In this document: piece after piece, positions 1 through 64,000 of the stretch
How the letters are laid out: each line of letters starts with the position of its first letter
Numbering within the stretch: the first letter of the stretch is position 1
Assembly: GCA_013360585.1 (NCBI GenBank)
Contig: JABWBH010000027.1
Span: 24,657 to 88,656, forward strand
Reading direction: 5' to 3'
Source of the DNA: Phycisphaerae bacterium
GTDB taxonomy: Bacteria > Planctomycetota > Phycisphaerae > UBA1845
Length of the DNA: 64,000 nucleotides
Program-made: the position numbers and the translations under genes
The notes under the pieces: generated by a model
What the model saw: only the letters and a program-made list of their open reading frames with translations
Databases searched by the model: none
Told to the model about the DNA's origin: nothing

Positions 1-612
1 CTCGAACACCGCCTGCTTCGCCAGCGGCGTGAAGAACCCGTCACCGTCCCCGTCCACCTTGATGAAGAAACGCTCGCCGCGCTCGGCGTACCGGTCGCTG
101 AAGCCCGCCGCCTGAGGGTTGCGCCCGCCTCCGGTGTCGCCGTAAATGAATGTCAGACGGTCGCCGGGGCTTAGCGCTTCCGGCCCCTTCACGACCGCGA
201 ACACGAATCCGTCCCGCGGCAGGTCGCGCACCTCCAGTTCGACCCCCGCTTTCGAGCAGGTCACGGTCGTGTACCCGGTCGCCGTCGCGTCGCTCGTCTG
301 CGGAGGCGCCCAGCCCCAGAACTTCGATATCGACAGCCGCACGCCGCCGCCAACCGCGATCCCCGCCTCCCCCACCGTGTACGTGCAGCGCATCGTCACC
401 CGGCTGGACACGTCCACCACCGACGGCTCGATCGTCGCCCAACCCCCGCCGTCCGCGGGCGAAGCCTTGAACCGGGACTCGTCCGGCAGCACCAGCCGCG
501 GCGCCGGATCCGGCTCATCCGACGGCGGAGGCTCACGCGTCGCCTGCTGCGCGCAGGCCGACCCCGCGAAGGCGAGACTGAAGATCAGAAAGTGCCGCGC
601 TCCGTCAGACAT
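1..612 (-). CDS. hypothetical secreted protein (N-terminal part; gene runs off the left window edge)
   Basis: The frame is open from the window edge, so it is absent from the ORF track. ATG at 612-610 shares one base with the TGA of the upstream DUF1501 gene (TGATG). The N-terminus MSDGARHFLIFSLAFAGSACAQQ is signal-peptide-like. Codon bias matches neighbours. Confidence 0.55.
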   Translation of the reverse strand, partial: MSDGARHFLIFSLAFAGSACAQQATREPPPSDEPDPAPRLVLPDESRFKASPADGGGWATIEPSVVDVSSRVTMRCTYTVGEAGIAVGGGVRLSISKFWGWAPPQTSDATATGYTTVTCSKAGVELEVRDLPRDGFVFAVVKGPEALSPGDRLTFIYGDTGGGRNPQAAGFSDRYAERGERFFIKVDGDGDGFFTPLAKQAVFE

Positions 613-2087
613 CACGCCAGCAGATCACGAACGACCTTCCCGAATACGTCGGTCAGGCGGTAGTCGCGCCCCTCGTGACGGTAGGTCAGGCGCTCATGAT
701 GAAACCCGAGCAGATGCAGCATCGTGGCGTGCAGGTCATGCACCTCCACCGGCTTGTCCACGATGTTGTAGCTGTAGTCATCCGTCGATCCGTAAGTGAT
801 GCCGGGCTTCACGCCGCCGCCGGCCAGCCAGACCGTGAAGCACCTCGGATGATGATCGCGCCCGTAATTCTCGTGCGTCAGCGTCCCCTGACTGTAAACC
901 GTCCGACCGAACTCGCCCGCCCACAATACGAGCGTCTCGTCCAACATCCCGCGACGACGCAGATCCTTGATGAGCGCCGCCTGAGGCTGATCGACCGCCT
1001 TGCACTGCGCCCGCATCTCCCCGGGCAGATTGTTGTGCGCGTCCCACCCGCGCATGTAAAGCTGGATGAAGCGCACGCCGCGCTCCGCCAGCCGCCGCGC
1101 CAGCAGGCAGTTCGCCGCGAAGCTCCCCGGCGTCTTCACATCCGGTCCGTACATCGCCAGCGTATCTTCATCTTCGTCGGAGAAATCCGTCAGCTCCGGG
1201 ACGGACATCTGCATCCGGTAGGCCATCTCGTACTGTGCGATGCGCGTCTGCACCTCGGGGTCGAGCGTCCGACGTGACTCGCGCTCGTTCAACGTCCCCA
1301 CCAGGTCCAGCATGCGCCGCCGGTCTTCGCGCGTAACGCCGGGCGGATCCTTCAGATAAAGCACTTCTCCGCCCGCCCGAAGCTTACACCCCTGATGCGC
1401 ACTGGGCAGAAAGCCGCTCCCCCAGAACCGCGCCGACAGCGCCTGCATGTTCCCGAAACCCTGCGTGATCAGCACGACGAACGACGGCAGATTCGCGTTC
1501 GCACTGCCCAGTCCGTAGCTGATCCACGAACCGAACGAAGGCCGGCCCGGCTGCTGATTCCCGGTCTGGAAGAACGTGATGCCCGGTTCGTGGTTGATCG
1601 CCTCGGTATGCATCGAGTGAACGAAGCACAGCTCGTGCGCGACGGACGCGGTGTGCGGGATCAATTCGCTCAGCCAGACCCCGTCCTGGTGATTGCGGTA
1701 GCGCGTGAACTTGAAGATCGACGGAGCGACCGGAAAGCGCGCCTGCCCGCTGGTCATCCCCGTAAGGCGCTGGCCCATCCGGATCGAGTCCGGCAAATCC
1801 TGGTCGAACCGCCGGCGAAGCAGCGGCTTATAATCATACAGATCGAGCTGGCTGGGCGCCCCCTCCATGTGAAGGTAGATGACGCGCTTCGCCTTCGGAG
1901 CGAAGTGCGGACCCGGCGGCGACGCCGATCCCGACCGGCCGACGGCGTCCGCGCTCGCGGACTTCGGCGACAACAACGACGCCAGCGCCGCCGTCCCCAG
2001 CCCGGCGCCGATCGACCGCGCCGCTGTTCCGAAGAACCGCCGACGGGTCATGTCCAGATACGTCGTCTCGAGCGGATCCATCAACAC
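612..2087 (-). CDS. DUF1501 domain protein (sulfatase-like, Tat-type signal)
   Basis: 491 aa. Twin-arginine leader TRRRFFGTAARSIGAGLG. Blocks such as HSMHTEAINHEPG and ENYGRDHHP are typical of the planctomycete DUF1501 family. Confidence 0.85.
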   Translation of the reverse strand: MLMDPLETTYLDMTRRRFFGTAARSIGAGLGTAALASLLSPKSASADAVGRSGSASPPGPHFAPKAKRVIYLHMEGAPSQLDLYDYKPLLRRRFDQDLPDSIRMGQRLTGMTSGQARFPVAPSIFKFTRYRNHQDGVWLSELIPHTASVAHELCFVHSMHTEAINHEPGITFFQTGNQQPGRPSFGSWISYGLGSANANLPSFVVLITQGFGNMQALSARFWGSGFLPSAHQGCKLRAGGEVLYLKDPPGVTREDRRRMLDLVGTLNERESRRTLDPEVQTRIAQYEMAYRMQMSVPELTDFSDEDEDTLAMYGPDVKTPGSFAANCLLARRLAERGVRFIQLYMRGWDAHNNLPGEMRAQCKAVDQPQAALIKDLRRRGMLDETLVLWAGEFGRTVYSQGTLTHENYGRDHHPRCFTVWLAGGGVKPGITYGSTDDYSYNIVDKPVEVHDLHATMLHLLGFHHERLTYRHEGRDYRLTDVFGKVVRDLLA

Positions 2088-2282
2088 GCTCCCCGGAGGC
2101 CCCGACGCGCTCTCCCGCAGTTGCGCCGCGTGCGATAACGAAGCCGCGATCGCCGCTCACAGCAACCTCCGGCCGCGCAAGCCTCCCGGCCCTCAGTATA
2201 CGCCCTCCGCATCAAAAAAACCCCCTCCGAAGTCTCTGCCCGGCTGCACTCACCGGGCGTTGAGCTTCCCAGGGAACTTAGA

Positions 2283-2356
2283 CGCTGTTTCAAAACCGAG
2301 CCGCGCCCGTAAGGAAGCGTGCCTTTCGGGCCTTTCACGCGGGTTTTGAAACAGCG
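2283..2356. repeat. Repeat family A copy 1 (74-bp hairpin element with CGCTGTTTCAAAACC terminal inverted repeats)
   Basis: cgctgtttcaaaacc ... ggttttgaaacagcg. The interior closely matches the reverse complement of the copy at 46725-46798. Confidence 0.8.
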
Positions 2357-2840
2357 ACTTAATGATCATGCGGAGACCTCCCTGCGACAGGCCCCGCTTC
2401 GCCGGGGCGGCCGCCCCTCACCCGTCCCGGGAGAATCTTCCGAGAATCGTCTCCCCCGAGGGTCATCCGAGAGTCGTAGCCCCGGCAGGGGCGTCAGACA
2501 ACAGCCCAGCCCGCAAGGGCTGGGAAGGAAGCCGTCGCGGACAATCCGCAAGTCCCGGAGGGACGACAGAAGTTAAGCGAGGAAGGATCGCCGCCGATCC
2601 GCCGCCCCTCCTGGACCCAGGCGCACATCGCGTCCCAACGACAGAACATCCCGGATCCCGGGCACCGAAGTCCGATAGGGACTCAGCATCCCTCTATCAA
2701 CCGCGGGATACCGAACACCAGGCCGGAACGAGGGCGGACGCCCCCCGCTAACCCTGACGCAAATCTGGTGTCCTCTTTCCCGGAAGCCGCCGGGCGCGGT
2801 TTGAATTGAACGCCCGCACGGCCTTCAGAGGAGGTTTGTC

Positions 2841-3113
2841 ATGCGAAGTCGAATGCTCAAACTCGGACGCACGCTCTTCACCGTCGCCGCCGGTGCGGCG
2901 GTCCTCAGCGGTTCCTGCAACGTCGGCCTCGACGGCGTCAGCGTCTTCCTCACCCCGGGCGGCGACTGCTGCGATGACGGGTACTTCGAGTTCGGAGGCT
3001 CGTTCTACGAGGAGGAGTATTACGAGGAGTATTACTACGACGACCTGTTCTACGAAGAAGACTACTACTACGAGGAAGAGTATTACTACGACGACGGGTA
3101 TTACTACCCCTGA
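2841..3113 (+). CDS. small secreted (possibly lipo-) protein with an extreme Tyr/Glu/Asp-rich C-terminus
   Basis: Strong SD agaggagg sits 6 nt upstream of the ATG. Signal peptide MRSRMLKLGRTLFTVAAGAAVLSGSC. Tail is FYEEEYYEEYYYDDLFYEEDYYYEEEYYYDDGYYYP. Confidence 0.55.
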   Translation: MRSRMLKLGRTLFTVAAGAAVLSGSCNVGLDGVSVFLTPGGDCCDDGYFEFGGSFYEEEYYEEYYYDDLFYEEDYYYEEEYYYDDGYYYP

Positions 3114-3129
3114 AGCATTACTCGCACCG

Positions 3130-3207
3130 GTGGAGCGCCCGCCTGAAGAGCGGAACGCCCCCGAACCGCAGGCTTCAGCCCGTGCAAATGCTCGTTCAGC
3201 GTCGCGG
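3130..3207. repeat. Repeat family B, diverged partial copy
   Basis: gtggagcgccc ... ccgcaggcttcagcccgtgcaaatgctcgttcagcg aligns with the family B core (gtggagcgccc...ccgcgggcttcagcccgcgcgaacgcttgtttcgcagcg), with an insertion and substitutions. Confidence 0.4.
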
Positions 3208-3553
3208 GTGACAAATCGGGCGGGGTGACGCTGGCCCATCCCCTCGCCCGATTCGATAAAGTTCGGCGCGCGAGCCGTCTTGTTGTCGATGCGGACTCCC
3301 AAGAGGACGCCGGGGGACCGGGCATGTTCGCCGCGAACACGAGGGTGGAAATCCCAACCTCCCTCGCACAGTCGCCCTTAAAGTGTAAATCGTTTTTTGA
3401 TTGAATTTCCCTCTTTTATGGGTCATACTGAGGTCAGTTCGCCCGGAGCGAGCCGTCCTGATTGAGCCGGGGAAATGTGTCGCAGAGACGCCTCCGCGGC
3501 CACGAGGGGCTCCCGTCAGCTCGCACCAACAACCGCATCATGGGAGGATACAA

Positions 3554-4003
3554 ATGTCCAGCGCACGCGCATCGTACCGTGTCACCTCAAACATCACGAT
3601 GTTCAGTATTTCAGCGATCCTCAGTCTCCCGGCTCCAAGAGCTTTCGCGCAGGGATCCGCTGTTTGTGGGTAGGATGGCGGAGACACTTGTACTGCGGAC
3701 CTTCTCTGCACCTGTTTCAGCGGCACATGCACACAATACCGTCAGTTCTCGTTCACGCTTCAATTCGTGGACCTCGATGAAGAAGGGTACTGCTGGGAAG
3801 TTATTCCCGATGAAGTCTGCCACTTTGTCTGCGACTGTCCTCGTGCCGGTCAAACATGTGGCGCGACTCAGCCATGTACGCAACCGAACCCTTTGACATG
3901 CCTCCCGGTGGCCGACCCCGTATTGGTGGATGATTATGTGTACTCTTCGGCGTGCTGTAGTTGCGACTGCGGCATTAGCGCATGCTGTCCTGTAGAACCA
4001 TAA
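3554..4003 (+). pseudogene. Cys-rich secreted protein ORF interrupted by one in-frame TAG (3671-3673)
   Basis: SD gggagga precedes ATG 3554. It encodes a signal peptide (MSSARASYRVTSNITMFSISAILSLPAPRAFA/QG). After the TAG at 3671 the same frame stays open to 4003. That stretch encodes a very Cys-rich sequence (DTCTADLLCTCFSGTC...ACCSCDCGISACCPVEP). Track ORFs 3401..3673 and 3767..4003 are in the same frame. Confidence 0.4.
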
Positions 4004-4085
4004 TCATGATGTCCTTGCCTTGCTCGCAGCAGGTCAAACGTGACAACCCTTCTGTTGTTCATTCTTTGCTTCAGGGAGCGGCCGC

Positions 4086-4484
4086 ATGACCTTCATTGTA
4101 ATAGGTTTGTTATCTCTTTTGCAGACTCGTTCCCAACCCATTCCTGTACGGCAGATGGAGATCCCGGCGGAATTGCAGCGGATGCAGGACTACCGGGCGA
4201 AGCTCTTTGACCGCGCGAGAATCGAAGGGTCGTTGGAAAGCGGCGGCGTGACGGGATCCTTTTCGTCTCAGTATGCCGGCGAGGATTTTCTCCTTGTGTC
4301 GCACGGAACGGAAACGGGTCTCGCGAACATTCACATGGACGGCTGGCAGTATGCCTACTCCAAGCGCCGGCTGCTTTTCAAGGATAACCAACAATGGGGC
4401 TATCAATCAGAGCATATAATACTTGACTTATCTGGTATTGCGGGCAATCTACCTGGATGGCCACTCAAGACGCACGGACGTTAA
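4086..4484 (+). CDS. hypothetical protein (hydrophobic N-terminus)
   Basis: 132-aa ORF in a visibly AT-richer patch. No family recognised. Confidence 0.35.
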   Translation: MTFIVIGLLSLLQTRSQPIPVRQMEIPAELQRMQDYRAKLFDRARIEGSLESGGVTGSFSSQYAGEDFLLVSHGTETGLANIHMDGWQYAYSKRRLLFKDNQQWGYQSEHIILDLSGIAGNLPGWPLKTHGR

Positions 4485-4690
4485 TGCCAGAGGCCCAGGA
4501 GGCGCTTCGGCGGCGGGTGATGGAGGTGATCGACAACGGGATGAAGCCCGCGGCGGCGGCGCGGACGTTCGGCGTCAGCCGTCAGGCGATTCACAACTGG
4601 AGGACGCGGCGATCGCGCGGCGGACCCGACCCGCTCAAGTCGCGCAAGCACGGACGACCGCCCTGCCGCCGGAAGCGGCGATCCGTTTGA
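4457..4690 (+). pseudogene. IS630-family transposase remnant (N-terminal HTH only)
   Basis: The 77-aa ORF contains LMPEAQEALRRRVMEVIDNGMKPAAAARTFGVSRQAIHNWRTRRSRGGPDPLKSRKHGRP. This matches the N-terminal HTH pattern of IS630/Tc1-type transposases. The DDE catalytic part is absent. Confidence 0.6.
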
Positions 4691-4753
4691 ACGTCCCTCC
4701 TGATGATGCTGCGGCTTTTGAGCTTCCGATCCGGGTTATTGCGGGACAGTAGA

Positions 4754-4875
4754 GTCCCGAGTTGCAAATTCGCTGCTCAATTCGGGAGCGCGGACCTCCG
4801 GTCCGCCCGGGCGGAGCAGAGCTCTGCGCTCCTCATCAAAGGCTATGAACTGATGATTCACCCCGGCAGCGGTTT
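4754..4875. repeat. Repeat family C copy 1 (structured intergenic element)
   Basis: cccgagttgcaaattcgctgctcaattcggg / gcggacctccggtccgc / ggagcagagctctgcgctcc hairpins. Alignable with 10936-11062 and 18225-18305. Confidence 0.75.
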
Positions 4876-4895
4876 ATTGCAGATCGGCGAGCACG

Positions 4896-5714
4896 TCACA
4901 GCGGGTGGATGAGGATGCGGCAGCGGCCCGGGGTGATTTCGATGTTGTCGACGGTGAACGCGCGGTTTCCGTTAGGCCAGCGAAAGCGATTGCGGATCGG
5001 GAATCCGTCGCGTGCGAGGGCTTCGGGGTCGTCAAGCCCGGAAAGGACGGAGCGCAGTGAATCCGTCGAGGCGGAGCGGGAGGATGAAGCGGAGTGGGAG
5101 GATGAGGCGTCGGCGGTGCGTTCCAGCCACGACCGGACCTCGCCGGTCCAGAGGAACGCCGGGAGCGCGACAACGCCGGCGCGAACCGCATCGAGCCGGA
5201 CCCGCAGTTCGGCGTCATCCGGCGACGCGCGGAGCCTCAGTCCCGCGCTGACGACCACGTGATCGCCTTTGCGGCGCAGGATCGCGCCGACGCGGAGTTC
5301 GTCGGTCAGGAACGCGACGGCGGGCGCCTCCAGCGCAGCGGGCCAGGAACCGCCCGAGTCACGACCGTCCCGCCGGGCGCCGGCGAGGAGCCGGTTGGCC
5401 TGCGCTTCGGTCATTTCGATCGTGAACGAGCGCCCCTGAACCATCTGATCGCTGATCCAGTCGACCCACGCGGTCGCCTCGAAGCGCACGTCGGCGACAT
5501 GTTCATCCGCAAGCGACATCGGTCGGTACCAGGCCGGGATGCGGTGCAGGGCGAGCCAGAGCGTGATCGCGCCAAGCAGGATCAGAACGCACGTGATTCC
5601 GAAGGCGCGGCGCCGGCGTCGCCGGCGCGATCGTGCATTGTCGGCCGACGTCTGCTCGGGGGCGTGCGGCGTCCGGGCTTCACGCACGGGAACACTGTCA
5701 GTCCGCGTCGTCAT
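4896..5714 (-). CDS. hypothetical membrane-anchored protein
   Basis: 272 aa. Arg-rich N-terminus followed by one TM helix (AFGITCVLILLGAITLWLAL). The start overlaps the stop of the upstream gene by 4 nt. Confidence 0.55.
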   Translation of the reverse strand: MTTRTDSVPVREARTPHAPEQTSADNARSRRRRRRRAFGITCVLILLGAITLWLALHRIPAWYRPMSLADEHVADVRFEATAWVDWISDQMVQGRSFTIEMTEAQANRLLAGARRDGRDSGGSWPAALEAPAVAFLTDELRVGAILRRKGDHVVVSAGLRLRASPDDAELRVRLDAVRAGVVALPAFLWTGEVRSWLERTADASSSHSASSSRSASTDSLRSVLSGLDDPEALARDGFPIRNRFRWPNGNRAFTVDNIEITPGRCRILIHPL

Positions 5715-6337
5715 TGTTTCGGCTGCGGCGTGGGGGTTTGCGGCGTTGGATCGGCGGGTTTCGCCGGCGGGTCAGAGCGTGTCGGGGTCGCTTCCGGCGT
5801 TTTCGTGGACGAGGGGGCGGGTTCACCGGGGGGTGAGTTCAGCGGCATGATCTGCCCGGACATGATTCCGCCGTAACCGGCGCCGAACCAGCATCCGCTG
5901 TAGAATCCGCGGTAGATCATGACGCGGGCGGAGTAGGTTCCGACGAGCGGGATGGAGACGTTGTCGAGAGTGATGACCGGGGTGTCGCCGGCCCAGGCGA
6001 CGCGGACGACCACGGGAACCTCGACGTCGCGGTCGGCGTATTGAATACGGGCTTTGATCATCCAGGAGTCGTCGACGATCTTGGAGACCTCGCTGATGAC
6101 GTAGCGTTCGTCGATCGGTTCGGAGAGGCGTGTTTCGTCGCGGTTGAGTCCTTTTCCGATCATGCGGAACGTTCCGACGAGTGCGACACCGCTGAGCGAG
6201 CGCTGAAACTCGCGTTCCAGTTCGTCCTGCGATGGCGCGGCGGTGCGGTTCCGGTCGGCGGGCTGAGGGGCTGGCGCGGGAGGCGGCTGCTGTCGGGCGA
6301 GAAGCAAGACAAGCGTGATGCAGGCGACGGCGAACAT
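5711..6337 (-). CDS. hypothetical exported protein with Pro/Thr-rich C-terminal tail
   Basis: 208 aa. N-terminal hydrophobic segment MFAVACITLVLLLA. Translationally coupled to 4896..5714. Confidence 0.6.
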   Translation of the reverse strand: MFAVACITLVLLLARQQPPPAPAPQPADRNRTAAPSQDELEREFQRSLSGVALVGTFRMIGKGLNRDETRLSEPIDERYVISEVSKIVDDSWMIKARIQYADRDVEVPVVVRVAWAGDTPVITLDNVSIPLVGTYSARVMIYRGFYSGCWFGAGYGGIMSGQIMPLNSPPGEPAPSSTKTPEATPTRSDPPAKPADPTPQTPTPQPKQ

Positions 6338-6390
6338 GTGACGCTCCTGAAGGTCGACAACCGAGCCGGCGGCCGCTCGGTCGCCGGGCG

Positions 6391-8433
6391 TCAGCCGCGG
6401 CTGTCCGCCAGAGCGGCAGCCTTGTCGCCGCGGTCGGCGGCGCCGTGTGAAGGATGCGGGAAGAGGTTGGATTCCGCAAGCCTGTCCAGCAAAGCGTCCG
6501 GGAGCTTCCGCAGACTTTCGTAGCGGGTCGGGTGCTCGACGCTCAGGTAGGCAATGCCGGCGCTGGCGATCAGCAGGCTCAATCCGAGGGTGATCGCAGC
6601 GGGGGCGAGGACGACACGTCGGATAAGGCTGCGTCGGCGGTCGGCGGATGTCACGATGACGTCGATCGTCTCGAGGATGGTCAGCCCGACGGAGCGAGCG
6701 ACCTGCTGAGAATTGCGGAAGACGTGGTCAATGACCTCTGCGAGGATGACGAACGCAATCCCGGCGCAGCACCCGAGCAGAAGGGCGACGATCATGATCG
6801 TCCGGGTCTGCGGGGAGACGGGAACGTGGGAGCCTCGGGCGGCCTGGTCTTCGGTGAACGTGACCGCCCGCCCCTGCTCATTCGCGGCGAGGATCGGTTC
6901 GATGCGCCCGAGGACGTCGCGGTATCCGTTGCACTCGGCCGTGGCGAGGTCGATGTCTCCGATCAGGCGGGCGAAGGTTTCCTGCTGATCCAGGACGCGA
7001 TCCTTCGCGACGGTGAGCTTATCAATTTTCTCGATCGTGGCGGCGAGGCGCGTCTCGAACTCGCGGGTGTGTTGTTCGAGAGTGTCAATCTGGTTTTTGA
7101 TGCGGTCGTTTTCCTGGCGCCACTGAATGAGGATGGGGTCATCGTGTTCGACAAGCTGGGGGTCGGCGGTTTCGATCGGCTGGTTGGAGGCGACCTGATC
7201 GTCCGCGCGGCGCTGGGTAAAGAGGCGCTCCTCAAGCCGGGCGCGTTCAGCGCGAAGCTGGACGATCTCCGGGTGCTCGTCGAGCATGCCTCGATCGAGC
7301 CTGAGCTTCTCGATCTGGTCATCGATGGACTTGATCGCGGTGGCGATCCGGACGGCTTCGGCGCTGAAAAGCAGCCCCGGTCCCGGTTCGGCGCCGTCCC
7401 GGGCGCCGACGGCGATGCGCATCTGCGTGGAGCGGTAGAGTTCCTGAAGCCCGGACATATCGATCGCCGCGGTCTTGAGACGCAACTCCAGGTCGCGGCG
7501 CTCGCGCTGCAGATCCTCGAGACGATCGGCGACCGTCGAGGGGTTGTGCGGATCGATGTAGGGATTCTCGAGACGGAGCAATGAAAGCTGCTTCTGAGTC
7601 GCGGTGAGGTGCGCGGTGGCGTCGTCGAGGCGCTTTGTGTACCAGGTCTTTTTGCCTTCGAGAACTTCACGAATGCGCGTCCGCGTGTCTTCGACGTAAA
7701 TGCTGCGCAAGGCGTCGACAAGCTTGACGCCGAGGTCGGGGTCGGGGCCGGTGTAACGGATTTCGACCAGATCCAGATGCTGAGTCCGCTCCTTGCTGGA
7801 GACGGAAATGCTGCCGATCAGCGAACGTCCGAGCGCTTCGGCGCGGGCCCGCGCATCCGGCGAGAGTTCGTCGTCGGGGCCGCGGTCGCTCAGGTCGATC
7901 AGCCCGAGCTTGATGACCGCCTTCGTCATCGCGGCGGGCGCTACGATGTCGCGTTCGAGCGTCTGACGGAAGTAGGCGAACGAGCCGATGCCTTCGGTGG
8001 TCGGCAGGTCGATCAGGATCGGGTCGTCGCGGCGCTCAAAGCGCGTGCTGGCGGTGTACGTGCGCGGATAGTTCAGACTTGTGATGAACGTTGCGGCGGC
8101 AACGATGCAGAACGGGAAAAAGAACAACCACCGGCGAAGCGAGATGATCGCCAGACCGTTGTGGACGGCCTTGCGAAGCTCATGAAACGGCCGATCCGCC
8201 AGATCGGGCGGGGCGGCCGGAGCCCGCGAAGCGGTTTCCGCGTAGACCGTGCTAGATGGGTTCTGCTTTTTTTTCAAGGAACGCTTCCGTCCCGAGACAC
8301 TCGCGCGATCCGCAACCGTGTACGACTGATAAGCCGCAGTTGTGTTTTCGGACACGTCCGACGCCTTCTTAAAGCTGTTGTGGAACACAGAGGGAAAAGA
8401 GACTTCCGGGCCGATCCGGCGTGACCTGAGCAC
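6391..8433 (-). CDS. polysaccharide co-polymerase / chain-length determinant (Wzz/GumC-like, no kinase domain)
   Basis: 680 aa. An N-terminal TM helix follows LRRWLFFFPFCIVAAATFITSL. Then comes a long coiled-coil periplasmic region and a C-terminal TM helix IMIVALLLGCCAGIAFVILAEVID. This topology and the motifs are typical of the PCP family. GTG start; the exact start is uncertain. Confidence 0.65.
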   Translation of the reverse strand: MLRSRRIGPEVSFPSVFHNSFKKASDVSENTTAAYQSYTVADRASVSGRKRSLKKKQNPSSTVYAETASRAPAAPPDLADRPFHELRKAVHNGLAIISLRRWLFFFPFCIVAAATFITSLNYPRTYTASTRFERRDDPILIDLPTTEGIGSFAYFRQTLERDIVAPAAMTKAVIKLGLIDLSDRGPDDELSPDARARAEALGRSLIGSISVSSKERTQHLDLVEIRYTGPDPDLGVKLVDALRSIYVEDTRTRIREVLEGKKTWYTKRLDDATAHLTATQKQLSLLRLENPYIDPHNPSTVADRLEDLQRERRDLELRLKTAAIDMSGLQELYRSTQMRIAVGARDGAEPGPGLLFSAEAVRIATAIKSIDDQIEKLRLDRGMLDEHPEIVQLRAERARLEERLFTQRRADDQVASNQPIETADPQLVEHDDPILIQWRQENDRIKNQIDTLEQHTREFETRLAATIEKIDKLTVAKDRVLDQQETFARLIGDIDLATAECNGYRDVLGRIEPILAANEQGRAVTFTEDQAARGSHVPVSPQTRTIMIVALLLGCCAGIAFVILAEVIDHVFRNSQQVARSVGLTILETIDVIVTSADRRRSLIRRVVLAPAAITLGLSLLIASAGIAYLSVEHPTRYESLRKLPDALLDRLAESNLFPHPSHGAADRGDKAAALADSRG

Positions 8434-8448
8434 GGATGTCTTATCGGA

Positions 8449-8547
8449 CTAAATCGTCATTCTCGGTTCCGCGGCGCGCTGCGAAACGAGCGTTCGCGCG
8501 GGCTGAAGCCCGCGGCTCGGAGGGCGCTCCACATTCGTGAATCTTGA
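8449..8547. repeat. Repeat family B copy (inverted relative to 10831-10934)
   Basis: Differs at 1 position from the reverse complement of 10831-10934 over about 99 nt. Central perfect hairpin cgcgggc-tgaa-gcccgcg. Confidence 0.85.
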
Positions 8548-8654
8548 CCGGACGGGTATAAGCCTGCCGGAAACGTCGTCGGATGGACCGCCCCCTCGGT
8601 CATCGGTACAAACGCGGCGTATTTCGAGAGTTTGAAAGAGCAGGAGGCGCAAAC

Positions 8655-10133
8655 ATGAGGTCGGGCTGGAAAGCGTCAAAAATGAGGCTGAACCCCGTGA
8701 CAGCGACGGCGTGGACCGGTCTTGTGATGATCGCGGGAATCTGCGGATGCGCGCCCGGTGGCGGAGGTGGCGACACGCTCAGGGTTACGGTTTCGGGCGG
8801 GCTGAACCGCATCGCATGCATCGGTGACTCGCTGACCCTGACGGCGGCGGCGTCAGGGGGGACGACGCCGCGCACCTTCCGGTGGTCGCAGGAGCGTGGA
8901 GCTGACGTGCTGGGGGACGCGGTCGTGACCGGATCGACGTTGACGACCGGCGCGTTCGCTGAGGAGGGGGAGTACTCGTTCCGCGTGCTGGTGACGGATT
9001 CGGACGGTGCGGTTGAGGATGCGTGGGTGCTGGTGCGCGTCGGACCTGAGGGCGGCTGCGACGAGGGATTTGAGGTCATCATCGACGGACCGGAGTCCGT
9101 CGGGTTTTCTGAGTCGGCGACGTTGACGGCATTTGCGGCGTCGGCGGGCGAGGTAGAGTTCTCGTGGGAGGTTCGGTCGGGATCGGCTGATCTGACCGCA
9201 ACCGAGGGCGCGAGCACGTCGTTTGAGGGGGCGTCGCTGGGGCGGGTGACGGTCCGGCTTACCGCGCGGGAAGCGGACACGGGCCTTACCGCAACGGCGG
9301 AGGCGAGCGTGGACGTCGTGCCGGCAATCACCGTGCAGAATCTGCATCTGCTGCGCATCGGAGACACGCTGAATATCGAGGCGACCGTTGAACCGCAGAC
9401 CGAGGGGGCGACGTTTGCGTGGACGGTGGAGGGGGGCCAGGCGGAACTTGTGAATGCGGACGCTGCCGAGGTGACGGTTTCGTCGGACGCGGCGGCGACC
9501 GCGACGCTGCGGATTGCGGTGACGGCGCCGGCGCAGTCCGGGGACGCCGAGACGGTGACGGCGACGCGGGATGTTTCCGTCGTCGTTGTTGCGGATTTTT
9601 CGCCGCGAGTCGTTCTTGAAACCGAGCTGGGCGACCTCGTGTTTGAGCTGGAGGGCGAGGCCGCGCCTCTGAACACCGCAAACTTCCTGCGCTACGTGGA
9701 CGAGGGATTCTACGACGGCGTGACGCTGCACCGGTACAGTTGCGAGCGCGACTTTCAGACGCAGGAATGCCGCCTGCCCTTCGTCATTCAGGGCGGCGGT
9801 TACACGGTCGGGGATGCGGGGCTGGAGTTGAAGGAGCCGACGCATGATCCGGTCCCGGGCGAGCAGGATAACGGACTGAGCAACACGCTGCACACGGTGG
9901 GGATGGCGCTGGCGTCGAACGATCCCGACACGGCGAGTACGCAGTTTTACATCAACCTCAACGATGAGAACGAACGTCTCGACGGGACGTTCACGGTCTT
10001 TGCCCGCGTCATATCAGGGACGGAGATCGTTGACGCGATCACCGAGTTGGAAACGCGGGCGGACCCGATCACCGGCGGGCGGGATGAGTTGCTGGTCGAT
10101 CCCGTGGTCATGTCCCGCGTTCGGCGGGAGTAA
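8655..10133 (+). CDS. cyclophilin-type peptidyl-prolyl isomerase lipoprotein with N-terminal Ig/PKD-like repeats
   Basis: SD caggagg precedes ATG 8655. Lipobox-like MIAGICGC. The C-terminal domain (LFELEGEAAPLNTANFLRYVDEGFYDGVTLHRY...FVIQGGGY...STQFYINL) matches cyclophilin PPIases. Confidence 0.85.
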   Translation: MRSGWKASKMRLNPVTATAWTGLVMIAGICGCAPGGGGGDTLRVTVSGGLNRIACIGDSLTLTAAASGGTTPRTFRWSQERGADVLGDAVVTGSTLTTGAFAEEGEYSFRVLVTDSDGAVEDAWVLVRVGPEGGCDEGFEVIIDGPESVGFSESATLTAFAASAGEVEFSWEVRSGSADLTATEGASTSFEGASLGRVTVRLTAREADTGLTATAEASVDVVPAITVQNLHLLRIGDTLNIEATVEPQTEGATFAWTVEGGQAELVNADAAEVTVSSDAAATATLRIAVTAPAQSGDAETVTATRDVSVVVVADFSPRVVLETELGDLVFELEGEAAPLNTANFLRYVDEGFYDGVTLHRYSCERDFQTQECRLPFVIQGGGYTVGDAGLELKEPTHDPVPGEQDNGLSNTLHTVGMALASNDPDTASTQFYINLNDENERLDGTFTVFARVISGTEIVDAITELETRADPITGGRDELLVDPVVMSRVRRE

Positions 10134-10168
10134 GCGCGGCGGACAGACTTGCGGCAGCATCAGGGAGG

Positions 10169-10834
10169 GTGGATTTGGCCGAGATCACCGGATTTGCGCT
10201 CCTGACGTTCTCGGCGGTATTCTTCGTCGTCGATCCTTTTGCGGTCATCCCGATGTTCCTGGCGGTGACCGCGGGGGACACCGCGGAGAAGAAGCGGAAG
10301 ACGGCGTTCCGTGCCGCGGGGGCCTGCACGATCACCCTGCTGACCTTCGCGCTGGCGGGCAGTCTGATCTTCAAGGTGTTCGGGGTGACGCTGGCGGCGT
10401 TCCGCATTGCGGGAGGCGTGCTTCTTTTTCTGATGGCGCTGGACATGCTTCGCGCGCAGCGTTCGCGGACGCGCAGCAGTCCGGAGGAAGAGCGCGAAGG
10501 CGTGATGAAGGAGGAGGTGGCGATCGTCCCGGTGGGGATTCCGATGCTCGCCGGACCGGGGTCGATCGCGACGGTCATCGTTTTGATGGGGCAGGCCGGC
10601 GGGTCGTGGGTGCGATCCGCGATCGTGCTGGCGAGTATTGCGGCGACGGGCGCGGCGACGTACCTGCTGCTGCGCAGCGCCGGGGTTCTGGAGCGGGCGT
10701 TGAAGCAGACGGGGCTGAACATTCTTAACCGTCTGATGGGCCTGATGCTGGCGGCGATGGCGGTGCAGTTCATCATTCTTGGGGTGAAGGAGGCGGTTCC
10801 GCAGGTGCTGGGTTCGACCGCAGTTTCCGGCTAA
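10169..10834 (+). CDS. MarC family (UPF0056) integral membrane protein
   Basis: 221 aa, multi-TM. N-terminal FFVVDPFAVIPMFLAVT and FRIAGGVLLFLMALDML blocks are typical of the MarC family. Confidence 0.85.
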   Translation: MDLAEITGFALLTFSAVFFVVDPFAVIPMFLAVTAGDTAEKKRKTAFRAAGACTITLLTFALAGSLIFKVFGVTLAAFRIAGGVLLFLMALDMLRAQRSRTRSSPEEEREGVMKEEVAIVPVGIPMLAGPGSIATVIVLMGQAGGSWVRSAIVLASIAATGAATYLLLRSAGVLERALKQTGLNILNRLMGLMLAAMAVQFIILGVKEAVPQVLGSTAVSG

Positions 10835-10934
10835 ATCAAGATTCACGAATGTGGAGCGCCCTCCGAGCCGCGGGCTTCAGCCCGCGCGAACGCTTGTTTC
10901 GCAGCGCGCCGCGGAACCGAGAATGACGATTTAG
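10831..10934. repeat. Repeat family B copy with ctaaatc/gatttag termini
   Basis: See 8449-8547. This copy overlaps the MarC stop codon. Confidence 0.85.
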
Positions 10935-10935
10935 T

Positions 10936-11062
10936 GTTCCGAGTTGCAGATTCGTTGCCCAACTCGGGATCGCGGACCTTCGGTCCGCACGGGCGGAGCA
11001 GGACTCCGTGCTTCTCATCAAATACAAAGCACTTATGACTCACCCCGCCAGGGAAGCGGTTG
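10936..11062. repeat. Repeat family C copy 2
   Basis: Aligns over its whole length with 4754-4875. It directly abuts the family B copy. Confidence 0.75.
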
Positions 11063-11481
11063 CGGTCATGATTGTAAGCCTTCGCGGCAACAAGTCTTGC
11101 GCTGCATGTGACAGGTCAGGTCGGAGAGGCTGGGGAGCCTCCCGTCCCAGCGGGGCCGAAACGAGGCGCCCCGCTCCGGGTTAATCTTGTCTAACGAAGC
11201 TTCTCGGACAGTCCGCGGGATCATTAATGTACGCGGAGGGAGACGAGAGCTGGTTGCGAGGTCGTGATCCGACGGGCGAAGCGCCATCGTCCGAGCGTCG
11301 CGGGCGTGGGGTAGGCCGGTGAGGCTTGGATCGCGGGCGGATGTTGCAGGCCTTGTCCGAAGGATCCGACCTCGCGGCCCTCTCGCAGAGATTCCCGGCG
11401 GAACTCGACGCCGTCCGGTACCGGGCTGGTCGGCGGCCTGGGTGATCGAGATCCGCCGTCGTCAAACGAGGAGGACACGCG

Positions 11482-11868
11482 ATGAAAAAGGTTCTGGCGG
11501 TCGTGGCGGTGGTCTTTGCGGTCGGGGTTTACGCGGAAAGCGCGTTCGGGCAGTGCGAGCGGCGCTGCCACCGCGCGGCCCGGGAAGGTCAGGCGGCGTG
11601 CGATGAGCAGTTGCAACAGCATCTGCGGCAGTGCGCCGCGGAATGCGGCGACAACCGCGAGTGCCTCGAGGCCTGTCGCGCGCGAGCGGAGCATGCGCAT
11701 CAGGAGTGCCTGGAGAACGTGCGCTGCAATTTCGGCTGCTGCGTAGGCGTGTGTGAAGGTCTCGAGCATTGCCGCCGCGAGTGCGCCGGCGACCGCCGGT
11801 GCTACCGCAGGTGCAAGCAGGGCGTGCTTGAGCGTGGTCAGCGCTGCCGCCGTGAGTGCGCGGCCTGA
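11482..11868 (+). CDS. small secreted Cys-rich protein
   Basis: SD gaggagg precedes the ATG. Signal peptide MKKVLAVVAVVFAVGVYAESAFG. About 20 Cys in a helical-looking, Arg/Glu-rich sequence (ECGDNRECLEACRARAEHAHQEC...). Confidence 0.55.
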   Translation: MKKVLAVVAVVFAVGVYAESAFGQCERRCHRAAREGQAACDEQLQQHLRQCAAECGDNRECLEACRARAEHAHQECLENVRCNFGCCVGVCEGLEHCRRECAGDRRCYRRCKQGVLERGQRCRRECAA

Positions 11869-11943
11869 TTCACGTAGGACTTGCAGGTCAGTCGAGGGAG
11901 GCCGGTTCGGGGGACCGGCCTCCGGTCTTGCGCCCCGGACCGA

Positions 11944-12103
11944 CAGGGCAACCGCATTCCGACTTCGAATCCGGGTGGCTTGGCCTGGCGTACTCACCTG
12001 GCCAAGCTACAGGAGCAGAACGCCCGCCTCTTCCGACCACGTGTCCGCTGCCGCGGACCCGTGCCGCCCGACATGCCGGCAGATCTCAGAATGCGGTTGC
12101 CTG
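11944..12103. repeat. Repeat family D copy 1 (MITE-like, ~160 bp, 16-nt terminal inverted repeats)
   Basis: Termini are cagggcaaccgcattc ... gaatgcggttgcc(c)tg. Aligns along its full length with 43892-44051. Confidence 0.8.
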
Positions 12104-12204
12104 CCCGGACCGGTCGTTCACGCCGTTACGAATTGCCTCCGCGGCGGTTTGCGTTCACACTTGGCGCGGGTTCGGATGTCGGCGTCCGGTCCGGAGCGTG
12201 CCTC

Positions 12205-13809
12205 ATGTACAAGTGGTTTCTGGTCGGGCGATATCTGCGCACCAAGCTGGTGGCGTTTTTCGCGATCTGCGCGGTCATGCTCTGCGTGGCGATGATGCTC
12301 GTCGTGCTCAGCGTGATGGGCGGTTTCCTCGACATGGTCAAGGAGCGATCGCGCGGGCTGCTGTCCGACCTGGTGGTGGACAACGGCTCGCTCCAGGGGT
12401 TTCCCTTCTACGAGGAGTTCACCGCGCACCTGAAGGAGAAGCATGCGGACCTCGTCGCGGCGGCGACGCCAGTGATCTACAACTACGGGGTGCTGCGCTC
12501 GCCGCGCAATTATTACACCAAGCCGGTGCGCGTGGTGGGCGTCCGGCTTGATGAGTACCGGACGGTCAACGACTTCGGCGCGAGCCTTTATTATGAACGC
12601 TACTACCCCGGCACGACGCACCTGGGTCCGCAGCAGCAGCCGCTGGCGGGCGTGGGCGAGGACAACAAGCTTCGGTTGCCGGACGAACTCGAGGCCGCGA
12701 ACCGAGCGTGGCGCGACCGCGAAACCGACCGGAGCGACGTGGCGACCTATCTGGCGCGGCCGTTTTCGGTGATCGGCGGCGACGAACGCGTGTTCGCCAC
12801 CGCGGCGGACACCGAGGATTTTCAGGATCTTCAGGCGGAGCCGGATCTGCGCCCCCGCTGGCACGGTGATCCGCGCCACGGGGTCATCATCGGCACCGAC
12901 GTGATCAATGACCGCACCGTCAGCGGCGGAACCCGGCGCTTCTTCAAGAAAGGCGAGGCGATGGTGCTGACGGTCATCCCGATGACGGCGTCGGGAGTCA
13001 CCAGCGCCGAAGGCATGCCTGCGTTGCCCGTCCGTTACGCCGACGACTCGCGCACCGGGGTCTACGAGATCGACAGCCTCTGCGTCTACGTGGATTTCAA
13101 TTACATTCAGGAGCAGCTCGCGATGAACGCGCAGACGCTGGACGACGGTACGGTCCAGCCGGCGCGGACATCGCAGATTCTCATCAGCCTCAAGCCCGGC
13201 GTGGACTATCGCGCCGCCCGCGAGACGATCGAGGAGACGTGGATCTCCTTCCGCGACTCCCTGTCGCTGGCGTTCGACGCCCCGGAGCAGGAGCTGCTTT
13301 CATTCGTGAAGGTGCAGACGTGGGAGCAGATGCAGGCCGGGTTCATCGCCGCCGTCGAGAAGGAGAAGAACCTGGTGACGGTGCTCTTCGGCGTCGTCAT
13401 GCTGGTTGCGGTGGTGCTGATCGGGCTGGTGTTCTGGATGATCGTGGAGAAAAAGACGAAGGACATCGGCGTCCTGAAATCGATGGGGGCGTCGAGTCCC
13501 GGGATCGCCGGGGTGTTCGTGGCCTACGCGGTGGCGATCGGGATCGTGGGGGCGGTGCTCGGGTCGATCGGCGGATCGGTGTTCGTGCATTACATCAACG
13601 AAGTGCAGGATCTGCTGGCGAGCATCAACCCAAGCTTCCGGGTCTGGAGTCCGGACGTGTACTCCTTCGACCGCATTCCGAACGTGGTCAAGACGCACGA
13701 CATTATCTGGATCAGCATCGCCGCGGTGGCGGCGTCGATCCTCGGGGCGCTGATCCCCGCGATTCACGCCAGTGCGGTCTGGCCGGTCCGGGCGCTGCGT
13801 TACGAGTGA
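12205..13809 (+). CDS. ABC transporter permease, FtsX/LolC/LolE-like
   Basis: N-terminus MYKWFLVGRYLRTKLVAFFAICAVMLCVAMMLVVLSVMGGF, a large periplasmic loop, then a C-terminal FtsX-type 3-TM bundle (KDIGVLKSMGAS...). I chose the ATG downstream of the family D repeat rather than the track start 11881. Confidence 0.8.
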   Translation: MYKWFLVGRYLRTKLVAFFAICAVMLCVAMMLVVLSVMGGFLDMVKERSRGLLSDLVVDNGSLQGFPFYEEFTAHLKEKHADLVAAATPVIYNYGVLRSPRNYYTKPVRVVGVRLDEYRTVNDFGASLYYERYYPGTTHLGPQQQPLAGVGEDNKLRLPDELEAANRAWRDRETDRSDVATYLARPFSVIGGDERVFATAADTEDFQDLQAEPDLRPRWHGDPRHGVIIGTDVINDRTVSGGTRRFFKKGEAMVLTVIPMTASGVTSAEGMPALPVRYADDSRTGVYEIDSLCVYVDFNYIQEQLAMNAQTLDDGTVQPARTSQILISLKPGVDYRAARETIEETWISFRDSLSLAFDAPEQELLSFVKVQTWEQMQAGFIAAVEKEKNLVTVLFGVVMLVAVVLIGLVFWMIVEKKTKDIGVLKSMGASSPGIAGVFVAYAVAIGIVGAVLGSIGGSVFVHYINEVQDLLASINPSFRVWSPDVYSFDRIPNVVKTHDIIWISIAAVAASILGALIPAIHASAVWPVRALRYE

Positions 13810-13883
13810 TCCGCGCGGGAACTTCCGGCGGAACCCCGCGTCGAACATCGGGTGCGGATCCGCGCCAACGCTCGGGAGACGTT

Positions 13884-14693
13884 ATGATGGAAGCCCAGCC
13901 GGGGGGATCATGTCGTACGATGACGGCGGCGCTGGTCGTGGTGCCGCTGGGCGCGATGGCGCTGGCGGGGCTGGCGTTGTTTAAGACGGCGTCCTCGTCC
14001 GAGTTGAACTCGAGACTCGCAACGGTGGACGCGCAATTGTCGCGGCTGGAGAAGGAGCTGGACGAAGTCCGGCGCGAGAACCGCGAGCTTCGGCGCGATC
14101 TGGACGCCCTGCAACGCACCGCGCCGCCGGAGGCGCAGCCCGCCGCCGAACCGCCGTCGCCCGTCCCCTCTTCCGCGTCCGTCGAGAACCCGGTGGAGAA
14201 GCCGGTCGAGAAGCCGAAACCAACCCCGTCGACGTCGCCGCTGGGACCGCCCCGTCAGCCTCCCGGAGACGTGCTCCCGCCGCGCCGACCCGGTGACCCC
14301 GCGCCGACCCCGCCGCAAGCGCCACAACCGAAACCCGACAAACCGGACGCCCCGGTCACCGGCGCCACGGGAACGCTGACGTTCCGGATTGAGTCGCTGC
14401 GTTGGATGAACCCTACCCGCCGTGACAAGTCGGATTGCCTGCTGGTGCGGTGCGCGATCACGAACACGGGCGCCGACCCGGTGAAGGTTCCGATCCTGAC
14501 GTTGGAGGAGCTGCGCGACGACGGAAAGCATCAGTCGCACGTCCCGACGGAGCATTGCCCGACCGGAGAGTTCCCCCCCGGCGACGAGATCGGACCGAAA
14601 GAAACCGAGATGCGCTCGGCAGGGTTCTTCGTTCCGAAGGCGTCGCGCTACCGGTTCAGGCTCGGCGACGGCGCCATCGACATCAACCCGTGA
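13884..14693 (+). CDS. hypothetical membrane-anchored coiled-coil / Pro-rich protein
   Basis: An internal ATG of track ORF 13239..14693, downstream of the permease stop. One TM helix (ALVVVPLGAMALAGLALF), a coiled coil, a Pro-rich linker and a small C-terminal domain. Confidence 0.55.
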   Translation: MMEAQPGGSCRTMTAALVVVPLGAMALAGLALFKTASSSELNSRLATVDAQLSRLEKELDEVRRENRELRRDLDALQRTAPPEAQPAAEPPSPVPSSASVENPVEKPVEKPKPTPSTSPLGPPRQPPGDVLPPRRPGDPAPTPPQAPQPKPDKPDAPVTGATGTLTFRIESLRWMNPTRRDKSDCLLVRCAITNTGADPVKVPILTLEELRDDGKHQSHVPTEHCPTGEFPPGDEIGPKETEMRSAGFFVPKASRYRFRLGDGAIDINP

Positions 14694-14879
14694 GACGGGA
14701 ATCCGGCGCGGAGGCGCGGTTCTCGTTGCTTCTTGAATTTCCCGTCATCGTAAGTCGCAACCTCGACGCACAGGCGCTGAGCCGACAGGCCCTTGTTTCC
14801 CGCGCGGTGCGGACCGGAGGCTTGCGATCCACGACGATGCGGGCGGATCTGAAAACGCTTCCTGACGGGTGCGAAGCGA

Positions 14880-15836
14880 TCATTCCTCGAGCGTCCACGC
14901 CGGCAGCACGCCACCTTCCGGGTTGGACTCATCCGGAACGAAGACCTCCTCGAGCGGGATCGACTCTTCCCCGCCGTCAACGCCGCCTGATGCCGTCAGC
15001 GTTCCGGTGATGCTCGTCCAGGTGATCGTCGAACCGTCTTCAGACACAACGCCGGTCGCCGTTCCCGTATAACGAGCGTCGCTGATCACCAGCAGACCGC
15101 TGACGCTCATTTCGACGGAGACATCGAACGCCCACGTGACCGCGCCGTCTTCAAAAGCCACGTCGAACGCGGTCAACTCGACGATGATGCCGAGCGTCCC
15201 GGACAGACCGAGGTCGCCGCCCTCGAAGTCCGCGCGGACGAGCGTTTGTGCCGTCCCGAGGGTTGCCGTGTCCGCCGCCACCTCCGCTTCGATCAGGAAG
15301 CTCGTACCGCCGCCGTCTCCCGTGTCGCCGCCGTCACCGCCGTCTTCGCCGCCGCCGAAGTCACCGAGTCCGCCCAGCAGGTTCAGCAGTGCGACCAGCC
15401 CGTCCAGCTCGTACCGCGCCTGCTGAAACTCTCCGGCGCTGGTCATCTCATATGTCGCGGGCACCAGCGCCAGGAGCGGGCTGACAAAGGGGTCGGCCTC
15501 GCTGCGCCAGGCGAATACGCGCGTGCAGCCGTCCGCGTCCACCTCGAGACCGGCAGGCGTGTCGGTGCAGGCGTCCGCGGCGTTACTGACACCGTCCTGA
15601 TCCGAGTCGAGCTGCGAGGGGGCGCAGCCGTCGGCGTCCACCGTCTCGCCCGCCGGCGTCACGGGACAGAGATCCGCATCGTTGGCGACGCCGTCGCCGT
15701 CAATATCTCGCGCGGAGGTCGAGCCGGCACTGTCGTCCACGCCGCCGGTCGGAGCACATCCCTCCGAAGCGACGAGCCCGAGGAGCAACACCGCGACAAA
15801 GGTCCGCCCGACAGGATTAACATTCATAAGACGCAT
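14880..15836 (-). CDS. lipoprotein with thrombospondin type-3-like Ca-binding repeats
   Basis: Lipobox LVASEGC. Repeated DxDxDGxxDxxDxC motifs (DIDGDGVANDADLC, DSDQDGVSNAADAC). Confidence 0.65.
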   Translation of the reverse strand: MRLMNVNPVGRTFVAVLLLGLVASEGCAPTGGVDDSAGSTSARDIDGDGVANDADLCPVTPAGETVDADGCAPSQLDSDQDGVSNAADACTDTPAGLEVDADGCTRVFAWRSEADPFVSPLLALVPATYEMTSAGEFQQARYELDGLVALLNLLGGLGDFGGGEDGGDGGDTGDGGGTSFLIEAEVAADTATLGTAQTLVRADFEGGDLGLSGTLGIIVELTAFDVAFEDGAVTWAFDVSVEMSVSGLLVISDARYTGTATGVVSEDGSTITWTSITGTLTASGGVDGGEESIPLEEVFVPDESNPEGGVLPAWTLEE

Positions 15837-16068
15837 GTTGGTTCATCTCTTGTGTAATCGCCCGTGCGACAGACGCGCGGCAGGACAGATTCGCCGCCGA
15901 CAGTGCCCGATGCGACTGAGCGGCCTGCTTATTGTCCAAATTCGAGGGGGCAACTGCAAGCCCCGGATCTGGACGGTGGAACCGTCGCAACCGCAAGGAA
16001 GGCCCCGGATGCACGAGTGCGACCGACGCCCGGACGGAGCCGGGAAGCCGCGCCTCTTGCGTCAGCCG

Positions 16069-18039
16069 TCATCTTCCCGGCTTTGGCGCCGCACCTTGAA
16101 GCTGCTGCAGCGCCTGCCGGTACTCGGGGTTGTCGGGCTCCAGTTCCGCGGCGCGGCGGATCGACTTCAGCGCCTCGGCGGGGCGGCGCAGGCTCAGAAG
16201 AACTACGGCGTGATGAGCGTGGGCTTTTGCGGAAGCGGGATCAAGACGGATCGCTTCCTGCACGGCGACGCAGGCCTCGTCCCAGTCACGCCTCGCCGCC
16301 AGCGCCAGCGAGAGGTTCAGGAACGCCCGGGGCAGCGGAGGCTCAATCTGCGTCGCGGCACGGTAGGCCAGGATCGCTTCGTCAAAGCGCTTCAGCTTTC
16401 CGAGAGCGTTGCCGAGGTTCGTCAGCGTGGCGGCGTCGCCCGGATTCCGTGACAACGCCGCTTGAAAGGCCTCCACGGCTTCGTCGAACCGCTCCTGTGC
16501 GAAAAGCGCCCGTCCGAGCAGAACATGGGCGCGGAAGGGTGTCGGCGTCGCGGGATCCCGACGCTCGAGAAGGTCGCGCAGCGTCTGCTCCGCTGCGGCG
16601 AAGTCGCCGAGGTTCAGTTGCGCCGCGGCGGCGGACATGCCGTCGATGGCGTCAAGGTTGTCCTTCGGATCGGGACCGTGAGGAGAGAAAAGACTGATCT
16701 CCGTCTCGCCCAGGTCTTCCACGCTGACGGATTCCGTCGACAGATACCCGAGCGCCTGCAACTGGCCGGCCACCTCCTCCGACGCGCCCTGCGCGCCGCG
16801 CCCCCGGTGAATTGGGCGGGTCGAAGCGATCAGGCGCCGCAGCTCGCTTCTCATCCCCGCGAGGCGGTTCGGATGCGCGGAGGCCAGGTTCTGAAGTTCT
16901 CCGGAATCCTGCGACAGATCGTACAACTCCGGTTGCGGGGCGTGGACGTACTTCCACCCGTTCATGTACAGGGCGCGAAGCTGCGAGTAACCGTAGCTGA
17001 ACCGGGGCAGGAACGTCTCGCTGTAGGCCGCCAGATTCAGATTCCCGCCTTCGATCAGCGGACGCAGACCGACCGCGTGCGGCGCGTCGAGCGGATCCAG
17101 TCCCGCCAGGTCCAGGAGCGTCGCCGCCACGTCGATCGTGCGCACCTGGGCCTCGATGCGACGCGGTTCGCTCGCGGGAGAGCGGATGATCAGCGGCACG
17201 CGCATCGTGGATTCGTAGATGAACGCGCCGTGCGTCTGCTCGCCGTGATCCCCCCGACCCTCGCCGTGGTCGGCCACAATCACCACGTGTGTCCGCGAGT
17301 CCAGACCCAGTTCGTCGAGAGCGCCCAGCAACCGTCCGATCTGAGCGTCGACGTGGGCGATCTCCGCAACATAAGGGTCGTCGAACCGCTCCCCGTGCGG
17401 CGCGGGCGCCTGATACGGATCATGCGGATCGAAGTAATGCACAAACAGGAAGAAGGGTTCGTGGGTCACGGTCTTCAGGAACTCGATCGCCAAGTCGCTC
17501 GTGACGGATCCGCAACGTTCCGCGCCCTGCCCCGGACCGTCCCGACCCGGAGCTGCACGCATGTCCACGTACTGGTCGAAACCCTGATCGAGTCCGAACT
17601 CGGCGTTGAGCACCGCCGCGGACAGGAACGCGGCGGTCCGATAGCCCGCGTCCGAGAATCGCTCCGCCACGGTCGTGAACTCCTCCGCGAGGGCGAACGC
17701 GCCGTTGTCGCGCACGCCGTGCTCGAAGGGGTACAGCCCGGTGAACAAGCTGGCGTGGGAAGGGGTCGTGAGGGGAACGCTCGACGTGCATCGCAGAAAC
17801 ACCGCTCCCCGCGCCGCCAGCGCATCGAGGTTCGGCGTCGCCCCGCCGCTGTGCCCGTAGCACCCGAGATGATCGGCGCGCGTGGTGTCCAGACTGATCA
17901 GCAGCACGCACGGCGCTTCAGGCGGGCGTAACGCCCACCACGCGCAGAGCGAGACCGCCGCCAGCGCGACCACCAAGGCGCTGATGCGGAGTACGCGCAC
18001 GTCAACCGAAACCAGTGTTGAATCGGGAGGCGGCGCCAT
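16069..18039 (-). CDS. sulfatase-like (alkaline phosphatase superfamily) hydrolase/transferase fused to C-terminal TPR repeats
   Basis: LISLDTTRADHLGCYG and PLTTPSHASLFTG blocks, then ADHGE. The C-terminal ~200 aa have a TPR-like periodicity. Confidence 0.8.
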   Translation of the reverse strand: MAPPPDSTLVSVDVRVLRISALVVALAAVSLCAWWALRPPEAPCVLLISLDTTRADHLGCYGHSGGATPNLDALAARGAVFLRCTSSVPLTTPSHASLFTGLYPFEHGVRDNGAFALAEEFTTVAERFSDAGYRTAAFLSAAVLNAEFGLDQGFDQYVDMRAAPGRDGPGQGAERCGSVTSDLAIEFLKTVTHEPFFLFVHYFDPHDPYQAPAPHGERFDDPYVAEIAHVDAQIGRLLGALDELGLDSRTHVVIVADHGEGRGDHGEQTHGAFIYESTMRVPLIIRSPASEPRRIEAQVRTIDVAATLLDLAGLDPLDAPHAVGLRPLIEGGNLNLAAYSETFLPRFSYGYSQLRALYMNGWKYVHAPQPELYDLSQDSGELQNLASAHPNRLAGMRSELRRLIASTRPIHRGRGAQGASEEVAGQLQALGYLSTESVSVEDLGETEISLFSPHGPDPKDNLDAIDGMSAAAAQLNLGDFAAAEQTLRDLLERRDPATPTPFRAHVLLGRALFAQERFDEAVEAFQAALSRNPGDAATLTNLGNALGKLKRFDEAILAYRAATQIEPPLPRAFLNLSLALAARRDWDEACVAVQEAIRLDPASAKAHAHHAVVLLSLRRPAEALKSIRRAAELEPDNPEYRQALQQLQGAAPKPGR

Positions 18040-18224
18040 TCCCCTATGCGCGACCGCCTGATGACCACTCTATGTAATAAGCTTAGCGACTTCATTGCAC
18101 TTTCGCAACCCGGACGTCTGTCGTTTCTTGCAATGAACCCTACTTACACCGCAGACGCACCGCGTGGACGCCCCCGACGCACCGCGTGGACGTCCCCGAT
18201 GTCCGCCACTGCACACCCTTACCG

Positions 18225-18305
18225 GACCGCGGACCTCCGGTCCGCACGGACGGAGCAGAGCTCCGCGCTCCTCATCCAATCAAAGAACGGATGACTCACC
18301 CCCAC
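18225..18305. repeat. Repeat family C copy 3 (partial, right arm only)
   Basis: accgcggacctccggtccgcacggacggagcagagctccgcgctcctcatcc... matches the right two-thirds of the other copies. Confidence 0.7.
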
Positions 18306-18734
18306 TCGTGCCAAGCCCCCCGGCGATCAATCGCTGGGCAATTCTCGGCTGCCCCTGCGGGGCACAAAGACGCGCCGCCAATCCGTCGTCTCTTCGGGGC
18401 ACAAGGGCGAGCCGTGTCGCGACCTTAAGACCCTCCAGGCGCTACGCACTGGAGTCAGATGGAACCTCAGGAGGCGTCTTTCCTGCTGCGGGAGGGCGTT
18501 CCTGGGGCGGGATGCTGGACAACGGGACGTACTTCCGAAATATTAGGCGTTGGTCAAGTCGGTCTGAACGGTTGCAAGTGCGGAACCGTCCGGGCGGGCC
18601 GGGCCGGCAAGGGAGGCGGGCCGGAGGCGCGCCCCGGGAAGGGGCGATCGTTTCCGCGGCGCCGGGAACCAGGCCGTCCTGTGCGTTGTTGAAGATGAAG
18701 ATGAGGTTGAACGGAGCCTACGGAGGAAGCACCT

Positions 18735-19043
18735 GTGCAATTGACTGTAAAGAGCCGTCACGTGGAGGTTCCCGAGGAAATCCGCAAATACGCGGAGACG
18801 AAGGCGTCGAAACTGCCGCGGTTCCTGGACCGCATTTCCGCGATTGAATTCGTACTGGATCAGGAGTCGGATCTGTGGACGGCGGAGCTGATCGTCAAGG
18901 TGGACCGGGCAAGCGACTTCGTGGCGAAGGAGACGGGACCGGACCGGTATGCTCTGATTGATTCGATCGTGGAGAAGGTGGAGCGGCAACTGATCCGGCA
19001 CAAGGAGAAGGTCAAAGACCACCACCCGCGTCAGAATCACTAG
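18735..19043 (+). CDS. hpf: ribosome hibernation promoting factor (HPF/RaiA family)
   Basis: 102 aa, GTG start. LTVKSRHVEVPEEIRKYAETKASKL...IVEKVERQLIRHKEK is the classic sigma-54-modulation / HPF pattern. Confidence 0.85.
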   Translation: MQLTVKSRHVEVPEEIRKYAETKASKLPRFLDRISAIEFVLDQESDLWTAELIVKVDRASDFVAKETGPDRYALIDSIVEKVERQLIRHKEKVKDHHPRQNH

Positions 19044-19085
19044 GGGGCACAGGTGGCGTGTACGGCCCCGGGAGCTAGAAAGATC

Positions 19086-19553
19086 ATGAAACTGGCGGAC
19101 CTGGTGATCACGGATGCGGTGATTCCGGACCTGGAGTCGACGGACCGCATCGGGGTCATACGAGAGCTGATCCACGCTCTGTCGGGCCACGGGGTGTTCG
19201 ACCCGGCGGACGAGCAGAAGGTGTTCGACAGCGCCGTGGCCCGGGAGAAGCAGGGGAGCACGGGTTTTGGCAAAGGTGTCGCCGTTCCGCACGTGAAGCA
19301 CGCGGCGGTGAAGAGGATGGCGGCGACGATCGGGCGTTCGAGCAAGGGGGTGGATTTCGCGGCACTGGACCGGGCGCCGGTGTATACGGTCGTGCTTCTG
19401 TTAAGCCCCGTGTCCGAACCTGAGGGGCATCTTGCGGCGATGGAGCGCATCTTCCGCCACCTTCAGCGGGACAATTTCCGTCGTTTCCTGCGTCAGGCGG
19501 ACACGAAAGAGGCGATCGGCGAGCTGATCGCCGAGGCGGATGAGACGACGTAG
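19086..19553 (+). CDS. ptsN: PTS EIIA (nitrogen-regulatory PtsN type)
   Basis: MKLADLV..., and GFGKGVAVPHVKH with the phospho-His. Position directly after hpf. Confidence 0.8.
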   Translation: MKLADLVITDAVIPDLESTDRIGVIRELIHALSGHGVFDPADEQKVFDSAVAREKQGSTGFGKGVAVPHVKHAAVKRMAATIGRSSKGVDFAALDRAPVYTVVLLLSPVSEPEGHLAAMERIFRHLQRDNFRRFLRQADTKEAIGELIAEADETT

Positions 19554-19619
19554 ACCACGCCGGCGTCGCGGCCCGGTCCCGCCGGTCTGACCCGGGTTGG
19601 AGAAGCATCCGCCTCGATC

Positions 19620-19913
19620 ATGAATTCCTCATGCTCATGCGAGGTCGAGGTCGTCAACGCCCAGGGGATGCACGCGCGCCCGGTGATGAAGTTTGTGGAT
19701 CTGGCGTCGCAATTTGAGTCCGAAGTCATGGTGCGGAACCTGTCGCGTCGAGGGGAGGATCTGGACGGGAAGAGCGCGATGCACCTGATGCTGCTGGACG
19801 CGGCGCAGGGGTCGAGACTTCGGATCAGCGCAAGGGGCGCAGACGCGGCGGCGGCGGTGGAGGCGCTGGCGGCACTGGTCCGGGACGGATTCGGGATGTC
19901 GGAAGGCGCGTAG
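19620..19913 (+). CDS. ptsH: HPr family phosphocarrier protein
   Basis: VVNAQGMHARPVMKFV (His15 motif) and GKSAMHLMLL (Ser46 region). Confidence 0.85.
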   Translation: MNSSCSCEVEVVNAQGMHARPVMKFVDLASQFESEVMVRNLSRRGEDLDGKSAMHLMLLDAAQGSRLRISARGADAAAAVEALAALVRDGFGMSEGA

Positions 19914-19925
19914 GCGGGAGCAGGG

Positions 19926-21668
19926 ATGGAGATCCTCAGGGGCATCGCGGTGGGACCGGGCATCGCCATCGGCGAGGCGGTGGTGCTGGACGCCGAGGAT
20001 TTCCGGATTCCCTGCCGCAGCGTCGCCCGGGCGGCCGTCGAGCAGGAGCGCGAGAAGTTCCGGCAGGCGGTGGAAGGCTCGATCGCCGAACTGGAGCGGC
20101 AGACGCAGTGGTTGCTGGGGAACCTCGGGCGTGAGGCGGCGAACGTGTTCGCCTGGCACATCGGCGTGCTGAAGGATGCGAAGCTTCAGCAGGGGATTCT
20201 TCGGAACATTCAGGAGAAGGCGTACAGCGCCGCGTACGCGACGAGCACGGTGATGCGGGAGTATCAGCGGCGGTTCCTGCAGATGTCGGATCCGCTGCTG
20301 GTGGAGCGGATCCGTGACGTGCGGGACATTGAGCGCCGGCTTTTACGCAACATTCTCGGGGATACGCGGGAGGATCTGGCGCACCTGACGAAACCGGCGG
20401 TGCTGATCGCGCACGACCTGACGCCGACGCAGACGGCGCAACTGGCGGACACGCTGGTGACGGGCGTGGCGCTGGACGTGGGGGGAGCCACATCGCACAC
20501 GGCGATCCTGCTGCATTCGTGGGGTCGTCCGTCGGTCATCGGGCTTAACGACGTCTCGACACGCCTCAGCGGCGGAGACACGGTCATCATCGATGCGGTC
20601 AACCAGCTCGTCATCGCCAACCCGGACGAGACGACGCTCAAGGAATACCGCGAGCAGGAGTCGAATTACACGCGCCTCGCGGCCGAGCTGGACACGCTGC
20701 GCGACCTGCCCTCGATCACCCGCGACGGAGAACCGGTTCATCTTCTCAGCAACGTCGAGTTCCCTCACGAGGCGCGGACGAGCCTGGCGAAGGGGGCGGA
20801 AGGGGTAGGGTTGTTTCGGACGGAGTTCCTCTTTCTCCAGCCGAGCGGATTTCCGTCGGAGGAGGACCAGTACCGGGCGTACGTGGAGACGGTGCGGGCG
20901 ATGGAGGGGCGTCCGGTGACGATCCGGACGTTCGATCTGGGGGCGGACAAATACACCCAGGAGAAGCGTTACGAGCATGAGCGGAACCCGATGTTGGGGC
21001 TGAGGTCGATCCGCTACAGTCTGGCCAACGTGGGGATGTTCAAGACGCAACTGCGGGCGATCCTTCGGGCGGCGGTGGAAGGGGAGGTGCGGCTCATGTT
21101 TCCGCTGCTGATGAGCCTGATGGAGTTCCGCCAGGCGAAAATGACGCTGCACGACGCGATGGAGGATCTGGAAGAGGCGGGGATACCGTACCGGCGGGAA
21201 CTGCCGGTCGGGATCATGCTGGAAACGCCCGCGGCGGCGATTCAGGTGAAGGAATTCTGCCGGGAAGTCGATTTTATCAGCATCGGAACGAACGACCTGC
21301 TTCAGTACCTGGTGGCGGTGGACCGGGGGAACGAGGAAGTTTCGCGTTTTTACGACCCGTCGCACCCGGCTTTGCTGCGGACGCTGGCGGACGTGGTGAG
21401 CGCCTGTACAAAGGCGGGTCGGGACTGTAGTCTTTGTGGAGAGATGGCGGGAAGTCCGCTTTATGCGTTGTTCCTGCTGGGGATCGGGCTGCGAAGTTTT
21501 TCGATGGCGCCCGCGAATATCCCCGAAATCAAGAAGTTGATCCGGCTGGCGACGGTGGCGCAGGCGCGCCGCGTCGCCCGCAGAGCCTTGACATTCGAGA
21601 CGGAGCGCCAGGTAACGAGTTACCTGCGCGAGGAAACCAGGAAACTTTTGCCAGAGGACCCGATTTAG
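19926..21668 (+). CDS. ptsI: phosphoenolpyruvate-protein phosphotransferase (Enzyme I)
   Basis: 580 aa. GGATSHTAILLHSWGRPSV (phospho-His) and a C-terminal PEP-utilising TIM barrel (GLFRTEFLF, SIGTNDL). Confidence 0.9.
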   Translation: MEILRGIAVGPGIAIGEAVVLDAEDFRIPCRSVARAAVEQEREKFRQAVEGSIAELERQTQWLLGNLGREAANVFAWHIGVLKDAKLQQGILRNIQEKAYSAAYATSTVMREYQRRFLQMSDPLLVERIRDVRDIERRLLRNILGDTREDLAHLTKPAVLIAHDLTPTQTAQLADTLVTGVALDVGGATSHTAILLHSWGRPSVIGLNDVSTRLSGGDTVIIDAVNQLVIANPDETTLKEYREQESNYTRLAAELDTLRDLPSITRDGEPVHLLSNVEFPHEARTSLAKGAEGVGLFRTEFLFLQPSGFPSEEDQYRAYVETVRAMEGRPVTIRTFDLGADKYTQEKRYEHERNPMLGLRSIRYSLANVGMFKTQLRAILRAAVEGEVRLMFPLLMSLMEFRQAKMTLHDAMEDLEEAGIPYRRELPVGIMLETPAAAIQVKEFCREVDFISIGTNDLLQYLVAVDRGNEEVSRFYDPSHPALLRTLADVVSACTKAGRDCSLCGEMAGSPLYALFLLGIGLRSFSMAPANIPEIKKLIRLATVAQARRVARRALTFETERQVTSYLREETRKLLPEDPI

Positions 21669-21675
21669 GGGGGAT

Positions 21676-22317
21676 GTGTCGGAAGCGCGGGAGCGACATC
21701 GGTTGGCGTTGACGTTTCGGATCGACGGCGATGTCCGGTTCATCTCCCATCACGACACCCTCCGCGTGTTTCGGCGGGCATTCGCCCGAGCCGAACTGCC
21801 GATCCGCTTTACGGAAGGCTTTAATCCGCATCCGAAGCTGAGCCTGCCTCTACCGCGGCCGGTCGGACTCGCCAGCGAGGCTGAAGTCCTGGTCGCGGAG
21901 ATGGAGGAGGCGATCCCGCCGAACGAGGTTCTGGAGCGCTTGTCGCGTCAGATGCCCGGGGGGATCGAGTTGGCGGCGTGTCGCGCGTTGGGCGCCAAGG
22001 AGCGTCTGTCGCCGGTCACCGCCACGTACCGCTTCAGCCCGGGTGAGCCGACCTCAGAGTTGGGAGAACGCATGACCCAGGTGCTCGCAACCGAGACCTG
22101 GATCGTCGATCGCGTGGATCGTCAGTCCGGTCGGCGTCGTCCGATCGACGTGAAGCCGTTTCTTATCCGTCTGGAGCTTTGCTCCGAGGGCGTGGAGTTT
22201 ACGCTTCGCGTCGGTGACGACGGATCGGCCCGTCCTGCCGAAATCGCAGCAGCACTCGGGTTCCACGCGGATGCGGTCTATCACCGCATGACGCGAGTGG
22301 AGGTGCGATGGCGCTGA
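21676..22317 (+). CDS. DUF2344 / TIGR03936-type radical-SAM-associated protein
   Basis: FRIDGDVRFISHHDTLRVFRRAFARAELPIRFTEGFNPHPKLSLPLP matches my recollection of this family. It overlaps the rne start by 10 nt. Confidence 0.75.
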   Translation: MSEARERHRLALTFRIDGDVRFISHHDTLRVFRRAFARAELPIRFTEGFNPHPKLSLPLPRPVGLASEAEVLVAEMEEAIPPNEVLERLSRQMPGGIELAACRALGAKERLSPVTATYRFSPGEPTSELGERMTQVLATETWIVDRVDRQSGRRRPIDVKPFLIRLELCSEGVEFTLRVGDDGSARPAEIAAALGFHADAVYHRMTRVEVRWR

Positions 22318-25193
22318 CGAAACTGACCGAGGAACGCACGGAACCCGCATCGACGACTGCGGCGGACCAACCCAACACAACTGACGAAAAGCCCGCGAAG
22401 CCCGCCGCACGGCGCTCCCGAACCGGGAGGCGAACCGCGAAGGGCGAGCCGAAGCCCGACGTCCCCGCGGTCTCGGCCGACGGCGGAAACGAATCCGCGG
22501 TGTCTGATCCGGCGCCGAAGCGAGGGGATCGCCGTCGCAGGGGATCCCGACGCGACAAGGTTGAAAAGCCAGTCGAAAGCGGCGAACCGGCGGAGAAGCC
22601 TTCCGAGACCGCGCCCTCTCGAGCGACGGAAGCTTTAGCGCAACCCGCGGCCAACATCGCGCGGCCTGCGTTCGGCGCGCCGCTGGGACCGCCGTCTCGG
22701 GCCGAGTCGTTTGATTTCGGAGCGGGGCTCTTCGACGACGAACCTTCGCCGGCCCTCGCGCCTCCGCCGCCTGCGCCTGTGCGAGCATCAGCGCCGCCGC
22801 CTGCCGCGCCGCACTTACGCCCGACGCCCGAGCCAGTTGCATCGCCTTCGGGGCCGGCGGGCAGCGACGGGAAGTCGGAAACCGAGGTTGCAGGGCAGCG
22901 CAGCAAGCCGCGACGGCGTCGCCTCGGACGAGGGCGTCGCGAGAATGAGGCGGTCGGCGATCCGCGTCGCACGGACGCGCCGCCGGGTCAGGATCGGCGG
23001 TCGGACGTCCCGTCTGACGAGCGACGCGCACCCCGACCGGAAGCTCGCCGCGAGGTTCGTAACGACGAGTCGGTGGAACCGGGCGCGTTTGAACCCGCCG
23101 ATGACGTACCGGATTGGGTGGAGGAGGGCACGTTCGAACCCGAGTCGGCGTCCGGAGAGGATCGTGGGTGGCACGATCATCATGAAGAAGAGGAGGGAAG
23201 CGCTCCGCGGTCCGAGCAAGCGACCCCCTCGACCGAGGACGAGGCCGCGGGCCGCCGCCGCCGTCGCCGTCGCGGCGGTCGTCGGCGTCGCGGACGCGGG
23301 GACGAAGCCGTCGGGGAAGAGCAGGCACCTCGTCGCGTGCCGGCATCGCCGGTTGCGGGGCGAACGACGGAAGCGACCGACGACGAGGAGAGTGAGGACT
23401 TTGACGACTTCGAGCCGGGCGCTTCCACGGACGTGGATGAGGATATTCCGATTGCGTCCGAACCGGCAGGCGCCGGCGAACGCGAGTTACTGATCAACAT
23501 CGCGGAATCCGAGGAGTGCCGGATCGCGGTGCTGCATCGCGGAAGGCTCGAGGAGATCTTCATCGAGCGTCAAAGCGCGCAGTCGCACGTGGGGAACGTG
23601 TACAAGGCGAAGGTCACGAACGTCGAGCCGAGCATTCAGGCCGCCTTTGTGGACTTCGGGTTGCCCAAAAACGGCTTCCTGCACATCTCCGACGTTCATA
23701 AGAAGTACTTCCCCGGCAGCGACAAGTCGAACGAGGACGTGGGGAGAAAGATTGCGAAGCGCGACCGCCCGCTGATCCAGCGCTGTCTGCGCCGTGGTCA
23801 GGAAATCATGGTGCAGGTCATCAAGGAGGGCGTCGGGACGAAGGGACCGACCGTGACGACGTACCTGTCCATCCCCGGGCGGTTTCTGGTGATGATGCCC
23901 GGGATGGGCAAACTGGGCGTCTCGCGCAAGATCGAGGATGAAGACCTGCGCCGCCAGATGCGCCACGTGCTGGGAGAGCTGACGCTTCCCGAAGGCGTGG
24001 GGTTCATCCTCCGCACGGCCGGGATGGGACAGACGAAGCGAGAGCTTCAGCGGGATCTGAACTATCTGACGCGCCTCTGGAAAAAACTGTGCGAGCGTGA
24101 GGAGAAGCTGCCCGCGCCGGCCGAGTTGTACCGCGAGCAGGATCTGGTGATCCGCACGATGCGCGACGTGTACTCGTCGGACTTCAAGCGCGTCGTCGTC
24201 GACGACGCGGAGACGGCTCGGCGCATCCGCGATTTTCTGCGGATCGCGATGCCCCGCGCGCAGCAGCGGATCGAGCTTTACGCCGACAAAGAGCCGATGT
24301 TTCACCGCTTCGGGATCGAGCGGGAGCTGGCGCTGCTCAACTCGCGACGCGTACCGCTTCCGTCCGGCGGATCGATCGTCATCGACACCGGCGAAGCGAT
24401 GACCACGATCGACGTCAACAGCGGAAAGTTCCGCCGCCCGGACAACGCGGAGGAGACGGCGCTGGCGATCAACCTCGAAGCCGCGGAAGAAATCACGCGG
24501 CAACTGCGCCTCCGCGACATCGGCGGGATCATTGTCTGCGACTTCATCGACATGGTGCAGCTCTCGAACCGCCGCAAGGTCGTGAACGCGATGCGCGAAG
24601 GCCTGCGCAAACACAAGGAGCGCGCCCGTGTGCTGAACATGAGTCCCTTCGGACTGGTCGAGATCACGCGCCAGAGGCAGAGGCATTCCTACGCCCGAAG
24701 CCTGTATTCGCATTGTCCGGTCTGTGACTCGACCGGCTGGGTCAAGACGCCGGAGTCCGTCGCCCTCGACGTGATCCGGATCCTGCGCTACCTGGTCGCG
24801 CAGCCGCAGGTGCATCGCATCCGCTGCCACGTGGCGGCGGGGGTGGCGCTGGCGGTCCTCAACCGGAAACGCGCGGAGCTGAGCCGTCTCGAAGGCGACA
24901 CGGGAAAATCGATCGAGATCTTCGCCGAGGACGGGCTTTTCGGAGAGCAGATGCGCGTTGAGTGCGAGGATGTCCGGGGGGTGGCGCTGAACCTTCCGAG
25001 CCTGCCGGACGCGCCGTCGGTCCGGGCGGACAACGAGCGTCGCAACGGATCAGGGCGTCATCAAACCGAGCGCGAGTCCGCCGCCCCGGTGGAAGCGGCG
25101 CCGGAATCGGCTTCCGGAGAATCCTCGGGGCGCGAGGGCCGGCCTCGCCGCAGGCGTCGCGGTGGACGCGGACGCAACCGCAACCGGGATTAA
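22308..25193 (+). CDS. rne: Rne/Rng family ribonuclease (RNase E/G) with a ~390-aa disordered N-terminal extension
   Basis: S1 domain GNVYKAKVTNVEPSIQAAFVDFG. Catalytic region with VIDTGEAMTTIDVNSG and IVCDFIDM. Arg/Pro/Glu-rich low-complexity N-terminus and an RRRRRGGRGRNRNRD tail. Confidence 0.85.
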   Translation: MALTKLTEERTEPASTTAADQPNTTDEKPAKPAARRSRTGRRTAKGEPKPDVPAVSADGGNESAVSDPAPKRGDRRRRGSRRDKVEKPVESGEPAEKPSETAPSRATEALAQPAANIARPAFGAPLGPPSRAESFDFGAGLFDDEPSPALAPPPPAPVRASAPPPAAPHLRPTPEPVASPSGPAGSDGKSETEVAGQRSKPRRRRLGRGRRENEAVGDPRRTDAPPGQDRRSDVPSDERRAPRPEARREVRNDESVEPGAFEPADDVPDWVEEGTFEPESASGEDRGWHDHHEEEEGSAPRSEQATPSTEDEAAGRRRRRRRGGRRRRGRGDEAVGEEQAPRRVPASPVAGRTTEATDDEESEDFDDFEPGASTDVDEDIPIASEPAGAGERELLINIAESEECRIAVLHRGRLEEIFIERQSAQSHVGNVYKAKVTNVEPSIQAAFVDFGLPKNGFLHISDVHKKYFPGSDKSNEDVGRKIAKRDRPLIQRCLRRGQEIMVQVIKEGVGTKGPTVTTYLSIPGRFLVMMPGMGKLGVSRKIEDEDLRRQMRHVLGELTLPEGVGFILRTAGMGQTKRELQRDLNYLTRLWKKLCEREEKLPAPAELYREQDLVIRTMRDVYSSDFKRVVVDDAETARRIRDFLRIAMPRAQQRIELYADKEPMFHRFGIERELALLNSRRVPLPSGGSIVIDTGEAMTTIDVNSGKFRRPDNAEETALAINLEAAEEITRQLRLRDIGGIIVCDFIDMVQLSNRRKVVNAMREGLRKHKERARVLNMSPFGLVEITRQRQRHSYARSLYSHCPVCDSTGWVKTPESVALDVIRILRYLVAQPQVHRIRCHVAAGVALAVLNRKRAELSRLEGDTGKSIEIFAEDGLFGEQMRVECEDVRGVALNLPSLPDAPSVRADNERRNGSGRHQTERESAAPVEAAPESASGESSGREGRPRRRRRGGRGRNRNRD

Positions 25194-25280
25194 GCAGACG
25201 GACAAGACGCGGCACGACGGTGGCGGTCGGCGCACCATCCCGGACGCGCCCGGGCGGCGCTGAAGGCGCCCGCTCGCGGT

Positions 25281-26585
25281 TCAGGCGTCGAAGCTGCGGA
25301 CGATGACGGCGTCATTCTGCCCGCCGAAGCCGAAGCTGTTGGACATCGCCGTGCGCACCGGATGCGGGCGCGCCGCGTTCGGCACGTAGTCCAATTCGCA
25401 GAAGGGGTCCGGCGTCTCGTAGTTGATCGTCGGGGGGACGACGCCGTCGCGGATCGCCAGAATGCAGGTGATCAGTTCGACGACCCCAGCCGCGGCGATC
25501 AGGTGTCCGAGCATGCTTTTTACGCTCGAAATCGGGACGAGGGGGGCGCGATCGCCGAAAAGCCTGCGGATCGCCAGCGTCTCGATCTTGTCGTTTTCCT
25601 GCGTGCCCGTGCCGTGCGCGGAGATGTAGTCGATGTCGTCGATCGCAAGCCCCGCGGTCTGAAGCGCCATCCGCATCGCCGCGATCGCGCCGCGACCCTC
25701 CTCGTGAATGTCCGTGATGCGGAAGGCGTCGGCCGTCGATCCGAACCCGACGATCTCCGCGTAGATCTTCGCGCCGCGCGACCGGGCGTGCTCCAGTTCC
25801 TCGAGGATGATCATTCCCGCGCCTTCACCGAGGACGAAACCGTCGCGGTTGCGATCAAACGGACGGGAGGCGCGCGGCGGATCCTCGTTGTGCGTGGACA
25901 GCGCCGTCAGGCGGTTGAACCCGGTGACGCCGAGCGGGTGAATCATGCTGTGCGTGCCCCCGGAGACAACCGCGTCCGCGTCGCCGTGACGGATCATGTG
26001 CATCGCTTCGCCGATCGCCTGCGTGCTGGCGGCGCAGGCCGTCAGCGTGTTCAGGCTCGGACCTTGAACATTGAAGTGAACCGCCAGGTGGCTGGCCGCC
26101 AGATTCGGATCCTGTTCGAGTTCGTTGACCGCGTTGAGCCGCTGAAGCGCGCGGCGCGCCCAGCGGATCGTGTCCAGCGGGATGGCGCGGCCGGCGTCGT
26201 CCCGACAACCGGCGACCGCCGCCTCGGCGAAGGCATCGAAGTCGATCGGACCTTCTCCGCCGCCCAGATAAATACCGATCCGCGCCGGATCCGCGGGAGG
26301 GGTTCGGTCGAATCCCGCGTCCTTCCACGCGATGTGTGCCGCGGCGAGCGCGAACTGGGTGTTGCGGCTCGCGCCCGCGTGCGCATCCGCCGCGGGACCG
26401 AGGAAATCCGCCAACCGGAAATCCTTCACCTGTGCGGCGAAGGTCGTCGGATACGCAGCGGCGTCGAAAAGCTCATTCCGGCTGACGCCGCTTTCCCCGC
26501 GCAACAGCCGCTTCCAGACCGTCTCGATCTCGTGTCCGAGCGGCGTCACCCAGCCCAGCCCCGTGATGACCACCCGGCGTGACAT
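25281..26585 (-). CDS. fabF: beta-ketoacyl-ACP synthase II (FabF-like, canonical Cys-His-His)
   Basis: LTACAAS (Cys), SAHGTGT (His) and KSMLGHLIAAAG (His). Confidence 0.9.
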   Translation of the reverse strand: MSRRVVITGLGWVTPLGHEIETVWKRLLRGESGVSRNELFDAAAYPTTFAAQVKDFRLADFLGPAADAHAGASRNTQFALAAAHIAWKDAGFDRTPPADPARIGIYLGGGEGPIDFDAFAEAAVAGCRDDAGRAIPLDTIRWARRALQRLNAVNELEQDPNLAASHLAVHFNVQGPSLNTLTACAASTQAIGEAMHMIRHGDADAVVSGGTHSMIHPLGVTGFNRLTALSTHNEDPPRASRPFDRNRDGFVLGEGAGMIILEELEHARSRGAKIYAEIVGFGSTADAFRITDIHEEGRGAIAAMRMALQTAGLAIDDIDYISAHGTGTQENDKIETLAIRRLFGDRAPLVPISSVKSMLGHLIAAAGVVELITCILAIRDGVVPPTINYETPDPFCELDYVPNAARPHPVRTAMSNSFGFGGQNDAVIVRSFDA

Positions 26586-26588
26586 GCC

Positions 26589-27920
26589 TTATTCCTCAAT
26601 CCGGCGCACGACCAGCGCCGCCACCTGAGAACCCGCCAGTGCATACGCAGCGCTGACGAAAACGCTCAACCGCGCATCCGCCGGATCGCCCGAGGCGAAG
26701 CGAAACCCCGGCGCGGATGCGGCGTTCAACGAGGGCGGGACCGTCCGGTGATGCAGCGACAGAACGCCGGTCGCGAAGTCGATCGCACCCGAACCGGCGC
26801 CGTTGTTTCCCAGCGATCCCTTCACACCGACCGCCCAGGGCTTTTTCGCGGCATCGCCCAGCGCCGCGTTCCAGCCGGCAAGCTCCGACGCATCGTACGC
26901 CGGTATTCCCGCGCCGAAGGGGACGATCAGGTCGACGTCGTCCGGACGCACCGACGCCTCCTTCATCGCCGCACGCACCGCGAGTTCGACGGGGCGACCC
27001 GTCGGATCCGGACGGGACCAACTGTGCGCATTGCTCGCCGCGCCGAACCCCACGACTTCACCGTAAATCCGCGCTCCGCGACGATGCGCGTGCTCCAGCG
27101 CCTCCAGCACGATCAATCCGCCGCCCTCTCCCGCCACGGTTCCCGCTGCGTCCTCGCTGAAGGGGCGGCAGGCGCGCAGCGGATCGGCGTTCGAAGCCGT
27201 GTTCAGCTTGCCCAGCAGCAGCGGCCGGGTCAGCGCCATCGGGTTCACTTTGCTTTCGGCGCCGCCGCAGATGCACAGGTCCGCCGATCCGCGCGCGATC
27301 GTCCGGTAGGCCTCGCCGATCGCCAGGTGGCTCGACGCCTCGCCGCAGGTGATCGTGTTCGAGTTCGCCTGCGCGTCATGCACGATCGTCACATGACAGG
27401 CGAGCATGTTCGGAAGGAACTTCAGCAGCCACAGCGGCGTCAGATTCTCCATCCCGGCCGATCCCCACAACCGGTGGCTGAACCGGCCGGCGTCGTCCAC
27501 CGCGGTGTTCAAGGCGCCGGCCAGCTCCGCCAGATCGGCGCACACCAGACCCGCCCCGATATTCGCCCCGAACCGCGCCGGATCCACGTTGGGCGGTCCG
27601 GGCGACTCCCCGCGTCCGATCAGACACGCCGTCACCAGCCCCGCATCCTTCACCGCGTGATACGCGCACACCACCGCGATCTGCGTGTCCCGCGACATGA
27701 CCTTCGCCGCTTTGCGGTAGGACTTCGGGATCGCGTCATTCAACGAGAATTCAGGGAGTTCAGCCGCGATCCGGCAGGGCAGGCCCTCCGCATTGAACGA
27801 GCGCACCGGTCCGACGCCGCAACGTTGCGCCAGCAGCGCCTCCCAGTACGCTTCCGCGCCGATGCCGATCGGCGTCGCCACCCCCAGCCCGGTGATCACG
27901 ACTCGGCGCGATCCGCTCAT
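26589..27920 (-). CDS. beta-ketoacyl synthase-like partner lacking both catalytic histidines (CLF-like)
   Basis: KS fold throughout. Cys retained (NTITCGEASS). At the His positions it has VPFGAGIP (His->Phe) and KGSLGNNGAGSG (His->Asn). Confidence 0.8.
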   Translation of the reverse strand: MSGSRRVVITGLGVATPIGIGAEAYWEALLAQRCGVGPVRSFNAEGLPCRIAAELPEFSLNDAIPKSYRKAAKVMSRDTQIAVVCAYHAVKDAGLVTACLIGRGESPGPPNVDPARFGANIGAGLVCADLAELAGALNTAVDDAGRFSHRLWGSAGMENLTPLWLLKFLPNMLACHVTIVHDAQANSNTITCGEASSHLAIGEAYRTIARGSADLCICGGAESKVNPMALTRPLLLGKLNTASNADPLRACRPFSEDAAGTVAGEGGGLIVLEALEHAHRRGARIYGEVVGFGAASNAHSWSRPDPTGRPVELAVRAAMKEASVRPDDVDLIVPFGAGIPAYDASELAGWNAALGDAAKKPWAVGVKGSLGNNGAGSGAIDFATGVLSLHHRTVPPSLNAASAPGFRFASGDPADARLSVFVSAAYALAGSQVAALVVRRIEE

Positions 27921-28429
27921 GCGCCGCCCCCGCGGACCGCGTCGCCGACCGGTTGAAACGAACGCAGCAACGTCATGAAAGATTCGGTAAACACAAAGTT
28001 ATGCCTCGGCAATCCGGAGACCTGCGCCGCCCCGACATGCGAAAACATCAGGTCGACCCGCCCGAACTCCTCTCCGTTGCGACGGACAACGCCGCGCGTC
28101 GTCGCGCCGTGATCCTCCAGCGTCTCGATCCTCGCCTCGTACGCCAGCGTGTCGCCCGGGACGGCGTAGTCGTCAAACGACGCCGAGCGGATTTTCGCCA
28201 GAATCACGTTCTCGCGGAAATCTCGCGCTTGCCCCACCAGGATGCCCGCCGTCTGCGCCATCCCCTCGATGACCAGCGACGCGGGCATGACCGGAAATCC
28301 CGGAAGGTGATCGTGCAGGTGCTCCTCGGCGCGCGTGACGTTCTTGACCGCCACCGCACGGCACCCGGGCTCGAACTCGACAAACTTGTCGATCCAGATC
28401 CAGCGCATGAAAACCCCGCCGGAACGCAC
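27917..28429 (-). CDS. 3-hydroxyacyl-ACP dehydratase (FabZ-like hotdog)
   Basis: EEHLHDHLPGFPVMPASLVIEGMAQTAGIL carries the His and Glu of FabZ/FabA. 4-nt overlap with the downstream KS-like gene. Confidence 0.8.
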   Translation of the reverse strand: MRSGGVFMRWIWIDKFVEFEPGCRAVAVKNVTRAEEHLHDHLPGFPVMPASLVIEGMAQTAGILVGQARDFRENVILAKIRSASFDDYAVPGDTLAYEARIETLEDHGATTRGVVRRNGEEFGRVDLMFSHVGAAQVSGLPRHNFVFTESFMTLLRSFQPVGDAVRGGGA

Positions 28430-28516
28430 CCCCGACCGGACCGCGCGAGCCGCCGGCTCCGTTCCTGTCGCAATGCGGCACGTCTCCCGCAGACGGCGGG
28501 GCGCCCAAGGCGAGAC

Positions 28517-28912
28517 TTACGCCGCCCGAAGCTTCTGCTCAACGTAATTGACGATCGCATCCACCGTGAAAAGATCGCGGATGCGCTCGACCTGAGGATC
28601 TTTCTCGAAATCGGACAAGTCCGCATGCGGCATCGCCGACCGCAGCTTGCTGATCCCCTCGTCGGTCATCTTTCCGTTGTCGACGTAATCCGGATTACTG
28701 AGCACTTCCTCGGGAAACAACTCCGAGCGGTTGACCTTGATTCCGAACGCCTTCTCCAGGCGGAATACGATGTCGAGAAAATCAATGCTCTCGGCGCCCA
28801 GATCGCCTTGAAGCGTGGCCTCGGGCGTGACCTCCTCGCTGTCAACGCCCAGCGCGTCCACCAGCACGTCACGGACCCTGGAAAGCACCTCGTCGCGCGT
28901 CGCCGTTGTCAC
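28517..28912 (-). CDS. acyl carrier protein with a ~45-aa insertion before the last helix
   Basis: GTG start at 28912 preceded by ggagg. LQGDLGAESIDFLDIVFRLEKAFGI (phosphopantetheine Ser). Helix IV FTVDAIVNYVEQKL comes after an unusual insert. Confidence 0.75.
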   Translation of the reverse strand: MTTATRDEVLSRVRDVLVDALGVDSEEVTPEATLQGDLGAESIDFLDIVFRLEKAFGIKVNRSELFPEEVLSNPDYVDNGKMTDEGISKLRSAMPHADLSDFEKDPQVERIRDLFTVDAIVNYVEQKLRAA

Positions 28913-29025
28913 TTCGTCACCTCCGTCTGAACCGATCCGGACGACATCAGAACGAAACCTTAGCCCGCCCGCCGAAAGCGTCCCGCGGCGGCATGCCCGC
29001 CTTCGAGGTCTCACGGCTGAGCCCC

Positions 29026-29493
29026 TCAGGCCTGAAGCGCCCGAAACCGCTCACGCATCACCGAGACAATATGTCGATCCGTGTCTTCGTATCCCGGTCC
29101 CCTTGCCGCCGCCGTCAAGTGAGACAGCACGAACCGACCTCGAACGACTTCCTTCCCGCCACAGGCGCCCGCCCCGGAGAATTCACTCTCCACGCCCTCA
29201 AGCCGCCGAGTCTGCACGTCCACCTCAAGCACGTCGCCGGGGCGGACGAAGCTCTTATATGTAATGTTTTTCGCCTCTTTGAGCAATACAAGGCTCGGGG
29301 CAAAATCCAGCGACGACCGCACTAACCACGCGGCGGCCTCCACCATCGCCTCCAGCATGAACACGCCCGGCAGCACCGCAAACGTCGGAAAGTGATCGGC
29401 AAGGTACTCCTCGGCCGCGGACACCGCCTTCACCGCGCGCAAACGCACGCCGGGCTGCACCTCGACGATCCGATCCAGAAGTGCAAAACGCAT
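29026..29493 (-). CDS. second hotdog-fold dehydratase (FabA/FabZ-like)
   Basis: Internal ATG 29493 gives MRFALLDRIVEVQPG...AEEYLADHFPTFAVLPGVFMLEAMVEAAAW. The upstream part of the track ORF overlaps rpsA and is not credible. Confidence 0.7.
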   Translation of the reverse strand: MRFALLDRIVEVQPGVRLRAVKAVSAAEEYLADHFPTFAVLPGVFMLEAMVEAAAWLVRSSLDFAPSLVLLKEAKNITYKSFVRPGDVLEVDVQTRRLEGVESEFSGAGACGGKEVVRGRFVLSHLTAAARGPGYEDTDRHIVSVMRERFRALQA

Positions 29494-29504
29494 GTCCCGA
29501 TCCG

Positions 29505-31058
29505 TCAGCCGCGCCCAAGACCGCTGCCCATCCAGTCCCAGTCCGAACTCAGTCCGCCGCGCCGCGGACGATCCTTCCGCTCCGCCCGACGACCGGACGC
29601 CGCCGCCTCGATCGCTTCCGGCGCCGCGCTGTGCGCCGGCTTCAACGACAGCGCGATCCGCCGCTTCGGTCCGTCCACGCTGAGCACGCGGGCGTCCACC
29701 TCCTGCCCGACCTTCACCACCTCGTCGCACGTCCGGACACGCTTATCCGAAAGCTCGGAGATATGAATCATCCCTTCAACGCCGGGCGCAACCGCCACGA
29801 ATACGCCGAACGTCTCCAGCCGTGAAACCGTCCCCTTCACCGTCATCCCCGGCGCATAACTCTCGATCACCCCCGCCCACGGATCCGGACGCGCCTGCTT
29901 CATCGACAGCGCCATCCGCCGCTTCCCCGGCTCCAGCCGCAACACCGTCACGTCCACTTCGTCCCCGACCTTGACCGCGTCCGCCACCGAACTGATCCTC
30001 GACCAGCTCATCTCGCTGATCGGGATAAGCCCTTCAACCCCCTCCTCGACTTCCGCGAACGCCCCGAAGTCCGCAACCCGAAGCACCTTCGCCCGCAGCG
30101 ACATGCCTTCCTGAAGACGGGTCTCGATCCCGGTCCACGGATCCGGCCGCGCCTGCTTCAGACCCAGCGAAATCCGGTCCCGCTCACGGTCGATCTTCAG
30201 AACCTTGACCTCAACCTCCTGCCCGACGTCCACGATGTCCGTGACTTTCCCCACCGGCCGCCAGCTCAGATCGCTGATGTGGATCAGCCCTTCCACCCCG
30301 CCAAGGTCTACGAAGGCGCCGAAGTCCGTCACATTGCGCACGCGCCCGGTCCGCACCTGCCCGATCTCAAGCTCCGTCAGCAGCACCGCCTTTTTCTCGG
30401 CGGCCTCCTTCTCCAGAACTCGCCGTCGGCTCAGCAGGAGGTTCTTCCCGCGGCGGTCAACTTCGGTGACCTCGCAGCGCACCACTTCGCCGATCAGGAC
30501 CGAGATGTCCTTCATGAAATGAAGATCGACCTGCGACGCGGGCAGGAACGCCCGGATGCCCTGCACGTCGACTTCCAGCCCGCCCTTGTTCAGACCCGTG
30601 ACCCGCCCCTCCACCGTCATTCCGCGGTCCAGATTCAGCCACGTCGCCCGCTGCACCGCGCCTTTGCGGCTGCAAACCCACAACCCCTGCGACTCGTCGT
30701 GGCGCTCGACGACAACGTCCACCCGGCGGCCCGCGCTTACGTCCTCATTCTTCCCGAAGTGATTTCGCGGAACGACGCCCTGATCCTTCACTCCGAAATC
30801 CAGAAAAACATCCTCGCCGCGCGTTGCAACGACTGTTCCGGTGACTTCGGCGCCTTTCTCCAGCCGCCGGACCGCCACCGGCGCGTTCAATCCGCCGCTC
30901 AGCTCATCCAGGTCTTCAAGCGTCATGTGCGCCATCGCGTTCGCCACCTCGCGGTCGATCTCCGCTTGCGAGGAACCCGGATCCGGAAGGGATGGCTCAG
31001 ATGCATGCGCTCCCGCGGGCCCTGGGACGCTGGCGGGTGTTCCCGGTTGTTCGTTCAT
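29505..31058 (-). CDS. rpsA: 30S ribosomal protein S1
   Basis: 517 aa with repeated S1 domains (G.V..V..FGAFV.L...EGLIHISE pattern, several times). Confidence 0.9.
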   Translation of the reverse strand: MNEQPGTPASVPGPAGAHASEPSLPDPGSSQAEIDREVANAMAHMTLEDLDELSGGLNAPVAVRRLEKGAEVTGTVVATRGEDVFLDFGVKDQGVVPRNHFGKNEDVSAGRRVDVVVERHDESQGLWVCSRKGAVQRATWLNLDRGMTVEGRVTGLNKGGLEVDVQGIRAFLPASQVDLHFMKDISVLIGEVVRCEVTEVDRRGKNLLLSRRRVLEKEAAEKKAVLLTELEIGQVRTGRVRNVTDFGAFVDLGGVEGLIHISDLSWRPVGKVTDIVDVGQEVEVKVLKIDRERDRISLGLKQARPDPWTGIETRLQEGMSLRAKVLRVADFGAFAEVEEGVEGLIPISEMSWSRISSVADAVKVGDEVDVTVLRLEPGKRRMALSMKQARPDPWAGVIESYAPGMTVKGTVSRLETFGVFVAVAPGVEGMIHISELSDKRVRTCDEVVKVGQEVDARVLSVDGPKRRIALSLKPAHSAAPEAIEAAASGRRAERKDRPRRGGLSSDWDWMGSGLGRG

Positions 31059-31236
31059 TATGTCAGGCCTTTGTCAAACAAGAATCACACCCGCCGAGCC
31101 GGGTGTGAAATCCGCGTGAAGCGTTGCGATTATTATCCCCCAAACAGATGCGGTTTTTACAAACTTCGGTGCTGCAAGTCAAGGTTAAAGACGGGTCTCG
31201 CCGGAGGCGGAAAAACGTGGATTCGCAGGTCTGACG

Positions 31237-32100
31237 TCACTGCGGGCTGTTAATCCAGCCGTAAGGACGGAACGTCCCGGAGCGCAGTTCGAGCCGGAAC
31301 CACTGATCATCGAGACCCTTGACGTAAACGTCGTTCGCCTCGAAATCCGGCGCCTCTCGCGTCACATATCTTCCCCCCATCGGAGGCACAAAAAGATCAG
31401 CCCGTCCGTCCGTGAAGGCGACGTTGGCGCCCTTTGCGTGACGCGTCTCAAGCTGATCCTGATTGCTCCACATCCCGTCGGTGGCGTTCTCGTTCCACCA
31501 ACGCGTGCTTTCCTCCACCATCGCGATCATCCCGTCGAACCGGCGCACCGGCACATCCGCCGGAAGGATCGTCGGCGGCATGATGTTCACGGCGTAACGT
31601 TCAGGCTCGGCGAGGTACGCCATCGCTTTCGGGTTGTTCAGGCGTCCGCCCTGGATGTTCATAACGAAGGTGTAATCGAAATCCAGCGGCGCGTCCTTGT
31701 CGAACATGTTGTTGCCCGTGTCCCGATCGGACGACCGCCGGAGGTTCGAAGGACACTCCGCGATCTCATCGACCTGGCTGACGTAGTCGTACAACAATCC
31801 GGGACGCGGTCCGTCCGGTCCGGGGAGCCTCGCCCACGCCCCGCCGTATTGCGGCCAGCGCGTCACGTCCTCCGCGTTGACCGGCCAGACCTGGTCGTCG
31901 AAATCCTGCGCGTACAACATCAGGGCGTACGCGATCTGCCGGACGTTCGATCGACAGGCGACATTCTTCGCCGAGTCGCGGGCGCGCTTCAACGACGGAA
32001 TCAGGATGCTGATGAGCAGCGCGATGATCGCAATCACGACGAGCAGTTCGATCAGCGTGAACGCCGGTCGTCGCCCAGGTTGGCGGACTCGATTGCGCAT
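31237..32100 (-). CDS. DUF1559 protein with prepilin-type N-terminal cleavage/methylation domain
   Basis: PAFTLIELLVVIAIIALLISILIPSLKRARDSAKNVACRSNVRQIAYALMLY, typical of the planctomycete pseudopilin-like family. Confidence 0.85.
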   Translation of the reverse strand: MRNRVRQPGRRPAFTLIELLVVIAIIALLISILIPSLKRARDSAKNVACRSNVRQIAYALMLYAQDFDDQVWPVNAEDVTRWPQYGGAWARLPGPDGPRPGLLYDYVSQVDEIAECPSNLRRSSDRDTGNNMFDKDAPLDFDYTFVMNIQGGRLNNPKAMAYLAEPERYAVNIMPPTILPADVPVRRFDGMIAMVEESTRWWNENATDGMWSNQDQLETRHAKGANVAFTDGRADLFVPPMGGRYVTREAPDFEANDVYVKGLDDQWFRLELRSGTFRPYGWINSPQ

Positions 32101-32236
32101 GCATGATTATTACCGCGCTCTCGCCCGGACGACAAGAGAATTCGGGCGCCTTCAGGTTGATTCCGATCCGGACGGAAGGATGATGTCGAAAGGCGACCCC
32201 TGACCGGGAGCTTCGCATCACGGGACGCATGAAAGC

Positions 32237-32896
32237 ATGAAGCGCGGTATCGGGGTGGCTGGACTGGCGGCGCTGGGCGGATGTGCCTGGGCGGCGGGCT
32301 GTGCGGCGCCTGCCGCCGTGACCGTCATGCCCGTCCGGTTGCAGAAACTCAGTCCCGCTTCCCCCCTTCTGCACGAATTCCGCCCCACCGCCTGCTACGC
32401 CTGGGTGAATGATGCCGATCAATTATGCGTCGGTATGAACGTCCGCAAACGCGCGTTCCGCACCGCCTTCGATCGGGAAGAGTTTCACCTGTCGCTGGTT
32501 CTCGGTCCTCCCCCCGCGGGTGAGGGACGGACTTACGTCGTGACCGAGCAGACCGTCCGCGCCCGGACCCGCGACGGCCTGACGCACACCCGTTTTGCAT
32601 CCGTCGAAGGCGTGGCCCTCGCCTGGAAAGACGGACCGAGGCGACTTTCAGGACGTTTTCAGTTCCGAGGGATCGAGCAGTCTTATCTCGTCGTGCTGGG
32701 GTGGACGAACACCCGCCAGATCCTTTGCGTCGGAGAATTCAAGGCCCGCTGGGATCGGGAGCGTGGTGAACCGATTCTAAGACATACGGAGAACGACGGG
32801 ATGGCGCGAGATCAAAATCCGCATCCCCGTCTTGCGCCGCGGCCGAACGAGGGCAAGGCAACCTCGGGCCGCATCCCGGGTTCCGGAGTCAACTGA
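32237..32896 (+). CDS. hypothetical lipoprotein
   Basis: MKRGIGVAGLAALGGC lipobox. 219 aa, no family recognised. Confidence 0.5.
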   Translation: MKRGIGVAGLAALGGCAWAAGCAAPAAVTVMPVRLQKLSPASPLLHEFRPTACYAWVNDADQLCVGMNVRKRAFRTAFDREEFHLSLVLGPPPAGEGRTYVVTEQTVRARTRDGLTHTRFASVEGVALAWKDGPRRLSGRFQFRGIEQSYLVVLGWTNTRQILCVGEFKARWDRERGEPILRHTENDGMARDQNPHPRLAPRPNEGKATSGRIPGSGVN

Positions 32897-32897
32897 C

Positions 32898-33785
32898 ATG
32901 AAGCGGACACTCATCGTCATACTCGTCGGCGCCGTCGCGATCGTCGCCGCCATCACGTACAAGCGCGGTGAACACACGCAAACCGTCAAACAAGACATGC
33001 TGCGCATCCTCGGCGACGTTCGCGGCTCCGATCTGGAGCAACGCTACCTCGCAGGCCTGGTCGAGCTGCACCACGCGGCGGTGTTCGCCTCCGTCGCCGC
33101 GGGCGTCGATCATTCCCAGGTCCGGCGCGACGCTTACCTCGACGAAATGTTCAAGCGCCTCGTCGCCGACGCCCGCGACAACGGACGCTTTGCGCTGGCG
33201 ATGAAACTCGAACGTCTTCAGCGCCAGTACGCCGAACCGGACGATCCCCGCAGCGCCGACGACGAGGACGATGATGACCTGTCCAACCCCTGGGTCTGTC
33301 GCAACTGCGGCGCAGCCGCAAGGCTCACCGCCGCGCAGGTGGACGCCCTCGCCGCGAAGACGAAGGCCTTCGAGGCGGAACGCGCTGAGGACGGGACCGC
33401 GCCCGACCGCGAGGCGCGCGCGCTTCTCTGCGAAGCCTGCAAGACCGTCGGGTTCACTCCGGCCCGGAACTGCATCACATGCGGCGAGCCTTTCCTGCTG
33501 GACGCCACCACGATCGGGGCGATCTGTCACAAGTGCGACCTGACGCACTGGGCGTGCGAGGCGCCCGGGTGCGGACACGGGTTCACCCTCACGCTGCATG
33601 AGTTGTTCAAGTCCGGAAAATACGATGACGGCGTCCGGTGTCCGAAGTGCGGCAAGGGCGAGTGCCGCCGCTCGCATCAGTGTCATGCCTGCCGGGGCAT
33701 GATCCCGATCATCGGCCACGGCGACCTTCCGGATCATTGCCCGCACTGCAAGGTCCGCGTCTTCATTCCCCGTCCCGGAGGGTGA
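32898..33785 (+). CDS. membrane-anchored protein with multiple CxxC zinc-ribbon motifs
   Basis: ATG 32898 gives MKRTLIVILVGAVAIVAAITY (TM helix). The C-terminal half has at least 6 CxxC pairs (CRNC, CEAC, CITC, CHKC, CPKC, CHAC, CPHC). Confidence 0.55.
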   Translation: MKRTLIVILVGAVAIVAAITYKRGEHTQTVKQDMLRILGDVRGSDLEQRYLAGLVELHHAAVFASVAAGVDHSQVRRDAYLDEMFKRLVADARDNGRFALAMKLERLQRQYAEPDDPRSADDEDDDDLSNPWVCRNCGAAARLTAAQVDALAAKTKAFEAERAEDGTAPDREARALLCEACKTVGFTPARNCITCGEPFLLDATTIGAICHKCDLTHWACEAPGCGHGFTLTLHELFKSGKYDDGVRCPKCGKGECRRSHQCHACRGMIPIIGHGDLPDHCPHCKVRVFIPRPGG

Positions 33786-35181
33786 CGCGCCGCTCTTCCT
33801 GGTTCGTTCCCTGCTTGCTCGAAACCCGGTAGGTCAGATCCTTCTTCTCGCCCGGCGCGACGGTCGCCGCAAACCGCACGGTGCGGAAGTCGTGCAGCGT
33901 CGGGTTCAGCGTGCTGTGAAACGCCACGTCGCCGTCGAAGGACCGCCGGAATTCGACGTCGATCGGTTTGTCGCGGTAGTTGCGGATGCGCTCGGTCCAG
34001 ACCTGGTGCTCGTCCCAGCCGCAAACCTGATCGTTGATCTCGATCTTGTGTCCCTGCCCCGGGCTGAGCCGCACCTCCAGCCCGGTACGGCTGAACCAGA
34101 GGTTGTCGCGGTAGCTCCGCAGCGGGACTTGTTCGTGAATCACTTCCGGATCGGGCCCGAGGTTCAGCTCGATCTCCTGACCGATCGGGACATACCTGAT
34201 GTTCTGGTGGGCGAGCACCGACAAGCCGTCGCGGCCGTTGTCCTTGAGCAAACGAACCAACCCGTCCGGCAAAGGCGTCGTGCCCAGGTCGCTGGCCTCG
34301 TCGTTGCGGAGGATGAACAACCGCACGACCTGGTCGCCGTATTCCTGCGGGCGGTAGCGGTATTGAATGCGGAAAGGTGCGTCGGTCCCGGCGAACAAAC
34401 GCATGCGTTTCGACCAGGTGTTGCGGATCGTCTCCGTGCCTTCCACGGTGTAGATGAAATACTCGGACAGGCCTTCCTTAATGATTCCTTTCGGTTCGCG
34501 AAGCACTTCGGCTTCGGCGTAACCCAGCGCTTTCATCGCCTTGTCCGAAGCCGGTTTCTTCGCCTTCTGCCCCAACTCCGCGACCCTCCGGCGTCCGGCG
34601 CGATACTCGTCTGCATCGTGCTTCGAAAGAATCCCCTGTTGTGCGAGCTGCGCGATCGTCTCCACGAGATTGATCGTTCCGACCACGAGCCGCACCTGCG
34701 CATTCTCGTAATCCTCACCGGAGTTGTTGATGATGCGCACGAAGCCGTCGAACGAGGTCTTCGTCTCCTCGGGGTTGCTGACGCAGACGTAATCCGCCGC
34801 CCACGACAGGCCGCTGGTGAAGTAGGTGATCTCGACCGTCGCGTCGCCGTCGAGAGCGCTGCGGACGCTCCAGGTGAGCATCTGCGGCTTGTCATGCGGA
34901 TACGTCGTGTCGAGCAGATCGAGCTTGTCGCCCTGGGTTTTGAAGCGCAGTTGCACGCTGCTGGGGTCGATGAGCGTGCTGGCCCAGGAGAACTGGAGCG
35001 GGTTGACACCCGGCTTGAAGGTGACGGTGCGCGTCTCGCGCACCAGCGTGAGATCCTCACTGTTGTAGATCGTCAACTGCACCGTGTCCCGCGGCGGAAC
35101 GGTTGACAGGTCCACGTTCTGCTGCGCGTCAGCGCGGGCCGCGATCAGAACCGGCATCCACGCAAGGCGTCTTCGCATCAT
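33763..35181 (-). CDS. DUF4139/DUF4140-like (MuiA-like) secreted protein, paralog 1
   Basis: Signal peptide. Blocks TIYNSEDLTLVRETRTV.F..GVNPLQF and YFTSGLSWAADY fit my recollection of the DUF4140/DUF4139 family. Very similar to 35212..36621. Confidence 0.6.
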   Translation of the reverse strand: MMRRRLAWMPVLIAARADAQQNVDLSTVPPRDTVQLTIYNSEDLTLVRETRTVTFKPGVNPLQFSWASTLIDPSSVQLRFKTQGDKLDLLDTTYPHDKPQMLTWSVRSALDGDATVEITYFTSGLSWAADYVCVSNPEETKTSFDGFVRIINNSGEDYENAQVRLVVGTINLVETIAQLAQQGILSKHDADEYRAGRRRVAELGQKAKKPASDKAMKALGYAEAEVLREPKGIIKEGLSEYFIYTVEGTETIRNTWSKRMRLFAGTDAPFRIQYRYRPQEYGDQVVRLFILRNDEASDLGTTPLPDGLVRLLKDNGRDGLSVLAHQNIRYVPIGQEIELNLGPDPEVIHEQVPLRSYRDNLWFSRTGLEVRLSPGQGHKIEINDQVCGWDEHQVWTERIRNYRDKPIDVEFRRSFDGDVAFHSTLNPTLHDFRTVRFAATVAPGEKKDLTYRVSSKQGTNQEERRVTLRDGE

Positions 35182-35211
35182 GACATTCCCCCGGCGGCGG
35201 AGCGAGTCCGC

Positions 35212-36621
35212 CTACTCCCCGGCTTCCAGCACGATGTGCTGCTCTTTCTGGTTGTAGCCGGATTTCGTGGTGACCCGGTACTGAAGATCCTTCTTCTCCG
35301 CGGGGGCGATCGTCGCGCTGAACTTCACCGTGCGGTAGTCGTGAAGCGTGGGATTCAACGCGCTGCGGAATACAATGTCGCCGTCGAATGAACGCCGCAA
35401 CTCGACGTGGATCGGTTTGTCACGGTAGTTGCGGATGCGGTCCGTCCAGATCTGGTGCTCGTCCCAGCCGATGACCTGATCGTTGACCTCGATCTTATGC
35501 CCCTGTGTCGGGCTGTAACGCACGTTCACGCCGCTGCGGCTGAACCACAAATTGTCACGGAAGGATCGCATCAGCACCCACTCATGGATGACTTCAGGGT
35601 CGGGACCGAGGTTCAGCTCGATCTCCTGTCCGACGGGCACGTATTTGATCGTCTGCTGCGCCAGCAGGGACAGGCCGTCCCGGTTGTTGTCTTTGAAAAG
35701 CCGGACGGCGCCGTCGGGCAGCGGCGTCTGCCCCAAGCCGCTCGCCTCGTCATTCCGGAGGATAAACAACCGGACAAGCTGCTCTCCGTATTCTTCCGGT
35801 CGGTAGCGGTAGCGAACGTCAAACGGCGCGGCCTTCCCGGCGAACAACCGCATCCGCTTCGACCAGGTGTTCCGGATCGTCTCCGTCCCCTCGATGGTGT
35901 AGATGAAATACTCCGACAGTCCCTCCTTGATGATTTCCTTCGGTGCGGCGGTTTCGGCGGCTGCAAAACCCGCGGACATGGCGTCCTGAAGCTCGGCCCG
36001 CGCCCTCCCCGGCGCCTTCAGCACCGCCCGGCCTCGTTCCATCTCCTCCTGGTCCCGCTCGGAAATGATGCCCCGGCGGGCGAGGTCGGCGATCTTCTCG
36101 ACCAGGTTGATCGTGCCGACGACGAGGCGCACCTGCGCGTTCTCATAATCCTCGCCGGAATTGTTGTAAATGCGGACAAACCCGTCGAACGACATCCGGC
36201 TCTCGGCGGGATCGCTCACGCAGACGTAGTCCGCCGCCCACGACAGCCCGCTGGTGAAGTAGGTAATCTCCACCGACGCGTCGCCGTCCAGCGCGCTGCG
36301 GACGTTCCACGTCAACTGCTGCGGCTTGTCATGCGGAAACGTGGTGTCGAGAAGCTCCAGTTGATCGGCGTGGGTCTTGAAGCGCAGTTGCACGCTGGTC
36401 GAGTCGATCAAGGTGTTCGCCCAGGAAAACTGAAGCGGGTTGACGCCCTGCTTGAACGTCACCGTCCGGGTCTCGCGGACCAGCGTGAGGTCTTCACTGT
36501 TGTAGATCGTCAATTGAACCGTGTCGCGCGGCGGAACCGTGGACAGGTCCACGTTCTGCTGGGCGAAGACCGGCGCCGCGATCATTGCGGCCAACGTCAA
36601 CGAGAACGTGCGGGACATCAT
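35212..36621 (-). CDS. DUF4139/DUF4140-like secreted protein, paralog 2
   Basis: 469 aa, colinear with paralog 1. Long identical stretches, e.g. QQNVDLSTVPPRDTVQLTIYNSEDLTLVRETRTVTFK. Confidence 0.6.
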   Translation of the reverse strand: MMSRTFSLTLAAMIAAPVFAQQNVDLSTVPPRDTVQLTIYNSEDLTLVRETRTVTFKQGVNPLQFSWANTLIDSTSVQLRFKTHADQLELLDTTFPHDKPQQLTWNVRSALDGDASVEITYFTSGLSWAADYVCVSDPAESRMSFDGFVRIYNNSGEDYENAQVRLVVGTINLVEKIADLARRGIISERDQEEMERGRAVLKAPGRARAELQDAMSAGFAAAETAAPKEIIKEGLSEYFIYTIEGTETIRNTWSKRMRLFAGKAAPFDVRYRYRPEEYGEQLVRLFILRNDEASGLGQTPLPDGAVRLFKDNNRDGLSLLAQQTIKYVPVGQEIELNLGPDPEVIHEWVLMRSFRDNLWFSRSGVNVRYSPTQGHKIEVNDQVIGWDEHQIWTDRIRNYRDKPIHVELRRSFDGDIVFRSALNPTLHDYRTVKFSATIAPAEKKDLQYRVTTKSGYNQKEQHIVLEAGE

Positions 36622-36711
36622 TGCAATAAGCTCCCGGAAAGCGGGCGGATTCCGCCCGGCGTGGTTCGTTTCATCGTTCTGGCGTCCCGAGGCGTCGTTG
36701 TCCCGGCGCCT

Positions 36712-37917
36712 CTACCACTCATTTTTGATCAGGACGTGCAGCTCCTGCGTCGCTTTCACGGCTTTCTGGTCCCCCCCACGGGCGGGAAGCGGGACATGAA
36801 AAAGCAGCCGGTCGGCGGTGGACTTCTCCTTATCCAGCATCTCCGCCATCGGGGTGTCCTTGACCAGCTCAAACTCGACGTTGCGGCCCGTGTCGCGGCC
36901 GAGGATTTCCTGCCGCAGCGACCGCATCGACTCGGCGATGTCGAGCACCACCGGAGCGTCCTTGAAATTCTCAATCTCGTACTTCACGACCACGTCGTAG
37001 TGATAAAGATTCCCGAGCACGCGGTTCTGGTCGCGCCGGGCGATCGTGCGCTTGACGACCACGTCCTTCGCGACGCCCAGATACAGGCGCACTTCGTCGT
37101 CGCGCGGAGTGAACTTCATCCAGTCCTCTCCGAGAAACGCCGTCGTGCCGCGCCCGTCGTCCTGGTAGACGCGGGCTTTCCCGTACATGAACGGAAACCG
37201 GCCCAGCGCGTTAGCCGAGTCATTCTTCAACAGATAATGCATCGGCACGCGGAGCTGCTTCTTGCCCTCGTCGAGGTAGCCGAACTCCGAAAGATCCGCG
37301 GTGTACACCTTGCGCACCGGGACATTCTCGAACTTCGCGGACAGGAGCTGCTTCGTCTCATTGATGCCGATCGGACGCTCGAAGCGCTCGCCGAACCCCG
37401 GCCACATCCCCGCGTCTCCGAAGGTCTCATTTGCCCGGTTGTGAAGCAGGACGTACTGCCGAAGCGTCAGCGACTTCTCGTCGTTGGCCGCCACCGCTTC
37501 GTAGGCGAACGACTTGTCGAGCTGCCCGATCAGGTAGCTGATGCGCACCCGCGCGGACCCCGCCTTCGGCGACGCCACCTGCCACGTCAGCGCGTTCTCG
37601 TTCGGGGGGTAGGAGACGGAGAGCACCCGAACGCTTTCCGGGTCGGACAGCGGGCGGAACTGAATGCTCTCCTTGTCGATCTGCGTGTTCGCCCAGGCGA
37701 AGACGACCTCGTTCACGCCGGCGTTCAGCGGGACGACCCGCTCCTCCTCGACGAGCGTGACGTTCGGATGATCCAGTTGGATCTCGACGCGTTCACGCGG
37801 CGGCAGCGTAATCAGCTTGATCCCCGCGTCCACGCCGCGTGTCACCAGCATACCGGCGACGACGAAAGCGGTGGCAACGGTTCGGCGGGGCCTCACCAAT
37901 GCGGGATAAACGCTCAT
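36712..37917 (-). CDS. DUF4139-like secreted protein, divergent paralog 3
   Basis: 401 aa. Same architecture (LVEEERVVPLNAGVNEVVFAW..., ISYLIGQLDKSFAYE) but much lower identity. Confidence 0.55.
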   Translation of the reverse strand: MSVYPALVRPRRTVATAFVVAGMLVTRGVDAGIKLITLPPRERVEIQLDHPNVTLVEEERVVPLNAGVNEVVFAWANTQIDKESIQFRPLSDPESVRVLSVSYPPNENALTWQVASPKAGSARVRISYLIGQLDKSFAYEAVAANDEKSLTLRQYVLLHNRANETFGDAGMWPGFGERFERPIGINETKQLLSAKFENVPVRKVYTADLSEFGYLDEGKKQLRVPMHYLLKNDSANALGRFPFMYGKARVYQDDGRGTTAFLGEDWMKFTPRDDEVRLYLGVAKDVVVKRTIARRDQNRVLGNLYHYDVVVKYEIENFKDAPVVLDIAESMRSLRQEILGRDTGRNVEFELVKDTPMAEMLDKEKSTADRLLFHVPLPARGGDQKAVKATQELHVLIKNEW

Positions 37918-38024
37918 TCTGGTTACTCCTGTGACGGCGGATCCGCCGCCGATTCTCGTGCGGTTAGTCGCACATCGCGCCAGATAGTTCCTCGCTCGCG
38001 CTTATTAACGTTGTTCATCCGAGG

Positions 38025-39212
38025 TTATTTGACGGTCCGGTGCTTGCCGGTTTCGGCGTCCCCGGTCCGCCTCGCCTCCGACCTCTGCCGAAGTTGCCGC
38101 GCCAGCGCCTCGCGGACGATCCGCACGGCGTTCTCGACCTCTTCCGTGGTTGTAAACCGGGAGAGGCTGAAACGCACGGCGCCACGCGCGTCCCGCGCAC
38201 TCATGCCCGTCGCCAGCAGCGCGGGAGAGGGATCGAGCGACCCGCTGCCGCAGGCGCTCCCCGCCGAGGTGCACAACCCGGCTTCGCTCAGCAGCAGCAG
38301 CAGCGCCTCGCCGTCGATCCCCGGGAACACGATCGTCGTCGTATTGCCGACGCGCGGCGCGCCTGCGCCCGCTGCCCGAGCGCCGGGAACCAGCGCAACC
38401 AGCCGCGCTTCAAGCTCTCCGGTCAGTGCCGCGACGCGGGCGTGATTCCCGCTCAGTTCCCGCAGCGCGTGTTCGGCTGCAACCCCGAACCCGACAATTC
38501 CCGCAACGTTCTCCGTCCCGCACCGAAGATCCCCTTCCTGCCCGCCGCCGGCGGCCAGTGCCCGCAGCGCCGACCGATCCGCGACGTACAACGCTCCGAC
38601 GCCCTTCGGACCGTGCAGCTTGTGCGCTGAGACGCTGAGGAAGTCGATCGGCCACGTGCCGCAGCTCAGCCCCAGTTTTCCGGCGGACTGCACCGCGTCC
38701 ACGTGAACCCGCGCGCCGACCCCGCGCGCCTGCAACGCGAGTTCGGTAATCTCCTCGATCGTTCCGGTCTCCGGGTTGACATGTGTGAGGCTGACCAGCG
38801 CGGTCCGCTCATCGAGCGTGGCGGCGAACGCCGCGCGGTCCAGCCGGGCGTCAGCGTCCACCGGCGCCCGCACAATTTCGCACCCCTCCGCCGCCCGTGC
38901 TTCCGCCGCGCCGATCACCGCGGCATGATCCGCCGCGCCGATCACAATGCGCCACCGCCCCGGCGACAGAACCAGTCCCCTCAGCGCGAGATTAATGCTC
39001 TCCGTGCCGCCTGAAGTAAACACAATCCGCCCCGGCGCCGCGCCCAGCAGCGCCGCCACCTGTCTCCGCGCCGCCTCCACCGCAAACCGCGCCCGCTGTC
39101 CCTCCCGGTGCGTGCTCGACGGGTTGCCGTAATGCTCGCGCCACCAAGGCTGCATCGCCTCGATCACGTCAGGCAGCGGCTGTGTCGTCGCATTATTGTC
39201 GAGATAAATCAT
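38025..39212 (-). CDS. cysteine desulfurase (NifS/IscS class V aminotransferase)
   Basis: MIYLDNNATT, SVSAHKLHGPKGVGALY (PLP Lys) and GSACGSGSLDPS (active Cys loop). ATG 39212 overlaps the rsmA stop (ATGA). Confidence 0.85.
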   Translation of the reverse strand: MIYLDNNATTQPLPDVIEAMQPWWREHYGNPSSTHREGQRARFAVEAARRQVAALLGAAPGRIVFTSGGTESINLALRGLVLSPGRWRIVIGAADHAAVIGAAEARAAEGCEIVRAPVDADARLDRAAFAATLDERTALVSLTHVNPETGTIEEITELALQARGVGARVHVDAVQSAGKLGLSCGTWPIDFLSVSAHKLHGPKGVGALYVADRSALRALAAGGGQEGDLRCGTENVAGIVGFGVAAEHALRELSGNHARVAALTGELEARLVALVPGARAAGAGAPRVGNTTTIVFPGIDGEALLLLLSEAGLCTSAGSACGSGSLDPSPALLATGMSARDARGAVRFSLSRFTTTEEVENAVRIVREALARQLRQRSEARRTGDAETGKHRTVK

Positions 39213-40144
39213 GAACCCTTGAGCATTCGCACCCACTCCGCCGGCTCAACATCTTCCGGTCGGCGCGTCAAGTTGAAATCCGCTGCAAGCCTCTCCACGC
39301 GTTCCGCGCCCACGACGTACGCCAGCGCCGAGCGCAACGTCTTGCGGCGGTGTTCGAACGCGCCGCGCACCAGGCGCGCCAGCGCCCCCCGCTCCTGCGG
39401 TGAGATCAACGCCTCCTCCCGCACGTCGGCCCGGAGCATCACCGACTCCACCTTCGGCGCAGGCCAGAACGCCGAAGCCGGAACCCGCGCGATCATCCGA
39501 ACGTCGCAGCAGACCTGCATCATGACGCTGACCGGTCCGAAGTCCCGACTCCCTGGTGCGGCGAGGATTCGGTCGCCCACCTCCGCCTGCACGGTGAAGC
39601 ACATCCGGGACATCTCGGGCATCTCCAGCAGCAGGTTCATGACCAGCGGCGTGGCGATCTGATACGGGAGGTTCGCCACCAGCATCATCCGCCCGCGGGC
39701 GCCTCGGCCCGCTTGTCGGAGCGAGGCGACGACTTCGGTGTTCAATCGGTTCTTGCCCTGGAGCGCGTCCGTCGGGATGACGCTGACCTGACGGTGACCC
39801 GCGAACCGGCACCTCAGCAGCGCCGCCAGATCGCGGTCCAACTCAACGCAAACCACCGAAGCCCCGCTGGCGGACAGCAGGTCGGTCAGACCGCCCGTCC
39901 CGCCGCCGACCTCCAACACCACGTCCTGCGCCGAGATTTCAGCCGACTCCGCCAGGCGCCGCATCAGGTTGCCGTCGATCAGAAAGTTCTGCCCGAAGCG
40001 CTTGCGCGGGCGCAAACCGCCGGCGGTCAACACCTCAAGGATGTCGGACTTCGTTTGTACTCGGGTCGGCATGTGCGGTGTCTGCGGGAGGATCGTCGGC
40101 GTCGTCATTGTCAGGTCACCCTCGCCGGATGACAAGACCGTCAA
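39209..40144 (-). CDS. rsmA: 16S rRNA (adenine1518/1519-N6)-dimethyltransferase
   Basis: RKRFGQNFLIDGNL, VLEVGGGTGGLT and VANLPYQIATP. Confidence 0.85.
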   Translation of the reverse strand: MTVLSSGEGDLTMTTPTILPQTPHMPTRVQTKSDILEVLTAGGLRPRKRFGQNFLIDGNLMRRLAESAEISAQDVVLEVGGGTGGLTDLLSASGASVVCVELDRDLAALLRCRFAGHRQVSVIPTDALQGKNRLNTEVVASLRQAGRGARGRMMLVANLPYQIATPLVMNLLLEMPEMSRMCFTVQAEVGDRILAAPGSRDFGPVSVMMQVCCDVRMIARVPASAFWPAPKVESVMLRADVREEALISPQERGALARLVRGAFEHRRKTLRSALAYVVGAERVERLAADFNLTRRPEDVEPAEWVRMLKGS

Positions 40145-41775
40145 GGCTTTGCATCAGGATGAACCACCGGGTTCCCTGACGCGGGATGCACGACGAAGTA
40201 GCGGTAGGGCGGCAGAGCGTAAATATCCACGCGACGTCCGGTCGCCCGCAGCGTCGCGTCGAAATCGCCCAGCAGCGTCACGATGTGCAGACGTCGCGGA
40301 TCGGAAAGCGCCGCCGAGTCGGTCAACTGTCCACGTTTCTGCTCCCCGCGCATGCGCAGGATCGGCAGGTCGCTCCTCAGACCGTAATACTCAAAGCCCA
40401 TCTCAACCGGGTTGCGGTAGTTCGGACAGAAGGGAAAGTCCACCACAACGACCGCATCGTCCTTCCCGAGAGTGTCGTTCATGTGCCGGATGATGCCCGC
40501 CAACCCGTCGGGTCCGGACTTGCTGAGGCATTCCGTGACGGCGACCGGTGCGTTGCCGACGAGGAGAAGCGCCGCCGCCCCGATCAACGCCCGCGATCTG
40601 CGGAACACCGGCAGCGTCAGGACGGCGAGCGTCCCCGGAACCAGCGCCGTAATTGCGTATCTTGGTACGAACACGGGGTTGGACACGAGCGAGATGGCTC
40701 CGAGTCCCCCGACGACGAAGACCGCCCAGAACAACAGCAGCAGGCAACCGGCGGCCGCGTCCTCATCCTCTCGCGTCACGTCGCCACGCTGAGCGCCCAG
40801 CCGCGTGATTGCGCCGCAGAAGAGGGCGGCCGTGACGAACACCCCGGCCGCGACGTGCGCCCAGCGTGTCGCCGTCGAACCAGCGACACCCTCGTCAAAA
40901 AGACCCAGCACCGCATCACCCAGAAAGTGCAGGTACGCCGACCACGGCGCGGGTTGGATCCACCCGAGCTTGTTCGGAAGCACGTGGCGAACAAAGAAAA
41001 CCGCCAGCGGAGCATACAACAGGAGCGGCAGCACGAGGCACACAAGCTCACATCGCCCCCCGCGACCGGTCGCCGAGCCGCGCCCGTCAGGAAGTGGTCC
41101 GCCCGGCTCGGCATCTCGGATTACGCCTGTCGGATCGGCGCCAGCCGCCTCCGCGCGCCGTCGCAGCATCACGACCGCCGCCCACCACGCCACCTGCGCC
41201 GCCAGCGCCAGCGGAGCGAAGTAATGCGCATACAACATCGCCGTCGTGCTCAGAACGTAGCCCGCGCCCCACGCCGCTCGCGGCCGCCGCCGCGTCACCA
41301 GCGCGTACCAGCACAGCATCGAGACGGTCGTCGTCAGCGCCAGCAGCGAGTACATCCGCGCCTCTCGCGAGTACTTCACGAGGAACGCATTGAACGCAAG
41401 GACGATCAACGCCGCACACCCGATCCGCCGGCCGAACATCACCGCTCCCAGCGCCCCGCCCGCCAGCGCCGCCGCCGCGCCGTAGATCGCCGCCGGCAGA
41501 CGCAACCGCGCTTCACTCGGCTTCGGCTCGCCCCACGCCGCGACGCGGCAGGACAACGAATACAGCGGCGGATGCGGCATCTGCACGTAGCGAATGCCGT
41601 CCATCACCGTCCCTCGGATGCTCGTCCACGTCGAGAGTTCATCCTCCCAGAGGCTTCGGTCTCCTAGCCGATGCATGCGTAGTGAAAGACCGCCCAGCGC
41701 GACGAGTGCGACGAGCACTGCCGTCGACGTGGGAATCCTCTTGAACCGATCCTGTCTCAACTCTTTCCGTGACAT
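40141..41775 (-). CDS. GT39/GT83-like (ArnT/PMT-type) membrane glycosyltransferase
   Basis: 544 aa, more than 10 TM helices. N-terminal LSLRMHRLGDRSLWEDELSTW and HPPLYSL are typical of the PMT_2/ArnT family. Confidence 0.7.
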   Translation of the reverse strand: MSRKELRQDRFKRIPTSTAVLVALVALGGLSLRMHRLGDRSLWEDELSTWTSIRGTVMDGIRYVQMPHPPLYSLSCRVAAWGEPKPSEARLRLPAAIYGAAAALAGGALGAVMFGRRIGCAALIVLAFNAFLVKYSREARMYSLLALTTTVSMLCWYALVTRRRPRAAWGAGYVLSTTAMLYAHYFAPLALAAQVAWWAAVVMLRRRAEAAGADPTGVIRDAEPGGPLPDGRGSATGRGGRCELVCLVLPLLLYAPLAVFFVRHVLPNKLGWIQPAPWSAYLHFLGDAVLGLFDEGVAGSTATRWAHVAAGVFVTAALFCGAITRLGAQRGDVTREDEDAAAGCLLLLFWAVFVVGGLGAISLVSNPVFVPRYAITALVPGTLAVLTLPVFRRSRALIGAAALLLVGNAPVAVTECLSKSGPDGLAGIIRHMNDTLGKDDAVVVVDFPFCPNYRNPVEMGFEYYGLRSDLPILRMRGEQKRGQLTDSAALSDPRRLHIVTLLGDFDATLRATGRRVDIYALPPYRYFVVHPASGNPVVHPDAKP

Positions 41776-41983
41776 GCTCTGCGCCCGACCTTAACATCGC
41801 CCGCGGTCCGGCGTCCACGTCGAGGGTGTTCAGACGGGCGGCCTTCACCGACGAAGCGTCCGACGCAGCTCGGACTTCTCCCGATCGGGAAATCGACGCG
41901 ACGTTCGGTTTCCTGCGCCGGGAACCCAGCGTGGGGCGGGCTTTGCCTGCCGCAGGACGGCGGATAAGGACAAAAGGCGGAAC

Positions 41984-43882
41984 GTGATCTTCGATCGCTG
42001 GTTTGCACATCCCCGGTTCTGCGCTTCCGCCGCCGCGATCGCCGTCGCCCTGACCTCGATCTCTGTGGCGACCGGCTTTCAGGTGGATGATTACATTCAC
42101 CGTCTGCTGCTGCGGCCTCCGACGGAAAAGTCCGGAGTCGAGGGTCGGGTGCTGCTGGAAGGCCGGGCGCCGTGGGATCTTTTCGGTTTCATTCCGGGGG
42201 GGGCGGACGAGATCAGGCGGCTGATCAGGGAAGGACTTGTTCCCTGGTGGGCGCCGGAGTCCCTCAGGCTTTCCTTCTTCAGACCGCTGACCAGCCTGAC
42301 GCACTGGGTCGACTACCAGTTCTGGCCGGACGCGCCCGCGCTCATGCATGCGCAGAATCTCGCGTGGCTGGCGCTGCTGGTCTGGATCGCCTCGCGCTTG
42401 TATCGGGAACTGGCGGACGGAACGTGGGAGGCCGGGTTGGCGACGTTGATGTTCGCCGTCGATCATTCCCACGGTGTGCCCGCAGGCTGGATCGCCGCTC
42501 GCAACGCCCTCATCAGCGGATGCTTCGGTCTGCTTTCGGTGTACCTTTACGTGCGAGGTCGCCGGGGCGATCGCGCCGGCGCCATCGCGGCCCCGGCGGC
42601 GCTGGTCGCGGGGCTGGCGGGAGGGGAGATGTCGCTCGGTGCGCCGGGTTATCTGCTGGCGTACGCTCTTTTTCTCGATACCGGTTCTCTGAGGCGTCGG
42701 CTGACCGCCCTGATTCCCTGCGCCGCCGCGACGCTGGCGTGGATCGCCGTGTACAAGGCGCTCGGATACGGCGCGACCGGTTCACACATGTACATCGACC
42801 CCGCGTCCGAGCCGCTTCGTTTCGCGCAGGCGGCGGGGCTCAATGCGCCGACGCTGCTGCTGGGACAGTTCCTGCTGCCGCCTGCGGACGTCTTCGGATT
42901 CCTGGCCGACGCACTGAGGCCGGGTTATGCCTTCGGCGCCGCCGTGATGGTGACGATCCTCCTCCTGATCATGCGCGGACGACTGCGCGGCGACGCCGTC
43001 AGCCGCTTCTACCTCACCGGTACGTTACTGGCGGTGCTGCCCGCCTGCGGGACGGCGGCGCAGAACCGGCTGCTGGTCGTCGCCGGGCTGGGGGCGATGG
43101 GCCTGCTGGCACGGTACGTGGCGCGCCTGCGCGACGCGCGCGAGTATCCAACGTCGAATCATGCGGGAAGTCGGGTGACGGCGCTCGAACGTCTGACCCG
43201 ACGCGCAATCCTCGTCATTCACCTCGCAATCTCCCCGCCGGCGTTGATGGTCTCCGCTTACAGCACGGCGGCGCTCGGACCTTTGCTGCAGCGCCTCGCG
43301 GACTCCTTCCCGCGGGATTCGGCGATCGAAGATCAGAAGCTCATGATCGTGCAGGCCCCGACGGCGTTCCTCTTTCAGTACGCCGCCTCAATGAACGCTC
43401 TCGACGGGCGTCCGATGCCGGAGCATCTCTACGTCCTCGGCTCCAGCGCCGCCCCTCTCGAAATCCGTCGCCCGGACGCACGAACCTTCGTCCTGCGACC
43501 GTCAGGCGGGTTCCTCCCGCCGCCGGGATCACCCCCGGCAGCACGACAGACAGCGCGACCGGGCGCGCCGTTCGACTTCTCCTCCCCGGTCTCCCCCCTC
43601 TACATGATTCAGATGTTCGACGTCCTGTTCCGCGCATCCAGCCTCGGATTCACCGAGCAGGAGACGATCGACCTGCACGGATTCCGCGCCCGTGTTCTCG
43701 AGACGGACGCGGCGGGCCGACCACTCGAAATCGCCTTCGAGTGCGATGACTCCCTCGAGTCCGACCGCTACCGCTGGATGACCTGGTCCGACGGCGAACT
43801 GGTGGATTTTCATCCGCCGGAGGTCGGACAGAGCGTTCTCCTGCCCGCGCCGGATCTTCCCTTCGCGCCGCCCGCCCGGTGA
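41984..43882 (+). CDS. polytopic membrane protein, possibly glycosyltransferase-like
   Basis: 632 aa with many TM helices and a soluble C-terminal domain. Divergent from the GT39-like gene. No specific family recognised. Confidence 0.55.
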   Translation: MIFDRWFAHPRFCASAAAIAVALTSISVATGFQVDDYIHRLLLRPPTEKSGVEGRVLLEGRAPWDLFGFIPGGADEIRRLIREGLVPWWAPESLRLSFFRPLTSLTHWVDYQFWPDAPALMHAQNLAWLALLVWIASRLYRELADGTWEAGLATLMFAVDHSHGVPAGWIAARNALISGCFGLLSVYLYVRGRRGDRAGAIAAPAALVAGLAGGEMSLGAPGYLLAYALFLDTGSLRRRLTALIPCAAATLAWIAVYKALGYGATGSHMYIDPASEPLRFAQAAGLNAPTLLLGQFLLPPADVFGFLADALRPGYAFGAAVMVTILLLIMRGRLRGDAVSRFYLTGTLLAVLPACGTAAQNRLLVVAGLGAMGLLARYVARLRDAREYPTSNHAGSRVTALERLTRRAILVIHLAISPPALMVSAYSTAALGPLLQRLADSFPRDSAIEDQKLMIVQAPTAFLFQYAASMNALDGRPMPEHLYVLGSSAAPLEIRRPDARTFVLRPSGGFLPPPGSPPAARQTARPGAPFDFSSPVSPLYMIQMFDVLFRASSLGFTEQETIDLHGFRARVLETDAAGRPLEIAFECDDSLESDRYRWMTWSDGELVDFHPPEVGQSVLLPAPDLPFAPPAR

Positions 43883-43891
43883 TCCTGGAGG

Positions 43892-44051
43892 CAGGGCAAC
43901 CGCATTCTGACTCGAATCCGGGTGGCATGGCCTGGCGTACTCGCCTGGCCATGCTACGGGAGCAGAACCCCCGTTCCTTCCGGACACGGGTCCGCTGCTG
44001 CGGACCTGTGCCCCCCGACGTGCCGGCAGATCTCAGAATGCGGTTGCCCTG
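43892..44051. repeat. Repeat family D copy 2 (MITE-like)
   Basis: Perfect 16-nt terminal inverted repeats cagggcaaccgcattc / gaatgcggttgccctg. Aligns with 11944-12103. Confidence 0.8.
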
Positions 44052-44220
44052 AACCCTGGGGGTGGTTTCACGGGAAAATCATGCGCGCCGGCAGGCTCGG
44101 TCGGGTATCATGCCCGGATCGAAACAGGGTTCTCGCCTGGATCGCACCCCGGCTGAAGCGATTCCGGGCGGCGGCGGGGCTTACCGGTGTCGAAGGACCG
44201 GAGAAAAGGGGGACGGGAAC

Positions 44221-45162
44221 ATGACGCGATCTTCAATCGTTGGATTCGCGCTGTGCTACGGCCTCGGCGGTGTGTTGCTGCCGACGTTTTCGGCTCACGC
44301 CGAGGTGATACATGACTCCCTCTGGATTCATGATGACAATCTGACGGACGCCGGAGTGGGCCACGCGATCGGCGGGTGGCGCCCTTTCCCCGGTCTGGGG
44401 ACGATCGACTCCCAGGTGGTCGAGGATTTCACGTTGACTCAGCAGACACGACTCACCGTCGGCGTGATTGATGTGATGTCGCATGACGGCACGGTTCCGG
44501 CCGAGGGCATCTGGGTTCAGGTGTATGCCGACGCCGGAGGCAGACCGGCCGAAGAGACCGCGGCTGACTGGGTCGCCCTTCCGTCCGAGTACGAAGCGGA
44601 GGAAATCTCCAGCCCCCTCAATTTCCGTGCGTGGCGAATCACGATCAACCTGTCGGACGCCGATTTGGATCTCGACGAAGGAACGTGGTGGGTTGATTTT
44701 CAGCCGCTGGACATCAAGACGACGGGCGACTGGTTCTGGTCGATCGGGTCGGTGAGCATCGAACCGATCGGGTTCCCCAGTCATGTTCGCGACGGGTGGG
44801 AAGCGCACGGAAATAATTATTACGGGCTTTGGGGCAGTACCACGTGGATTCCCCACAGCTTTCGCGGCAACGCAGTTCTCTCCTGGCGTCTCGAAGGGGA
44901 TACCTCCGGCGGAGAGTGCACCGGCCGCGAAAAACTCTCCGCGTCCTGCGCCGACAGCGCCTGCGGACCGAGAGTCGTCGCGAAGGTGAAACGCGGTCTC
45001 CCCGACGCCGAAATCCGCTTTCGCATCGACGGCGGACAGGAAAGGCGGACCGTGGTCAACGCCCGTGGCAAGGCCAAGGTCAAGTGGTGCGGGTTGACCT
45101 CCGGACCGCACACGGTGTCGCTGGTCGAGTGCGGCGCGTCGATCGACACGAACTGTCCCTGA
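44221..45162 (+). CDS. hypothetical secreted protein
   Basis: ATG 44221 gives MTRSSIVGFALCYGLGGVLLPTFSAHA (signal peptide). 313 aa. Confidence 0.55.
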   Translation: MTRSSIVGFALCYGLGGVLLPTFSAHAEVIHDSLWIHDDNLTDAGVGHAIGGWRPFPGLGTIDSQVVEDFTLTQQTRLTVGVIDVMSHDGTVPAEGIWVQVYADAGGRPAEETAADWVALPSEYEAEEISSPLNFRAWRITINLSDADLDLDEGTWWVDFQPLDIKTTGDWFWSIGSVSIEPIGFPSHVRDGWEAHGNNYYGLWGSTTWIPHSFRGNAVLSWRLEGDTSGGECTGREKLSASCADSACGPRVVAKVKRGLPDAEIRFRIDGGQERRTVVNARGKAKVKWCGLTSGPHTVSLVECGASIDTNCP

Positions 45163-45346
45163 ACGAGGCTGACCCGCAGCGGTTCAGGTCGGCTTCGCAT
45201 CCTGCCGCGTAGGCCAACCGGGTCGCGCTGCTTGCGACATGCCTTCGCCGGGGACGCCAACGACACGAAAGCGCGACCTTTTTTCAACGGACCGAGACTC
45301 ACGGATAATCCCTGGGAACCCGTGACGGTCCGTTATCCCGGCGCCG

Positions 45347-46234
45347 TCAGGCGCCGGCCACCGTCGCCGGCGACCGTAGACGAAGCGCCGCCAGCGCGTC
45401 CCGGTGCAGGATCGCCCGAAGCTGATCGCGCGGGACCATCGGAAGGTTCGTTCCCTGGCAGAGCTGATTGATCGAGAACAGCGTGTCGATGCACTCCGAC
45501 GCCGTCGAAAACGGAAACCCGCTGCCGAACAACAGCTTGTCCATCACGCCCTGCTCGTGCGCCGACAGCAGCGACTGATAGGCCTGCCACGGATGCCGCA
45601 GCAAACCGCTGATCTCCGCATACACGTGTTCGTGCTTCGCCAGCAGGAAGATCGTCTCATCCATCCACGGCAGACCCATGTGCGCCAGGAGCATGCGCAT
45701 CTCGGGGAACTCCCGCGCCACCTCATCCAGAAGGAAGGGCCGGGCGTAGTCGAGCCGAATCTCCGGTCCGACCCAGATGCCCGGATGAAACAGCACCGGC
45801 ATGCCGAACTCGACCGCCTTGGCGTACACGCGCATCGCCCGGCTGTCGCTGGGGTGGAAGTTCTGCGCCGCCGGGGCGACCGCGATCCCCGCGAGCCCCA
45901 GATCGTTCTGGGCCCGCGACAACTCGTCGAGCGCCTCCTGCGGTCTTGAAGGGTCCACCCCGGCGAATCCGATCAGGCGCTCGGGGTGCCGGTTGACGTG
46001 CTCCGCGACGCGCTCGTTGGGGATCTTCGCCTCCAGGTGCGCGCTGACGAAACCGACCACGATGGTCAGGTCCACCGGTTTGCCGGCTTGCACGTGGCGG
46101 TCCGGTCCGGCATTGTTCAGCGGCGCCGCGCCGCCGTCCGGTCTGTGACCGGTGAACAACCGCCCCCCCCGGGCCGACGCCGGACCAAGCTGGGACGGAC
46201 TGTCCCAGAAATGCGTATAACAGTCGACAATCAT
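45347..46234 (-). CDS. amidohydrolase family protein (Amidohydro_2-like)
   Basis: MIVDCYTHFW..., ...LLAHMGLPW..., ...FGSGFPF, typical of the metal-dependent TIM-barrel hydrolase family. Confidence 0.8.
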   Translation of the reverse strand: MIVDCYTHFWDSPSQLGPASARGGRLFTGHRPDGGAAPLNNAGPDRHVQAGKPVDLTIVVGFVSAHLEAKIPNERVAEHVNRHPERLIGFAGVDPSRPQEALDELSRAQNDLGLAGIAVAPAAQNFHPSDSRAMRVYAKAVEFGMPVLFHPGIWVGPEIRLDYARPFLLDEVAREFPEMRMLLAHMGLPWMDETIFLLAKHEHVYAEISGLLRHPWQAYQSLLSAHEQGVMDKLLFGSGFPFSTASECIDTLFSINQLCQGTNLPMVPRDQLRAILHRDALAALRLRSPATVAGA

Positions 46235-46538
46235 CTCCGCCGCGGATTCTACTCTGCCCGTGGAACGCGCGATTTATATCCCACGCTCCGCAGGGGGTCA
46301 ACCGTCCGAACCCCCAGAACCGCGCGACGACAATGAATACGGCTCGGCGGGCACCTGCGTCCTTGTTCGGTCCCGACTCATCTGGATGATGATGCAGGCT
46401 CCACCCTGACGCGAGGAGCCGGGACGCGGGGGGGATCGGCGCGCCGGAAGCCGCAAGGGTTCCGCCTGGAGGGCGGGATGATTCGGAACCTCGATGGCGC
46501 GAGCGTTGAAACCATCGGAACCGCATGTGCGTGGTTCG

Positions 46539-46646
46539 ATGCTTCACGTCGTGAACGTGGAGAGACCCGTTGCATTTTATGAGTCGCTGGGCGTCTCCGC
46601 GACGAAACGGCTGCGAGCGGGGATCGGATGTCGCGGGCAGGGCTGA
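46539..46646 (+). pseudogene. possible N-terminal remnant of a VOC/glyoxalase-family gene
   Basis: The 35-codon ORF MLHVVNVERPVAFYESLGVSATKRL... resembles the first beta-alpha unit of VOC proteins (hHV.l.V.d...s..FY..LG). It then terminates. Confidence 0.3.
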
Positions 46647-46724
46647 CCCGCAGCCGGGCCCACCTTATCCTGGCGGTCGCCTCAAAGCTGACCGCCGCGA
46701 ACCAGCAGGCGATTCTGCTTTACA

Positions 46725-46798
46725 CGCTGTTTCAAAACCCACCTGAAAGCCCTGAGAAGCACGCTTTCTTACGGGCGCGATTCGGTTTTGAAACAGCG
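46725..46798. repeat. Repeat family A copy 2 (inverted relative to copy 1)
   Basis: Same cgctgtttcaaaacc / ggttttgaaacagcg termini. The interior is the reverse complement of the 2283-2356 interior with a few substitutions. Confidence 0.8.
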
Positions 46799-46956
46799 TC
46801 TTATTTGTCTTGCGAGAGGCTGCACGCGCTTCGACCCAGCCTCGTGACGTCGGAGATCGCCGCCGGCGGTCGATTCCGCGGGACGCCAACGCCGCAGCAA
46901 TGCCGAGCGCACAGCGCAAGGGTCACTGTGCAAACGAATACAGCGTCAGGCGGAAC

Positions 46957-46998
46957 AGCCACCGGCGGGACTCGAACCCGCAACCTGCGGTTTACAAA
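46957..46998 (-). tRNA. 3' fragment of a tRNA-Thr(UGU)-like gene (anticodon loop to acceptor end); probable att-site remnant, not an intact tRNA
   Basis: The minus strand reads tttgtaa-accgc-aggtt-gcggg-ttcgagt-cccgc-cggtggc-t. That is an anticodon loop (UGU), a 3' anticodon stem, a variable loop, a perfect T arm and a 3' acceptor strand. The 35 nt upstream cannot form a D arm, a 5' anticodon stem or a 5' acceptor strand. Confidence 0.5.
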
Positions 46999-47222
46999 GC
47001 AGATGGTTCCTGCGCAAGTTCTTGTCATCGGCGAACTTATGTGCGTTTTCCCGAAGGAAAACAAAGTGCGGACTGTCTACCGAAGGGGAGCGGAGTCATT
47101 GCGGACTGGCTGACGGATGAAAAATGACGCCCAATTGACGCCAATTCGTCACCGTATCCCTTTCATGTGGCGGCTTCAAGAGGACAAAACGAGGGACGGG
47201 TTGTGCCTGCCAAGCCTCAGCG

Positions 47223-47846
47223 CTATTCCCCGTTCATTAGCCTCACCGGCAACTGGTTCACCAAATCCCGAAGATTCAGGCCGTGATACTTCACGAGTTT
47301 TTCCGCCCACGCGCCGTCCTCGGGCAACGGAAGCCCCTCGCGCGCGGCAATGCTTTCCAGGTGCGCCGCGATGTCCTTCGACCTCGGCTTACTCAAGTCG
47401 AAACGGACAAAACGCGACAGCAGCACGGGACTCGCCCAGTTTTCCTCCGTCGTGGTTCCGATGAATAAAACATGTTTCGGCAAAGACTCCAGTAGCGACA
47501 ACAAACGGTCGGACGCCCTGCCTGTCAATGTATGAATTTCGTCGAGCATGTACAGCTTTCTGCCCTTGCCGCCGACGCCGTAGTACGGCAGGTGCTCGTA
47601 GAGCTCTCGGAGACGCGACACGTCGCACTCGGCCGACTCAACCTTCACGATGTCGAAGTCGTCGATGCCCCAGTATTGACCGGCGCAGTACGCGAGCGTG
47701 GTCTTGCCGGAGCCCGACGGTCCCGTAAGGAGAAAGGCATGCCCGCTGGCATTGGGCTGGTCGAGATACCACTTCATCTGCGCCACGATGCGGTCCTGGC
47801 CGACGACCTCGTCGAACGTCGTCGGGCGGTACTTCTCAGCAAGCAC
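47223..47846 (-). CDS. minimal clamp-loader-like AAA+ ATPase (RFC small subunit / DnaX-like, no collar domain)
   Basis: AEKYRPTTFDEVVGQ, Walker A GPSGSGKTT, Walker B LYMLDEIH, sensor-1 FIGTTT, and SRF at the RFC SRC position. Only 207 aa. Confidence 0.7.
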   Translation of the reverse strand: MLAEKYRPTTFDEVVGQDRIVAQMKWYLDQPNASGHAFLLTGPSGSGKTTLAYCAGQYWGIDDFDIVKVESAECDVSRLRELYEHLPYYGVGGKGRKLYMLDEIHTLTGRASDRLLSLLESLPKHVLFIGTTTEENWASPVLLSRFVRFDLSKPRSKDIAAHLESIAAREGLPLPEDGAWAEKLVKYHGLNLRDLVNQLPVRLMNGE

Positions 47847-47900
47847 GTTCGGAACGTGGTTGGACGTTCGAGGGCACGCAAGCTCTTGATCGCGAGCGGG

Positions 47901-49853
47901 CTAAGCGTCCAGCCATGAGACCTCCTTCCAGTTTTTGGCCAGGATGACCCGAACGCGCGTTGGCATCAGGAGACCAGCGCGGGCGAGTTGCTTCTCGACC
48001 TTCGCAAAGGCGCGCTCGTCGGTCGCCACGACGAGGACTCGATGAAAACCCTCGCGTAGATTCAAGCTGACATTCTTGACCGCATTCGACGATCCGGTTT
48101 CCACCTCGATTCCGCAGCGTTTCCGACCGCTTTCCGCCAGCAGGTCGACGCTTCCGATACGGCGTGGCGCTTCAATTTTCACGGTGTAGCCTCTTTTTTC
48201 CAAGACTCGCCTGTAGAAGCATTTCCAGTATTCGTGAGGCAGGGACTCCCTCGTTGGGGTGTGCAGGCCGAGGAACTCGCGGGCTTTCGCCGACAGGCGC
48301 AAGACGACCTTGCGCGTCCGCTCGACCGGGACGACGGCCTCGTCGAGCCAGTTCTCGGCGACGAGCTTCTCCTTCACCGCGTGCCCGCGTCCGATGCTCA
48401 CCGACAGCCGCCTGTATCGCTCCTTGACGCCGTCGTCCTTGTGCGTCAACACGTCCTCCAGGAAATCCAGTTCGACCCTGTCCAACGGGTCATCATCAGC
48501 CTGAACCCGCTGAACGCCCCCAAAATCGCGGGATAGAAGCCGTAATGACCCTGAACCCGTCGTCATTGAGGCGAATCGTTGAAGATCGCTATCGCTCACC
48601 GCTCCTTTCTGGATGGGTACAAGAGGGAATCGCAGAAGGAAGGGCAGGCGCCATCGATCCTGGAGCTTGATGATGCCTTGGCCGACAGGCAGTAAGGTCA
48701 GATACCGTCTCTCGTTTTCGTCGAGCAAGCAGAGGCCGGCGGCGCGGTTGATGTCGCTCGGATCTTTCAAGTTGAGGCAGAAGGTCGTGAACGTGTTGCC
48801 CAGCGCGGCGCTGGATATCAGGTGCGGGTGCTGGTCGACGATGATGAAGGCGATGCCGAGTTCGCGGCATTGACGAAGGAGCATGTTCATCAGCGACTCC
48901 TTGGCGCGGTTTTCCTGTCGGTAAAGAACGTGGTGCGCTTCCTCGACCACGATGACGAGCGAAAGCTTCTCACGCGGCGACGATGCCAGCTTCACTTGGT
49001 AGAGCCAGTAGCAGAGCAGGGGCACGAGGAACTTGCGGCCGCCCTGCGAGAGGGCGTCGAGTTCGAGGATCGTCGTTCTTCCGAGGAGCTGCTGCGTGAA
49101 TCGTTGCTGCGGTTCGGAGGTTGACCCCGCTGCGCGAGGCAGGCTCTCCAGCGCCCGTATCGCCGAGGTCTTCCAGGCGCGGACGCGCTCCTTGTCCGGA
49201 ATCTGTTCCAGCTCGCGCGTCGCATCGTCAAGGGACGCTTGTCCCTGTCCCTTGGTGTAAGCGGCGTTGAACGTCTTGTGCAGGAGGCTCTTCGCGCCGT
49301 CGCCGAGCGTGAAGGAATCGGCGATGACGTCGACGAGGTGATTCACGTAGACGCTGGACTCGACGCCTGGTGGTACAAGAAGCGGATCGAACGCAAACGG
49401 AGCCAGCGGGCGCCCGGGCGTGAACACGCCCACGTCGCCTTTCAGCAGCGGAAGCAGATGGCGACCCGTGCGTTTCCAGTCGAGGAAGAGCACGGGAACG
49501 TGGCGGCCGTGAAGCTGTTGAAGCAGATGAAAGACCGCGTTCGTTTTGCCGGCGCCCGAGCGGCCGAACACGGCCAAGTTCTGCAGGAGCTCGCTTTCCG
49601 ATAGAGAAAACGACCACTTCTCTCGTTCGTAGAGCACCGTGCCCAGGCGCAGTGTTCCTCGTGATTTCGAGCGCGGCGGCAGGCTGAGCAGGATTCTACT
49701 CCGGAAGTCGCCGAACACCCTGTAGGCCATGGACGTAATCTGCTGCTCGACGAGTTCACGCATTCCGGCGTCGAGGTCGCGGGTTCGCATCCATTGCTTG
49801 ACTTCGTTGGGCATCAACGGCTGAAGCTTGCGGGCGAGGATTTCGACATTCAT
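47901..49853 (-). CDS. HerA/DUF87-type ATPase fused to a C-terminal wHTH plus PD-(D/E)xK-like nuclease-fold domain
   Basis: Walker A VFGRSGAGKTN, Walker B LVIVVEEAHH and IIVDQHP. The C-terminus has GYTVKIEAPRRIGSVDLLAESGRKRCGIEVETG. This resembles the D...E.E/K core of DUF4143/DUF234-type nuclease folds found behind ATPases. Confidence 0.7.
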   Translation of the reverse strand: MNVEILARKLQPLMPNEVKQWMRTRDLDAGMRELVEQQITSMAYRVFGDFRSRILLSLPPRSKSRGTLRLGTVLYEREKWSFSLSESELLQNLAVFGRSGAGKTNAVFHLLQQLHGRHVPVLFLDWKRTGRHLLPLLKGDVGVFTPGRPLAPFAFDPLLVPPGVESSVYVNHLVDVIADSFTLGDGAKSLLHKTFNAAYTKGQGQASLDDATRELEQIPDKERVRAWKTSAIRALESLPRAAGSTSEPQQRFTQQLLGRTTILELDALSQGGRKFLVPLLCYWLYQVKLASSPREKLSLVIVVEEAHHVLYRQENRAKESLMNMLLRQCRELGIAFIIVDQHPHLISSAALGNTFTTFCLNLKDPSDINRAAGLCLLDENERRYLTLLPVGQGIIKLQDRWRLPFLLRFPLVPIQKGAVSDSDLQRFASMTTGSGSLRLLSRDFGGVQRVQADDDPLDRVELDFLEDVLTHKDDGVKERYRRLSVSIGRGHAVKEKLVAENWLDEAVVPVERTRKVVLRLSAKAREFLGLHTPTRESLPHEYWKCFYRRVLEKRGYTVKIEAPRRIGSVDLLAESGRKRCGIEVETGSSNAVKNVSLNLREGFHRVLVVATDERAFAKVEKQLARAGLLMPTRVRVILAKNWKEVSWLDA

Positions 49854-49934
49854 GGATCTCCGACGCTGCGCGTGATGAAAGGGCTTCGCCTGTCCATCAT
49901 TTGTGTGAAGAAGCAGTGAAAAGCATCAATACCC

Positions 49935-50171
49935 GTGCTCCCTGCATGTCGCATGAATCGGGCAATCGTTGCGGCGTTATCACGTCGCATGAGAGCCATG
50001 CAAGCGAAAATGGCCACGAAGGAAGAGCTGGAAGCGCTCATCGACACCGTCGAGATTCTCAGCAATCCACAGACGATGGAGCAGAGTCGCGGGAGCAAGG
50101 AAGCCATCATGGCCGGCAGGATCAAGCAGGTTCATTCGGTGAAGGACTTGCTGGCCGAGCTTGACGCATGA
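49935..50171 (+). CDS. putative antitoxin (Phd/YefM-like C-terminal region)
   Basis: KEELEALIDTVEILSNPQTMEQSRGSKEAIMAGRIKQVHSVKDL resembles the toxin-binding C-terminal half of Phd/YefM antitoxins. 4-nt overlap with the toxin start. The N-terminal DNA-binding half is not recognisable, so the start is uncertain. Confidence 0.5.
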   Translation: MLPACRMNRAIVAALSRRMRAMQAKMATKEELEALIDTVEILSNPQTMEQSRGSKEAIMAGRIKQVHSVKDLLAELDA

Positions 50172-50520
50172 CGCCGTGGCGTATCCTGCGCACCGAACGA
50201 TTCTTAAAGGCGCTGCGCAAGCACCGGCACAACGGGGAGTTGCTCAAGGCGTTGGACAAGAAGGTCAAACGCCTTGAAGAAGATCCAAAGAGCGTCGGAG
50301 GCATGCGCTCGGGGGAGTGTCACGGAAGTCAATCCACGCGGCTCGTCAGCACATTCCGGCTCGTCTTCAGCGTTTACGCAAAGCCCCACAGGGTTTGCCT
50401 GGAAGCCTCGATCATCGCAAAGGCGTTTACGACAGAGCCGCGACGACTCCCGATGTGGACGGTCACGTCCCGCCCGCAGCCTTGAAGGACGTGTCGCCGC
50501 GCAGCAGCGCTCGACGATGA
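50168..50520 (+). pseudogene. RelE/ParE-family toxin gene with a frameshift near 50405-50410
   Basis: Frame 1 gives MTPWRILRTERFLKAL...FRLVFSVYAKPHRVCLEA. The conserved family C-terminus LDHRKGVYDR is read in the +1 frame (track ORF 50317..50520). The ...gaagcctcgatcatcgc... stretch looks one C short. Confidence 0.55.
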
Positions 50521-50924
50521 AGAAGTGTCAAGAGCTTGTCCTGGAGCGGACGCATGCTATCCTCGCGTTTCAAGGCGAGCTTACGGCGCTCGTCTTCGAT
50601 GTGGAGGAGGCGACGACGTAGCATCTGCCGGTCGTGCCAGTAGCGGTCGTAGTAGAACGGCGGTCGCGGCGAACTCTGAATGATCTCGGTGTCCACGTAG
50701 CACTCCAGCAGGAGAAGCCGACGATCAAGGCTGGCGTGGAGCTTTCGGATGCCGGTAAGCTGGTCGAGCGTGAGGGCGAGCTCGTTGTCCACAACACCGT
50801 CGAGCGTGCCCGCGGGCGCGTCCTTTGGGCGATCCGAGAGCATGGCCTTGGCTCGTTCCTCCAACTTTTCGCCGAAGGTCTTCCTCGGTTTCTGCTCGAT
50901 GACGACGATTCGCTTACGGTGCAT
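50463..50924 (-). CDS. hypothetical protein
   Basis: 153-aa ORF, charged and helical. No family recognised. Confidence 0.4.
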   Translation of the reverse strand: MHRKRIVVIEQKPRKTFGEKLEERAKAMLSDRPKDAPAGTLDGVVDNELALTLDQLTGIRKLHASLDRRLLLLECYVDTEIIQSSPRPPFYYDRYWHDRQMLRRRLLHIEDERRKLALKREDSMRPLQDKLLTLLHRRALLRGDTSFKAAGGT

Positions 50925-50982
50925 GGCGCGGTGCTGAAGCCCGGGTTAATAAGCGTTCGCCCGACTCGCCAAGAGCCTACGA

Positions 50983-51348
50983 TTAGCTCGTTCTCAAATC
51001 ACCGTAGAAACGAAGTCGGTAGCGGTTGCGTTCATAGCCGGGCCAGAGACCTAAGAGCATTGCAGAACAAACAACGATGAACTCCAACTTCCAGTTCTCG
51101 CTCTGATCCAGCGGATGCGGTTGTCTTGAGGAATGGCTTAGGTAGCGAAGGAGGTCGCCTGCATCCGATTCCAGCTGGCACGCTAGGTCAATGTCGCCGA
51201 ACTCGTAGACTCGCCATAGAGATTCCGTGCGTGCCACGGTATACTTGGCTAGCCTGAGGATCGACGGCTCCACGTCCCTCGATAGTCTTGGCATCAAACA
51301 CCCAACATCCATGTCAACCCCGCTCGGTGCCTCAGAATACTTTACCAT
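50983..51348 (-). CDS. hypothetical protein (AT-richer patch)
   Basis: 121-aa ORF. Composition differs from the surrounding DNA. Confidence 0.35.
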   Translation of the reverse strand: MVKYSEAPSGVDMDVGCLMPRLSRDVEPSILRLAKYTVARTESLWRVYEFGDIDLACQLESDAGDLLRYLSHSSRQPHPLDQSENWKLEFIVVCSAMLLGLWPGYERNRYRLRFYGDLRTS

Positions 51349-51469
51349 CCTCCAACAGCGATCCTTGAATACTTAAAGTTTTGCATTACTTGCAAAGTCG
51401 TGCCGGAAATGCATGATTATGAACCCTTGGGACTTCAGACGCCCGCGCCGAGCCATGTAATCGGACGCC

Positions 51470-52579
51470 ATGATGAAAAAAACGAGCGGCTGGGAGCCAA
51501 AAATGCGTCGAGCACTTGACAGGGGGAAGAGTCATGTCAGCGGCATCCGAACCGCGTACCTGAAGGCATACTGCGAGGGTAAAACACTGCCAGTATTGCT
51601 CCCGGTGGCTATATTCGTACTCGCATTAGTTTTGGGCGCCTCATGGCAGGACGACCCATCTCCCGCGCGCACAGCTCACTGCTACTTTACCCTCGTCATC
51701 GCCAGTTCCCTCGAGTTGCTTCGTCAATACTCCGAATACCACCGGCGACGGTCATACAAAGATCTACTACAAGAGCTTAACGCGACGCGGGACGGCATGC
51801 GGTCGCTGCGCGAAGAAGTTCAGCGTCATTTTGCGTCGGTTCTGCAGCGTGACAAGTACCTGCAGGCTGAGGCACGGGATTTTCGGCGTGCCGCCCAAAC
51901 TATTCGCGAAGGTACGCATGCTGGAGTTTCGCCATATTCAGTGCTGAGCGACTTGAAAGACTCAAAGAAACGCCGCAATTTGCTTAGGTCTCAAGTCCAG
52001 GAACTTCAAATTAGATTGGAATTAAACAACCCAGGTATCCGGTTTCGCGTTTCCCTCTGGAATTTTGATCCTGTTCGCGGAAGACTTGTCCACGAATACA
52101 GTTGGTCTATCGACCAAGATGCGCCTTCTGTGTTTGCAGATGATCCGGCTGCCGAGGATATCCAGGTCGTTGGCACTGGCTCGCCGATGTCATTCCTTGC
52201 TACGAGCTGGCGAGGCCAATGGTATTCAATCCCAAACACGGCCGACCTAACTGTTACAACACCATACACACCACCCTCTGATCCACATGCGAGGGAAGAG
52301 ATTAAATCTATTTTTTGTCATAAGGTAGGATCCACAAGGGATCACCTGTTTGGCATAATCGCAGTTTTTGCAGATAGGGCCGGTTTTTTCGACGAGGATT
52401 CCAGCTCTAACTTCGTAGAGCTCAAGAACGTTGTCGAGGGCGCTTGTATTGCATTGGAGCACGAATATTCAAAACTGGAGCATTGTGACGCAGTTGTAGG
52501 ACTCGTCGCCTCCACGACCACTAGACGGTATGCTGTGATCGCACATTACGAGCTCAGAGGAAATGGAGAGGGAGTTTGA
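51470..52579 (+). CDS. hypothetical membrane protein: 2 TM helices + coiled coil + GAF-like C-terminal domain
   Basis: 369 aa. TM helices LPVLLPVAIFVLALVLGA and YFTLVIASSLELL. The GAF guess rests on the C-terminal pattern HLFGIIAVFADRAGFFDEDSSSNFVELKNVVEGACIALE. AT-richer than the flanks. Confidence 0.45.
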   Translation: MMKKTSGWEPKMRRALDRGKSHVSGIRTAYLKAYCEGKTLPVLLPVAIFVLALVLGASWQDDPSPARTAHCYFTLVIASSLELLRQYSEYHRRRSYKDLLQELNATRDGMRSLREEVQRHFASVLQRDKYLQAEARDFRRAAQTIREGTHAGVSPYSVLSDLKDSKKRRNLLRSQVQELQIRLELNNPGIRFRVSLWNFDPVRGRLVHEYSWSIDQDAPSVFADDPAAEDIQVVGTGSPMSFLATSWRGQWYSIPNTADLTVTTPYTPPSDPHAREEIKSIFCHKVGSTRDHLFGIIAVFADRAGFFDEDSSSNFVELKNVVEGACIALEHEYSKLEHCDAVVGLVASTTTRRYAVIAHYELRGNGEGV

Positions 52580-52797
52580 CTTGACGTTCGAGCGCCCGAT
52601 CGGTCATCGGGCATGAATGGCGCTGGATCACTATTCTCGGTTTCGCTGGGTGCCGCGACAGCAGCGTACGTGCGGGCTACAGCCCGTGGCTCAGACGGCG
52701 CTCCAAGTACGGGAATGACGACTTAGCGTCACATTGATAATCAGACGGTTTGTTGCTCGTTGTTTTGACATAGCTGTTCTGTAAAGAGTACGGGAAC

Positions 52798-53025
52798 ATG
52801 GACGAAAGGACGACGCTGATAAGACAGGCGGACGCTATCCGCGCCAATCTGCGAGGATCGCAGCTTGAGGCGGAGCATTACGTCAAGGTTCGCTTCAGTG
52901 GATATGGGTGGGATGATTTAGTCAATAGGAGTTTGGACTGGTTATACAAGAGTCCATGCCCTGGGCCGAACCGATTTGAGAAAGCGCTGCCGACAAAATG
53001 GCTTTTCGGTGGATTTCTGTTATGA
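52798..53025 (+). CDS. small hypothetical protein
   Basis: 75-aa ORF in the AT-richer patch. No other support. Confidence 0.25.
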   Translation: MDERTTLIRQADAIRANLRGSQLEAEHYVKVRFSGYGWDDLVNRSLDWLYKSPCPGPNRFEKALPTKWLFGGFLL

Positions 53026-53056
53026 GCCACGTTGTGTATACTAGTTAAGTCGACCA

Positions 53057-53665
53057 TCAGCGAGATTCTCGTATGCTACACGCGTACCCTGCGTGGAGCA
53101 TTAACTCTCGGATCGTCTGGCGCGCGCTTGCAACGCAATAGCTTGGATACCTCTCTCCGGGCTCCTGAACAGGCTCAACCAATCCAACCTTTCGCAGCCA
53201 GCGCATGACGTCTCTTGCGTTGTTCCCTGACATCCGCAGCGTCGGATCGAGCGCCCGGGCGCGTCGCTTGGCGGCGGCGGGCTGCATCGGATAAGCTAAC
53301 GCCTTTATGATCGCCGAGCGGTGCCGGTGACAGACCTGCCCGTACAAGTCCCAATCCACGTCGGGAACGAACGGCGCGGGCACCTCTTTTTCTTGATCGC
53401 GAAAGTATCGTCGCCGGCATACCAACCCGAGGCGACTGAGCCAGTAGACGCGATTGCGCTGGGCGGCGTCGTTCAAGCAGGTCGCCAGCTTTTTCAACGT
53501 GAACTCCCAGAAGACGTAGGAGCACGCGTCGAGAGACAGCCCGGTTCGCTTCGACATCTGATTCGCCGTTAACGGCTGCGAAAAGTTCAAGAGAACAAGT
53601 TTCCGCCTCGGACTCTTCAGGATCCAGGGATAGACTTTGGAGAGATTCATGGCGCGAGGAGGCAT
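53057..53665 (-). CDS. putative winged-helix DNA-binding protein
   Basis: 202 aa. Two wHTH-like segments (LLNFSQPLTANQMSKRTGLSLDACSYVFWEF...; ...NNARDVMRWLRKVGLVEPV). Confidence 0.45.
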   Translation of the reverse strand: MPPRAMNLSKVYPWILKSPRRKLVLLNFSQPLTANQMSKRTGLSLDACSYVFWEFTLKKLATCLNDAAQRNRVYWLSRLGLVCRRRYFRDQEKEVPAPFVPDVDWDLYGQVCHRHRSAIIKALAYPMQPAAAKRRARALDPTLRMSGNNARDVMRWLRKVGLVEPVQEPGERYPSYCVASARQTIRELMLHAGYACSIRESR

Positions 53666-53740
53666 CGCTATTACTTACGGCTTCAACCGCGTAGGCTTTG
53701 CGAAGTTGGCGGTTTCAACCCCTGGCAGGTGGCACCGAAT

Positions 53741-54058
53741 TCAGAACCAGCTCGCAAAGAGCGGACTTTCACCTGAATCGAGTTGCCGCCTCACGATAGC
53801 GAGCGCTGTTCGGTATTCAGCCATGTAGCCGCGATGATGCGCTCGAAGCCTTATCGCTCGCTCGACGGCGGGACGTGGGTTGCAGCGATAGCAGGACGCA
53901 ATCCACTCGCACCCGTTCTCCCTGCCTTCCTTCGCATCTTTCAGAATCCTCGCGGCCGTCGTGGGCGTGGCGTAGCCGAGCGATTCGGCGATGATGTGCG
54001 CGCAGATGCGCGGATACCGCTTCAGGTAATCGTCGGGCGAATCGAGACGATCGGTCAT
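53741..54058 (-). CDS. small hypothetical protein (third of three coupled genes)
   Basis: Internal ATG 54058 (MTDRLDSPDDYLKRYP...) overlaps the upstream stop by 4 nt. Confidence 0.45.
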   Translation of the reverse strand: MTDRLDSPDDYLKRYPRICAHIIAESLGYATPTTAARILKDAKEGRENGCEWIASCYRCNPRPAVERAIRLRAHHRGYMAEYRTALAIVRRQLDSGESPLFASWF

Positions 54059-54372
54059 GGCGCCGCCCTCGCCTCCGCGGGAGGAGATAGCGCGTCGTAA
54101 ACCCGCACGCGATGGAATCCGTCGTTGTCGATCCAAACTTCGACGGGCACATCGAGGTTGGAGACGGTGTTGGTCTCGATCACGCGCTCCAGCACTTCGT
54201 CGAGCGCAACGTGCTCGGGCCTACGCCCTGGAAACACATCCCGGATCAACTCGCTCCAGCGATCTTCAGGCAGGCTGGCCAACGCATCGACGATGCAGGT
54301 CGGCCTGTCACTCCGTTGCGGATTCTCAGGATCTCCGTAGAAGTCGGGCGAGAAGGAATGCGCGTACGTCAT
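54055..54372 (-). CDS. small hypothetical protein (second of three coupled genes)
   Basis: Internal ATG 54372 (MTYAHSFSPDFYGDPENP...) overlaps the upstream stop by 4 nt. Confidence 0.45.
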   Translation of the reverse strand: MTYAHSFSPDFYGDPENPQRSDRPTCIVDALASLPEDRWSELIRDVFPGRRPEHVALDEVLERVIETNTVSNLDVPVEVWIDNDGFHRVRVYDALSPPAEARAAP

Positions 54373-54716
54373 GGAAGCCAGCCTCGCTGCCGTGCCTCCT
54401 CGAAAAGCTCCTGACGAATCAGCGTGTCGATCGTCGAGACGTGAACGTCGCCGTACTCCCCTTCCGTGCAGGCGACCGAGAAGCAGTGGCAGAAACGATA
54501 ATGCCGCAATTCGGGTTCGCGCGGCGCTTCTTCCTGCTGAACATGGCCGTAGATCGGAAAGCCGTAGCCGCTGTCCCTTTTGAAATAGTCGCCGGGCTTG
54601 ATCGCAGCCTGCCACGGCTGCACGCGGGCATCCGCGGCCGTCCGCGCTTCCTCCATGCGTTGGAGCATCTCCTCCAGAGAGTCAAATCCTTCGATTTTCA
54701 CGTCGAGGAAAGGCAT
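54369..54716 (-). CDS. small hypothetical protein (first of three coupled genes)
   Basis: 115-aa ORF MPFLDVKIEGFDSLEEMLQRMEE..., divergent from the methyltransferase operon. Confidence 0.45.
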   Translation of the reverse strand: MPFLDVKIEGFDSLEEMLQRMEEARTAADARVQPWQAAIKPGDYFKRDSGYGFPIYGHVQQEEAPREPELRHYRFCHCFSVACTEGEYGDVHVSTIDTLIRQELFEEARQRGWLP

Positions 54717-54855
54717 TCAAGCTATAAAAGGCTTCCGCTGACTTGCGGATAACCGGCTCACGAACTTTCTTGCTCCACGACGCTGTTTCTCGCAGGGGCG
54801 CAACAGAGCAAGCCCTTTAAGCCTGGGCGCACGCGGCGCCAGAGGAGGTGCGACC

Positions 54856-55098
54856 ATGACTTATCACCAAGAGGAAGACGAGGACGACGAGGAATCACAG
54901 AAGCGCAGCGCTGAGCGGTGCGCACGATGCCGCCGTTCGATTGAGCCGGGCGCGGACGTGATCGGCTTGCAGGACGGCGTTTTAGGACCGCGAGGGTTCA
55001 TTCCCCTCGAAGAGCACCGTTTTTTCTGCAACGAAGACTGCCTGCGGGCTGACTTTGACCACGGCGACGTGGAGAAGCTGCCGCGGCGGATCCCTTGA
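54856..55098 (+). CDS. small acidic protein with a Cys4 zinc-ribbon-like motif
   Basis: 80 aa with CARCRRS...FFCNEDC. SD gaggagg upstream. The stop overlaps the methyltransferase start. Confidence 0.45.
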   Translation: MTYHQEEDEDDEESQKRSAERCARCRRSIEPGADVIGLQDGVLGPRGFIPLEEHRFFCNEDCLRADFDHGDVEKLPRRIP

Positions 55099-56537
55099 CC
55101 GCCCAGGAAGACTCCGGCTCCGGCGCCAGCGAGGTGCCGGGGTTGGACAGCATCGAGTGTCGTGACGCGCTGTCAGGGCTTCGTGCCCTGCCGGAGGCGT
55201 GCGTGGACTGCGTTCTCACCTCGCCGCCGTATTGGAGCATGCGCGATTATCATCTGGACCCTGTCATCTGGCCGGACGGCAAGGTCAACGTTCTGGGTTT
55301 GGAGGATTCGCCCGAGGACTACGTCGAGCACCTGTGCAGCGTTCTCGATGAAATCTCCCGTGTCCTGAAACCCACCGGCACGGTGTGGATCAACCTCGGA
55401 GACACCTATGCCGGAAGCTGGGGCAATTACGCGCCCCGCAGGCCCAAAGACCAGCCGTTTGCCGAGACGCCGTCGCACTGGCCGCGGAAAGGCCTGATTC
55501 CGCCGTCGGTGCGTCCACCGGCGTCCAAACCGCAACGAGTTCCTGATAAATCCCTGTGCCTGATCCCCATGCGCTTCGCCCTGGCGATGCTGGAACGCGG
55601 CTGGATTCTGCGCAACGACCTCTGCTGGCACAAGCCGAATCACATGCCGGCCAGCGTTAAAGACCGGTTCACCCCCTCCTGGGAGCATCTGTTCCTGTTC
55701 GTCAAAAGCCCAAGGTACTATTTCGACCTGGACGCGGTCAGGCAGCCGCACAAGTGTCTGGCGGAAGTGGCCGGACGTTGGAAAGACAAGATCACGCCGC
55801 GCGTCAATTATCATCCCAAGGGCGTGCGACGTCCGCCGCATCCCGGCGAACCCGGCTCCATGCACCCTCGTGGCAAGAACCCTGGCGATTTCTGGGAGAT
55901 TCCCGCGGAGACCCGCACGCTCGGCGCGATTCTCGGCGTGCGCGGCGCGGTCAAGGTGCCCGGGGGCAGCGGCTGGACCGGCCATGCAGAAGGCGGCGAG
56001 GCCCGGATTCTGCACGAGCAGGATCCGCGCTGGCTCTCTCCCTTGGGGAAGAACCCCGGAGATTGCTGGAGCATCTGCACGACGCCCTCTTCGCTGGGGC
56101 ATTTTGCTGTCTACCCCGAAGCGCTTTGTGAGCGGCCGATCAAGGCCGGATGTCCGGCACAGGTGTGCCTCAAGTGCGGCATGCCCTGGCTGATTCGCAG
56201 CCGGGGGGGCGGTTCGGCCTTCAACATCCGTGTCCGCGACGTCAAGACCGGGAAGCTGAAAGCTCCTGACCGGCGAGCCTCGGCGCAAGAGGTCGCCGCA
56301 TATGATGAGCGCGCCTACCGCCTTGAAGCCAAGGAAACACGAGTGCTCGGTTGTTCGTGCAACGCCGGCTTCGGCGCAGGTATCGTGTTGGATCCGTTCA
56401 TCGGTTCAGGCACGACCGCGGTGGTGGCCTTGCGTTTGGGCCGGCACTTCATCGGCTTCGAGGCCAATCCCGATTACGTGCAGATGGCCCGTCAGCGGCT
56501 GGCGAAGGCCGCAGCGCGTGAGGGCGGTGCGACGTGA
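55095..56537 (+). CDS. DNA methyltransferase, N4/N6 (beta class), SPPY motif (likely N4-cytosine type)
   Basis: VDCVLTSPPYW (motif IV) near the N-terminus and LDPFIGSGTTAVVA (motif I) near the C-terminus, with a large insertion between them. TTG start in the track; the start is uncertain. Confidence 0.8.
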   Translation: MTAQEDSGSGASEVPGLDSIECRDALSGLRALPEACVDCVLTSPPYWSMRDYHLDPVIWPDGKVNVLGLEDSPEDYVEHLCSVLDEISRVLKPTGTVWINLGDTYAGSWGNYAPRRPKDQPFAETPSHWPRKGLIPPSVRPPASKPQRVPDKSLCLIPMRFALAMLERGWILRNDLCWHKPNHMPASVKDRFTPSWEHLFLFVKSPRYYFDLDAVRQPHKCLAEVAGRWKDKITPRVNYHPKGVRRPPHPGEPGSMHPRGKNPGDFWEIPAETRTLGAILGVRGAVKVPGGSGWTGHAEGGEARILHEQDPRWLSPLGKNPGDCWSICTTPSSLGHFAVYPEALCERPIKAGCPAQVCLKCGMPWLIRSRGGGSAFNIRVRDVKTGKLKAPDRRASAQEVAAYDERAYRLEAKETRVLGCSCNAGFGAGIVLDPFIGSGTTAVVALRLGRHFIGFEANPDYVQMARQRLAKAAAREGGAT

Positions 56538-57928
56538 AGCCGTGTTTTGACCGCGACGGCCTGCAGTTGTTCCGCGGCGACTGTCTCGAGCTCATGCAGG
56601 AAATGCCCGCGGACAGCGTGGACACGATCATCACCGACCCGCCCTACGGTCTGGGCTTCATGGGCAAAGCCTGGGACACGATTGCCGACCGCAGGTTTGC
56701 GATGCCGGGTCTGGAGCGCAAAAAACCCTGGCCGCGGCTGGCCACAAGGGACGTTCGAAAGCGGTTGGCGGAAAGCAGTCTTCAGGAGTTTCATCGGCGA
56801 TGGAGTCAGGCCGCGCTGCGGGTGGCCAAGCCGGGCGCCTTGCTGCTGGCATTCGGCAGCACGCGGACCTTTCATCGCCTGGCGTGTGGTCTGGAAGACG
56901 CCGGCTGGCAGATTCGAGATTGCTTCATGTGGCTCTACGGCTGCGGGTTCCCCAAGTCGCTCAACATCGGCAAGGCGATGAGCAAGGCGAAGGAGGGAGA
57001 GTCGAAATCGTGGGCAGGCTGGGGCACGGGCCTCAAGCCCGCGTGGGAGCCGATCATCCTGGCGATGAAGCCGCTGGAGGGCACGTTCGCCGAGAACGCG
57101 GCAAGGCACGGTCTCTCCGGTTTGAACATCGACGCGGCGAGGATTCAAGGCGCGCCGGGCGAAGGCTGCTGGGGCTCCAGCAACGCGACCTGTCCGCAAG
57201 GCTCGACGTTCAATGGTTCCCCGAAGGCCGCAGAATACCGCAGCGAACGGCACGCCCGAGGGCGCTGGCCGGCCAATCTGCTCTTCACGCATCATCTGGA
57301 TTGTCAGTATCTCGGCGTCGCTCGAATGAAGGGCAGCGCCTCCTCAAAAGCGTTTCACAAGGCATACCCTGGAAAGTCCGTGACGCGGTTCCTGCGCGGC
57401 GATTCGCATCCCGGGAATCAGCACGCCGACCGCGACGGGCTGGAAACCCTCGAATCCTGGGATTGTCATCCCGAGTGTCCCGTGCGGATGCTCGACGAGC
57501 GAAGCGGGATGCGAAAGAGCGGCAGCCGCCTCACGGGCAACGAGCCCTCGCTCCCCGCGAAGCACGTCTACGGCGCCATGAAGCATCCCCGCAAGTGGGA
57601 GCCGTATCTGGACCGAGGCGGCGCGTCGCGCTTCTTCTACTGCTCGAAAGCCCCCCGAGCAGAACGCAACCTCGGCCTTTCAGGCGAAGACAATGATCAC
57701 CCGACCGTCAAGCCGCTGGGGCTGATGGAGTATCTCTGCCGGCTCACGGCCACGCCGTCAGGCGGGTTGATCCTCGATCCGTTCGCGGGCACCGGGACGA
57801 CTCTGCTCGCGGCAAGGAACGTCGGCCGACCTTGCGTGGGTATCGAGATTGAGGCGCAGTACGTCGAGATCGCCAAGAAGCGGCTCGAAGTGGTTGAACG
57901 TCCTGCGCTGAGTTCGTCCGCCGCTTGA
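56534..57928 (+). CDS. DNA methyltransferase, N4/N6 (beta class), DPPY motif (likely N6-adenine type)
   Basis: VDTIITDPPYG and LDPFAGTGTTLLAA. 4-nt overlap with the preceding methyltransferase. Confidence 0.8.
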   Translation: MKPCFDRDGLQLFRGDCLELMQEMPADSVDTIITDPPYGLGFMGKAWDTIADRRFAMPGLERKKPWPRLATRDVRKRLAESSLQEFHRRWSQAALRVAKPGALLLAFGSTRTFHRLACGLEDAGWQIRDCFMWLYGCGFPKSLNIGKAMSKAKEGESKSWAGWGTGLKPAWEPIILAMKPLEGTFAENAARHGLSGLNIDAARIQGAPGEGCWGSSNATCPQGSTFNGSPKAAEYRSERHARGRWPANLLFTHHLDCQYLGVARMKGSASSKAFHKAYPGKSVTRFLRGDSHPGNQHADRDGLETLESWDCHPECPVRMLDERSGMRKSGSRLTGNEPSLPAKHVYGAMKHPRKWEPYLDRGGASRFFYCSKAPRAERNLGLSGEDNDHPTVKPLGLMEYLCRLTATPSGGLILDPFAGTGTTLLAARNVGRPCVGIEIEAQYVEIAKKRLEVVERPALSSSAA

Positions 57929-58104
57929 CGGTTGCGCAGGACATCCCGACATTCTCAAGACGTCGCAGGAGCGAGGGTCGAACCTCGGAGAGCTCCAGGA
58001 GATAAAGCCGATGCGATTTCAAGGTTGACTCTCAGTTCGCACGGCGCGTCGGCAGCGGCGTTTCAAGGGACGGGTCCGCTGCAGTAATCGCCCAAAGCGG
58101 GGAG

Positions 58105-58881
58105 TCACCGCGCGACGGTGCGCCACTCGTACCAGCCGACGAGATCGAGTTCCCGCGCCCAAGCGTCCGCGGTCTCACGGTCGCCGGAGGCGCCACGGTC
58201 GGTCGCATTGAGTTCGTTCAAAGTCGAAGCGAGCTTCGGGAATCCCGCGCGCTCGTAGGGCTCCGCCAGGGCGGGTTCATCGAGGAATTCCGCCAAATCG
58301 TAGGCTGACGCAGCTTTCATGGCGTTCGACGCGCGATAAACCAGTGGCGGGGTCGCGTTCGCCAAATCGCTTCGTAACGCCTCGCGGGCTCTCCCGAAGA
58401 CGGCGCGCACGCCCTTGCGAACCTCGGGCTGAAGCCGGGGATGCTCCAGTAACAGCCGTCGGTGAATCCACGGATCTGCCGGCAGGTTTACAAGTTCGCG
58501 CAGCAGCCCATCGAGCAAGATGGGAAAAGCGTTCCGCCAGAGATCCGCAAGCACAGGACTGACCTGTTGAAGTTCGAGGCCCATGCTTCCGAAGGCTCGT
58601 GCCCGCGTGGCTTTCGTGGTCTGGATCAGGTATCGCGCCTCCGATGTGCCGAGAAATCGCTGAATATGGATCGCCTGATGGGCGACCGCGTAATCCGGGC
58701 TCGGAAAGAGCGGATTGTATCTGAGAACGACCTCTTCGGATTCCGGCTGGAGCAGCGAACGACCCACCTCGCTCGTGGAGGTGTAAACCAACTGATCGGG
58801 AAGCAGTCTGATACTCACGCCGATCGCTTGCTGCGCACGCTCGACCACTTCCCTCGTCACCTTCTTCAGCTTCGTCGTCAT
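58105..58881 (-). CDS. hypothetical protein
   Basis: Start set at ATG 58881 (MTTKLKKVTREVVE...) so it does not overlap the divergent DUF2958 gene. 258 aa, helical. Confidence 0.45.
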   Translation of the reverse strand: MTTKLKKVTREVVERAQQAIGVSIRLLPDQLVYTSTSEVGRSLLQPESEEVVLRYNPLFPSPDYAVAHQAIHIQRFLGTSEARYLIQTTKATRARAFGSMGLELQQVSPVLADLWRNAFPILLDGLLRELVNLPADPWIHRRLLLEHPRLQPEVRKGVRAVFGRAREALRSDLANATPPLVYRASNAMKAASAYDLAEFLDEPALAEPYERAGFPKLASTLNELNATDRGASGDRETADAWARELDLVGWYEWRTVAR

Positions 58882-58900
58882 CCTCGAAACAGGGAAGCGC

Positions 58901-59317
58901 ATGGATATAAACTTTTCGCAGCGGAAGGACACAGCGACACCTCAGGCGAACGTTTATGAGGCCGCTTGGCGTTCCGCGGGCATGTGGAATGAGCCCTCGG
59001 AACTGGAGCTTCGGGCGCTGCCGGCAATCGGCACGAACGAGGAAGTCGACTGGAAAGAGGTGCTTATCAGGATGCACTTCTTTATCGGCGGCTGTGATTG
59101 GTACGTCGCCGAGTACTCGCCCGCGGACAGGATCTTCTACGGCTACGCGATTCTCAGCAACGACCTGGACAATGCCGAGTGGGGCTACATGAGCCTCGAC
59201 GAAATGCGAGAAATTCACGTCCGAGGGTTTGAGATCGACCGCGACTTGCATTGGGAGGAGCGGAAGGCATCGGAGATTGAGAAGATTGCGGCCGCGTATC
59301 GGACACATGGCAGATAG
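58901..59317 (+). CDS. DUF2958 family protein (plasmid/ICE-associated)
   Basis: RMHFFIGGCDWYVAEYSPADRIFYGYAIL...EWGYMSLDEMREI...FEIDRDLHWE fits my recollection of the DUF2958 signature (FF.....W.W...E.D.....FG......ELGY.SL.EL...ERD). Confidence 0.65.
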   Translation: MDINFSQRKDTATPQANVYEAAWRSAGMWNEPSELELRALPAIGTNEEVDWKEVLIRMHFFIGGCDWYVAEYSPADRIFYGYAILSNDLDNAEWGYMSLDEMREIHVRGFEIDRDLHWEERKASEIEKIAAAYRTHGR

Positions 59318-59328
59318 CACGACTGTCG

Positions 59329-60105
59329 TCACTCAATACAACTTCTTACGTGCCGGGCAAGAACCTCCGCAAGTCTGGCGACATCGCGCGGAGTCAGGAC
59401 AATGATCTCATGCAAGACGAATGGCGCCAGTGCCTTCGGATTCAGAACCCATACTTCAATACCCCGAGGCTGCTTTTCGACGAACCATCCTGGGTAGAGG
59501 ACAACAGGACGCAACGGGACTCTCCTTTCCAAGATATTCGCCAACAAGTCACATATGAATGCCGCCGCTGCCCGCGCCTGGACTACTGGATCCCTATCAG
59601 GCCGAAGCCCGTTGACCAAGACACGCTCGCCGTCGTACTTGACGACCGGGCTCCCTTGCGCAAGTTTGCTCACTGCCTTGGTCTCAATGACGAATAAGCC
59701 CGCCGGTCCAATGAGCACATGGTCCACATTGAAGCCCTTGCCCGGGACATCGTGGAAGACCTCGTAGCCGAAGGCTCTCATTCGCTCCAGCGTCTGCCCG
59801 ACGCTTTGCTCGCCTTCCATGCCGAGGCGAAGTCGCTTGGTCTCCTTCAGGCCGCGATAGACCTGAATCACGGCCAGGACAACGATCGGAATCGCGATCG
59901 CCGTCGCGTATCCGGGGGCCGGAGTCGTCGGTACGAGAAAGTGCCACCACGACGTTAACATCGCGACAAGCAAGAGTGCCGCCACAAGCGCCCACATCAT
60001 GCATTTTGTTACGAGAACTTCGTAAACATCATGGAGCAGCGTTTCGCCTGCTTGCGGTAGGGGCGGGTCTTTCAACGGCGATCGTCGGGCGGAAGGTTTT
60101 CTCAT
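59329..60105 (-). CDS. NERD (nuclease-related) domain protein with two N-terminal TM helices
   Basis: GMEGEQSVGQTLERMRAFGYEVFHDVPGKGFNVDHVLIGPAGLFVIETK is the NERD core. It is preceded by the hydrophobic segments MMWALVAALLLVAML and AIAIPIVVLAVI. Confidence 0.75.
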   Translation of the reverse strand: MRKPSARRSPLKDPPLPQAGETLLHDVYEVLVTKCMMWALVAALLLVAMLTSWWHFLVPTTPAPGYATAIAIPIVVLAVIQVYRGLKETKRLRLGMEGEQSVGQTLERMRAFGYEVFHDVPGKGFNVDHVLIGPAGLFVIETKAVSKLAQGSPVVKYDGERVLVNGLRPDRDPVVQARAAAAFICDLLANILERRVPLRPVVLYPGWFVEKQPRGIEVWVLNPKALAPFVLHEIIVLTPRDVARLAEVLARHVRSCIE

Positions 60106-60246
60106 GCGGGCATGCTATCAAGCACATGATCGGAGGGCGAGGCCCGTGGACGCTTCACCGAGAGTAGATCGGAATGCCGGTTCGCAATGCCTTCGCTGCG
60201 ATGACACCATCGACGCAAGGTTTATAAACCAGCACCTCTTCTACCT

Positions 60247-60504
60247 TTGAGCATGGCGACGACAATCACGAACTCTTCGAAGAATAAGGTGCCTCAGAGC
60301 GCTTGGATTTCCATGAACCCCAAGACGCGCGAACTCATTCTTTTGATTTGGAAGACGAAGGCCGGCTCAATCTCATTCAGGTCGAAGAATTCCCATGAAG
60401 CTCGGATTCGCCAGAAGGCTTTGCGTCGAGCGCGGGCTCGCGGCTACATTAAGTTCAAATCCACGCAGCGCCAAGGCGTTGCGGTTACGGTAACGCTGCG
60501 CTGA
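60247..60504 (+). CDS. small basic hypothetical protein
   Basis: 85-aa ORF in the AT-richer region upstream of the recombinase. No other support. Confidence 0.25.
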   Translation: MSMATTITNSSKNKVPQSAWISMNPKTRELILLIWKTKAGSISFRSKNSHEARIRQKALRRARARGYIKFKSTQRQGVAVTVTLR

Positions 60505-60727
60505 GGCTCCGGAACTGGACTTATATTCATTTCTTCTTTGTTTCCGCTTTGGCAAATCACAGTAAGCAAATCCACTTCTGGCAGGGCTGAATATCCCTCA
60601 GCTTCGAGAAACATGGCTTACGCCTATAGGTGTGAACGAAACCGGTCGCGTCTTGCCGGGAGCGTTGCACCCTTTAGTTCCTGGCGTTAGGAGTAAAGTT
60701 TAAATAATTGCGTTTACTCGGGACTGC

Positions 60728-61945
60728 ATGACATGGAGGACGCGATACGAAAATGGAAAGGATGAACTGCTCGTAGACAACGCTATCTGCAAGGCCAATC
60801 GTAAAGTCTTCGCTGAGCTGTTCGAGTTCGAGGAATACAAGCTCAAGCGCAGAAACCAACTACCGAACCTCGATGACGCTTGCTATAAAACTCTCTACGG
60901 ATACATCCATAAACTCCGTAATGCAAACACGTGGTTTGAGAACAAGCCTTGGATAGCAATAACGAAGGACGACATCAAGAGAGTCTACGACGCTTTGGAA
61001 GACGGAAAGATCAAGAATGCCCGAGGGCAGCCGATTGCCGACCGGGCAAGCTATTACAACAAGATATTCAAAAGCAAGCCATTCCGAATCGTCCGCAAAG
61101 ATGTTCTGGCCAAAGAGGTGATCGAGTTCTACACCCGACGTAAAGAGGAAGTACGATTTGTCACCGAAGACACCTTCCGGAAAATGGTTTCGGTGCTGTC
61201 GAAACCGCAGCATCTCCTGCTGTTCTGGCTCGCGTGGGATCTCGGCGAGAACGTCGATGCTCTGCTCAAATTGACGAAGCGGGATTTCACGCGGCAGAAG
61301 AATCCGCACACGCACGAACCGGAGTATCTCGTCAATCTCCAAAAGGCCAAGCTGAAGCGCAGCCGGCAGGCGCGCACCGAGCCCACGCTGTACGCCGAAA
61401 CCGTGCGATACGCGGACATCGTTCTTGAACGTCTGAAAGCGGACGAGCCGCTGTTCACCTTTGGCTATCGCCAAGCCTTGAAGCTCATGCACTCCGCCGT
61501 CGAGAAAACAGGGGCCACGTGCCTCCCGTCAAACGGGCCCGTGCGCTGGAAAGACCTACGGTCGGGCATGGCCTGTCACCTCCTCAAGAACGGCTGGACA
61601 CGCGAGGAAGTGGACGCCCGCCTCGGACACACGCCGAACTCCTCGGCGTTGAACGCGTATCTCAACTACCTGGCGATTGACCGGCAGAAGCCGAAGAAGC
61701 GGCTGTTCGACTCTTCTCTTGAACACGTGCAAAGCGAGCTGGAAGAAGCAAGGCGGCGGGAGAAGCTTCACGGCGAGCGCCTCGAACGCCAGGCCGAAGA
61801 GAACCGCGAGCTGCGGGATGAACTGAAGGAGACCCAGACGACCGTCCGCGACATGAAAAAACTCATCGAGATCGCGATGCGGAAGCTGGATGCGCCGGGG
61901 GACGGGAGGCCGGTGACACGAGCGAAAGGAACGGCGCGCTCCTGA
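60728..61945 (+). CDS. tyrosine recombinase / phage-type integrase (divergent) with C-terminal coiled-coil tail
   Basis: WKDLRSGMACHLLKNGWTREEVDARLGHTPNSSALNAYLNY matches the R...LGH...Y end of the integrase catalytic domain. The first catalytic Arg region (LAWDLGENVDALLKL) is atypical. Confidence 0.6.
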   Translation: MTWRTRYENGKDELLVDNAICKANRKVFAELFEFEEYKLKRRNQLPNLDDACYKTLYGYIHKLRNANTWFENKPWIAITKDDIKRVYDALEDGKIKNARGQPIADRASYYNKIFKSKPFRIVRKDVLAKEVIEFYTRRKEEVRFVTEDTFRKMVSVLSKPQHLLLFWLAWDLGENVDALLKLTKRDFTRQKNPHTHEPEYLVNLQKAKLKRSRQARTEPTLYAETVRYADIVLERLKADEPLFTFGYRQALKLMHSAVEKTGATCLPSNGPVRWKDLRSGMACHLLKNGWTREEVDARLGHTPNSSALNAYLNYLAIDRQKPKKRLFDSSLEHVQSELEEARRREKLHGERLERQAEENRELRDELKETQTTVRDMKKLIEIAMRKLDAPGDGRPVTRAKGTARS

Positions 61946-62306
61946 AAACGGCCCAGCGGGACAGGCCAAGGCTCAAATAGGGCGGAAGCATGACGCGCCG
62001 CATGACCAGCAAAGCCAACCCCGAAGACGCAAGGCGCCAACCACGCAACTCCCAGAAACGCCGAAACGAAGCGGTTCGCCGGCTGCTCCTGGCGGCGCTC
62101 TCGCTGTCCAGAAGTCGTAAACATGAAACGACCGTGCAACGTTGAGACGCCCGACCCGTTGAGCAGCCTCCAGAAAAACCGCCCCCACCGGCGCCCCCTA
62201 AAGCCGAGCCCGATACCAGTGGTCGGGATCCAGAAAAGCACAAGCGACAGACCCATCATTGTATCATTGTGGACGTCTGCTTCAGCAAAAATGGCGATTC
62301 TCCGAT

Positions 62307-62828
62307 TCATCGGTGTCGCCCTCTTATTCCTATGTAGACAGCGATGCTCCCATTATCGGAATCACAGATTGCGATATCTAGTGGGTACGGACGCTCCGGT
62401 GGGCAAGCATCCAGTTGTGCGTACGACTTCGGCCTGACCCTCAGGCCGGCGAGGCTTTCAGAAAACGCAGATTGACGCGGCTCCCACTCATTCAGTTGGT
62501 TCTTAATACTAGGGTTTGCGTTCAAGAACGTTGTTAGCTCAGCCTGTCCGGGTAGATAGAAGTCCCATACCAAACCCAAGCGGTACTTAGGCATCCGTTG
62601 ACACACTATATGAGTCTGCTGCGGCGGCACAATCCCATCTTTGGCCATCATTATTTGATGGCGTGAGAGATCATGGTATAGAGGGCGGTTGTCAATAATA
62701 AGAAACCCCATGAAAACGGCGAGAGCCATTACAGAAGCAGCGAGGAGGCTCTTGATGGACTTACGGATCAGTGTTGCCGATGTCATTAGAGCCTTCCTCG
62801 CAGTCAGTATTACCGCTGTCATTATCAT
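62307..62828 (-). CDS. putative immunity protein for the upstream RHS toxin (membrane-anchored)
   Basis: It lies immediately downstream of the RHS C-terminal domain in the same orientation and is AT-rich. TM helix ALAVFMGFLII. The real start may be an internal Met (62786 or 62729), because 62828 overlaps the RHS stop by 68 nt. Confidence 0.45.
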   Translation of the reverse strand: MIMTAVILTARKALMTSATLIRKSIKSLLAASVMALAVFMGFLIIDNRPLYHDLSRHQIMMAKDGIVPPQQTHIVCQRMPKYRLGLVWDFYLPGQAELTTFLNANPSIKNQLNEWEPRQSAFSESLAGLRVRPKSYAQLDACPPERPYPLDIAICDSDNGSIAVYIGIRGRHR

Positions 62829-64000
62829 TAACCATATCGTTTTCGTTCGGTTGCTCGGCAGGTGTGGGTTTTGGGACGCGCGTCACGAGCCAGCGGAAGA
62901 ACGGCCAAGTCTTGCCTGGGGAAGCGGTGACTTCTATATTCAAATCCCACAAGGCCCATATCCACGCGGCCAGGAGATTAAGATCGCCTTGATTGCACGC
63001 GTAAATGTAGAAGCTGAAGAGCCTCCGGCCAGGTCTGAGTCTCCTCAACCTATCAGGTGTGAGAACTTCTGGTCGGCCGTCCTTCGTTCCGATGCGAATC
63101 TGAGCAGCATCAGAGTAGCCGTGACCAATAAATATGATTTTGTCCAGCGTATTATCTCTCCATACCGCCTGGAAAGCGCGCACTCTACCAATTTCCACAA
63201 TATCAACGTGATCTCCGAAGTAACGATGGATTTTGGCCAGTTGTTCAGCCAGTAGCCGCGATCCCCATGGCGCATCGTTGGCTATAACGATCATAATCTT
63301 GTCAAGACCCAATGGGTCTACCCAAGCCGCCGGATTACCGTCGCAATAGGCGTATAATGACGGCCCCGACGCGCCATACCCCAGCGGGTCGCGTTGGAGG
63401 AACGTCTTCAGCGTCGGGTGATACGTGCGGAAGCGGTAGAAGTAGAGGCCGGTTTCGGCGTCGAGGCGTCTGCCGGTGAAGAGGAACGGGTTGCCGTTGG
63501 GTGAGAAGCTGCGGTTCGCCACGACCATCGTCGTCGAGGCGGCCGGGTCGTTGTAACTGGCGTCCCAGGCTTCTTGGTCCGCGTCGCCGCTGGTGTTGCT
63601 CACGTCGCCGTCGAAGTCCGCGTCGAACGTGCGGTTGTACGTCGAGAGCGCGGCGGTGCGGGCGGTGTTGTCGGCGCTGTCCACGTCGCCGTCCGCGTCG
63701 CTGTCTCCGAAGGCCAGATGCCGCCGGATCTGCGGCGAGCCATACGGCTGATACTGCACCTCCTCCGCCACGTCGCCGTTGGGCGTGGTCAGCGCGATGA
63801 CGTTCCAGTTCGCGTCCTGATGCACGAACCATGTCCCGCCCGCCCCGCGGATCATCAGCAACTGGTCGATATACTCGTGGCCCCAGACGTACTGCTGGGT
63901 CACGGCCTCGGCGCCGTTGCGCTCCTCGATCTCGCGCAGGCCGTCGTAGAAGAAGTACGTGGTGCCGTCGAGGTCGCCGCGATTGCTGACGACCTTGCTC
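62761..64000 (-). CDS. RHS-repeat protein, C-terminal part with a variable toxin domain (gene continues beyond the right window edge)
   Basis: The frame stays open upstream of the track start to the window end (..YFFYDGLREIEERNG..). RHS core end FTGRRLDAETGLYFYRFRTYHPTLKTFLQRDPLGY...NPAAWVDPLGL is followed by an AT-richer ~195-aa C-terminal domain. Confidence 0.8.
   Translation of the reverse strand, partial: SKVVSNRGDLDGTTYFFYDGLREIEERNGAEAVTQQYVWGHEYIDQLLMIRGAGGTWFVHQDANWNVIALTTPNGDVAEEVQYQPYGSPQIRRHLAFGDSDADGDVDSADNTARTAALSTYNRTFDADFDGDVSNTSGDADQEAWDASYNDPAASTTMVVANRSFSPNGNPFLFTGRRLDAETGLYFYRFRTYHPTLKTFLQRDPLGYGASGPSLYAYCDGNPAAWVDPLGLDKIMIVIANDAPWGSRLLAEQLAKIHRYFGDHVDIVEIGRVRAFQAVWRDNTLDKIIFIGHGYSDAAQIRIGTKDGRPEVLTPDRLRRLRPGRRLFSFYIYACNQGDLNLLAAWIWALWDLNIEVTASPGKTWPFFRWLVTRVPKPTPAEQPNENDMVNDNDSGNTDCEEGSNDIGNTDP

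What the first reader, a model, noticed from the sequence alone, without database searches (positions are those of the whole stretch)
2841..3113. 90-aa secreted peptide whose mature C-terminus is almost entirely Tyr, Glu and Asp
It has a strong SD and a credible signal peptide ending LSGSC, then GDCCDDGYFEFGGSFYEEEYYEEYYYDDLFYEEDYYYEEEYYYDDGYYYP. That is 17 Tyr in the last 46 residues, alternating with acidic runs. I do not recognise any family. Such a composition suggests metal or mineral binding, a substrate for Tyr modification (sulfation, oxidation to DOPA, or cross-linking), or an adhesive or matrix peptide. It sits alone between repeat elements, next to the Cys-rich ORF patch.
Basis: seen in the sequence. 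Interest (0 to 1): 0.6.

Follow-up and report, generated by a model that had tools for sequence, protein, structure and literature searches.

The report
Tyrosine-acid micro-lipoprotein family of Phycisphaerales
The 90-codon frame is a real, selected gene for a tiny membrane-anchored envelope peptide whose tail alternates aromatic triplets with acidic pairs; it belongs to an undescribed family found only in one order of planctomycetes, and its function is still unknown.

Summary
It holds the most Tyr-dense stretch in all six frames of the 4.24-Mb genome.

It is a real gene, not a simple-sequence accident:
- GC3 is 0.81.
- It is intact in all four sister species, with dN/dS of 0.08-0.38 in nine pairs (the tenth had no synonymous change) and only in-frame indels.
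- It has one copy per genome.

It belongs to an unannotated family:
- At least 189 protein clusters, all called "hypothetical", with no Pfam, NCBIfam or PDB match.
- In the genomes sampled, the family occurs only in the window's own order (Phycisphaerales by the source names).
- Members are 52-120 aa and stand alone.
- Each has a signal peptide with an invariant lipobox Cys, then a hyper-acidic aromatic tail, usually with one further Cys pair.

The tail is patterned (aromatic triplets, acidic doublets, period 5). AlphaFold2 gives no fold.

No neighbour gene is conserved over 28 loci, and there is no modifying enzyme nearby. At least nine members use Phe and no Tyr, so Tyr-specific chemistry is not the family's conserved requirement.

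My best reading is a lipid-anchored, disordered polyanion that binds cations or envelope partners multivalently. That function is inferred, not shown.

The parts
2741..2840 (+). Conserved upstream block (presumed promoter and 5' leader). It holds CTAAC (2748-2752), then 17 nt, then GTC (2770-2772; an ECF-sigma-like spacing, inferred only), and the Shine-Dalgarno site AGGAGG at 2829-2834.
   Evidence: DNA homology to the sister species G002 and G004 starts at 2741/2747 and nowhere earlier. The five-species alignment keeps CCGCT[AC]ACCC...GTGTC and the Shine-Dalgarno site. The sigma-70 scan found no promoter in 2100-4600.
2841..2915 (+). Signal peptide, residues 1-25 (MRSRMLKLGR / TLFTVAAGAAVL / SGS).
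   Evidence: Sequence. It is the only helix in the AlphaFold2 model, at residues 2-23. It meets the PS00013-type lipoprotein rule.
2916..2918 (+). Lipobox cysteine, Cys26, predicted to be the acylated N-terminus of the mature peptide.
   Evidence: It is the only invariant non-Met column in the family alignments. The mature parts have an odd Cys count in 117 of 119 members, that is, this Cys plus pairs. An LspA gene is present in the genome.
2919..2972 (+). Linker of the mature peptide (NVGLDGVSVFLTPGGD) ending in the vicinal Cys pair C43-C44 (2967-2972).
   Evidence: The genus alignment keeps C[ND]VGLDG...CCDDGYF[ED]FGGS. In the wider family the same place holds CDPxxGx[FL]DF[FY]RDDD.
2973..3110 (+). 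Acidic-aromatic tail, residues 45-90: 17 Tyr, 4 Phe, 11 Glu, 7 Asp. It is built from aromatic triplets and acidic doublets or triplets and ends in GYYYP.
   Evidence: Composition. Tandem periods of 15 and 18 nt. The pattern statistics come from the wider family: aromatic triplets 301 against 109 expected, an aromatic3-acidic2 motif 94 against 11.7, and an autocorrelation peak at lag 5. pLDDT is below 50.
3111..3113 (+). Stop codon TGA. Homology to the sister species ends here.
   Evidence: The BLASTN blocks end at 3114 in both G002 and G004.
2425..2690 (.). Upstream flanking dispersed repeat (about 30 copies). This is context and not part of the gene. It contains an Rfam Acido-Lenti-1 match at 2478-2524 (-).
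3152..3196 (.). Downstream flanking dispersed repeat (about 18 copies). This is context. A role as terminator hairpin was not tested.

Best explanation
The ORF is a genuine, single-copy gene with its own promoter.

Its product is made as a 90-aa precursor and exported through Sec. It is most likely diacylglyceryl-modified and cleaved at Cys26 by the Lgt/LspA pathway. That leaves a 65-residue lipid-anchored peptide on the periplasmic or cell-surface side of a membrane.

The mature peptide has a short linker, a Cys pair that probably forms a disulfide, and a 46-residue tail with net charge about -20. In the tail, triplets of aromatic residues alternate with pairs or triplets of Asp/Glu.

I propose that the tail works as an intrinsically disordered, multivalent sticker module. 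The carboxylates keep the aromatic residues soluble and bind divalent or trivalent cations. The aromatic triplets supply the contacts. Together they could tether or bridge the membrane to a cationic or cation-coated envelope partner, or condense on themselves when cations neutralise the charge.

What is shown:
- coding status, selection and family membership;
- export and lipobox signals and the Cys parity;
- the patterned tail, the lack of operon partners and the lineage restriction.

What is inferred:
- actual acylation, location and disorder in vivo;
- the whole binding mechanism.

My confidence is about 0.9 for 'real small lipoprotein of a new family' and about 0.3 for the sticker or cation-bridging mechanism.
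For: Real gene:
- GC3 is 0.81.
- Intact orthologues exist in all 4 sister species at 95, 88, 55 and 53% identity, which tracks the identity of the neighbouring genes' orthologues.
- dN/dS is 0.08-0.38 in the nine species pairs with synonymous changes, and all indels are multiples of 3.
- The identical protein is called in 45 blocks of public assemblies.

Family:
- 57 of 279 genomes of the order match, always with exactly one copy.
- There are 189 clusters at 90% identity and 121 representatives at 50% identity. Nearly all listed representatives are 52-121 aa and stand alone.
- In a class-wide sample of 301 genomes, all 10 hits lie in the same order.

Lipoprotein:
- The lipobox rule is met.
- The Cys is invariant.
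- The Cys count is odd in 117 of 119 mature parts.
- LspA is present.

The pattern matters, not only the composition:
- Aromatic triplets and acidic doublets are enriched two- to three-fold.
- Long runs are suppressed.
- The period is 5.

Aromaticity is the conserved property, and Tyr-OH is not: some members use only Phe.

Disorder: AlphaFold2 with 112 sequences gives pLDDT below 50 for most of the chain outside the signal helix, and no secondary structure there.

Stand-alone: no Pfam family recurs in more than 4 of 28 neighbourhoods.

Likely well expressed: a GGAG/GAGG Shine-Dalgarno core is present in 27 of 29 family genes.
Against: - There is no expression, proteomic or biochemical evidence.
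- In about 45% of the wider family the residue before the Cys is Thr, which the classical lipobox rule does not accept. Only 59 of 123 members pass; 109 of 123 pass if Thr is allowed.
- A low pLDDT can mean 'AlphaFold cannot model it' and need not mean disorder.
- Part of the 5-residue period could be a by-product of replication slippage in the 15- and 18-nt DNA repeats.
- No binding partner or cation is identified.
Confidence: 0.45

Rival explanations
1. High-capacity, low-affinity cation buffer or store, or a decoy for cationic toxins. The anchored polyanion simply sequesters Ca2+, Mg2+, Fe3+, rare-earth ions or cationic antimicrobial peptides and polyamines at the envelope, as the anionic regions of the neisserial lipoprotein LbpB do for lactoferricin. 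No specific partner or assembly is involved.
For: Net charge is -20 in 65 residues, and the family mean is -13. Asp makes up 25% of the mature parts. In some genera a tandem paralogue ends in poly-Asp. The LbpB precedent is in PMC3896470.
Against: A pure charge sink would not need the strict aromatic-triplet pattern, the suppression of long acidic runs (runs of 4 or more: 2 observed, 20 expected), or the conserved Cys pair. One 65-residue peptide per cell-surface site is a small store unless it is very abundant.
Confidence: 0.2
2. Substrate for tyrosine modification, which creates the active form. The options are sulfation as in RaxX and eukaryotic acidic Tyr clusters, oxidation to DOPA, or dityrosine cross-linking into a matrix as in the spore-coat protein CotC or oocyst-wall proteins.
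For: Every Tyr in the window's peptide is flanked by acidic residues, which is the classical sulfation context (established knowledge; the RaxX/RaxST precedent is in PMC4646787). The genome has three Sulfotransfer_3 homologues.
Against: - None of those sulfotransferases is on the gene's contig.
- No sulfotransferase, oxidase or radical-SAM enzyme ranks among the recurrent Pfam families of the flanking genes at 28 loci; only the first 25 of 120 matched families were listed.
- At least nine family members have no Tyr, and 23 of 214 have under 30% Tyr among their aromatic residues.
- The peptide leaves the cytoplasm by Sec, whereas the only known bacterial Tyr sulfation is cytoplasmic and coupled to a peptidase-containing ABC exporter.
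- No tyrosinase was found, though the control for that search was uninformative.
Confidence: 0.08
3. Precursor of a ribosomally made, post-translationally modified or signalling peptide. The conserved N-terminus would be a leader and the variable tail the core, released into the medium.
For: The N-terminal 40 residues are much better conserved than the tail. The peptide is small.
Against: The N-terminus is a typical Sec/lipobox signal with a basic n-region. No maturase, protease or exporter is conserved nearby. The gene has one copy per genome and no cluster.
Confidence: 0.05
4. Accidental open frame in a simple-sequence tract, or the antisense 184-aa frame (2748-3302, -) is the real gene.
For: There are tandem 15- and 18-nt repeats. 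The antisense frame is open, because reverse complements of TAC/GAC/GAG codons never give stops.
Against: - The sense frame shows purifying selection and only in-frame indels.
- The sense frame is conserved across an order with unrelated nucleotide sequences.
- Sense GC3 is 0.81. The antisense frame reading the same codon triplets has as its third positions the complement of sense first positions, GC 0.57.
- The first 63 codons of the antisense ORF (3115-3302) lie outside the block conserved in sister species.
Confidence: 0.02

Closest known systems
Small bacterial lipoproteins processed by Lgt/LspA (for example the E. coli Lpp, LptM/YifL and OsmB class)
   Same: All share a short precursor, a basic and hydrophobic signal, a lipobox with an invariant Cys at position 26, and a mature part of about 50-65 residues. 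The gene stands alone with a strong Shine-Dalgarno site.
   Different: There is no sequence relation (Pfam and NCBIfam gave nothing). No known small lipoprotein has a tail of about 35% aromatic and about 40% acidic residues. In much of the family the -1 residue is Thr.
Anionic low-complexity regions of the neisserial surface lipoprotein LbpB (PMC3896470, PMC5352143)
   Same: Both are lipid-anchored envelope proteins that carry clustered Asp/Glu stretches. In LbpB these bind cationic ligands.
   Different: In LbpB the acidic clusters are loops in a large folded bilobed receptor and are not aromatic-rich. Here the acidic-aromatic tract is essentially the whole protein. There is no homology.
Tyrosine-sulfated acidic peptides (bacterial RaxX with RaxST/RaxB, PMC4646787; eukaryotic sulfotyrosine clusters, PMC9372746)
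   Same: Tyr is embedded in Asp/Glu, and the product is a small exported peptide.
   Different: There is no linked sulfotransferase or peptidase-containing exporter. Export is by a Sec/lipobox signal. Family members without any Tyr exist.
Tyr-rich cross-linked structural proteins (Bacillus spore-coat CotC/CotU; apicomplexan oocyst-wall Tyr-rich proteins, PMC8531782)
   Same: They are small proteins with 25-30% Tyr mixed with charged residues.
   Different: Those proteins are Lys- or His-rich as well as acidic, are not lipoproteins, and depend on Tyr. Here Phe substitutes freely across the family.
Pentapeptide-repeat proteins (Pfam PF00805)
   Same: The period is five residues and the surface is strongly acidic.
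   Different: There is no Pfam match. The repeat is aromatic3-acidic2 and not A(D/N)LXX. AlphaFold2 predicts no beta-helix. Only 6-8 repeats are present.

Membership tests
Bacterial lipoprotein (Lgt/LspA substrate) | N-terminal signal with K/R in the first 7 residues and an uncharged hydrophobic stretch | tested here: met
   MRSRMLKLGR followed by TLFTVAAGAAVL. AlphaFold2 models a helix at residues 2-23.
Bacterial lipoprotein (Lgt/LspA substrate) | Lipobox [LIVMFWSTAG]2-[LIVMFYSTAGCQ]-[AGS]-C with the Cys at position 15-35 (PROSITE PS00013-type rule, recalled from memory and coded) | tested here: met
   The window protein and its genus orthologues pass, with Cys26 or Cys27. In the wider family 59 of 123 pass, and 109 of 123 pass if Thr is allowed at -1.
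Bacterial lipoprotein (Lgt/LspA substrate) | The Cys is invariant and has a role apart from disulfide pairing | tested here: met
   It is the only invariant non-Met column. The Cys count of the mature parts is odd in 117 of 119 members.
Bacterial lipoprotein (Lgt/LspA substrate) | The processing machinery is present in the genome | tested here: met
   Peptidase_A8 (LspA) matches at 95 bits on contig C24. Lgt and Lnt were not searched.
Bacterial lipoprotein (Lgt/LspA substrate) | Acylation of the Cys and globomycin-sensitive cleavage | not testable with these tools
   This needs expression and mass spectrometry.
RiPP precursor | A maturase, protease or exporter gene is clustered with the precursor | tested here: not met
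   Among 101 flanking proteins from 28 loci, the commonest Pfam family is HEAT_2, in 4 loci. No radical-SAM, YcaO, lanthionine or PCAT family appears among the 25 families listed.
RaxX-type sulfated peptide | An adjacent tyrosyl sulfotransferase and a peptidase-containing ABC exporter; a conserved target Tyr | tested here: not met
   The sulfotransferase homologues lie on contigs C63, C70 and C42, not on C60. None recurs near family genes. Members without Tyr exist.
Tyr-cross-linked matrix proteins | Dependence on Tyr and a partner oxidase or peroxidase | tested here: inconclusive
   Tyr is dispensable in at least nine family members. No tyrosinase was found, but the control search rang nowhere. 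Laccases and peroxidases were not searched.
Pentapeptide-repeat proteins (PF00805) | A match to the Pfam model and a right-handed quadrilateral beta-helix | tested here: not met
   There is no Pfam hit at E up to 0.1. The AlphaFold2 model has no strands. Only the 5-residue period is shared.
Acidic cation-binding low-complexity proteins | Measured multivalent cation binding | not testable with these tools
   Only the composition is shown: net charge -20, with 31% Asp+Glu in the mature part.

The most novel reading that the evidence does not exclude
The aromatic3-acidic2 pentad is the unit of a structure or material that has not been described. One form would be a cation-dependent fold, such as a short solenoid or zipper in which Asp/Glu pairs chelate Ca2+ or another metal at the turns and the aromatic triplets stack. 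The other would be a lipid-anchored, cation-triggered condensate or gel. That would give Phycisphaerales a lineage-specific envelope 'glue' layer. The gene, with its own 100-bp promoter block, would behave as a self-contained module that relocates between repeat-rich intergenic sites.
Probability: 0.12. Interest if true: 0.75.

Novelty: new variant of a known kind. Interest (0 to 1): 0.5.

Why it matters
Small proteins of uncultured bacteria are mostly ignored, and low-complexity ones are usually dismissed as annotation noise. This one is clearly selected. It has one copy per genome, carries strong translation signals, and defines a family restricted to one order of planctomycetes, whose envelope biology is poorly understood.

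Its design is a lipid anchor plus a strictly patterned acidic-aromatic tail. Among characterised bacterial envelope proteins I know of no equivalent. The design echoes sticker-spacer sequences, mineral-binding peptides and sulfotyrosine clusters of eukaryotes.

If the tail binds metals or assembles with cations, it would be a compact natural peptide of interest for envelope biology and for metal-binding or adhesive materials.

The Phe-only members give a ready natural experiment. They separate 'aromatic pattern' hypotheses from 'tyrosine chemistry' hypotheses.

Tried and rejected
- **Family and structure searches.** Pfam, NCBIfam and a PDB profile search gave no family. The only hits were noise at E of 0.2 or above.
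- **AlphaFold2.** A run with a 112-sequence alignment gave mean pLDDT 48 and only the signal helix, so no fold search was worth running.
- **Guilt by association.** I compared 28 loci from about 20 genera by all-against-all BLAST and by Pfam on 101 flanking proteins. No partner is conserved. I also looked for a small downstream partner. Only one subfamily has one, a poly-Asp paralogue; the window has none.
- **His-rich partner.** None is present here.
- **The search for related loci.** A subfamily alignment worked but returned only MAGs.
- **Rfam.** Window 2000-5000 has no riboswitch or leader for the gene. The only hit is Acido-Lenti-1 in the upstream repeat.
- **Sigma-70 promoter scan.** None was found near the gene.
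- **Literature.** Four searches found no description of such a family.
- **'PLVTxxxC' signal.** I tested whether it is a general lipobox of the own genome. It is absent from G000, so that idea was dropped.
- **Rejected readings.** Accidental ORF, antisense gene, RiPP precursor and pentapeptide-repeat protein; the reasons are in the rival and membership sections.

Full report
**1. The observation**

The window carries an ATG at 2841 and a TGA at 3111-3113. AGGAGG lies at 2829-2834, six bases before the ATG.

The last 46 residues hold 17 Tyr, 11 Glu, 7 Asp, 4 Gly and 4 Phe. Tandem Repeats Finder sees imperfect 15- and 18-nt periods in 3005-3107.

I scanned all six frames of the whole assembly (4.24 Mb, 84 contigs, 65.5% GC; the window is C60:24657-88656). 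This ORF has the densest Tyr stretch in the genome, 15 in 30 residues. The runner-up has 12 and is the GYGYGY tail of what looks like a BY-kinase on contig C5. GC at codon positions 1, 2 and 3 is 0.57, 0.35 and 0.81, as expected for a true coding frame in this genome.

**2. Is it a gene?**

The frame is intact in all four other species of the genus held in the genome collection (G002 95%, G004 88%, G001 55%, G003 53% identity). These figures follow the divergence of the neighbouring genes' orthologues: 94-100% in G002 and G004, and 58-85% in G001 and G003.

Codon-aligned comparison gives dN/dS of 0.08-0.38 for every pair that has synonymous changes. All length differences are whole codons.

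The identical protein was called in 45 blocks of public assemblies. Two NCBI assemblies have the same neighbours as the window.

The antisense 184-aa frame (2748-3302) is open only because reverse complements of TAC, GAC and GAG cannot give stops. Its first 63 codons lie outside the DNA that is conserved in sister species.

**3. A family**

Weak hits in other genera all showed the same plan: a signal peptide, a Cys, then an aromatic and acidic tail.

- A 10-sequence profile found one match, never more, in 57 of 279 genomes of the order.
- A 25-sequence profile found 189 clusters among 5.8 billion proteins. Every named one is a 'hypothetical protein' of a Phycisphaerae, Phycisphaerales or Planctomycetota MAG, with no Pfam domain.
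- A full HMMER pass over 1.84 billion representatives found 121, of which 55 have E of 1e-10 or better. Nearly all are 52-121 aa and are not fused to anything.
- A sample of 301 genomes spread over the class gave 10 hits, all inside the window's own order.
- Named genome records are all MAGs of Phycisphaerales or Phycisphaeraceae.

Pfam, NCBIfam and PDB sequence searches give nothing.

**4. Anatomy of the family**

- **Signature.** The consensus is L-[VI]-T-[TSA]-[AG]-[TS]-C-D-P-x-x-G-x-[FL]-D-F-[FY]-R-D-D-D. Repeats of the YYYDD type follow. The end is usually either C-x2-4-C plus one aromatic residue, or CC...EEIVIWD/VIFFP.
- **Composition.** Mature parts average 53 residues, with 25% Asp, 23% Tyr, 10% Phe, 7% Gly and 6% Cys. 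The mean net charge is -13.
- **Cys parity.** The Cys after the signal is the only invariant residue apart from Met1. The mature part has an odd number of Cys in 117 of 119 members (three in 103). This fits one acylated Cys plus disulfide pairs in an exported protein.
- **The window's genus.** It is a divergent branch. It has CNVGLDG where the family has CDPxxG, its Cys pair is vicinal and lies before the tail, it uses Glu as much as Asp, and it ends in G[YF]Y[YF]P.
- **Lipobox rule.** The window's precursor satisfies the classical rule, and the genome has LspA. In the wider family Thr is as common as Ser at -1, so only 59 of 123 pass the strict rule and 109 of 123 pass if Thr is allowed. This is a caveat for the lipoprotein call outside this genus.

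**5. The tail is patterned**

I compared the observed tails with shuffles of each tail.

| Feature | Observed | Expected from shuffles |
|---|---|---|
| Aromatic runs of exactly three | 301 | 109 |
| Acidic runs of exactly two | 426 | 203 |
| Aromatic runs of five or more | 1 | about 28 |
| Acidic runs of four or more | 2 | about 20 |
| Aromatic3-acidic2-aromatic motif | 94 | 11.7 (maximum 25 in 200 shuffles) |

The aromatic autocorrelation peaks at lags 5 and 10. Some of this may come from slippage of the DNA repeats, but it holds across genera with unrelated nucleotide sequences.

AlphaFold2 with 112 sequences models only the signal helix. Most of the rest is below pLDDT 50 and has no secondary structure.

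**6. Tyr chemistry or aromaticity?**

Across 214 family members the Tyr share of aromatic residues ranges from 0 to 0.94, with a median of 0.62. In 23 members it is below 0.3. At least nine have no Tyr at all and use Phe in the same pattern, for example ...FFDDPCFFDDCFHHDDLFFFD.

So sulfation, DOPA formation, dityrosine, phosphorylation and phenolate-metal ligation cannot be the conserved requirement of the family. Any of them could still occur in Tyr-rich members such as this one.

**7. Context**

The gene is single-copy and lies between dispersed intergenic repeats.

DNA similarity to the closest species covers only 2741-3114, that is, 100 nt upstream plus the ORF, and it stops at the stop codon. 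The neighbours differ in G000, G002 and G004, even though those neighbours' orthologues are 94-100% identical elsewhere in these genomes. At the syntenic DUF1501 site, G002 lacks window 2281-4361 altogether.

Over 28 loci from about 20 genera no neighbour family recurs in more than four loci. No sulfotransferase, oxidase, radical-SAM enzyme or exporter ranks among the recurrent families. The three Sulfotransfer_3 homologues of this genome lie on other contigs. No tyrosinase was found, with an uninformative control.

In one subfamily a second small lipoprotein lies just downstream. It has the same signal and a poly-Asp end. The window has none.

Of 29 family genes, 27 have a GGAG/GAGG Shine-Dalgarno core. 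Several carry a TGTCAA-N17-TAnAAT-like promoter about 35 nt upstream (seen by eye). The window's genus instead conserves CT[AC]AC-N17-GTC about 70-90 nt upstream, an ECF-like spacing. That promoter reading is inference only.

**8. Interpretation**

The following is shown:
- a selected, stand-alone, lineage-restricted gene for a small exported protein;
- an invariant lipobox Cys and usually one further Cys pair;
- a patterned hyper-acidic aromatic tail.

The following is inferred. The mature peptide is lipid-anchored and largely disordered. It acts through multivalent interactions in which carboxylates bind cations and keep the aromatic triplets exposed, and the triplets make the contacts. This could bridge the membrane to a cationic or cation-coated envelope component, or drive cation-triggered self-association.

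The rivals, in order of likelihood, are:
- a plain cation or cationic-peptide sink, with the LbpB anionic regions as precedent (PMC3896470);
- a Tyr-modification substrate, with RaxX/RaxST as precedent (PMC4646787);
- a RiPP or signalling peptide;
- an accidental ORF.

Metal binding and adhesion remain open. Tyr modification is weakened by the Phe-only members and the lack of linked enzymes.

**9. Novelty and score**

The family is undescribed in Pfam, NCBIfam, PDB and the searchable literature. Its kind, a small lipoprotein with an acidic low-complexity region, is known in outline, so I rate it a new variant of a known kind.

Interest is moderate at 0.5. The gene is real, the composition and pattern are extreme and conserved, and the Phe-only members offer a clean test. 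But there is no functional or expression evidence yet.

Noticed in passing
window 2478-2524 (-), inside the repeat at 2425-2690: The roughly 240-bp dispersed repeat upstream of the gene has about 30 copies in the genome. It contains a match to Rfam RF01687 (Acido-Lenti-1 RNA) at 42.4 bits, above the gathering score of 37. A second partial match lies at 2552-2575.
   Followed up: partly
window 2741-3114; L012 9898-10256 (G002); L009 9888-10252 (G004); L074 (G002, syntenic DUF1501 site): The gene and its 100-bp upstream block form a discrete 374-bp module. It sits at three different chromosomal places in three close species, each time in repeat-rich intergenic DNA. At the DUF1501 site G002 lacks window 2281-4361 entirely. 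Within the species the position is stable. MAG misassembly at repeats cannot be fully excluded.
   Followed up: partly
L049, L050, L054, L019-L021, L026, L041 (10-230 nt downstream of the family gene): In the 'CDY' subfamily a second small lipoprotein follows the family gene. It has the same GxPLxTxxxC signal, an SSND..L[VL].DV[IL]D motif and a poly-Asp C-terminus. It looks like a tandem paralogue pair.
   Followed up: partly
window 4457-4690 (+) and 3350-4450: There is an IS630-type transposase N-terminal stump. Public gene calls for the same stretch in sister assemblies carry HTH_23 and a weak HTH_Tnp_IS630. It lies at the end of a lower-GC stretch (0.53-0.55) holding orphan ORFs. This stretch is part of the segment missing in G002.
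   Followed up: partly
window 1-2087 (-): Public gene calls show that the gene running off the window start is a DUF3604 protein. It is translationally coupled to the DUF1501 gene at 612-2087.
   Followed up: no
genome contig C5, minus strand (stop-to-stop segment of 322 aa found): A protein ends in ...GGYGYGYGYGYGYYRPYHYYNDYYHDAKDPE. It looks like the C-terminal Tyr cluster of a BY-type tyrosine autokinase. The window itself has a Wzz/GNVR-like protein at 6391-8433 (-) (weak Pfam hit). No link to the peptide gene was found.
   Followed up: no
genome contig C6, plus strand: A second exported Tyr/Gly-rich small protein...ADHRYYGGGGYYSGGGYSSGGYYRSYNYYRPAP..., is unrelated to the family studied here.
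   Followed up: no
upstream regions of family genes in L019-21, L035, L041, L050, L054, L062: Many family genes in other genera carry a near-consensus [TG]TGTCAA-N17-TAnAAT promoter about 35 nt before the ATG, plus an AGGAGG site. This suggests high constitutive expression. The window's genus lacks it and has a different conserved upstream motif.
   Followed up: partly

Follow-up and report, generated by a model that had tools for sequence, protein, structure and literature searches.

Five genes at positions 25281 to 29493 of the window (the whole 64,000-nucleotide stretch of Phycisphaerae DNA analyzed here) encode two FabZ-like dehydratases (DH1 and DH2), an acyl carrier protein (ACP), a FabF-fold protein with a dead active site (KSx), and an intact FabF-like ketosynthase (KSy). 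We consider them to be, with fair probability, the local copy of a Planctomycetota cassette that provides a private FAS-II-like line of acyl-chain elongation beside the ordinary fatty-acid synthase. Chains would ride on the dedicated ACP, whose folded insert probably bars housekeeping enzymes or docks the cassette's own. KSy would carry out the condensation, most likely as a heterodimer with KSx, its presumed noncatalytic partner, whose role would be shaping of the acyl pocket or chain priming, in the manner of anammox amxFabF2/amxFabFmut and KS/CLF pairs. DH1 and DH2 would dehydrate 3-hydroxyacyl-ACP, one of them possibly isomerizing, and may form a hetero-oligomer, while malonyl loading, ketoreduction, and any enoyl reduction would be borrowed from FabD, FabG, and FabI. 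The resulting acyl chain would most likely go into an envelope or membrane lipid; the cassette contains no acyltransferase or thioesterase to mark its destination, and the polyene, GH3-aminolipid, and unsaturated-fatty-acid readings weighed below are unproven.

Layout of the Locus and the Housekeeping Set

All five genes lie on the minus strand behind rpsA (30S ribosomal protein S1; 29505..31058, minus strand; NF005208, 446.6 bits against a cut-off of 368), with junctions of 11, 113, 108, −4, and 3 nt in order, and the recomputed coordinates and gaps agree with the five-gene block that an earlier, sequence-only reading had placed 11 nt behind rpsA. The rpsA stop codon occupies 29505-29507, and the ATG of DH1 (29026..29493, 155 aa) follows 11 nt further on. 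A 113-nt gap precedes the ACP gene (28517..28912, 131 aa), which starts with GTG at 28912 after a GGAGGTGA site; a further 108 nt separate it from DH2 (27917..28408, 163 aa), whose stop overlaps the start of KSx (26589..27920, 443 aa) in the sequence ATGA, and only 3 nt lie between KSx and KSy (25281..26585, 434 aa). The last two junctions suggest translational coupling. No terminator-like site was found in the 11-nt gap between rpsA and DH1, and rpsA and the cassette probably share one transcript. The linkage to rpsA is fortuitous, occurring in only 1 of 66 related loci, and rpsA is an upstream neighbor outside the conserved cassette. The block is flanked downstream by RNase E/G on the opposite strand and upstream by rpsA and a pseudopilin gene, and, as previously noted, no ketoreductase, enoyl reductase, acyltransferase, or thioesterase gene adjoins it.

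The same genome carries a complete housekeeping operon, plsX-fabH-fabD-fabG-acpP-fabF, on contig C5, the FabF of which scores above the cut-off at 597.7 bits, and an LpxC-FabZ on contig C21. Because fabH, fabD, fabG, acpP, fabF, and fabZ are all encoded elsewhere, the cassette is a dedicated second system and not the housekeeping synthase, as had been proposed.

Active Sites and Folds of the Cassette Proteins

KSy has the canonical Cys-His-His triad attributed to it (TACAA / AHGTGT / GHL), scores slightly below the cut-off of TIGR03150 (478.8 bits against 493.75), matches the subfamily model NF005589 (471 bits, above the cut-off of 387), and is 45% identical to the FabF of the same genome. KSx reaches 258.8 bits with the fabF model (cut-off 493.75). 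Its active-site columns were placed by HMMER against Thermus thermophilus FabF (1j3n), by MAFFT alignment of the family, and by MAFFT alignment with Escherichia coli FabF, and it carries Glu for Cys163, Phe for His303, and Asn for His340 (E. coli FabF numbering). The sequence-only reading had correctly seen both His replaced, by Phe and Asn, but was wrong that KSx keeps the Cys: the catalytic column is Glu in all three independent alignments (CGEAS vs. TACTS), and the Cys of KSx sits two residues upstream, in the Thr column. This upstream Cys is invariant in 45 cassette KSx orthologues, the motif C-[GA]-[ED]-[AV]-S is seen repeatedly in the family, and C-x-[ED] is common to most of its members. 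Together with a confident AlphaFold2 model (pLDDT 93.9, pTM 0.93), the family motif and the invariant Cys mark KSx as dead but maintained.

The 50 best fold matches of KSx are FabF or mitochondrial KAS chains (TM of at most 0.94 on target length), and in sequence, too, KSx is closest to FabF, with actinorhodin KS and CLF ranking far lower. KSx and KSy form separate clades (support 100/99 and 100/100, respectively), distinct from FabF/FabB and from anammox amxFabF2/amxFabFmut. Of the KS/CLF-type module suggested earlier, the pairing of an intact with a dead ketosynthase holds, as in KS/CLF (ActI, ishigamide Iga11/Iga12) and ApeO:ApeC of aryl polyene (APE) systems, but KSx falls outside the CLF and ApeC families, with its own clade, its FabF fold, and Glu or Asp across its family at the Cys site where KS/CLF pairs have Gln.

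These comparisons bear on whether the cassette is a type II PKS of the polyene or aryl-polyene-like kind, with KS/CLF, a pair of dehydratases, an ACP, and a ketoreductase but no enoyl reductase, making a conjugated polyene lipid or pigment, which we regard as improbable. The APE core comprises ApeO:ApeC, ApeI:ApeP, an ACP, and a ketoreductase, and the part list of the cassette matches it, down to the pair of hot-dog dehydratases and the discrete ACP; no cassette variant seen has an enoyl reductase, and NCBIfam returns weak matches to polyketide-type KS models. Against this, no KS model of PKS or APE type comes near its cut-off, whereas KSy nearly attains the fabF equivalog score. APE hallmark genes are missing near the block, and genes for a starter-adenylating enzyme, exporter, glycosyltransferase, or acyltransferase neither occur in the window nor recur in 80 loci. 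Unlike type II PKS and APE clusters, the cassette is without cyclase, aromatase, starter-loading, and export genes, sits among housekeeping genes (rpsA, serS), and is mostly scored essential in a model species, which is unlike a pigment pathway. Nothing points specifically to the polyene product once suggested.

The ACP carries its serine within DLGAESIDF, matches PF00550 over residues 8-62 only, and scores below the cut-off of all ACP equivalog models. Its alignment to Thermotoga maritima ACP is split, residues 2-61 corresponding to positions 4-63 and residues 109-124 to positions 65-80, which places an insertion of ~47 residues between helices III and IV, close to the ~45 residues first estimated. 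In the AlphaFold2 model (pLDDT 93.8, pTM 0.87) the insert forms short helices and a small hairpin, a region left uncovered by the top 50 PDB matches from Foldseek. The insert is conserved phylum-wide, with ACP identities of 44-69% between families.

DH1 (PF07977, 53.6 bits) begins without the ~35 residues found at the N terminus of FabZ, ends in a conserved C-terminal tail of its own, and scores 72-79 bits with FabZ equivalog models, below their cut-offs of 113 and 155. DH2 (PF07977, 49.6 bits), which is 35% identical to DH1, has a conserved and distinct tail (FSH...ENFVF) and also scores below cut-off with FabZ models (77-79 bits). Aligned orthologues retain the catalytic His and Glu of both (DHFP and MLEAM in DH1; DHLP and VIEGM in DH2), from which both are predicted to be catalytically competent.

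Two distinct dehydratases with a dedicated ketosynthase also recall FabA+FabB and FabN+FabO, and the cassette could on this account be an oxygen-independent branch to unsaturated fatty acids, one dehydratase isomerizing trans-2 to cis-3 and KSy (with KSx) extending the cis intermediate. The FabA equivalog is found in 0 of 401 Planctomycetota genomes, where the only FabA-like domains are those within giant PUFA-synthase-like ORFs; many Phycisphaerae are anaerobes, and essentiality would fit. We nonetheless find this branch unlikely: it requires neither a private ACP nor a dead ketosynthase, no sequence feature examined marks DH1 or DH2 as an isomerase, and FabA is missing as well from lineages that have no cassette, which makes the two distributions noncomplementary.

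Conservation and Essentiality in Planctomycetota

The insert-bearing ACP is encoded in at least 596 species genomes and, among high-quality Planctomycetota genomes, in 117 of 383 (82 of 280 genera). The order DH1-ACP-DH2-KSx-KSy is retained in most informative loci (48/57), and some lineages have a dedicated FabG-like SDR within the cassette. In Planctomycetaceae-type genomes, including Planctopirus limnophila, the KSx-family gene lies outside the cassette (3/57 loci), and KSx might therefore pair with another ketosynthase or act alone. The cassette is absent from about two-thirds of Planctomycetota genera, so its function is dispensable or replaced there. It is neither a rare secondary-metabolite cluster nor a sporadic biosynthetic one, but a widely conserved cassette among housekeeping genes.

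The orthologues in P. limnophila DSM 3776, established from sequence and coordinates, are Plim_3124 (DH1, 44.5% identity; 4043312-4043815, the Plim_3124 coordinates in the source data of PMC10632474), Plim_3122 (ACP, 58.4%), Plim_3121 (DH2, 43.0%), and Plim_3120 (KSy, 58.8%), with a KSx-family orphan at 2.198 Mb. Leaving aside a reductase, and with inconsistent calls for one dehydratase, published Tn-seq scores the counterparts as essential in this model planctomycete: the paralogue tables list all five stand-alone KS genes, all three FabZ-like genes, and both ACPs as “only essential,” whereas Plim_3124 is marked “unclear” in one table of the same paper (PMC10632474). Essentiality calls in a tight operon can mirror polar effects.

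Probable members of these families have appeared in passing before, the Rhodopirellula baltica FabF paralogues RB4527 and RB3714 in an active-site table (Rattray et al. 2009, PMC2649909) and the P. limnophila KS genes as a paralogue group (Rivas-Marin et al. 2023, PMC10632474). Table 2 of the former gives the RB4527 site as Glu163 / His298 / Asn333, the same type as the KSx site, and RB4527/RB3714 and the five essential P. limnophila paralogues probably belong to the KSx and KSy families. Neither paper describes the cassette, its insert-bearing ACP, or its function.

Related Systems and Candidate Destinations of the Acyl Chain

The anammox “ladderane” Cluster I (amxACP, amxFabZ, amxFabF2, amxFabFmut) comes from the same phylum and likewise combines its private ACP and a FabZ-like dehydratase with a FabF-like ketosynthase encoded beside a triad-less FabF-like protein. 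Among the best PDB matches of DH1 and DH2 are the dehydratase entries 7qv0 and 8ayb-8ayi, which we take to be anammox FabZ structures. Orthology is, however, extremely improbable and contradicted by the tree, in which the anammox KS pairs, one of them with the Val/Asn/Tyr/Gly/Lys/Glu pattern reported for Kuste3606, occupy their own clades apart from those of KSx and KSy. Identity between KSx and any anammox KS does not exceed 30%, and the dead site of KSx differs (Glu/Phe/Asn vs. Val/Asn/Glu). The cassette has two dehydratases and the 47-residue ACP insert, and, unlike Cluster I, it includes neither a phytoene-dehydrogenase-like gene nor one for a B12 radical SAM protein; no gene of either kind is present in the window. 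The sampled anammox-like genomes are without the cassette, families f36 and f98 not being among those with the insert-bearing ACP. By analogy, the anammox pair is best seen as a working precedent for the cassette and not as its orthologue: FabF2/FabFmut is a KS/CLF-like obligate heterodimer with malonyl-ACP decarboxylating activity and a preference for its own ACP (bioRxiv 10.64898/2026.05.19.726425). PDB entry 9s5h appears to be the amxFabF2/amxFabFmut pair of Granatino et al. 2026.

One possible destination is lipid A or a different envelope lipid; a line making long or very long acyl chains for it would resemble the rhizobial acpXL-fabZXL-fabF2XL-fabF1XL cluster, an elongation line beside housekeeping FAS II with borrowed reductases. 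There, a private ACP, a FabZ-like gene, and two FabF-like genes (followed by adhA2XL-lpxXL) stand in the same order as in the cassette core. Planctomycete lipid A bears long 3-hydroxy acids, and lipid A genes, like the cassette, are essential in P. limnophila. The cassette differs in its second dehydratase upstream of the ACP, in the folded ACP insert, and in having one ketosynthase clearly dead; neither an LpxXL-type acyltransferase nor an alcohol dehydrogenase is encoded in linkage with it, rhizobial-type models score far below cut-off on its proteins, and planctomycetes lacking it presumably make LPS too. We give the lipid A destination only a small chance.

A similarly small likelihood attaches to the view that the cassette provides GH3/OlsH-type acyl-amino-acid lipids, ornithine lipids for instance, with a special (e.g., 3-hydroxy) fatty acid. 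In several lineages an alpha/beta-hydrolase, a GH3 enzyme, and methyltransferases directly follow the cassette, enzymes of the types represented by OlsI, OlsH, and OlsG (PMC12493201), and homologues of GH3 and of the hydrolase are encoded on other contigs of the present genome. Across genomes, ACP and GH3 occur together in 53, ACP only in 64, GH3 only in 50, and neither in 234 (odds ratio 3.9, without phylogenetic correction). But GH3 is absent from 64 of 117 cassette-bearing genomes and present in only 13 of 53 of the organism's own class, a hydrolase or GH3 gene is adjacent in only 6 of 57 loci, and OlsH is stated to work without ACP or CoA as acyl donor (PMC12493201). Given this patchy co-occurrence and adjacency and the donor independence of OlsH, GH3 lipids could be no more than one outlet for the product of the elongation line, in some lineages.

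The cassette and the housekeeping fatty-acid genes

The ORF list and the sequence bear out the five co-oriented genes that the sequence-only reading had placed directly behind rpsA, all of them on the minus strand. The rpsA gene lies upstream with its stop at 29505-29507, and after a gap of 11 nt it is followed by the gene for a first FabZ-like dehydratase, DH1 (29493..29026). Next come, 113 nt further on, the acyl carrier protein (ACP; 28912..28517, 131 aa, with a GTG start and GGAGGTGA ahead of it) and, after 108 nt, a second FabZ-like dehydratase, DH2 (28408..27917). The gene for KSx, a FabF-fold protein with a destroyed Cys-His-His triad (27920..26589), overlaps that of DH2 by ATGA (-4), and 3 nt separate it from the gene for KSy, an intact FabF-like ketosynthase (26585..25281). 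Pfam and NCBIfam classify the products as two FabA/FabZ-type hot-dog proteins, one PP-binding protein, and two ketosynthases, and the identities of the flanking genes, rpsA and a convergent RNase E/G gene, were confirmed. A promoter and terminator scan gave no signal above shuffled expectation.

We find a separate housekeeping set elsewhere in this genome, whose assembly is 97% complete. Contig C5 carries plsX-fabH-fabD-fabG-acpP-fabF, with a FabF scoring 597.7 bits (above cut-off), and contig C21 carries a FabZ (59255-59662; 186 bits, also above cut-off) within a 482-aa open frame that fits a bifunctional LpxC/FabZ arrangement. The sequence-only reading had allowed that the genome might hold no other fabF, fabZ, or acpP, in which case the cassette would be the housekeeping set; this is ruled out because the C5 operon and the C21 FabZ are present. 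None of the five cassette proteins reaches the equivalog cut-offs for fabF (TIGR03150), fabZ (TIGR01750), or ACP (TIGR00517). KSy comes nearest, scoring 478.8 against a TIGR03150 cut-off of 493.75, and it exceeds a cut-off only for the subfamily model NF005589 (471 vs 387), while KSx scores 258.8 against the same fabF model. DH1 and DH2 score 72.5 and 77.0 against TIGR01750 (cut-off 155.15), and the ACP scores 48.4 against TIGR00517 (cut-off 70.45) and 44.9 against the 93-position model NF005079 (cut-off 83), which we take to be the model for AcpXL-type ACPs. The rhizobial acpXL cluster for very-long-chain fatty acids differs in gene content, its linked LpxXL acyltransferase and AdhA2XL genes both being absent from the neighborhood of this cassette. 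The genome also encodes a third, orphan ketosynthase outside the window (C83:40321-41532); its triad is intact (AACAA / THATGT / GHA), its branch in the tree, next to that of E. coli FabB, is very long, and its gene has no adjoining dehydratase or ACP gene.

A live and a dead ketosynthase

KSx had been read as keeping its catalytic Cys, with Phe and Asn at the two His positions. The two substitutions stand, whereas the Cys does not: three alignments (HMMER against T. thermophilus FabF, MAFFT of ~90 family members, and an alignment with E. coli FabF) agree in placing Glu in the Cys163 column (CGEAS vs TACTS). The Cys that had been noticed lies two residues upstream of that column and is invariant across 45 aligned cassette orthologues. 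In most of the KSx family this stretch reads C-[GA]-[ED]-[AV]-S; of the two His positions, the first varies (F, H, M, or Q) and the second is mostly Asn or Asp. The predicted model of KSx is a confident FabF fold (pLDDT 93.9; TM-score against 1j3n 0.87 by query length and 0.94 by target length), and FabF or mitochondrial KAS chains make up all of its best 50 fold matches.

The same features exclude KSx from the chain-length factor (CLF) family. In type II polyketide synthases the CLF has replaced Cys with Gln (KSQ-type), whereas KSx has Glu, and most of its family Glu or Asp, at this site; KSx is nearest to FabF in sequence and fold, matching FabFs at 150-214 bits and the actinorhodin CLF (1tqy_B) at 135. 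A CLF is encoded beside an active ketosynthase and forms a heterodimer with it. The KSx gene adjoins that of KSy, with a 3-nt gap here and adjacency in 48 of 57 loci, and the two proteins may pair likewise, although the KSx-family gene stands outside the cassette in 3 of the 57 loci and in the model species Planctopirus limnophila.

In maximum-likelihood, midpoint-rooted ketosynthase trees, KSy orthologues form one clade (support 100/100) and KSx orthologues a separate one (100/99), with the two window proteins inside their respective clades. The KSx clade also takes in dead ketosynthases that stand as orphans in Planctomycetaceae-type genomes, and a fully catalytic relative, rep_P0157 (TACSA / AHGTST / GHL), branches near its base. 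We compared both clades with the live/dead ketosynthase pairs of anammox bacteria, whose genomes were recognized by open frames of ~810-826 aa with a match to the hydrazine-synthase alpha domain, one of them being confirmed by the exact Val/Asn/Tyr/Gly/Lys/Glu pattern reported for Kuste3606 (Rattray et al. 2009, PMC2649909). The anammox pairs form clades of their own, apart from KSx and KSy and all fully supported, and on this tree we reject orthology to anammox Cluster I (amxFabF2/amxFabFmut). Identity between KSx and the anammox ketosynthases does not exceed 30%, and anammox-like families are absent among the genomes of the phylum sample that have the insert-bearing ACP. The separate clades, the low identity, and this absence together make the anammox heterodimer, a mechanistic precedent for KSx/KSy (bioRxiv 10.64898/2026.05.19.726425), one of independent origin rather than an orthologue. 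Cluster I also differs in its linked phytoene-dehydrogenase-like and B12 radical SAM genes, both of which are absent from the window. Ladderane producers and polyketide makers are not alone in pairing a live ketosynthase with a dead one, and such pairs appear to have arisen more than once within fatty-acid-type systems.

A single related locus (L053:12076-13377, genome G097) has a B12-binding radical SAM gene within the cassette, between DH1 and a short-chain dehydrogenase/reductase (SDR) gene, which recalls that of anammox Cluster I; the ketosynthase genes are non-orthologous. Matches to the Pfam domain HZS_alpha (hydrazine synthase alpha, middle domain) extend beyond anammox bacteria, occurring inside large non-anammox proteins in 71/401 Planctomycetota genomes, some of which have at least 11. 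Single-chain fusions of an intact and a degenerate ketosynthase, in either order, occur in metagenomes (library proteins P0183, P0188, P0226, P0249, P0252, P0258, and P0259). They belong to other families, and because their dead halves are 24-33% identical to KSx they are uninformative for the KSx family; we discarded them as Rosetta-stone evidence for a KSx-KSy pair.

The insert-bearing ACP and the spread of the cassette

The insertion noted in the ACP is real. Against T. maritima ACP the protein aligns as two segments (2-61 and 109-124) with ~47 extra residues between them, and across orthologues of different families these ~47 residues conserve the motif RxELFP...GKxTxxG...MPxAD...DLFTV. 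Identity between the window ACP and its orthologues is 44-69% over the full length, insert included. AlphaFold2 (61 sequences) models the whole protein with a pLDDT of 93.8 and a pTM of 0.87, and the insert is predicted to form a small hairpin together with short helices. In the PDB, the ACPs that Foldseek matches best are of the ordinary kind, 72-101 residues long, and cover the four-helix core alone, and none of the best 50 is a counterpart of the insert-bearing architecture. Such an ACP may show how a cell separates two ACP-dependent pathways. Both dehydratases retain the catalytic His and Glu of FabZ and are without its N-terminal segment, and their C-terminal tails are conserved and distinct from each other. 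In a Tepidisphaerales MAG (L126), the DH1 orthologue has a ~50-residue Gly/Pro/Val-rich tandem-like insertion (GGNVSGGNVPGGDMSGGHVPAGH...) in one of the loops of the hot-dog fold.

Using the ACP alignment to scan a single genome from each species, we identified the insert-bearing ACP in at least 596 genomes; among the best 80 of these, the only labels other than Planctomycetota are "Anaerolineales", an unclassified "Bacterium", and "uncultured bacterium", each on a single record. When the phylum was sampled evenly, the ACP was present in 117 of the 383 good genomes and in 82 of the 280 genera, 53 of the 117 genomes belonging to the class of this organism. Among the 57 loci with enough flank to count gene order, 48 have DH1-ACP-DH2-KSx-KSy, 3 have no KSx, and 6 are split or incomplete. 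The window cassette is of this Planctomycetota type in its order, in the C-x-[ED] of KSx, and in the clade membership of KSx and KSy. Linkage to rpsA is not a conserved trait, rpsA being upstream in 1 of 66 loci. In several Phycisphaerales (L121, L129, L130, L135, and L137; genomes G001, G117, and G136) the cassette is split between a locus with the ACP, sometimes accompanied by DH1 and DH2, and another with the KSx-KSy pair; the frame that contains the KSx-like ORF stays open for ~685 codons in two genomes.

Lineage-specific additions include a FabG-like SDR placed after DH1 and before the ACP, an upstream aminotransferase, a B12 radical SAM gene, and, downstream, an alpha/beta-hydrolase, a GH3 enzyme, and methyltransferases. 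Unbiased clustering of flanking ORFs at 80 loci revealed no conserved tailoring, acyltransferase, export, or other biosynthetic neighbor, the conserved flanks being lineage-specific housekeeping genes only (serS, a GNAT, and ABC-2 and band-7-like proteins). A dedicated ketoreductase or SDR was not found in this organism's genome, where cassette-type SDRs best match the housekeeping FabG (C5) and a paralogue (C24); its GH3, hydrolase, and aminotransferase homologues are on other contigs.

Possible function and essentiality in P. limnophila

The cassette is best described at the level of the machine: the best-supported reading is a private elongation line, in which a private ACP would be served by the KSy/KSx pair and two dehydratases, with FabD, FabG, and FabI borrowed. 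Three more specific products were considered. GH3/OlsH aminolipid synthesis (PMC12493201) as the general partner of the cassette draws on local synteny and on an odds ratio of 3.9, uncorrected for phylogeny, but is weakened by the 64 of 117 cassette genomes that have no GH3. A FabA-like branch for unsaturated fatty acids could not be discriminated, since no stand-alone FabA equivalog occurs anywhere in the phylum sample (401 genomes) and complementarity with FabA is thus uninformative. FabA-like domains do occur in 20 of the 401 genomes, mostly in giant ORFs (2000-3000 aa) resembling PUFA-synthase subunits. For a polyene or aryl-polyene-like system nothing speaks beyond the part list. The window contains none of the aryl-polyene hallmarks (starter-adenylating enzyme, ketoreductase, thioesterase, acyl- or glycosyltransferases, and a Lol/MMPL-type exporter), nor does any of them recur among the conserved neighbors of the 80 related loci.

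Our searches of the literature turned up no account of this cassette, and one review examined does not mention it. R. baltica paralogues appear in an active-site table only (Rattray et al. 2009, PMC2649909), and an essential ketosynthase paralogue group is mentioned in passing in a Tn-seq study of P. limnophila (Rivas-Marin et al. 2023, PMC10632474). In P. limnophila DSM 3776 (G437) the DH1 orthologue occupies 4043312-4043815 and is thereby Plim_3124, for which that study's source data give identical coordinates; it is followed in the locus series by the SDR (Plim_3123), the insert-bearing ACP (Plim_3122), DH2 (Plim_3121), and KSy (Plim_3120). The KSx-family member of P. limnophila, an orphan at 2.198 Mb, has Glu in place of the catalytic Cys and is, by position, Plim_1694, which was scored essential (PMC10632474). 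In the paralogue tables of the same study "only essential" is the entry for all five stand-alone ketosynthases, all three FabZ-like genes, and both ACPs; a further list has Plim_3124 as "unclear", with insertions at its 3' end only (PMC10632474).

The cassette is thus a conserved gene set, mostly scored essential, without an assigned product, in a phylum whose envelopes and membranes are unusual and whose lipid biochemistry is poorly known. We tentatively entertain, at somewhat less than even confidence, a broader proposal: that ~30% of Planctomycetota genera, and every listed genome of this class, depend on an undescribed second acyl-chain line that makes an essential envelope lipid component. 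It would combine an ACP of a structurally new class, bearing a folded subdomain of 47 residues, with two dehydratases derived from FabZ and a live/dead ketosynthase pair whose origin is independent of actinobacterial CLFs, ApeC, and anammox FabFmut. Since P. limnophila is a tractable model organism carrying Plim_3120-3124 and the orphan at 2.198 Mb, the question is directly open to experiment.

P. limnophila has a second dead ketosynthase (L169; C1:3333204-3334472; LDEAS / AHAAGL / GNS), with the gene for the housekeeping FabF (3335507-3336619) ~1 kb away. By position it is probably Plim_2562, which was scored essential in the published Tn-seq (Rivas-Marin et al. 2023, PMC10632474), and dead ketosynthase partners may therefore also serve the main fatty-acid synthase in some planctomycetes.

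Follow-up and report, generated by a model that had tools for sequence, protein, structure and literature searches.

A large island has very probably inserted into the tRNA-Thr(UGU) gene of an uncultured Phycisphaerae lineage, and the attR-proximal arm of this single element, of the type that carries the integrase gene int1, would extend from position 46954 through the end of the DNA analyzed here to the end of its contig. The analyzed stretch (the window) comprises 64,000 nt, positions 24,657 to 88,656 of the forward strand of contig JABWBH010000027.1, and comes from the Phycisphaerae bacterium MAG GCA_013360585.1 (genome G000; the contig is called C60 below). The original prediction had flagged positions 46539–62306 as integrated accessory DNA, a view that is borne out; the closest other species (genome G002) lacks the island.

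In the mechanism that we propose, the island would have entered the 3′ part of tRNA-Thr(UGU) by site-specific recombination, with the crossover placed within a 45-nt identity that begins in the anticodon loop. The chromosome's own 3′ part of the gene, displaced in the process, would have been left behind as the fragment seen in the window (attR), and the reconstituted tRNA, located on another contig (C6), would represent attL. On one side of the fragment there would be island DNA (P arm, AAA and HerA genes) and on the other side the chromosome (B′ flank, family A repeat, amidohydrolase gene). The int2, methylase, NERD and HerA genes would be internal cargo exchanged between strains. The lack of a tRNA in the window is due to the short-read assembly, which ended the contig within the island, in an RHS repeat 120 nt beyond the last position of the window.

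Attachment core and intact tRNA-Thr gene

On the minus strand, positions 46957–46998 reproduce, in 42 of 42 nt, the 3′ part of tRNA-Thr(UGU) that begins in the anticodon loop and ends with the discriminator base. Three more nucleotides (GTT) bring the identity to a 45-nt attR core (46954–46998, minus strand); homology to genome G004 begins exactly at 46957. With up to 8 mismatches allowed, exactly two copies of the core were detected in the genome: the window fragment and the intact gene at C6:96734–96806, in which the exact repeat partner occupies C6:96765–96809. Among 80 genomes of the family the core sequence is present in one or two copies per genome and is thus not a dispersed repeat. The fragment was rightly taken for an attachment-site scar, its core being shared in this genome with the intact tRNA-Thr(UGU) gene alone, and the concern that it could be a dispersed sequence unrelated to any recombinase did not materialize. 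The whole-genome search proposed earlier returned one intact gene, on C6, in addition to the fragment; a full tRNA had been expected beyond the integrase side, and this is the gene found. The island therefore has a direct repeat at both ends, perfect in all 45 nt, with the intact tRNA at one end and the fragment at the other. The two ends lie on separate contigs in G000 and on a single contig in the closed genome JABTTX010000001.1 described below.

ARAGORN detected no tRNA in the whole window, and Rfam models (E ≤ 1) had no match between 44000 and 64000 or at the loci inspected in genome G019, in agreement with the original prediction; at this threshold Rfam missed even the known fragment and is insensitive to half-tRNAs. 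Decay, tandem or nested insertion and extension past the window had been offered as explanations of the missing tRNA. The last one proved correct; decay was not shown, as both repeats are perfect 45-mers.

Integrase int1 and the arms of the attachment site

A tyrosine integrase gene, int1, abuts the intact tRNA-Thr on C6. Its product matches Phage_integrase (E 3.6e-20) and, in NCBIfam, models of XerA/XerC/XerD type; the match to Arm-DNA-bind_4 is weak (E 3.2e-4, under the Pfam cut-off). A small Xis-like gene (HTH_17) follows int1, and more island DNA comes after it. From these features int1 appears to be a canonical integrase with an arm-binding N-terminal domain and the cognate enzyme of the tRNA-Thr site, and we infer that it catalyzed the integration. 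As a clue to the att partner, the reading frame of int1 over the core was considered too; it proved uninformative, as its long tail is probably read-through.

The P arm (46999–47222) is joined to the core and to the P′ arm in contigs L053 and L055. A 29-nt block of the P arm, GGCGTCAATTGGGCGTCATTTTTCATCCG (minus strand, 47114–47142), recurs on C6 with 28 of 29 nt identical, in the P′ arm adjacent to int1 (E 3e-10). On C6 the block lies 83–111 nt past the core, and in the window 116–144 nt inside the island. Both copies are likely to be arm-type integrase binding sites, a putative assignment; a shared block is the pattern expected for the P and P′ arms of one attP.

On the chromosomal side of the core, the B′ flank (46813–46953) was found in this species only: it is contiguous and 98% identical in JABTTX01 (L059), L060, L061 and L063, and has no match in 40 relatives. 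Next to it is the family A repeat (46719–46812), correctly noticed at the left end by the original prediction; it is a real dispersed repeat, with copies on contigs C28, C6, C60 and C66 and in relatives. Synteny with G002 stops inside the repeat, at 46779. Farther out in the flank, and outside the island, there is a 35-codon ORF on the plus strand (46539–46643). The earlier label of a truncated VOC-like ORF holds as far as the ORF itself is concerned; the VOC identity derives from an N-terminal motif in the translation, with no Pfam match, and G002 keeps an equally short ORF of 35 codons.

Junctions in a closed same-species genome

Contig JABTTX010000001.1, which we read piecewise by walking from region to region, is a closed contig of 3.82 Mb from the same species (98–98.6% identical). 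It contains three direct copies of the core, all in the same orientation, arranged as tRNA-core-P′ (attL, ~2,071,875; L065), P-core-P′ (internal) and P-core-B′ (attR, ~1,917,182; L059); these copies bound two tandem elements of ~65 and ~90 kb. C6 corresponds to the attL side of this contig (98.6% over 21 kb) and the window to its attR side (98.1%), where the B′ flank and the amidohydrolase gene are found as in the window. Both tandem elements end as the window does, in the order RHS array, small ORF, int2, NERD, methylases, HerA, AAA and P arm.

At the internal junction the P arm of the window, the core and the P′ arm of C6 with int1 are contiguous, with no 5′ half of the tRNA (L053/L057). The same attP-type junction occurs in Logan contig L055, from an unrelated run, at 97.6–99.6% identity.

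Numerous genes are split in the closed reference, a sign of probable indel errors. A T2SS operon also has a near-identical duplicate there, 1.85 Mb away, so that a long-range assembly error is conceivable. Each type of junction was seen in independent short-read contigs as well. An alternative placement of the island end at ~114 kb on C6, with the T2SS-like genes there assigned to the core chromosome, was abandoned once the second element (E2) of the closed genome turned out to contain this operon.

Since a search for overlaps between the ends of C6 and C60 gave none, with the right end of C60 resembling only RHS repeats on contig C17, continuity of the two contigs is deduced from another strain; by this comparison C6 and C60 would be physically continuous in G000.

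Distribution among relatives and rearrangement of the locus

The two island arms occur jointly in G000 and in G004, with 97% identity at the two ends. Neither arm was found in G001, G002, G003 or 35 further relatives, so the presence of the island is variable. G002 is syntenic with the window to 46779 and continues into unrelated chromosome; the same gene order without an indel, which would have spoken against insertion, was not seen in this island-free genome. Next to the tRNA-Thr of G002 there is no integrase; an IS and rearrangements are found there instead. The proposed comparison with an empty site did not succeed: a clean attB (tRNA followed by the B′ flank) was present in none of the genomes searched, and the neighborhoods in G002 and G004 are rearranged. 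The flanks outside both att sites of G004 differ from those of G000. The neighborhood has thus been rearranged in this genus.

Such rearrangements bear on an explanation that we consider very unlikely, in which the att sites of G000 no longer bound one segment and an inversion or translocation, int1-mediated or homologous, orphaned the half seen in the window. Joints near the locus fit it: G002 connects the window flank to C66-like DNA at the family A repeat, G004 connects it to C72-like DNA, the tRNA-Thr segment of G002 is inverted relative to C6, and the assembly offers no join between C6 and C60. However, four same-species assemblies keep the B′ flank at attR or the tRNA flank at attL, the closed assembly has all cores direct on one contig, and the RHS repeat accounts for the end of the contig in G000.

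The internal recombinase int2

The recombinase that had been proposed as the far boundary of a ~15-kb unit is int2 (60728–61945, plus strand), a divergent protein of 405 aa with a long C-terminal helix. The gene was correctly recognized as a recombinase; the boundary role was not correct, int2 being internal to the island. In the closed same-species genome, 60–75 kb separate it from the att site at the far end of each element. Its Pfam score is under the cut-off (E 4.8e-4). An AlphaFold model (pLDDT 83) matches XerA, Cre, IntI4, Tn1549 Int and lambda Int, and the best 50 matches in PDB are all tyrosine recombinases, with probability 1.00; the modeled protein thus has a two-domain Cre/Xer-like fold. 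Three residues are invariant in the family: Arg II (R278), His III (H301) and a Tyr (Y311). In a low-probability profile alignment, Arg I of int1 falls opposite Asn175, and His II opposite Lys275. The full catalytic set Arg-Lys-His-Arg-His/Trp-Tyr was not recovered in int2, and the apparent replacement of Arg I by Asn is an indication, not proof. A conserved ORF of 51 aa follows int2 (61990–62145, plus strand); homology to G004 ends at 62146.

One could suppose that 46957–62146 is a self-contained element of ~15 kb moved by int2; one of its ends would carry an attP remnant resembling a tRNA, and the element would sit at a non-tRNA site next to an RHS array. The DNA common to G000 and G004 is exactly this unit, and beyond either end the two genomes differ; a module with int2, methylase and HerA genes in synteny, but lacking the Thr core, is also found in another genus (G019:C40) and in L046; and the int2 family is large and conserved (55–70% identity, from Phycisphaerae to Sumerlaeota), with one member directly after a tRNA-Ser. 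We nevertheless regard this reading as highly improbable. In two independent assemblies the P arm next to the fragment runs through the core into the P′ arm of int1, which assigns the fragment to the site of int1; on finding this P-core-P′ junction we dropped the discrete 15-kb element with its own integrase and a non-tRNA site. Moreover, int2 is 13.7 kb from the core, the unit has no flanking direct or inverted repeat of at least 10 nt, no tRNA adjoins the int2 homologue in three genomes (L028 in G004, L029/L030 in G019, and L045), and Asn aligns at the position of the first catalytic Arg.

The preferred reading, insertion of one large island by int1, may be compatible with a past nested origin of the int2 module inside that island. 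Whether or not of such origin, the module from int2 to AAA (46999–62146) is rather unlikely to be a nested and separately mobile unit, served by a recombinase family without the first catalytic arginine; a unit of this kind may habitually sit at the edge of methylase/HerA cargo, beside polymorphic-toxin arrays.

Cargo genes and the RHS locus

Next to the P arm, on the minus strand, there are genes for a small, clamp-loader-like AAA+ ATPase (47223–47846; Pfam AAA and DNA_pol3_delta2, NCBIfam dnaX N-terminal region) and for a HerA/FtsK-type ATPase (DUF87) of 650 aa (47901–49853), the latter identified by profile matches. The block from HerA through to the core is 97.5–99.5% identical in G004, JABTTX01, L063 and L064. 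A variable, AT-richer block (50964–53202), recognized by GC content and strain comparison, codes for an orphan protein of 369 aa; at this place other strains of the species hold an unrelated block of ~4 kb. A small ORF and two N6/N4 DNA methyltransferase genes follow (54856–57928, plus strand; Pfam N6_N4_Mtase, E 5e-45 and 7e-31; PADLOC MTase_II); this block is 77% identical to that of same-species strains. A NERD nuclease-related protein is encoded at 59329–60105 (minus strand; Pfam NERD, E 1e-14). PADLOC models identified no complete known defense system, giving MTase_II matches and weak HerA/mad8 matches only. Of the relaxase, coupling protein and type IV secretion genes that mark an ICE, the one trace was a weak VirB4/TraC/CedD-like similarity of the HerA-type ATPase (NCBIfam), in a reading that took in all but ~85 kb of the interiors of the two reference elements.

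GC content swings between 0.47 and 0.65 in the flagged stretch (genome mean 0.655), as foreseen by the description of alternating GC-rich and AT-richer blocks. The mosaic interior inferred earlier is real too: within the species, blocks are 99.5% identical, 77–83% identical or altogether unalike.

An RHS array unit on the minus strand (62155–64000) occupies the right end of the window, inside the large island. Comparison of RHS arrays divides it into a short array-associated piece (62155–62235), an ORF of 173 aa for a putative immunity protein (62307–62828) and the 3′ end of an RHS gene with the toxin tip (62761–64000), which runs off the contig. The RHS core ends in WVDPLGL (a DPxGL motif), followed by a variable tip of ~185 aa and a small downstream ORF, and the gene aligns with an RHS protein of 2,526 aa (E 6e-41). 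An RHS toxin/immunity locus had been predicted at this end.

Comparison with known systems

Islands that target tRNA genes by a tyrosine integrase of lambda/P4 type, such as the composite island CGI48 in tRNA-Trp of Shewanella putrefaciens (PMC8978831), share with the Thr island the insertion into the 3′ part of a tRNA with an identity that begins in the anticodon loop and reaches the 3′ end, an integrase gene and a small Xis-like HTH gene beside the reconstituted tRNA, a perfect repeat at the far end, variable cargo of lower GC content and absence from sister species. The Thr island differs in its host (a Phycisphaerae MAG), in its size of 65–90 kb in the closed relative, in being known from sequence alone, and in carrying an RHS array, a T2SS-type operon and a second, non-canonical recombinase.

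Tandem accretion of integrative elements at one att site has been described for ICEs and IMEs (review, PMC5704250) and for phage-ICE tandems (PMC13651849). The closed genome, with its order tRNA-core-E1-core-E2-core, has the same arrangement, and the internal P-core-P′ is the accretion signature; E1 and E2, however, are related copies with diverged interiors rather than a helper and a hitch-hiker. The genome of the window shows two cores only and may hold a single element.

As in defense islands and hot spots of variable cargo, genes for methyltransferases, NERD and a HerA-type ATPase paired with a small AAA+ protein are crowded together with small ORFs of toxin-antitoxin type, and whole blocks are replaced between strains; a difference is that PADLOC models recognized no complete known system here.

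Implications

The att scar without a tRNA is explained as a textbook tRNA-targeted island halved by short-read assembly. Contigs C6 and C60 and the RHS contigs can be recognized as belonging together. For a large island of uncultured Phycisphaerae, all parts of the att system (B, core, P, P′ and B′) are now described, which helps annotate these MAGs. In this group a single tRNA can receive islands of 65–90 kb in tandem, and their interiors swap block by block. The conserved, atypical recombinase int2 may merit a study of its own; if the nested int2 unit is real, it would represent an integrative or cassette-exchange element of a kind not described before, and not passive cargo.

Window content and the tRNA fragment

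We conclude that the stretch first predicted to be a ~15-kb island is very probably the attR arm (island arm P, core, chromosomal flank B′) of a large island at tRNA-Thr(UGU). The attL of this island (tRNA, core, island arm P′), together with the intact tRNA and what we take to be the cognate integrase, was in all likelihood assembled on a different contig. The original prediction was right that the DNA is integrated and that the tRNA fragment is real; its extent has to be revised, as the stretch is most likely one arm of a larger island with the intact tRNA and its neighboring integrase, int1, on contig C6.

ARAGORN found no tRNA genes in the 64-kb window, and a permissive Rfam scan of 44000-64000 gave no matches. 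Minus strand 46957-46998 reads TTTGTAAACCGCAGGTTGCGGGTTCGAGTCCCGCCGGTGGCT and covers the anticodon loop with UGU, the 3′ half of its stem, the variable loop, a complete T arm and the acceptor strand on the 3′ side; the preceding bases cannot supply the remainder of a tRNA. To the right lie genes for a small AAA+ ATPase (47223-47846) and a HerA/DUF87 ATPase (47901-49853), small ORFs with an AT-richer block, two N6/N4 methyltransferases (55095-57928), a NERD protein (59329-60105), the 405-aa recombinase ORF int2 (60728-61945; Phage_integrase match below threshold) and a conserved 51-codon ORF (61990-62145), followed by the 3′ end of an RHS gene, whose core terminates in WVDPLGL before a toxin tip. 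GC content varies from 0.47 to 0.65 (genome mean 0.655). Gene, tRNA and GC checks agree with the content as first described, except for the ‘VOC-like’ ORF, which is present but, with only 35 codons, does not permit verification of VOC identity.

Intact tRNA-Thr(UGU) locus

The genome assembly is a draft of 84 contigs, and the window spans 24657-88656 of contig C60. This contig terminates 120 nt past the window, within the RHS gene; RHS repeats are also present on contig C17. The genome-wide search suggested in the original prediction located just two copies of the 42-mer, even with 8 mismatches tolerated: the window fragment and a copy inside the sole tRNA-Thr(UGU) gene, at C6:96734-96806. Identity between the two copies reaches 45 nt (the core).

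Directly after this tRNA gene is int1, a canonical tyrosine integrase (Phage_integrase, E 3.6e-20) with a weak Arm-DNA-bind_4 match (E 3.2e-4) and XerA/XerC/XerD-type NCBIfam matches. It is followed by a gene for an HTH_17 protein (94 aa, Xis/AlpA kind), by a VWA, Hsp70-like, GrpE-like and DUF87 module and then by other cargo of low GC, a STAND NTPase gene among it.

As called, the int1 frame (493-494 aa; C6:96663-98147, L003 6664-8148) crosses the core and the entire tRNA gene, which is on the opposite strand, so integration would alter its last ~50 codons; the C-terminal tail is probably non-functional read-through. The adjacent module (C6:98228-104819, L003 8226-14820: HTH_17, two small ORFs, VWA, Hsp70-like ATPase, GrpE-like, DUF87/HerA-like ATPase) is conserved, recurring in the related genome G004 and in each of the two elements of the closed genome described below, and may be a functional system in its own right. 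The STAND-type NTPase (1,015 aa, AAA_16/NACHT/NB-ARC and TPR; C6:109759-112806, L004 4760-7807) lies in a low-GC block and is missing from the corresponding position of the closed genome.

Junctions in a closed genome

C6 and the window share, in the same orientation, a block of 29 nt with 28/29 identities (E 3e-10); it lies 83-111 nt past the core on the C6 side and 116-144 nt into the island in the window. Judged by sequence, the blocks look as would be expected of putative arm-type sites on the P′ and P arms.

Via the AAA protein we reached a closed reference, the 3.82-Mb contig JABTTX010000001.1, whose flanking DNA is 98-98.6% identical to that of our genome; the two therefore belong to the same species. 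Here the window P arm, the 45-nt core and the C6 P′ arm with int1 are contiguous, with the tRNA 5′ half missing; the joint reads ...GGAACCATCTGC, core, TGCGTAAGTCC... The same P-core-P′ joint is present at 97.6-99.6% identity in L055, a Logan contig of 2.2 kb that comes from a different run. An attL (tRNA 5′ half-core-P′-int1) is located at about 2,071,875 and an attR (P-core-B′) at about 1,917,182, the latter followed by B′ sequence, a family A repeat and an amidohydrolase gene, all as in the window. The three cores share one orientation. Two related elements, about 65 and 90 kb in size, thus stand in tandem at this locus, and both finish with the order RHS array, small ORF, int2, NERD, DUF2958, methylases, HerA, AAA and P. 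Over 21 kb, C6 is 98.6% identical to the attL side, and it stops at a T2SS-type operon found in the interior of the second element; identity between the window and the attR side is 98.1%. In other strains, short-read assemblies (L060, L061, L064) break at the core or P arm, as expected where the att region is repeated.

In the closed genome, a near-identical duplicate of the island T2SS-type operon (secretin, E, F, pseudopilins, L-like; C6:113921-119348, also L069 and L070) is found 1.85 Mb away. The DNA flanking this duplicate is matched at 99.8-100% by our contigs C30 and C78; our assembly lacks the rest of the operon (gspD/E/F).

The 405-aa recombinase

The family of int2, an atypical recombinase within the island, is large (at least 463 proteins) and strongly conserved: members from Phycisphaerae, other Planctomycetota and one Sumerlaeota MAG are 55-70% identical. 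The AlphaFold model (pLDDT 83) matches XerA, Cre, IntI4, Tn1549 Int, XerH and lambda Int and has a Cre/Xer-like fold plus a long C-terminal helix of ~65 residues. R278, H301 and Y311 are invariant and align to Arg II, His III and the catalytic Tyr; in a low-probability profile alignment, Asn175 falls at Arg I and Lys275 at His II. Several family members adjoin genes for RHS or other giant secreted proteins (L045, L050, L046).

Conceivably, the int2-methylase-HerA module (46999-62146) was once a nested element: a distant int2 relative is situated 63 nt after tRNA-Ser (L048), and syntenic modules without the Thr core exist in another genus. However, int2 is 13.7 kb from the core, no tRNA adjoins it in three genomes and no repeats were found flanking the 46999-62146 unit.

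Mosaic structure

Strains of the species share 98-99.5% identity in the HerA-AAA-core-flank block but only 77-83% in the methylase-NERD-int2 block. Other strains have an unrelated 4-kb block in place of 50964-53202. In a sister strain (L045 1-120, ENA contig), a GrpE-like gene (96.7% identity to C6:101362-101481) has its 3′ end fused to the DNA lying 225 nt upstream of int2; a gene of this kind is found near int1, and the joint thus shows that cargo of the two arms has recombined in that strain. Block replacement and this joint bear out the initial impression of mosaic assembly.

Comparison with relatives

Both arms occur together in our genome and in G004; neither is present in the three remaining members of the genus or in 35 further relatives. 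Homology with G004 begins exactly at the tRNA 3′ end (46957) and continues, IS-interrupted, to 62146; its intact tRNA with int1 is likewise on a separate contig. Between these two species, island ends show 97% identity, interiors 71-86% and flanking chromosome roughly 89-91%. The closest other species, G002 (93-95% identity), keeps synteny with window positions 27389-46779 and continues with DNA that our genome has on contig C66; its tRNA-Thr is present, adjoined by an IS and no integrase. The 141 nt from the family A repeat to the core are confined to our species. The proposed comparison revealed no clean empty site among these relatives.

The family A repeat (window 46719-46812) is dispersed, ~95-135 nt long, has internal inverted repeats and lies at the G002 synteny breakpoint; an inverted copy is at the corresponding breakpoint on C66 (about 29790-29880), which suggests that rearrangements, or assembly joins, occur at these repeats. 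In G004, contigs C47 and C68 both start inside an IS with the same outward-reading 18-nt terminus (L027 1-130, L028 1-130), so one IS copy interrupts its island arm; contig C43 begins within an IS630-like transposase gene. The G004 fragment is followed by TGGTTTGTAACCCG (C47; L027 6490-6520), which resembles a second, degenerate anticodon-loop piece and could be a scar of older integration.

The pattern recurs in G039, from another family of the same order (L033, L035): there, tRNA-Thr(UGU) is intact, overlapped by an integrase gene and 3.7 kb from a contig end, and the exact 42-nt fragment is on another contig, with its own integrase 500 nt off, beside a Cus/Acr-type efflux operon.

That tRNA genes are sites of tandem accretion and of composite islands is well established (PMC5704250, PMC8978831, PMC13651849); the island arm in the window is real but, as a finding, ordinary.
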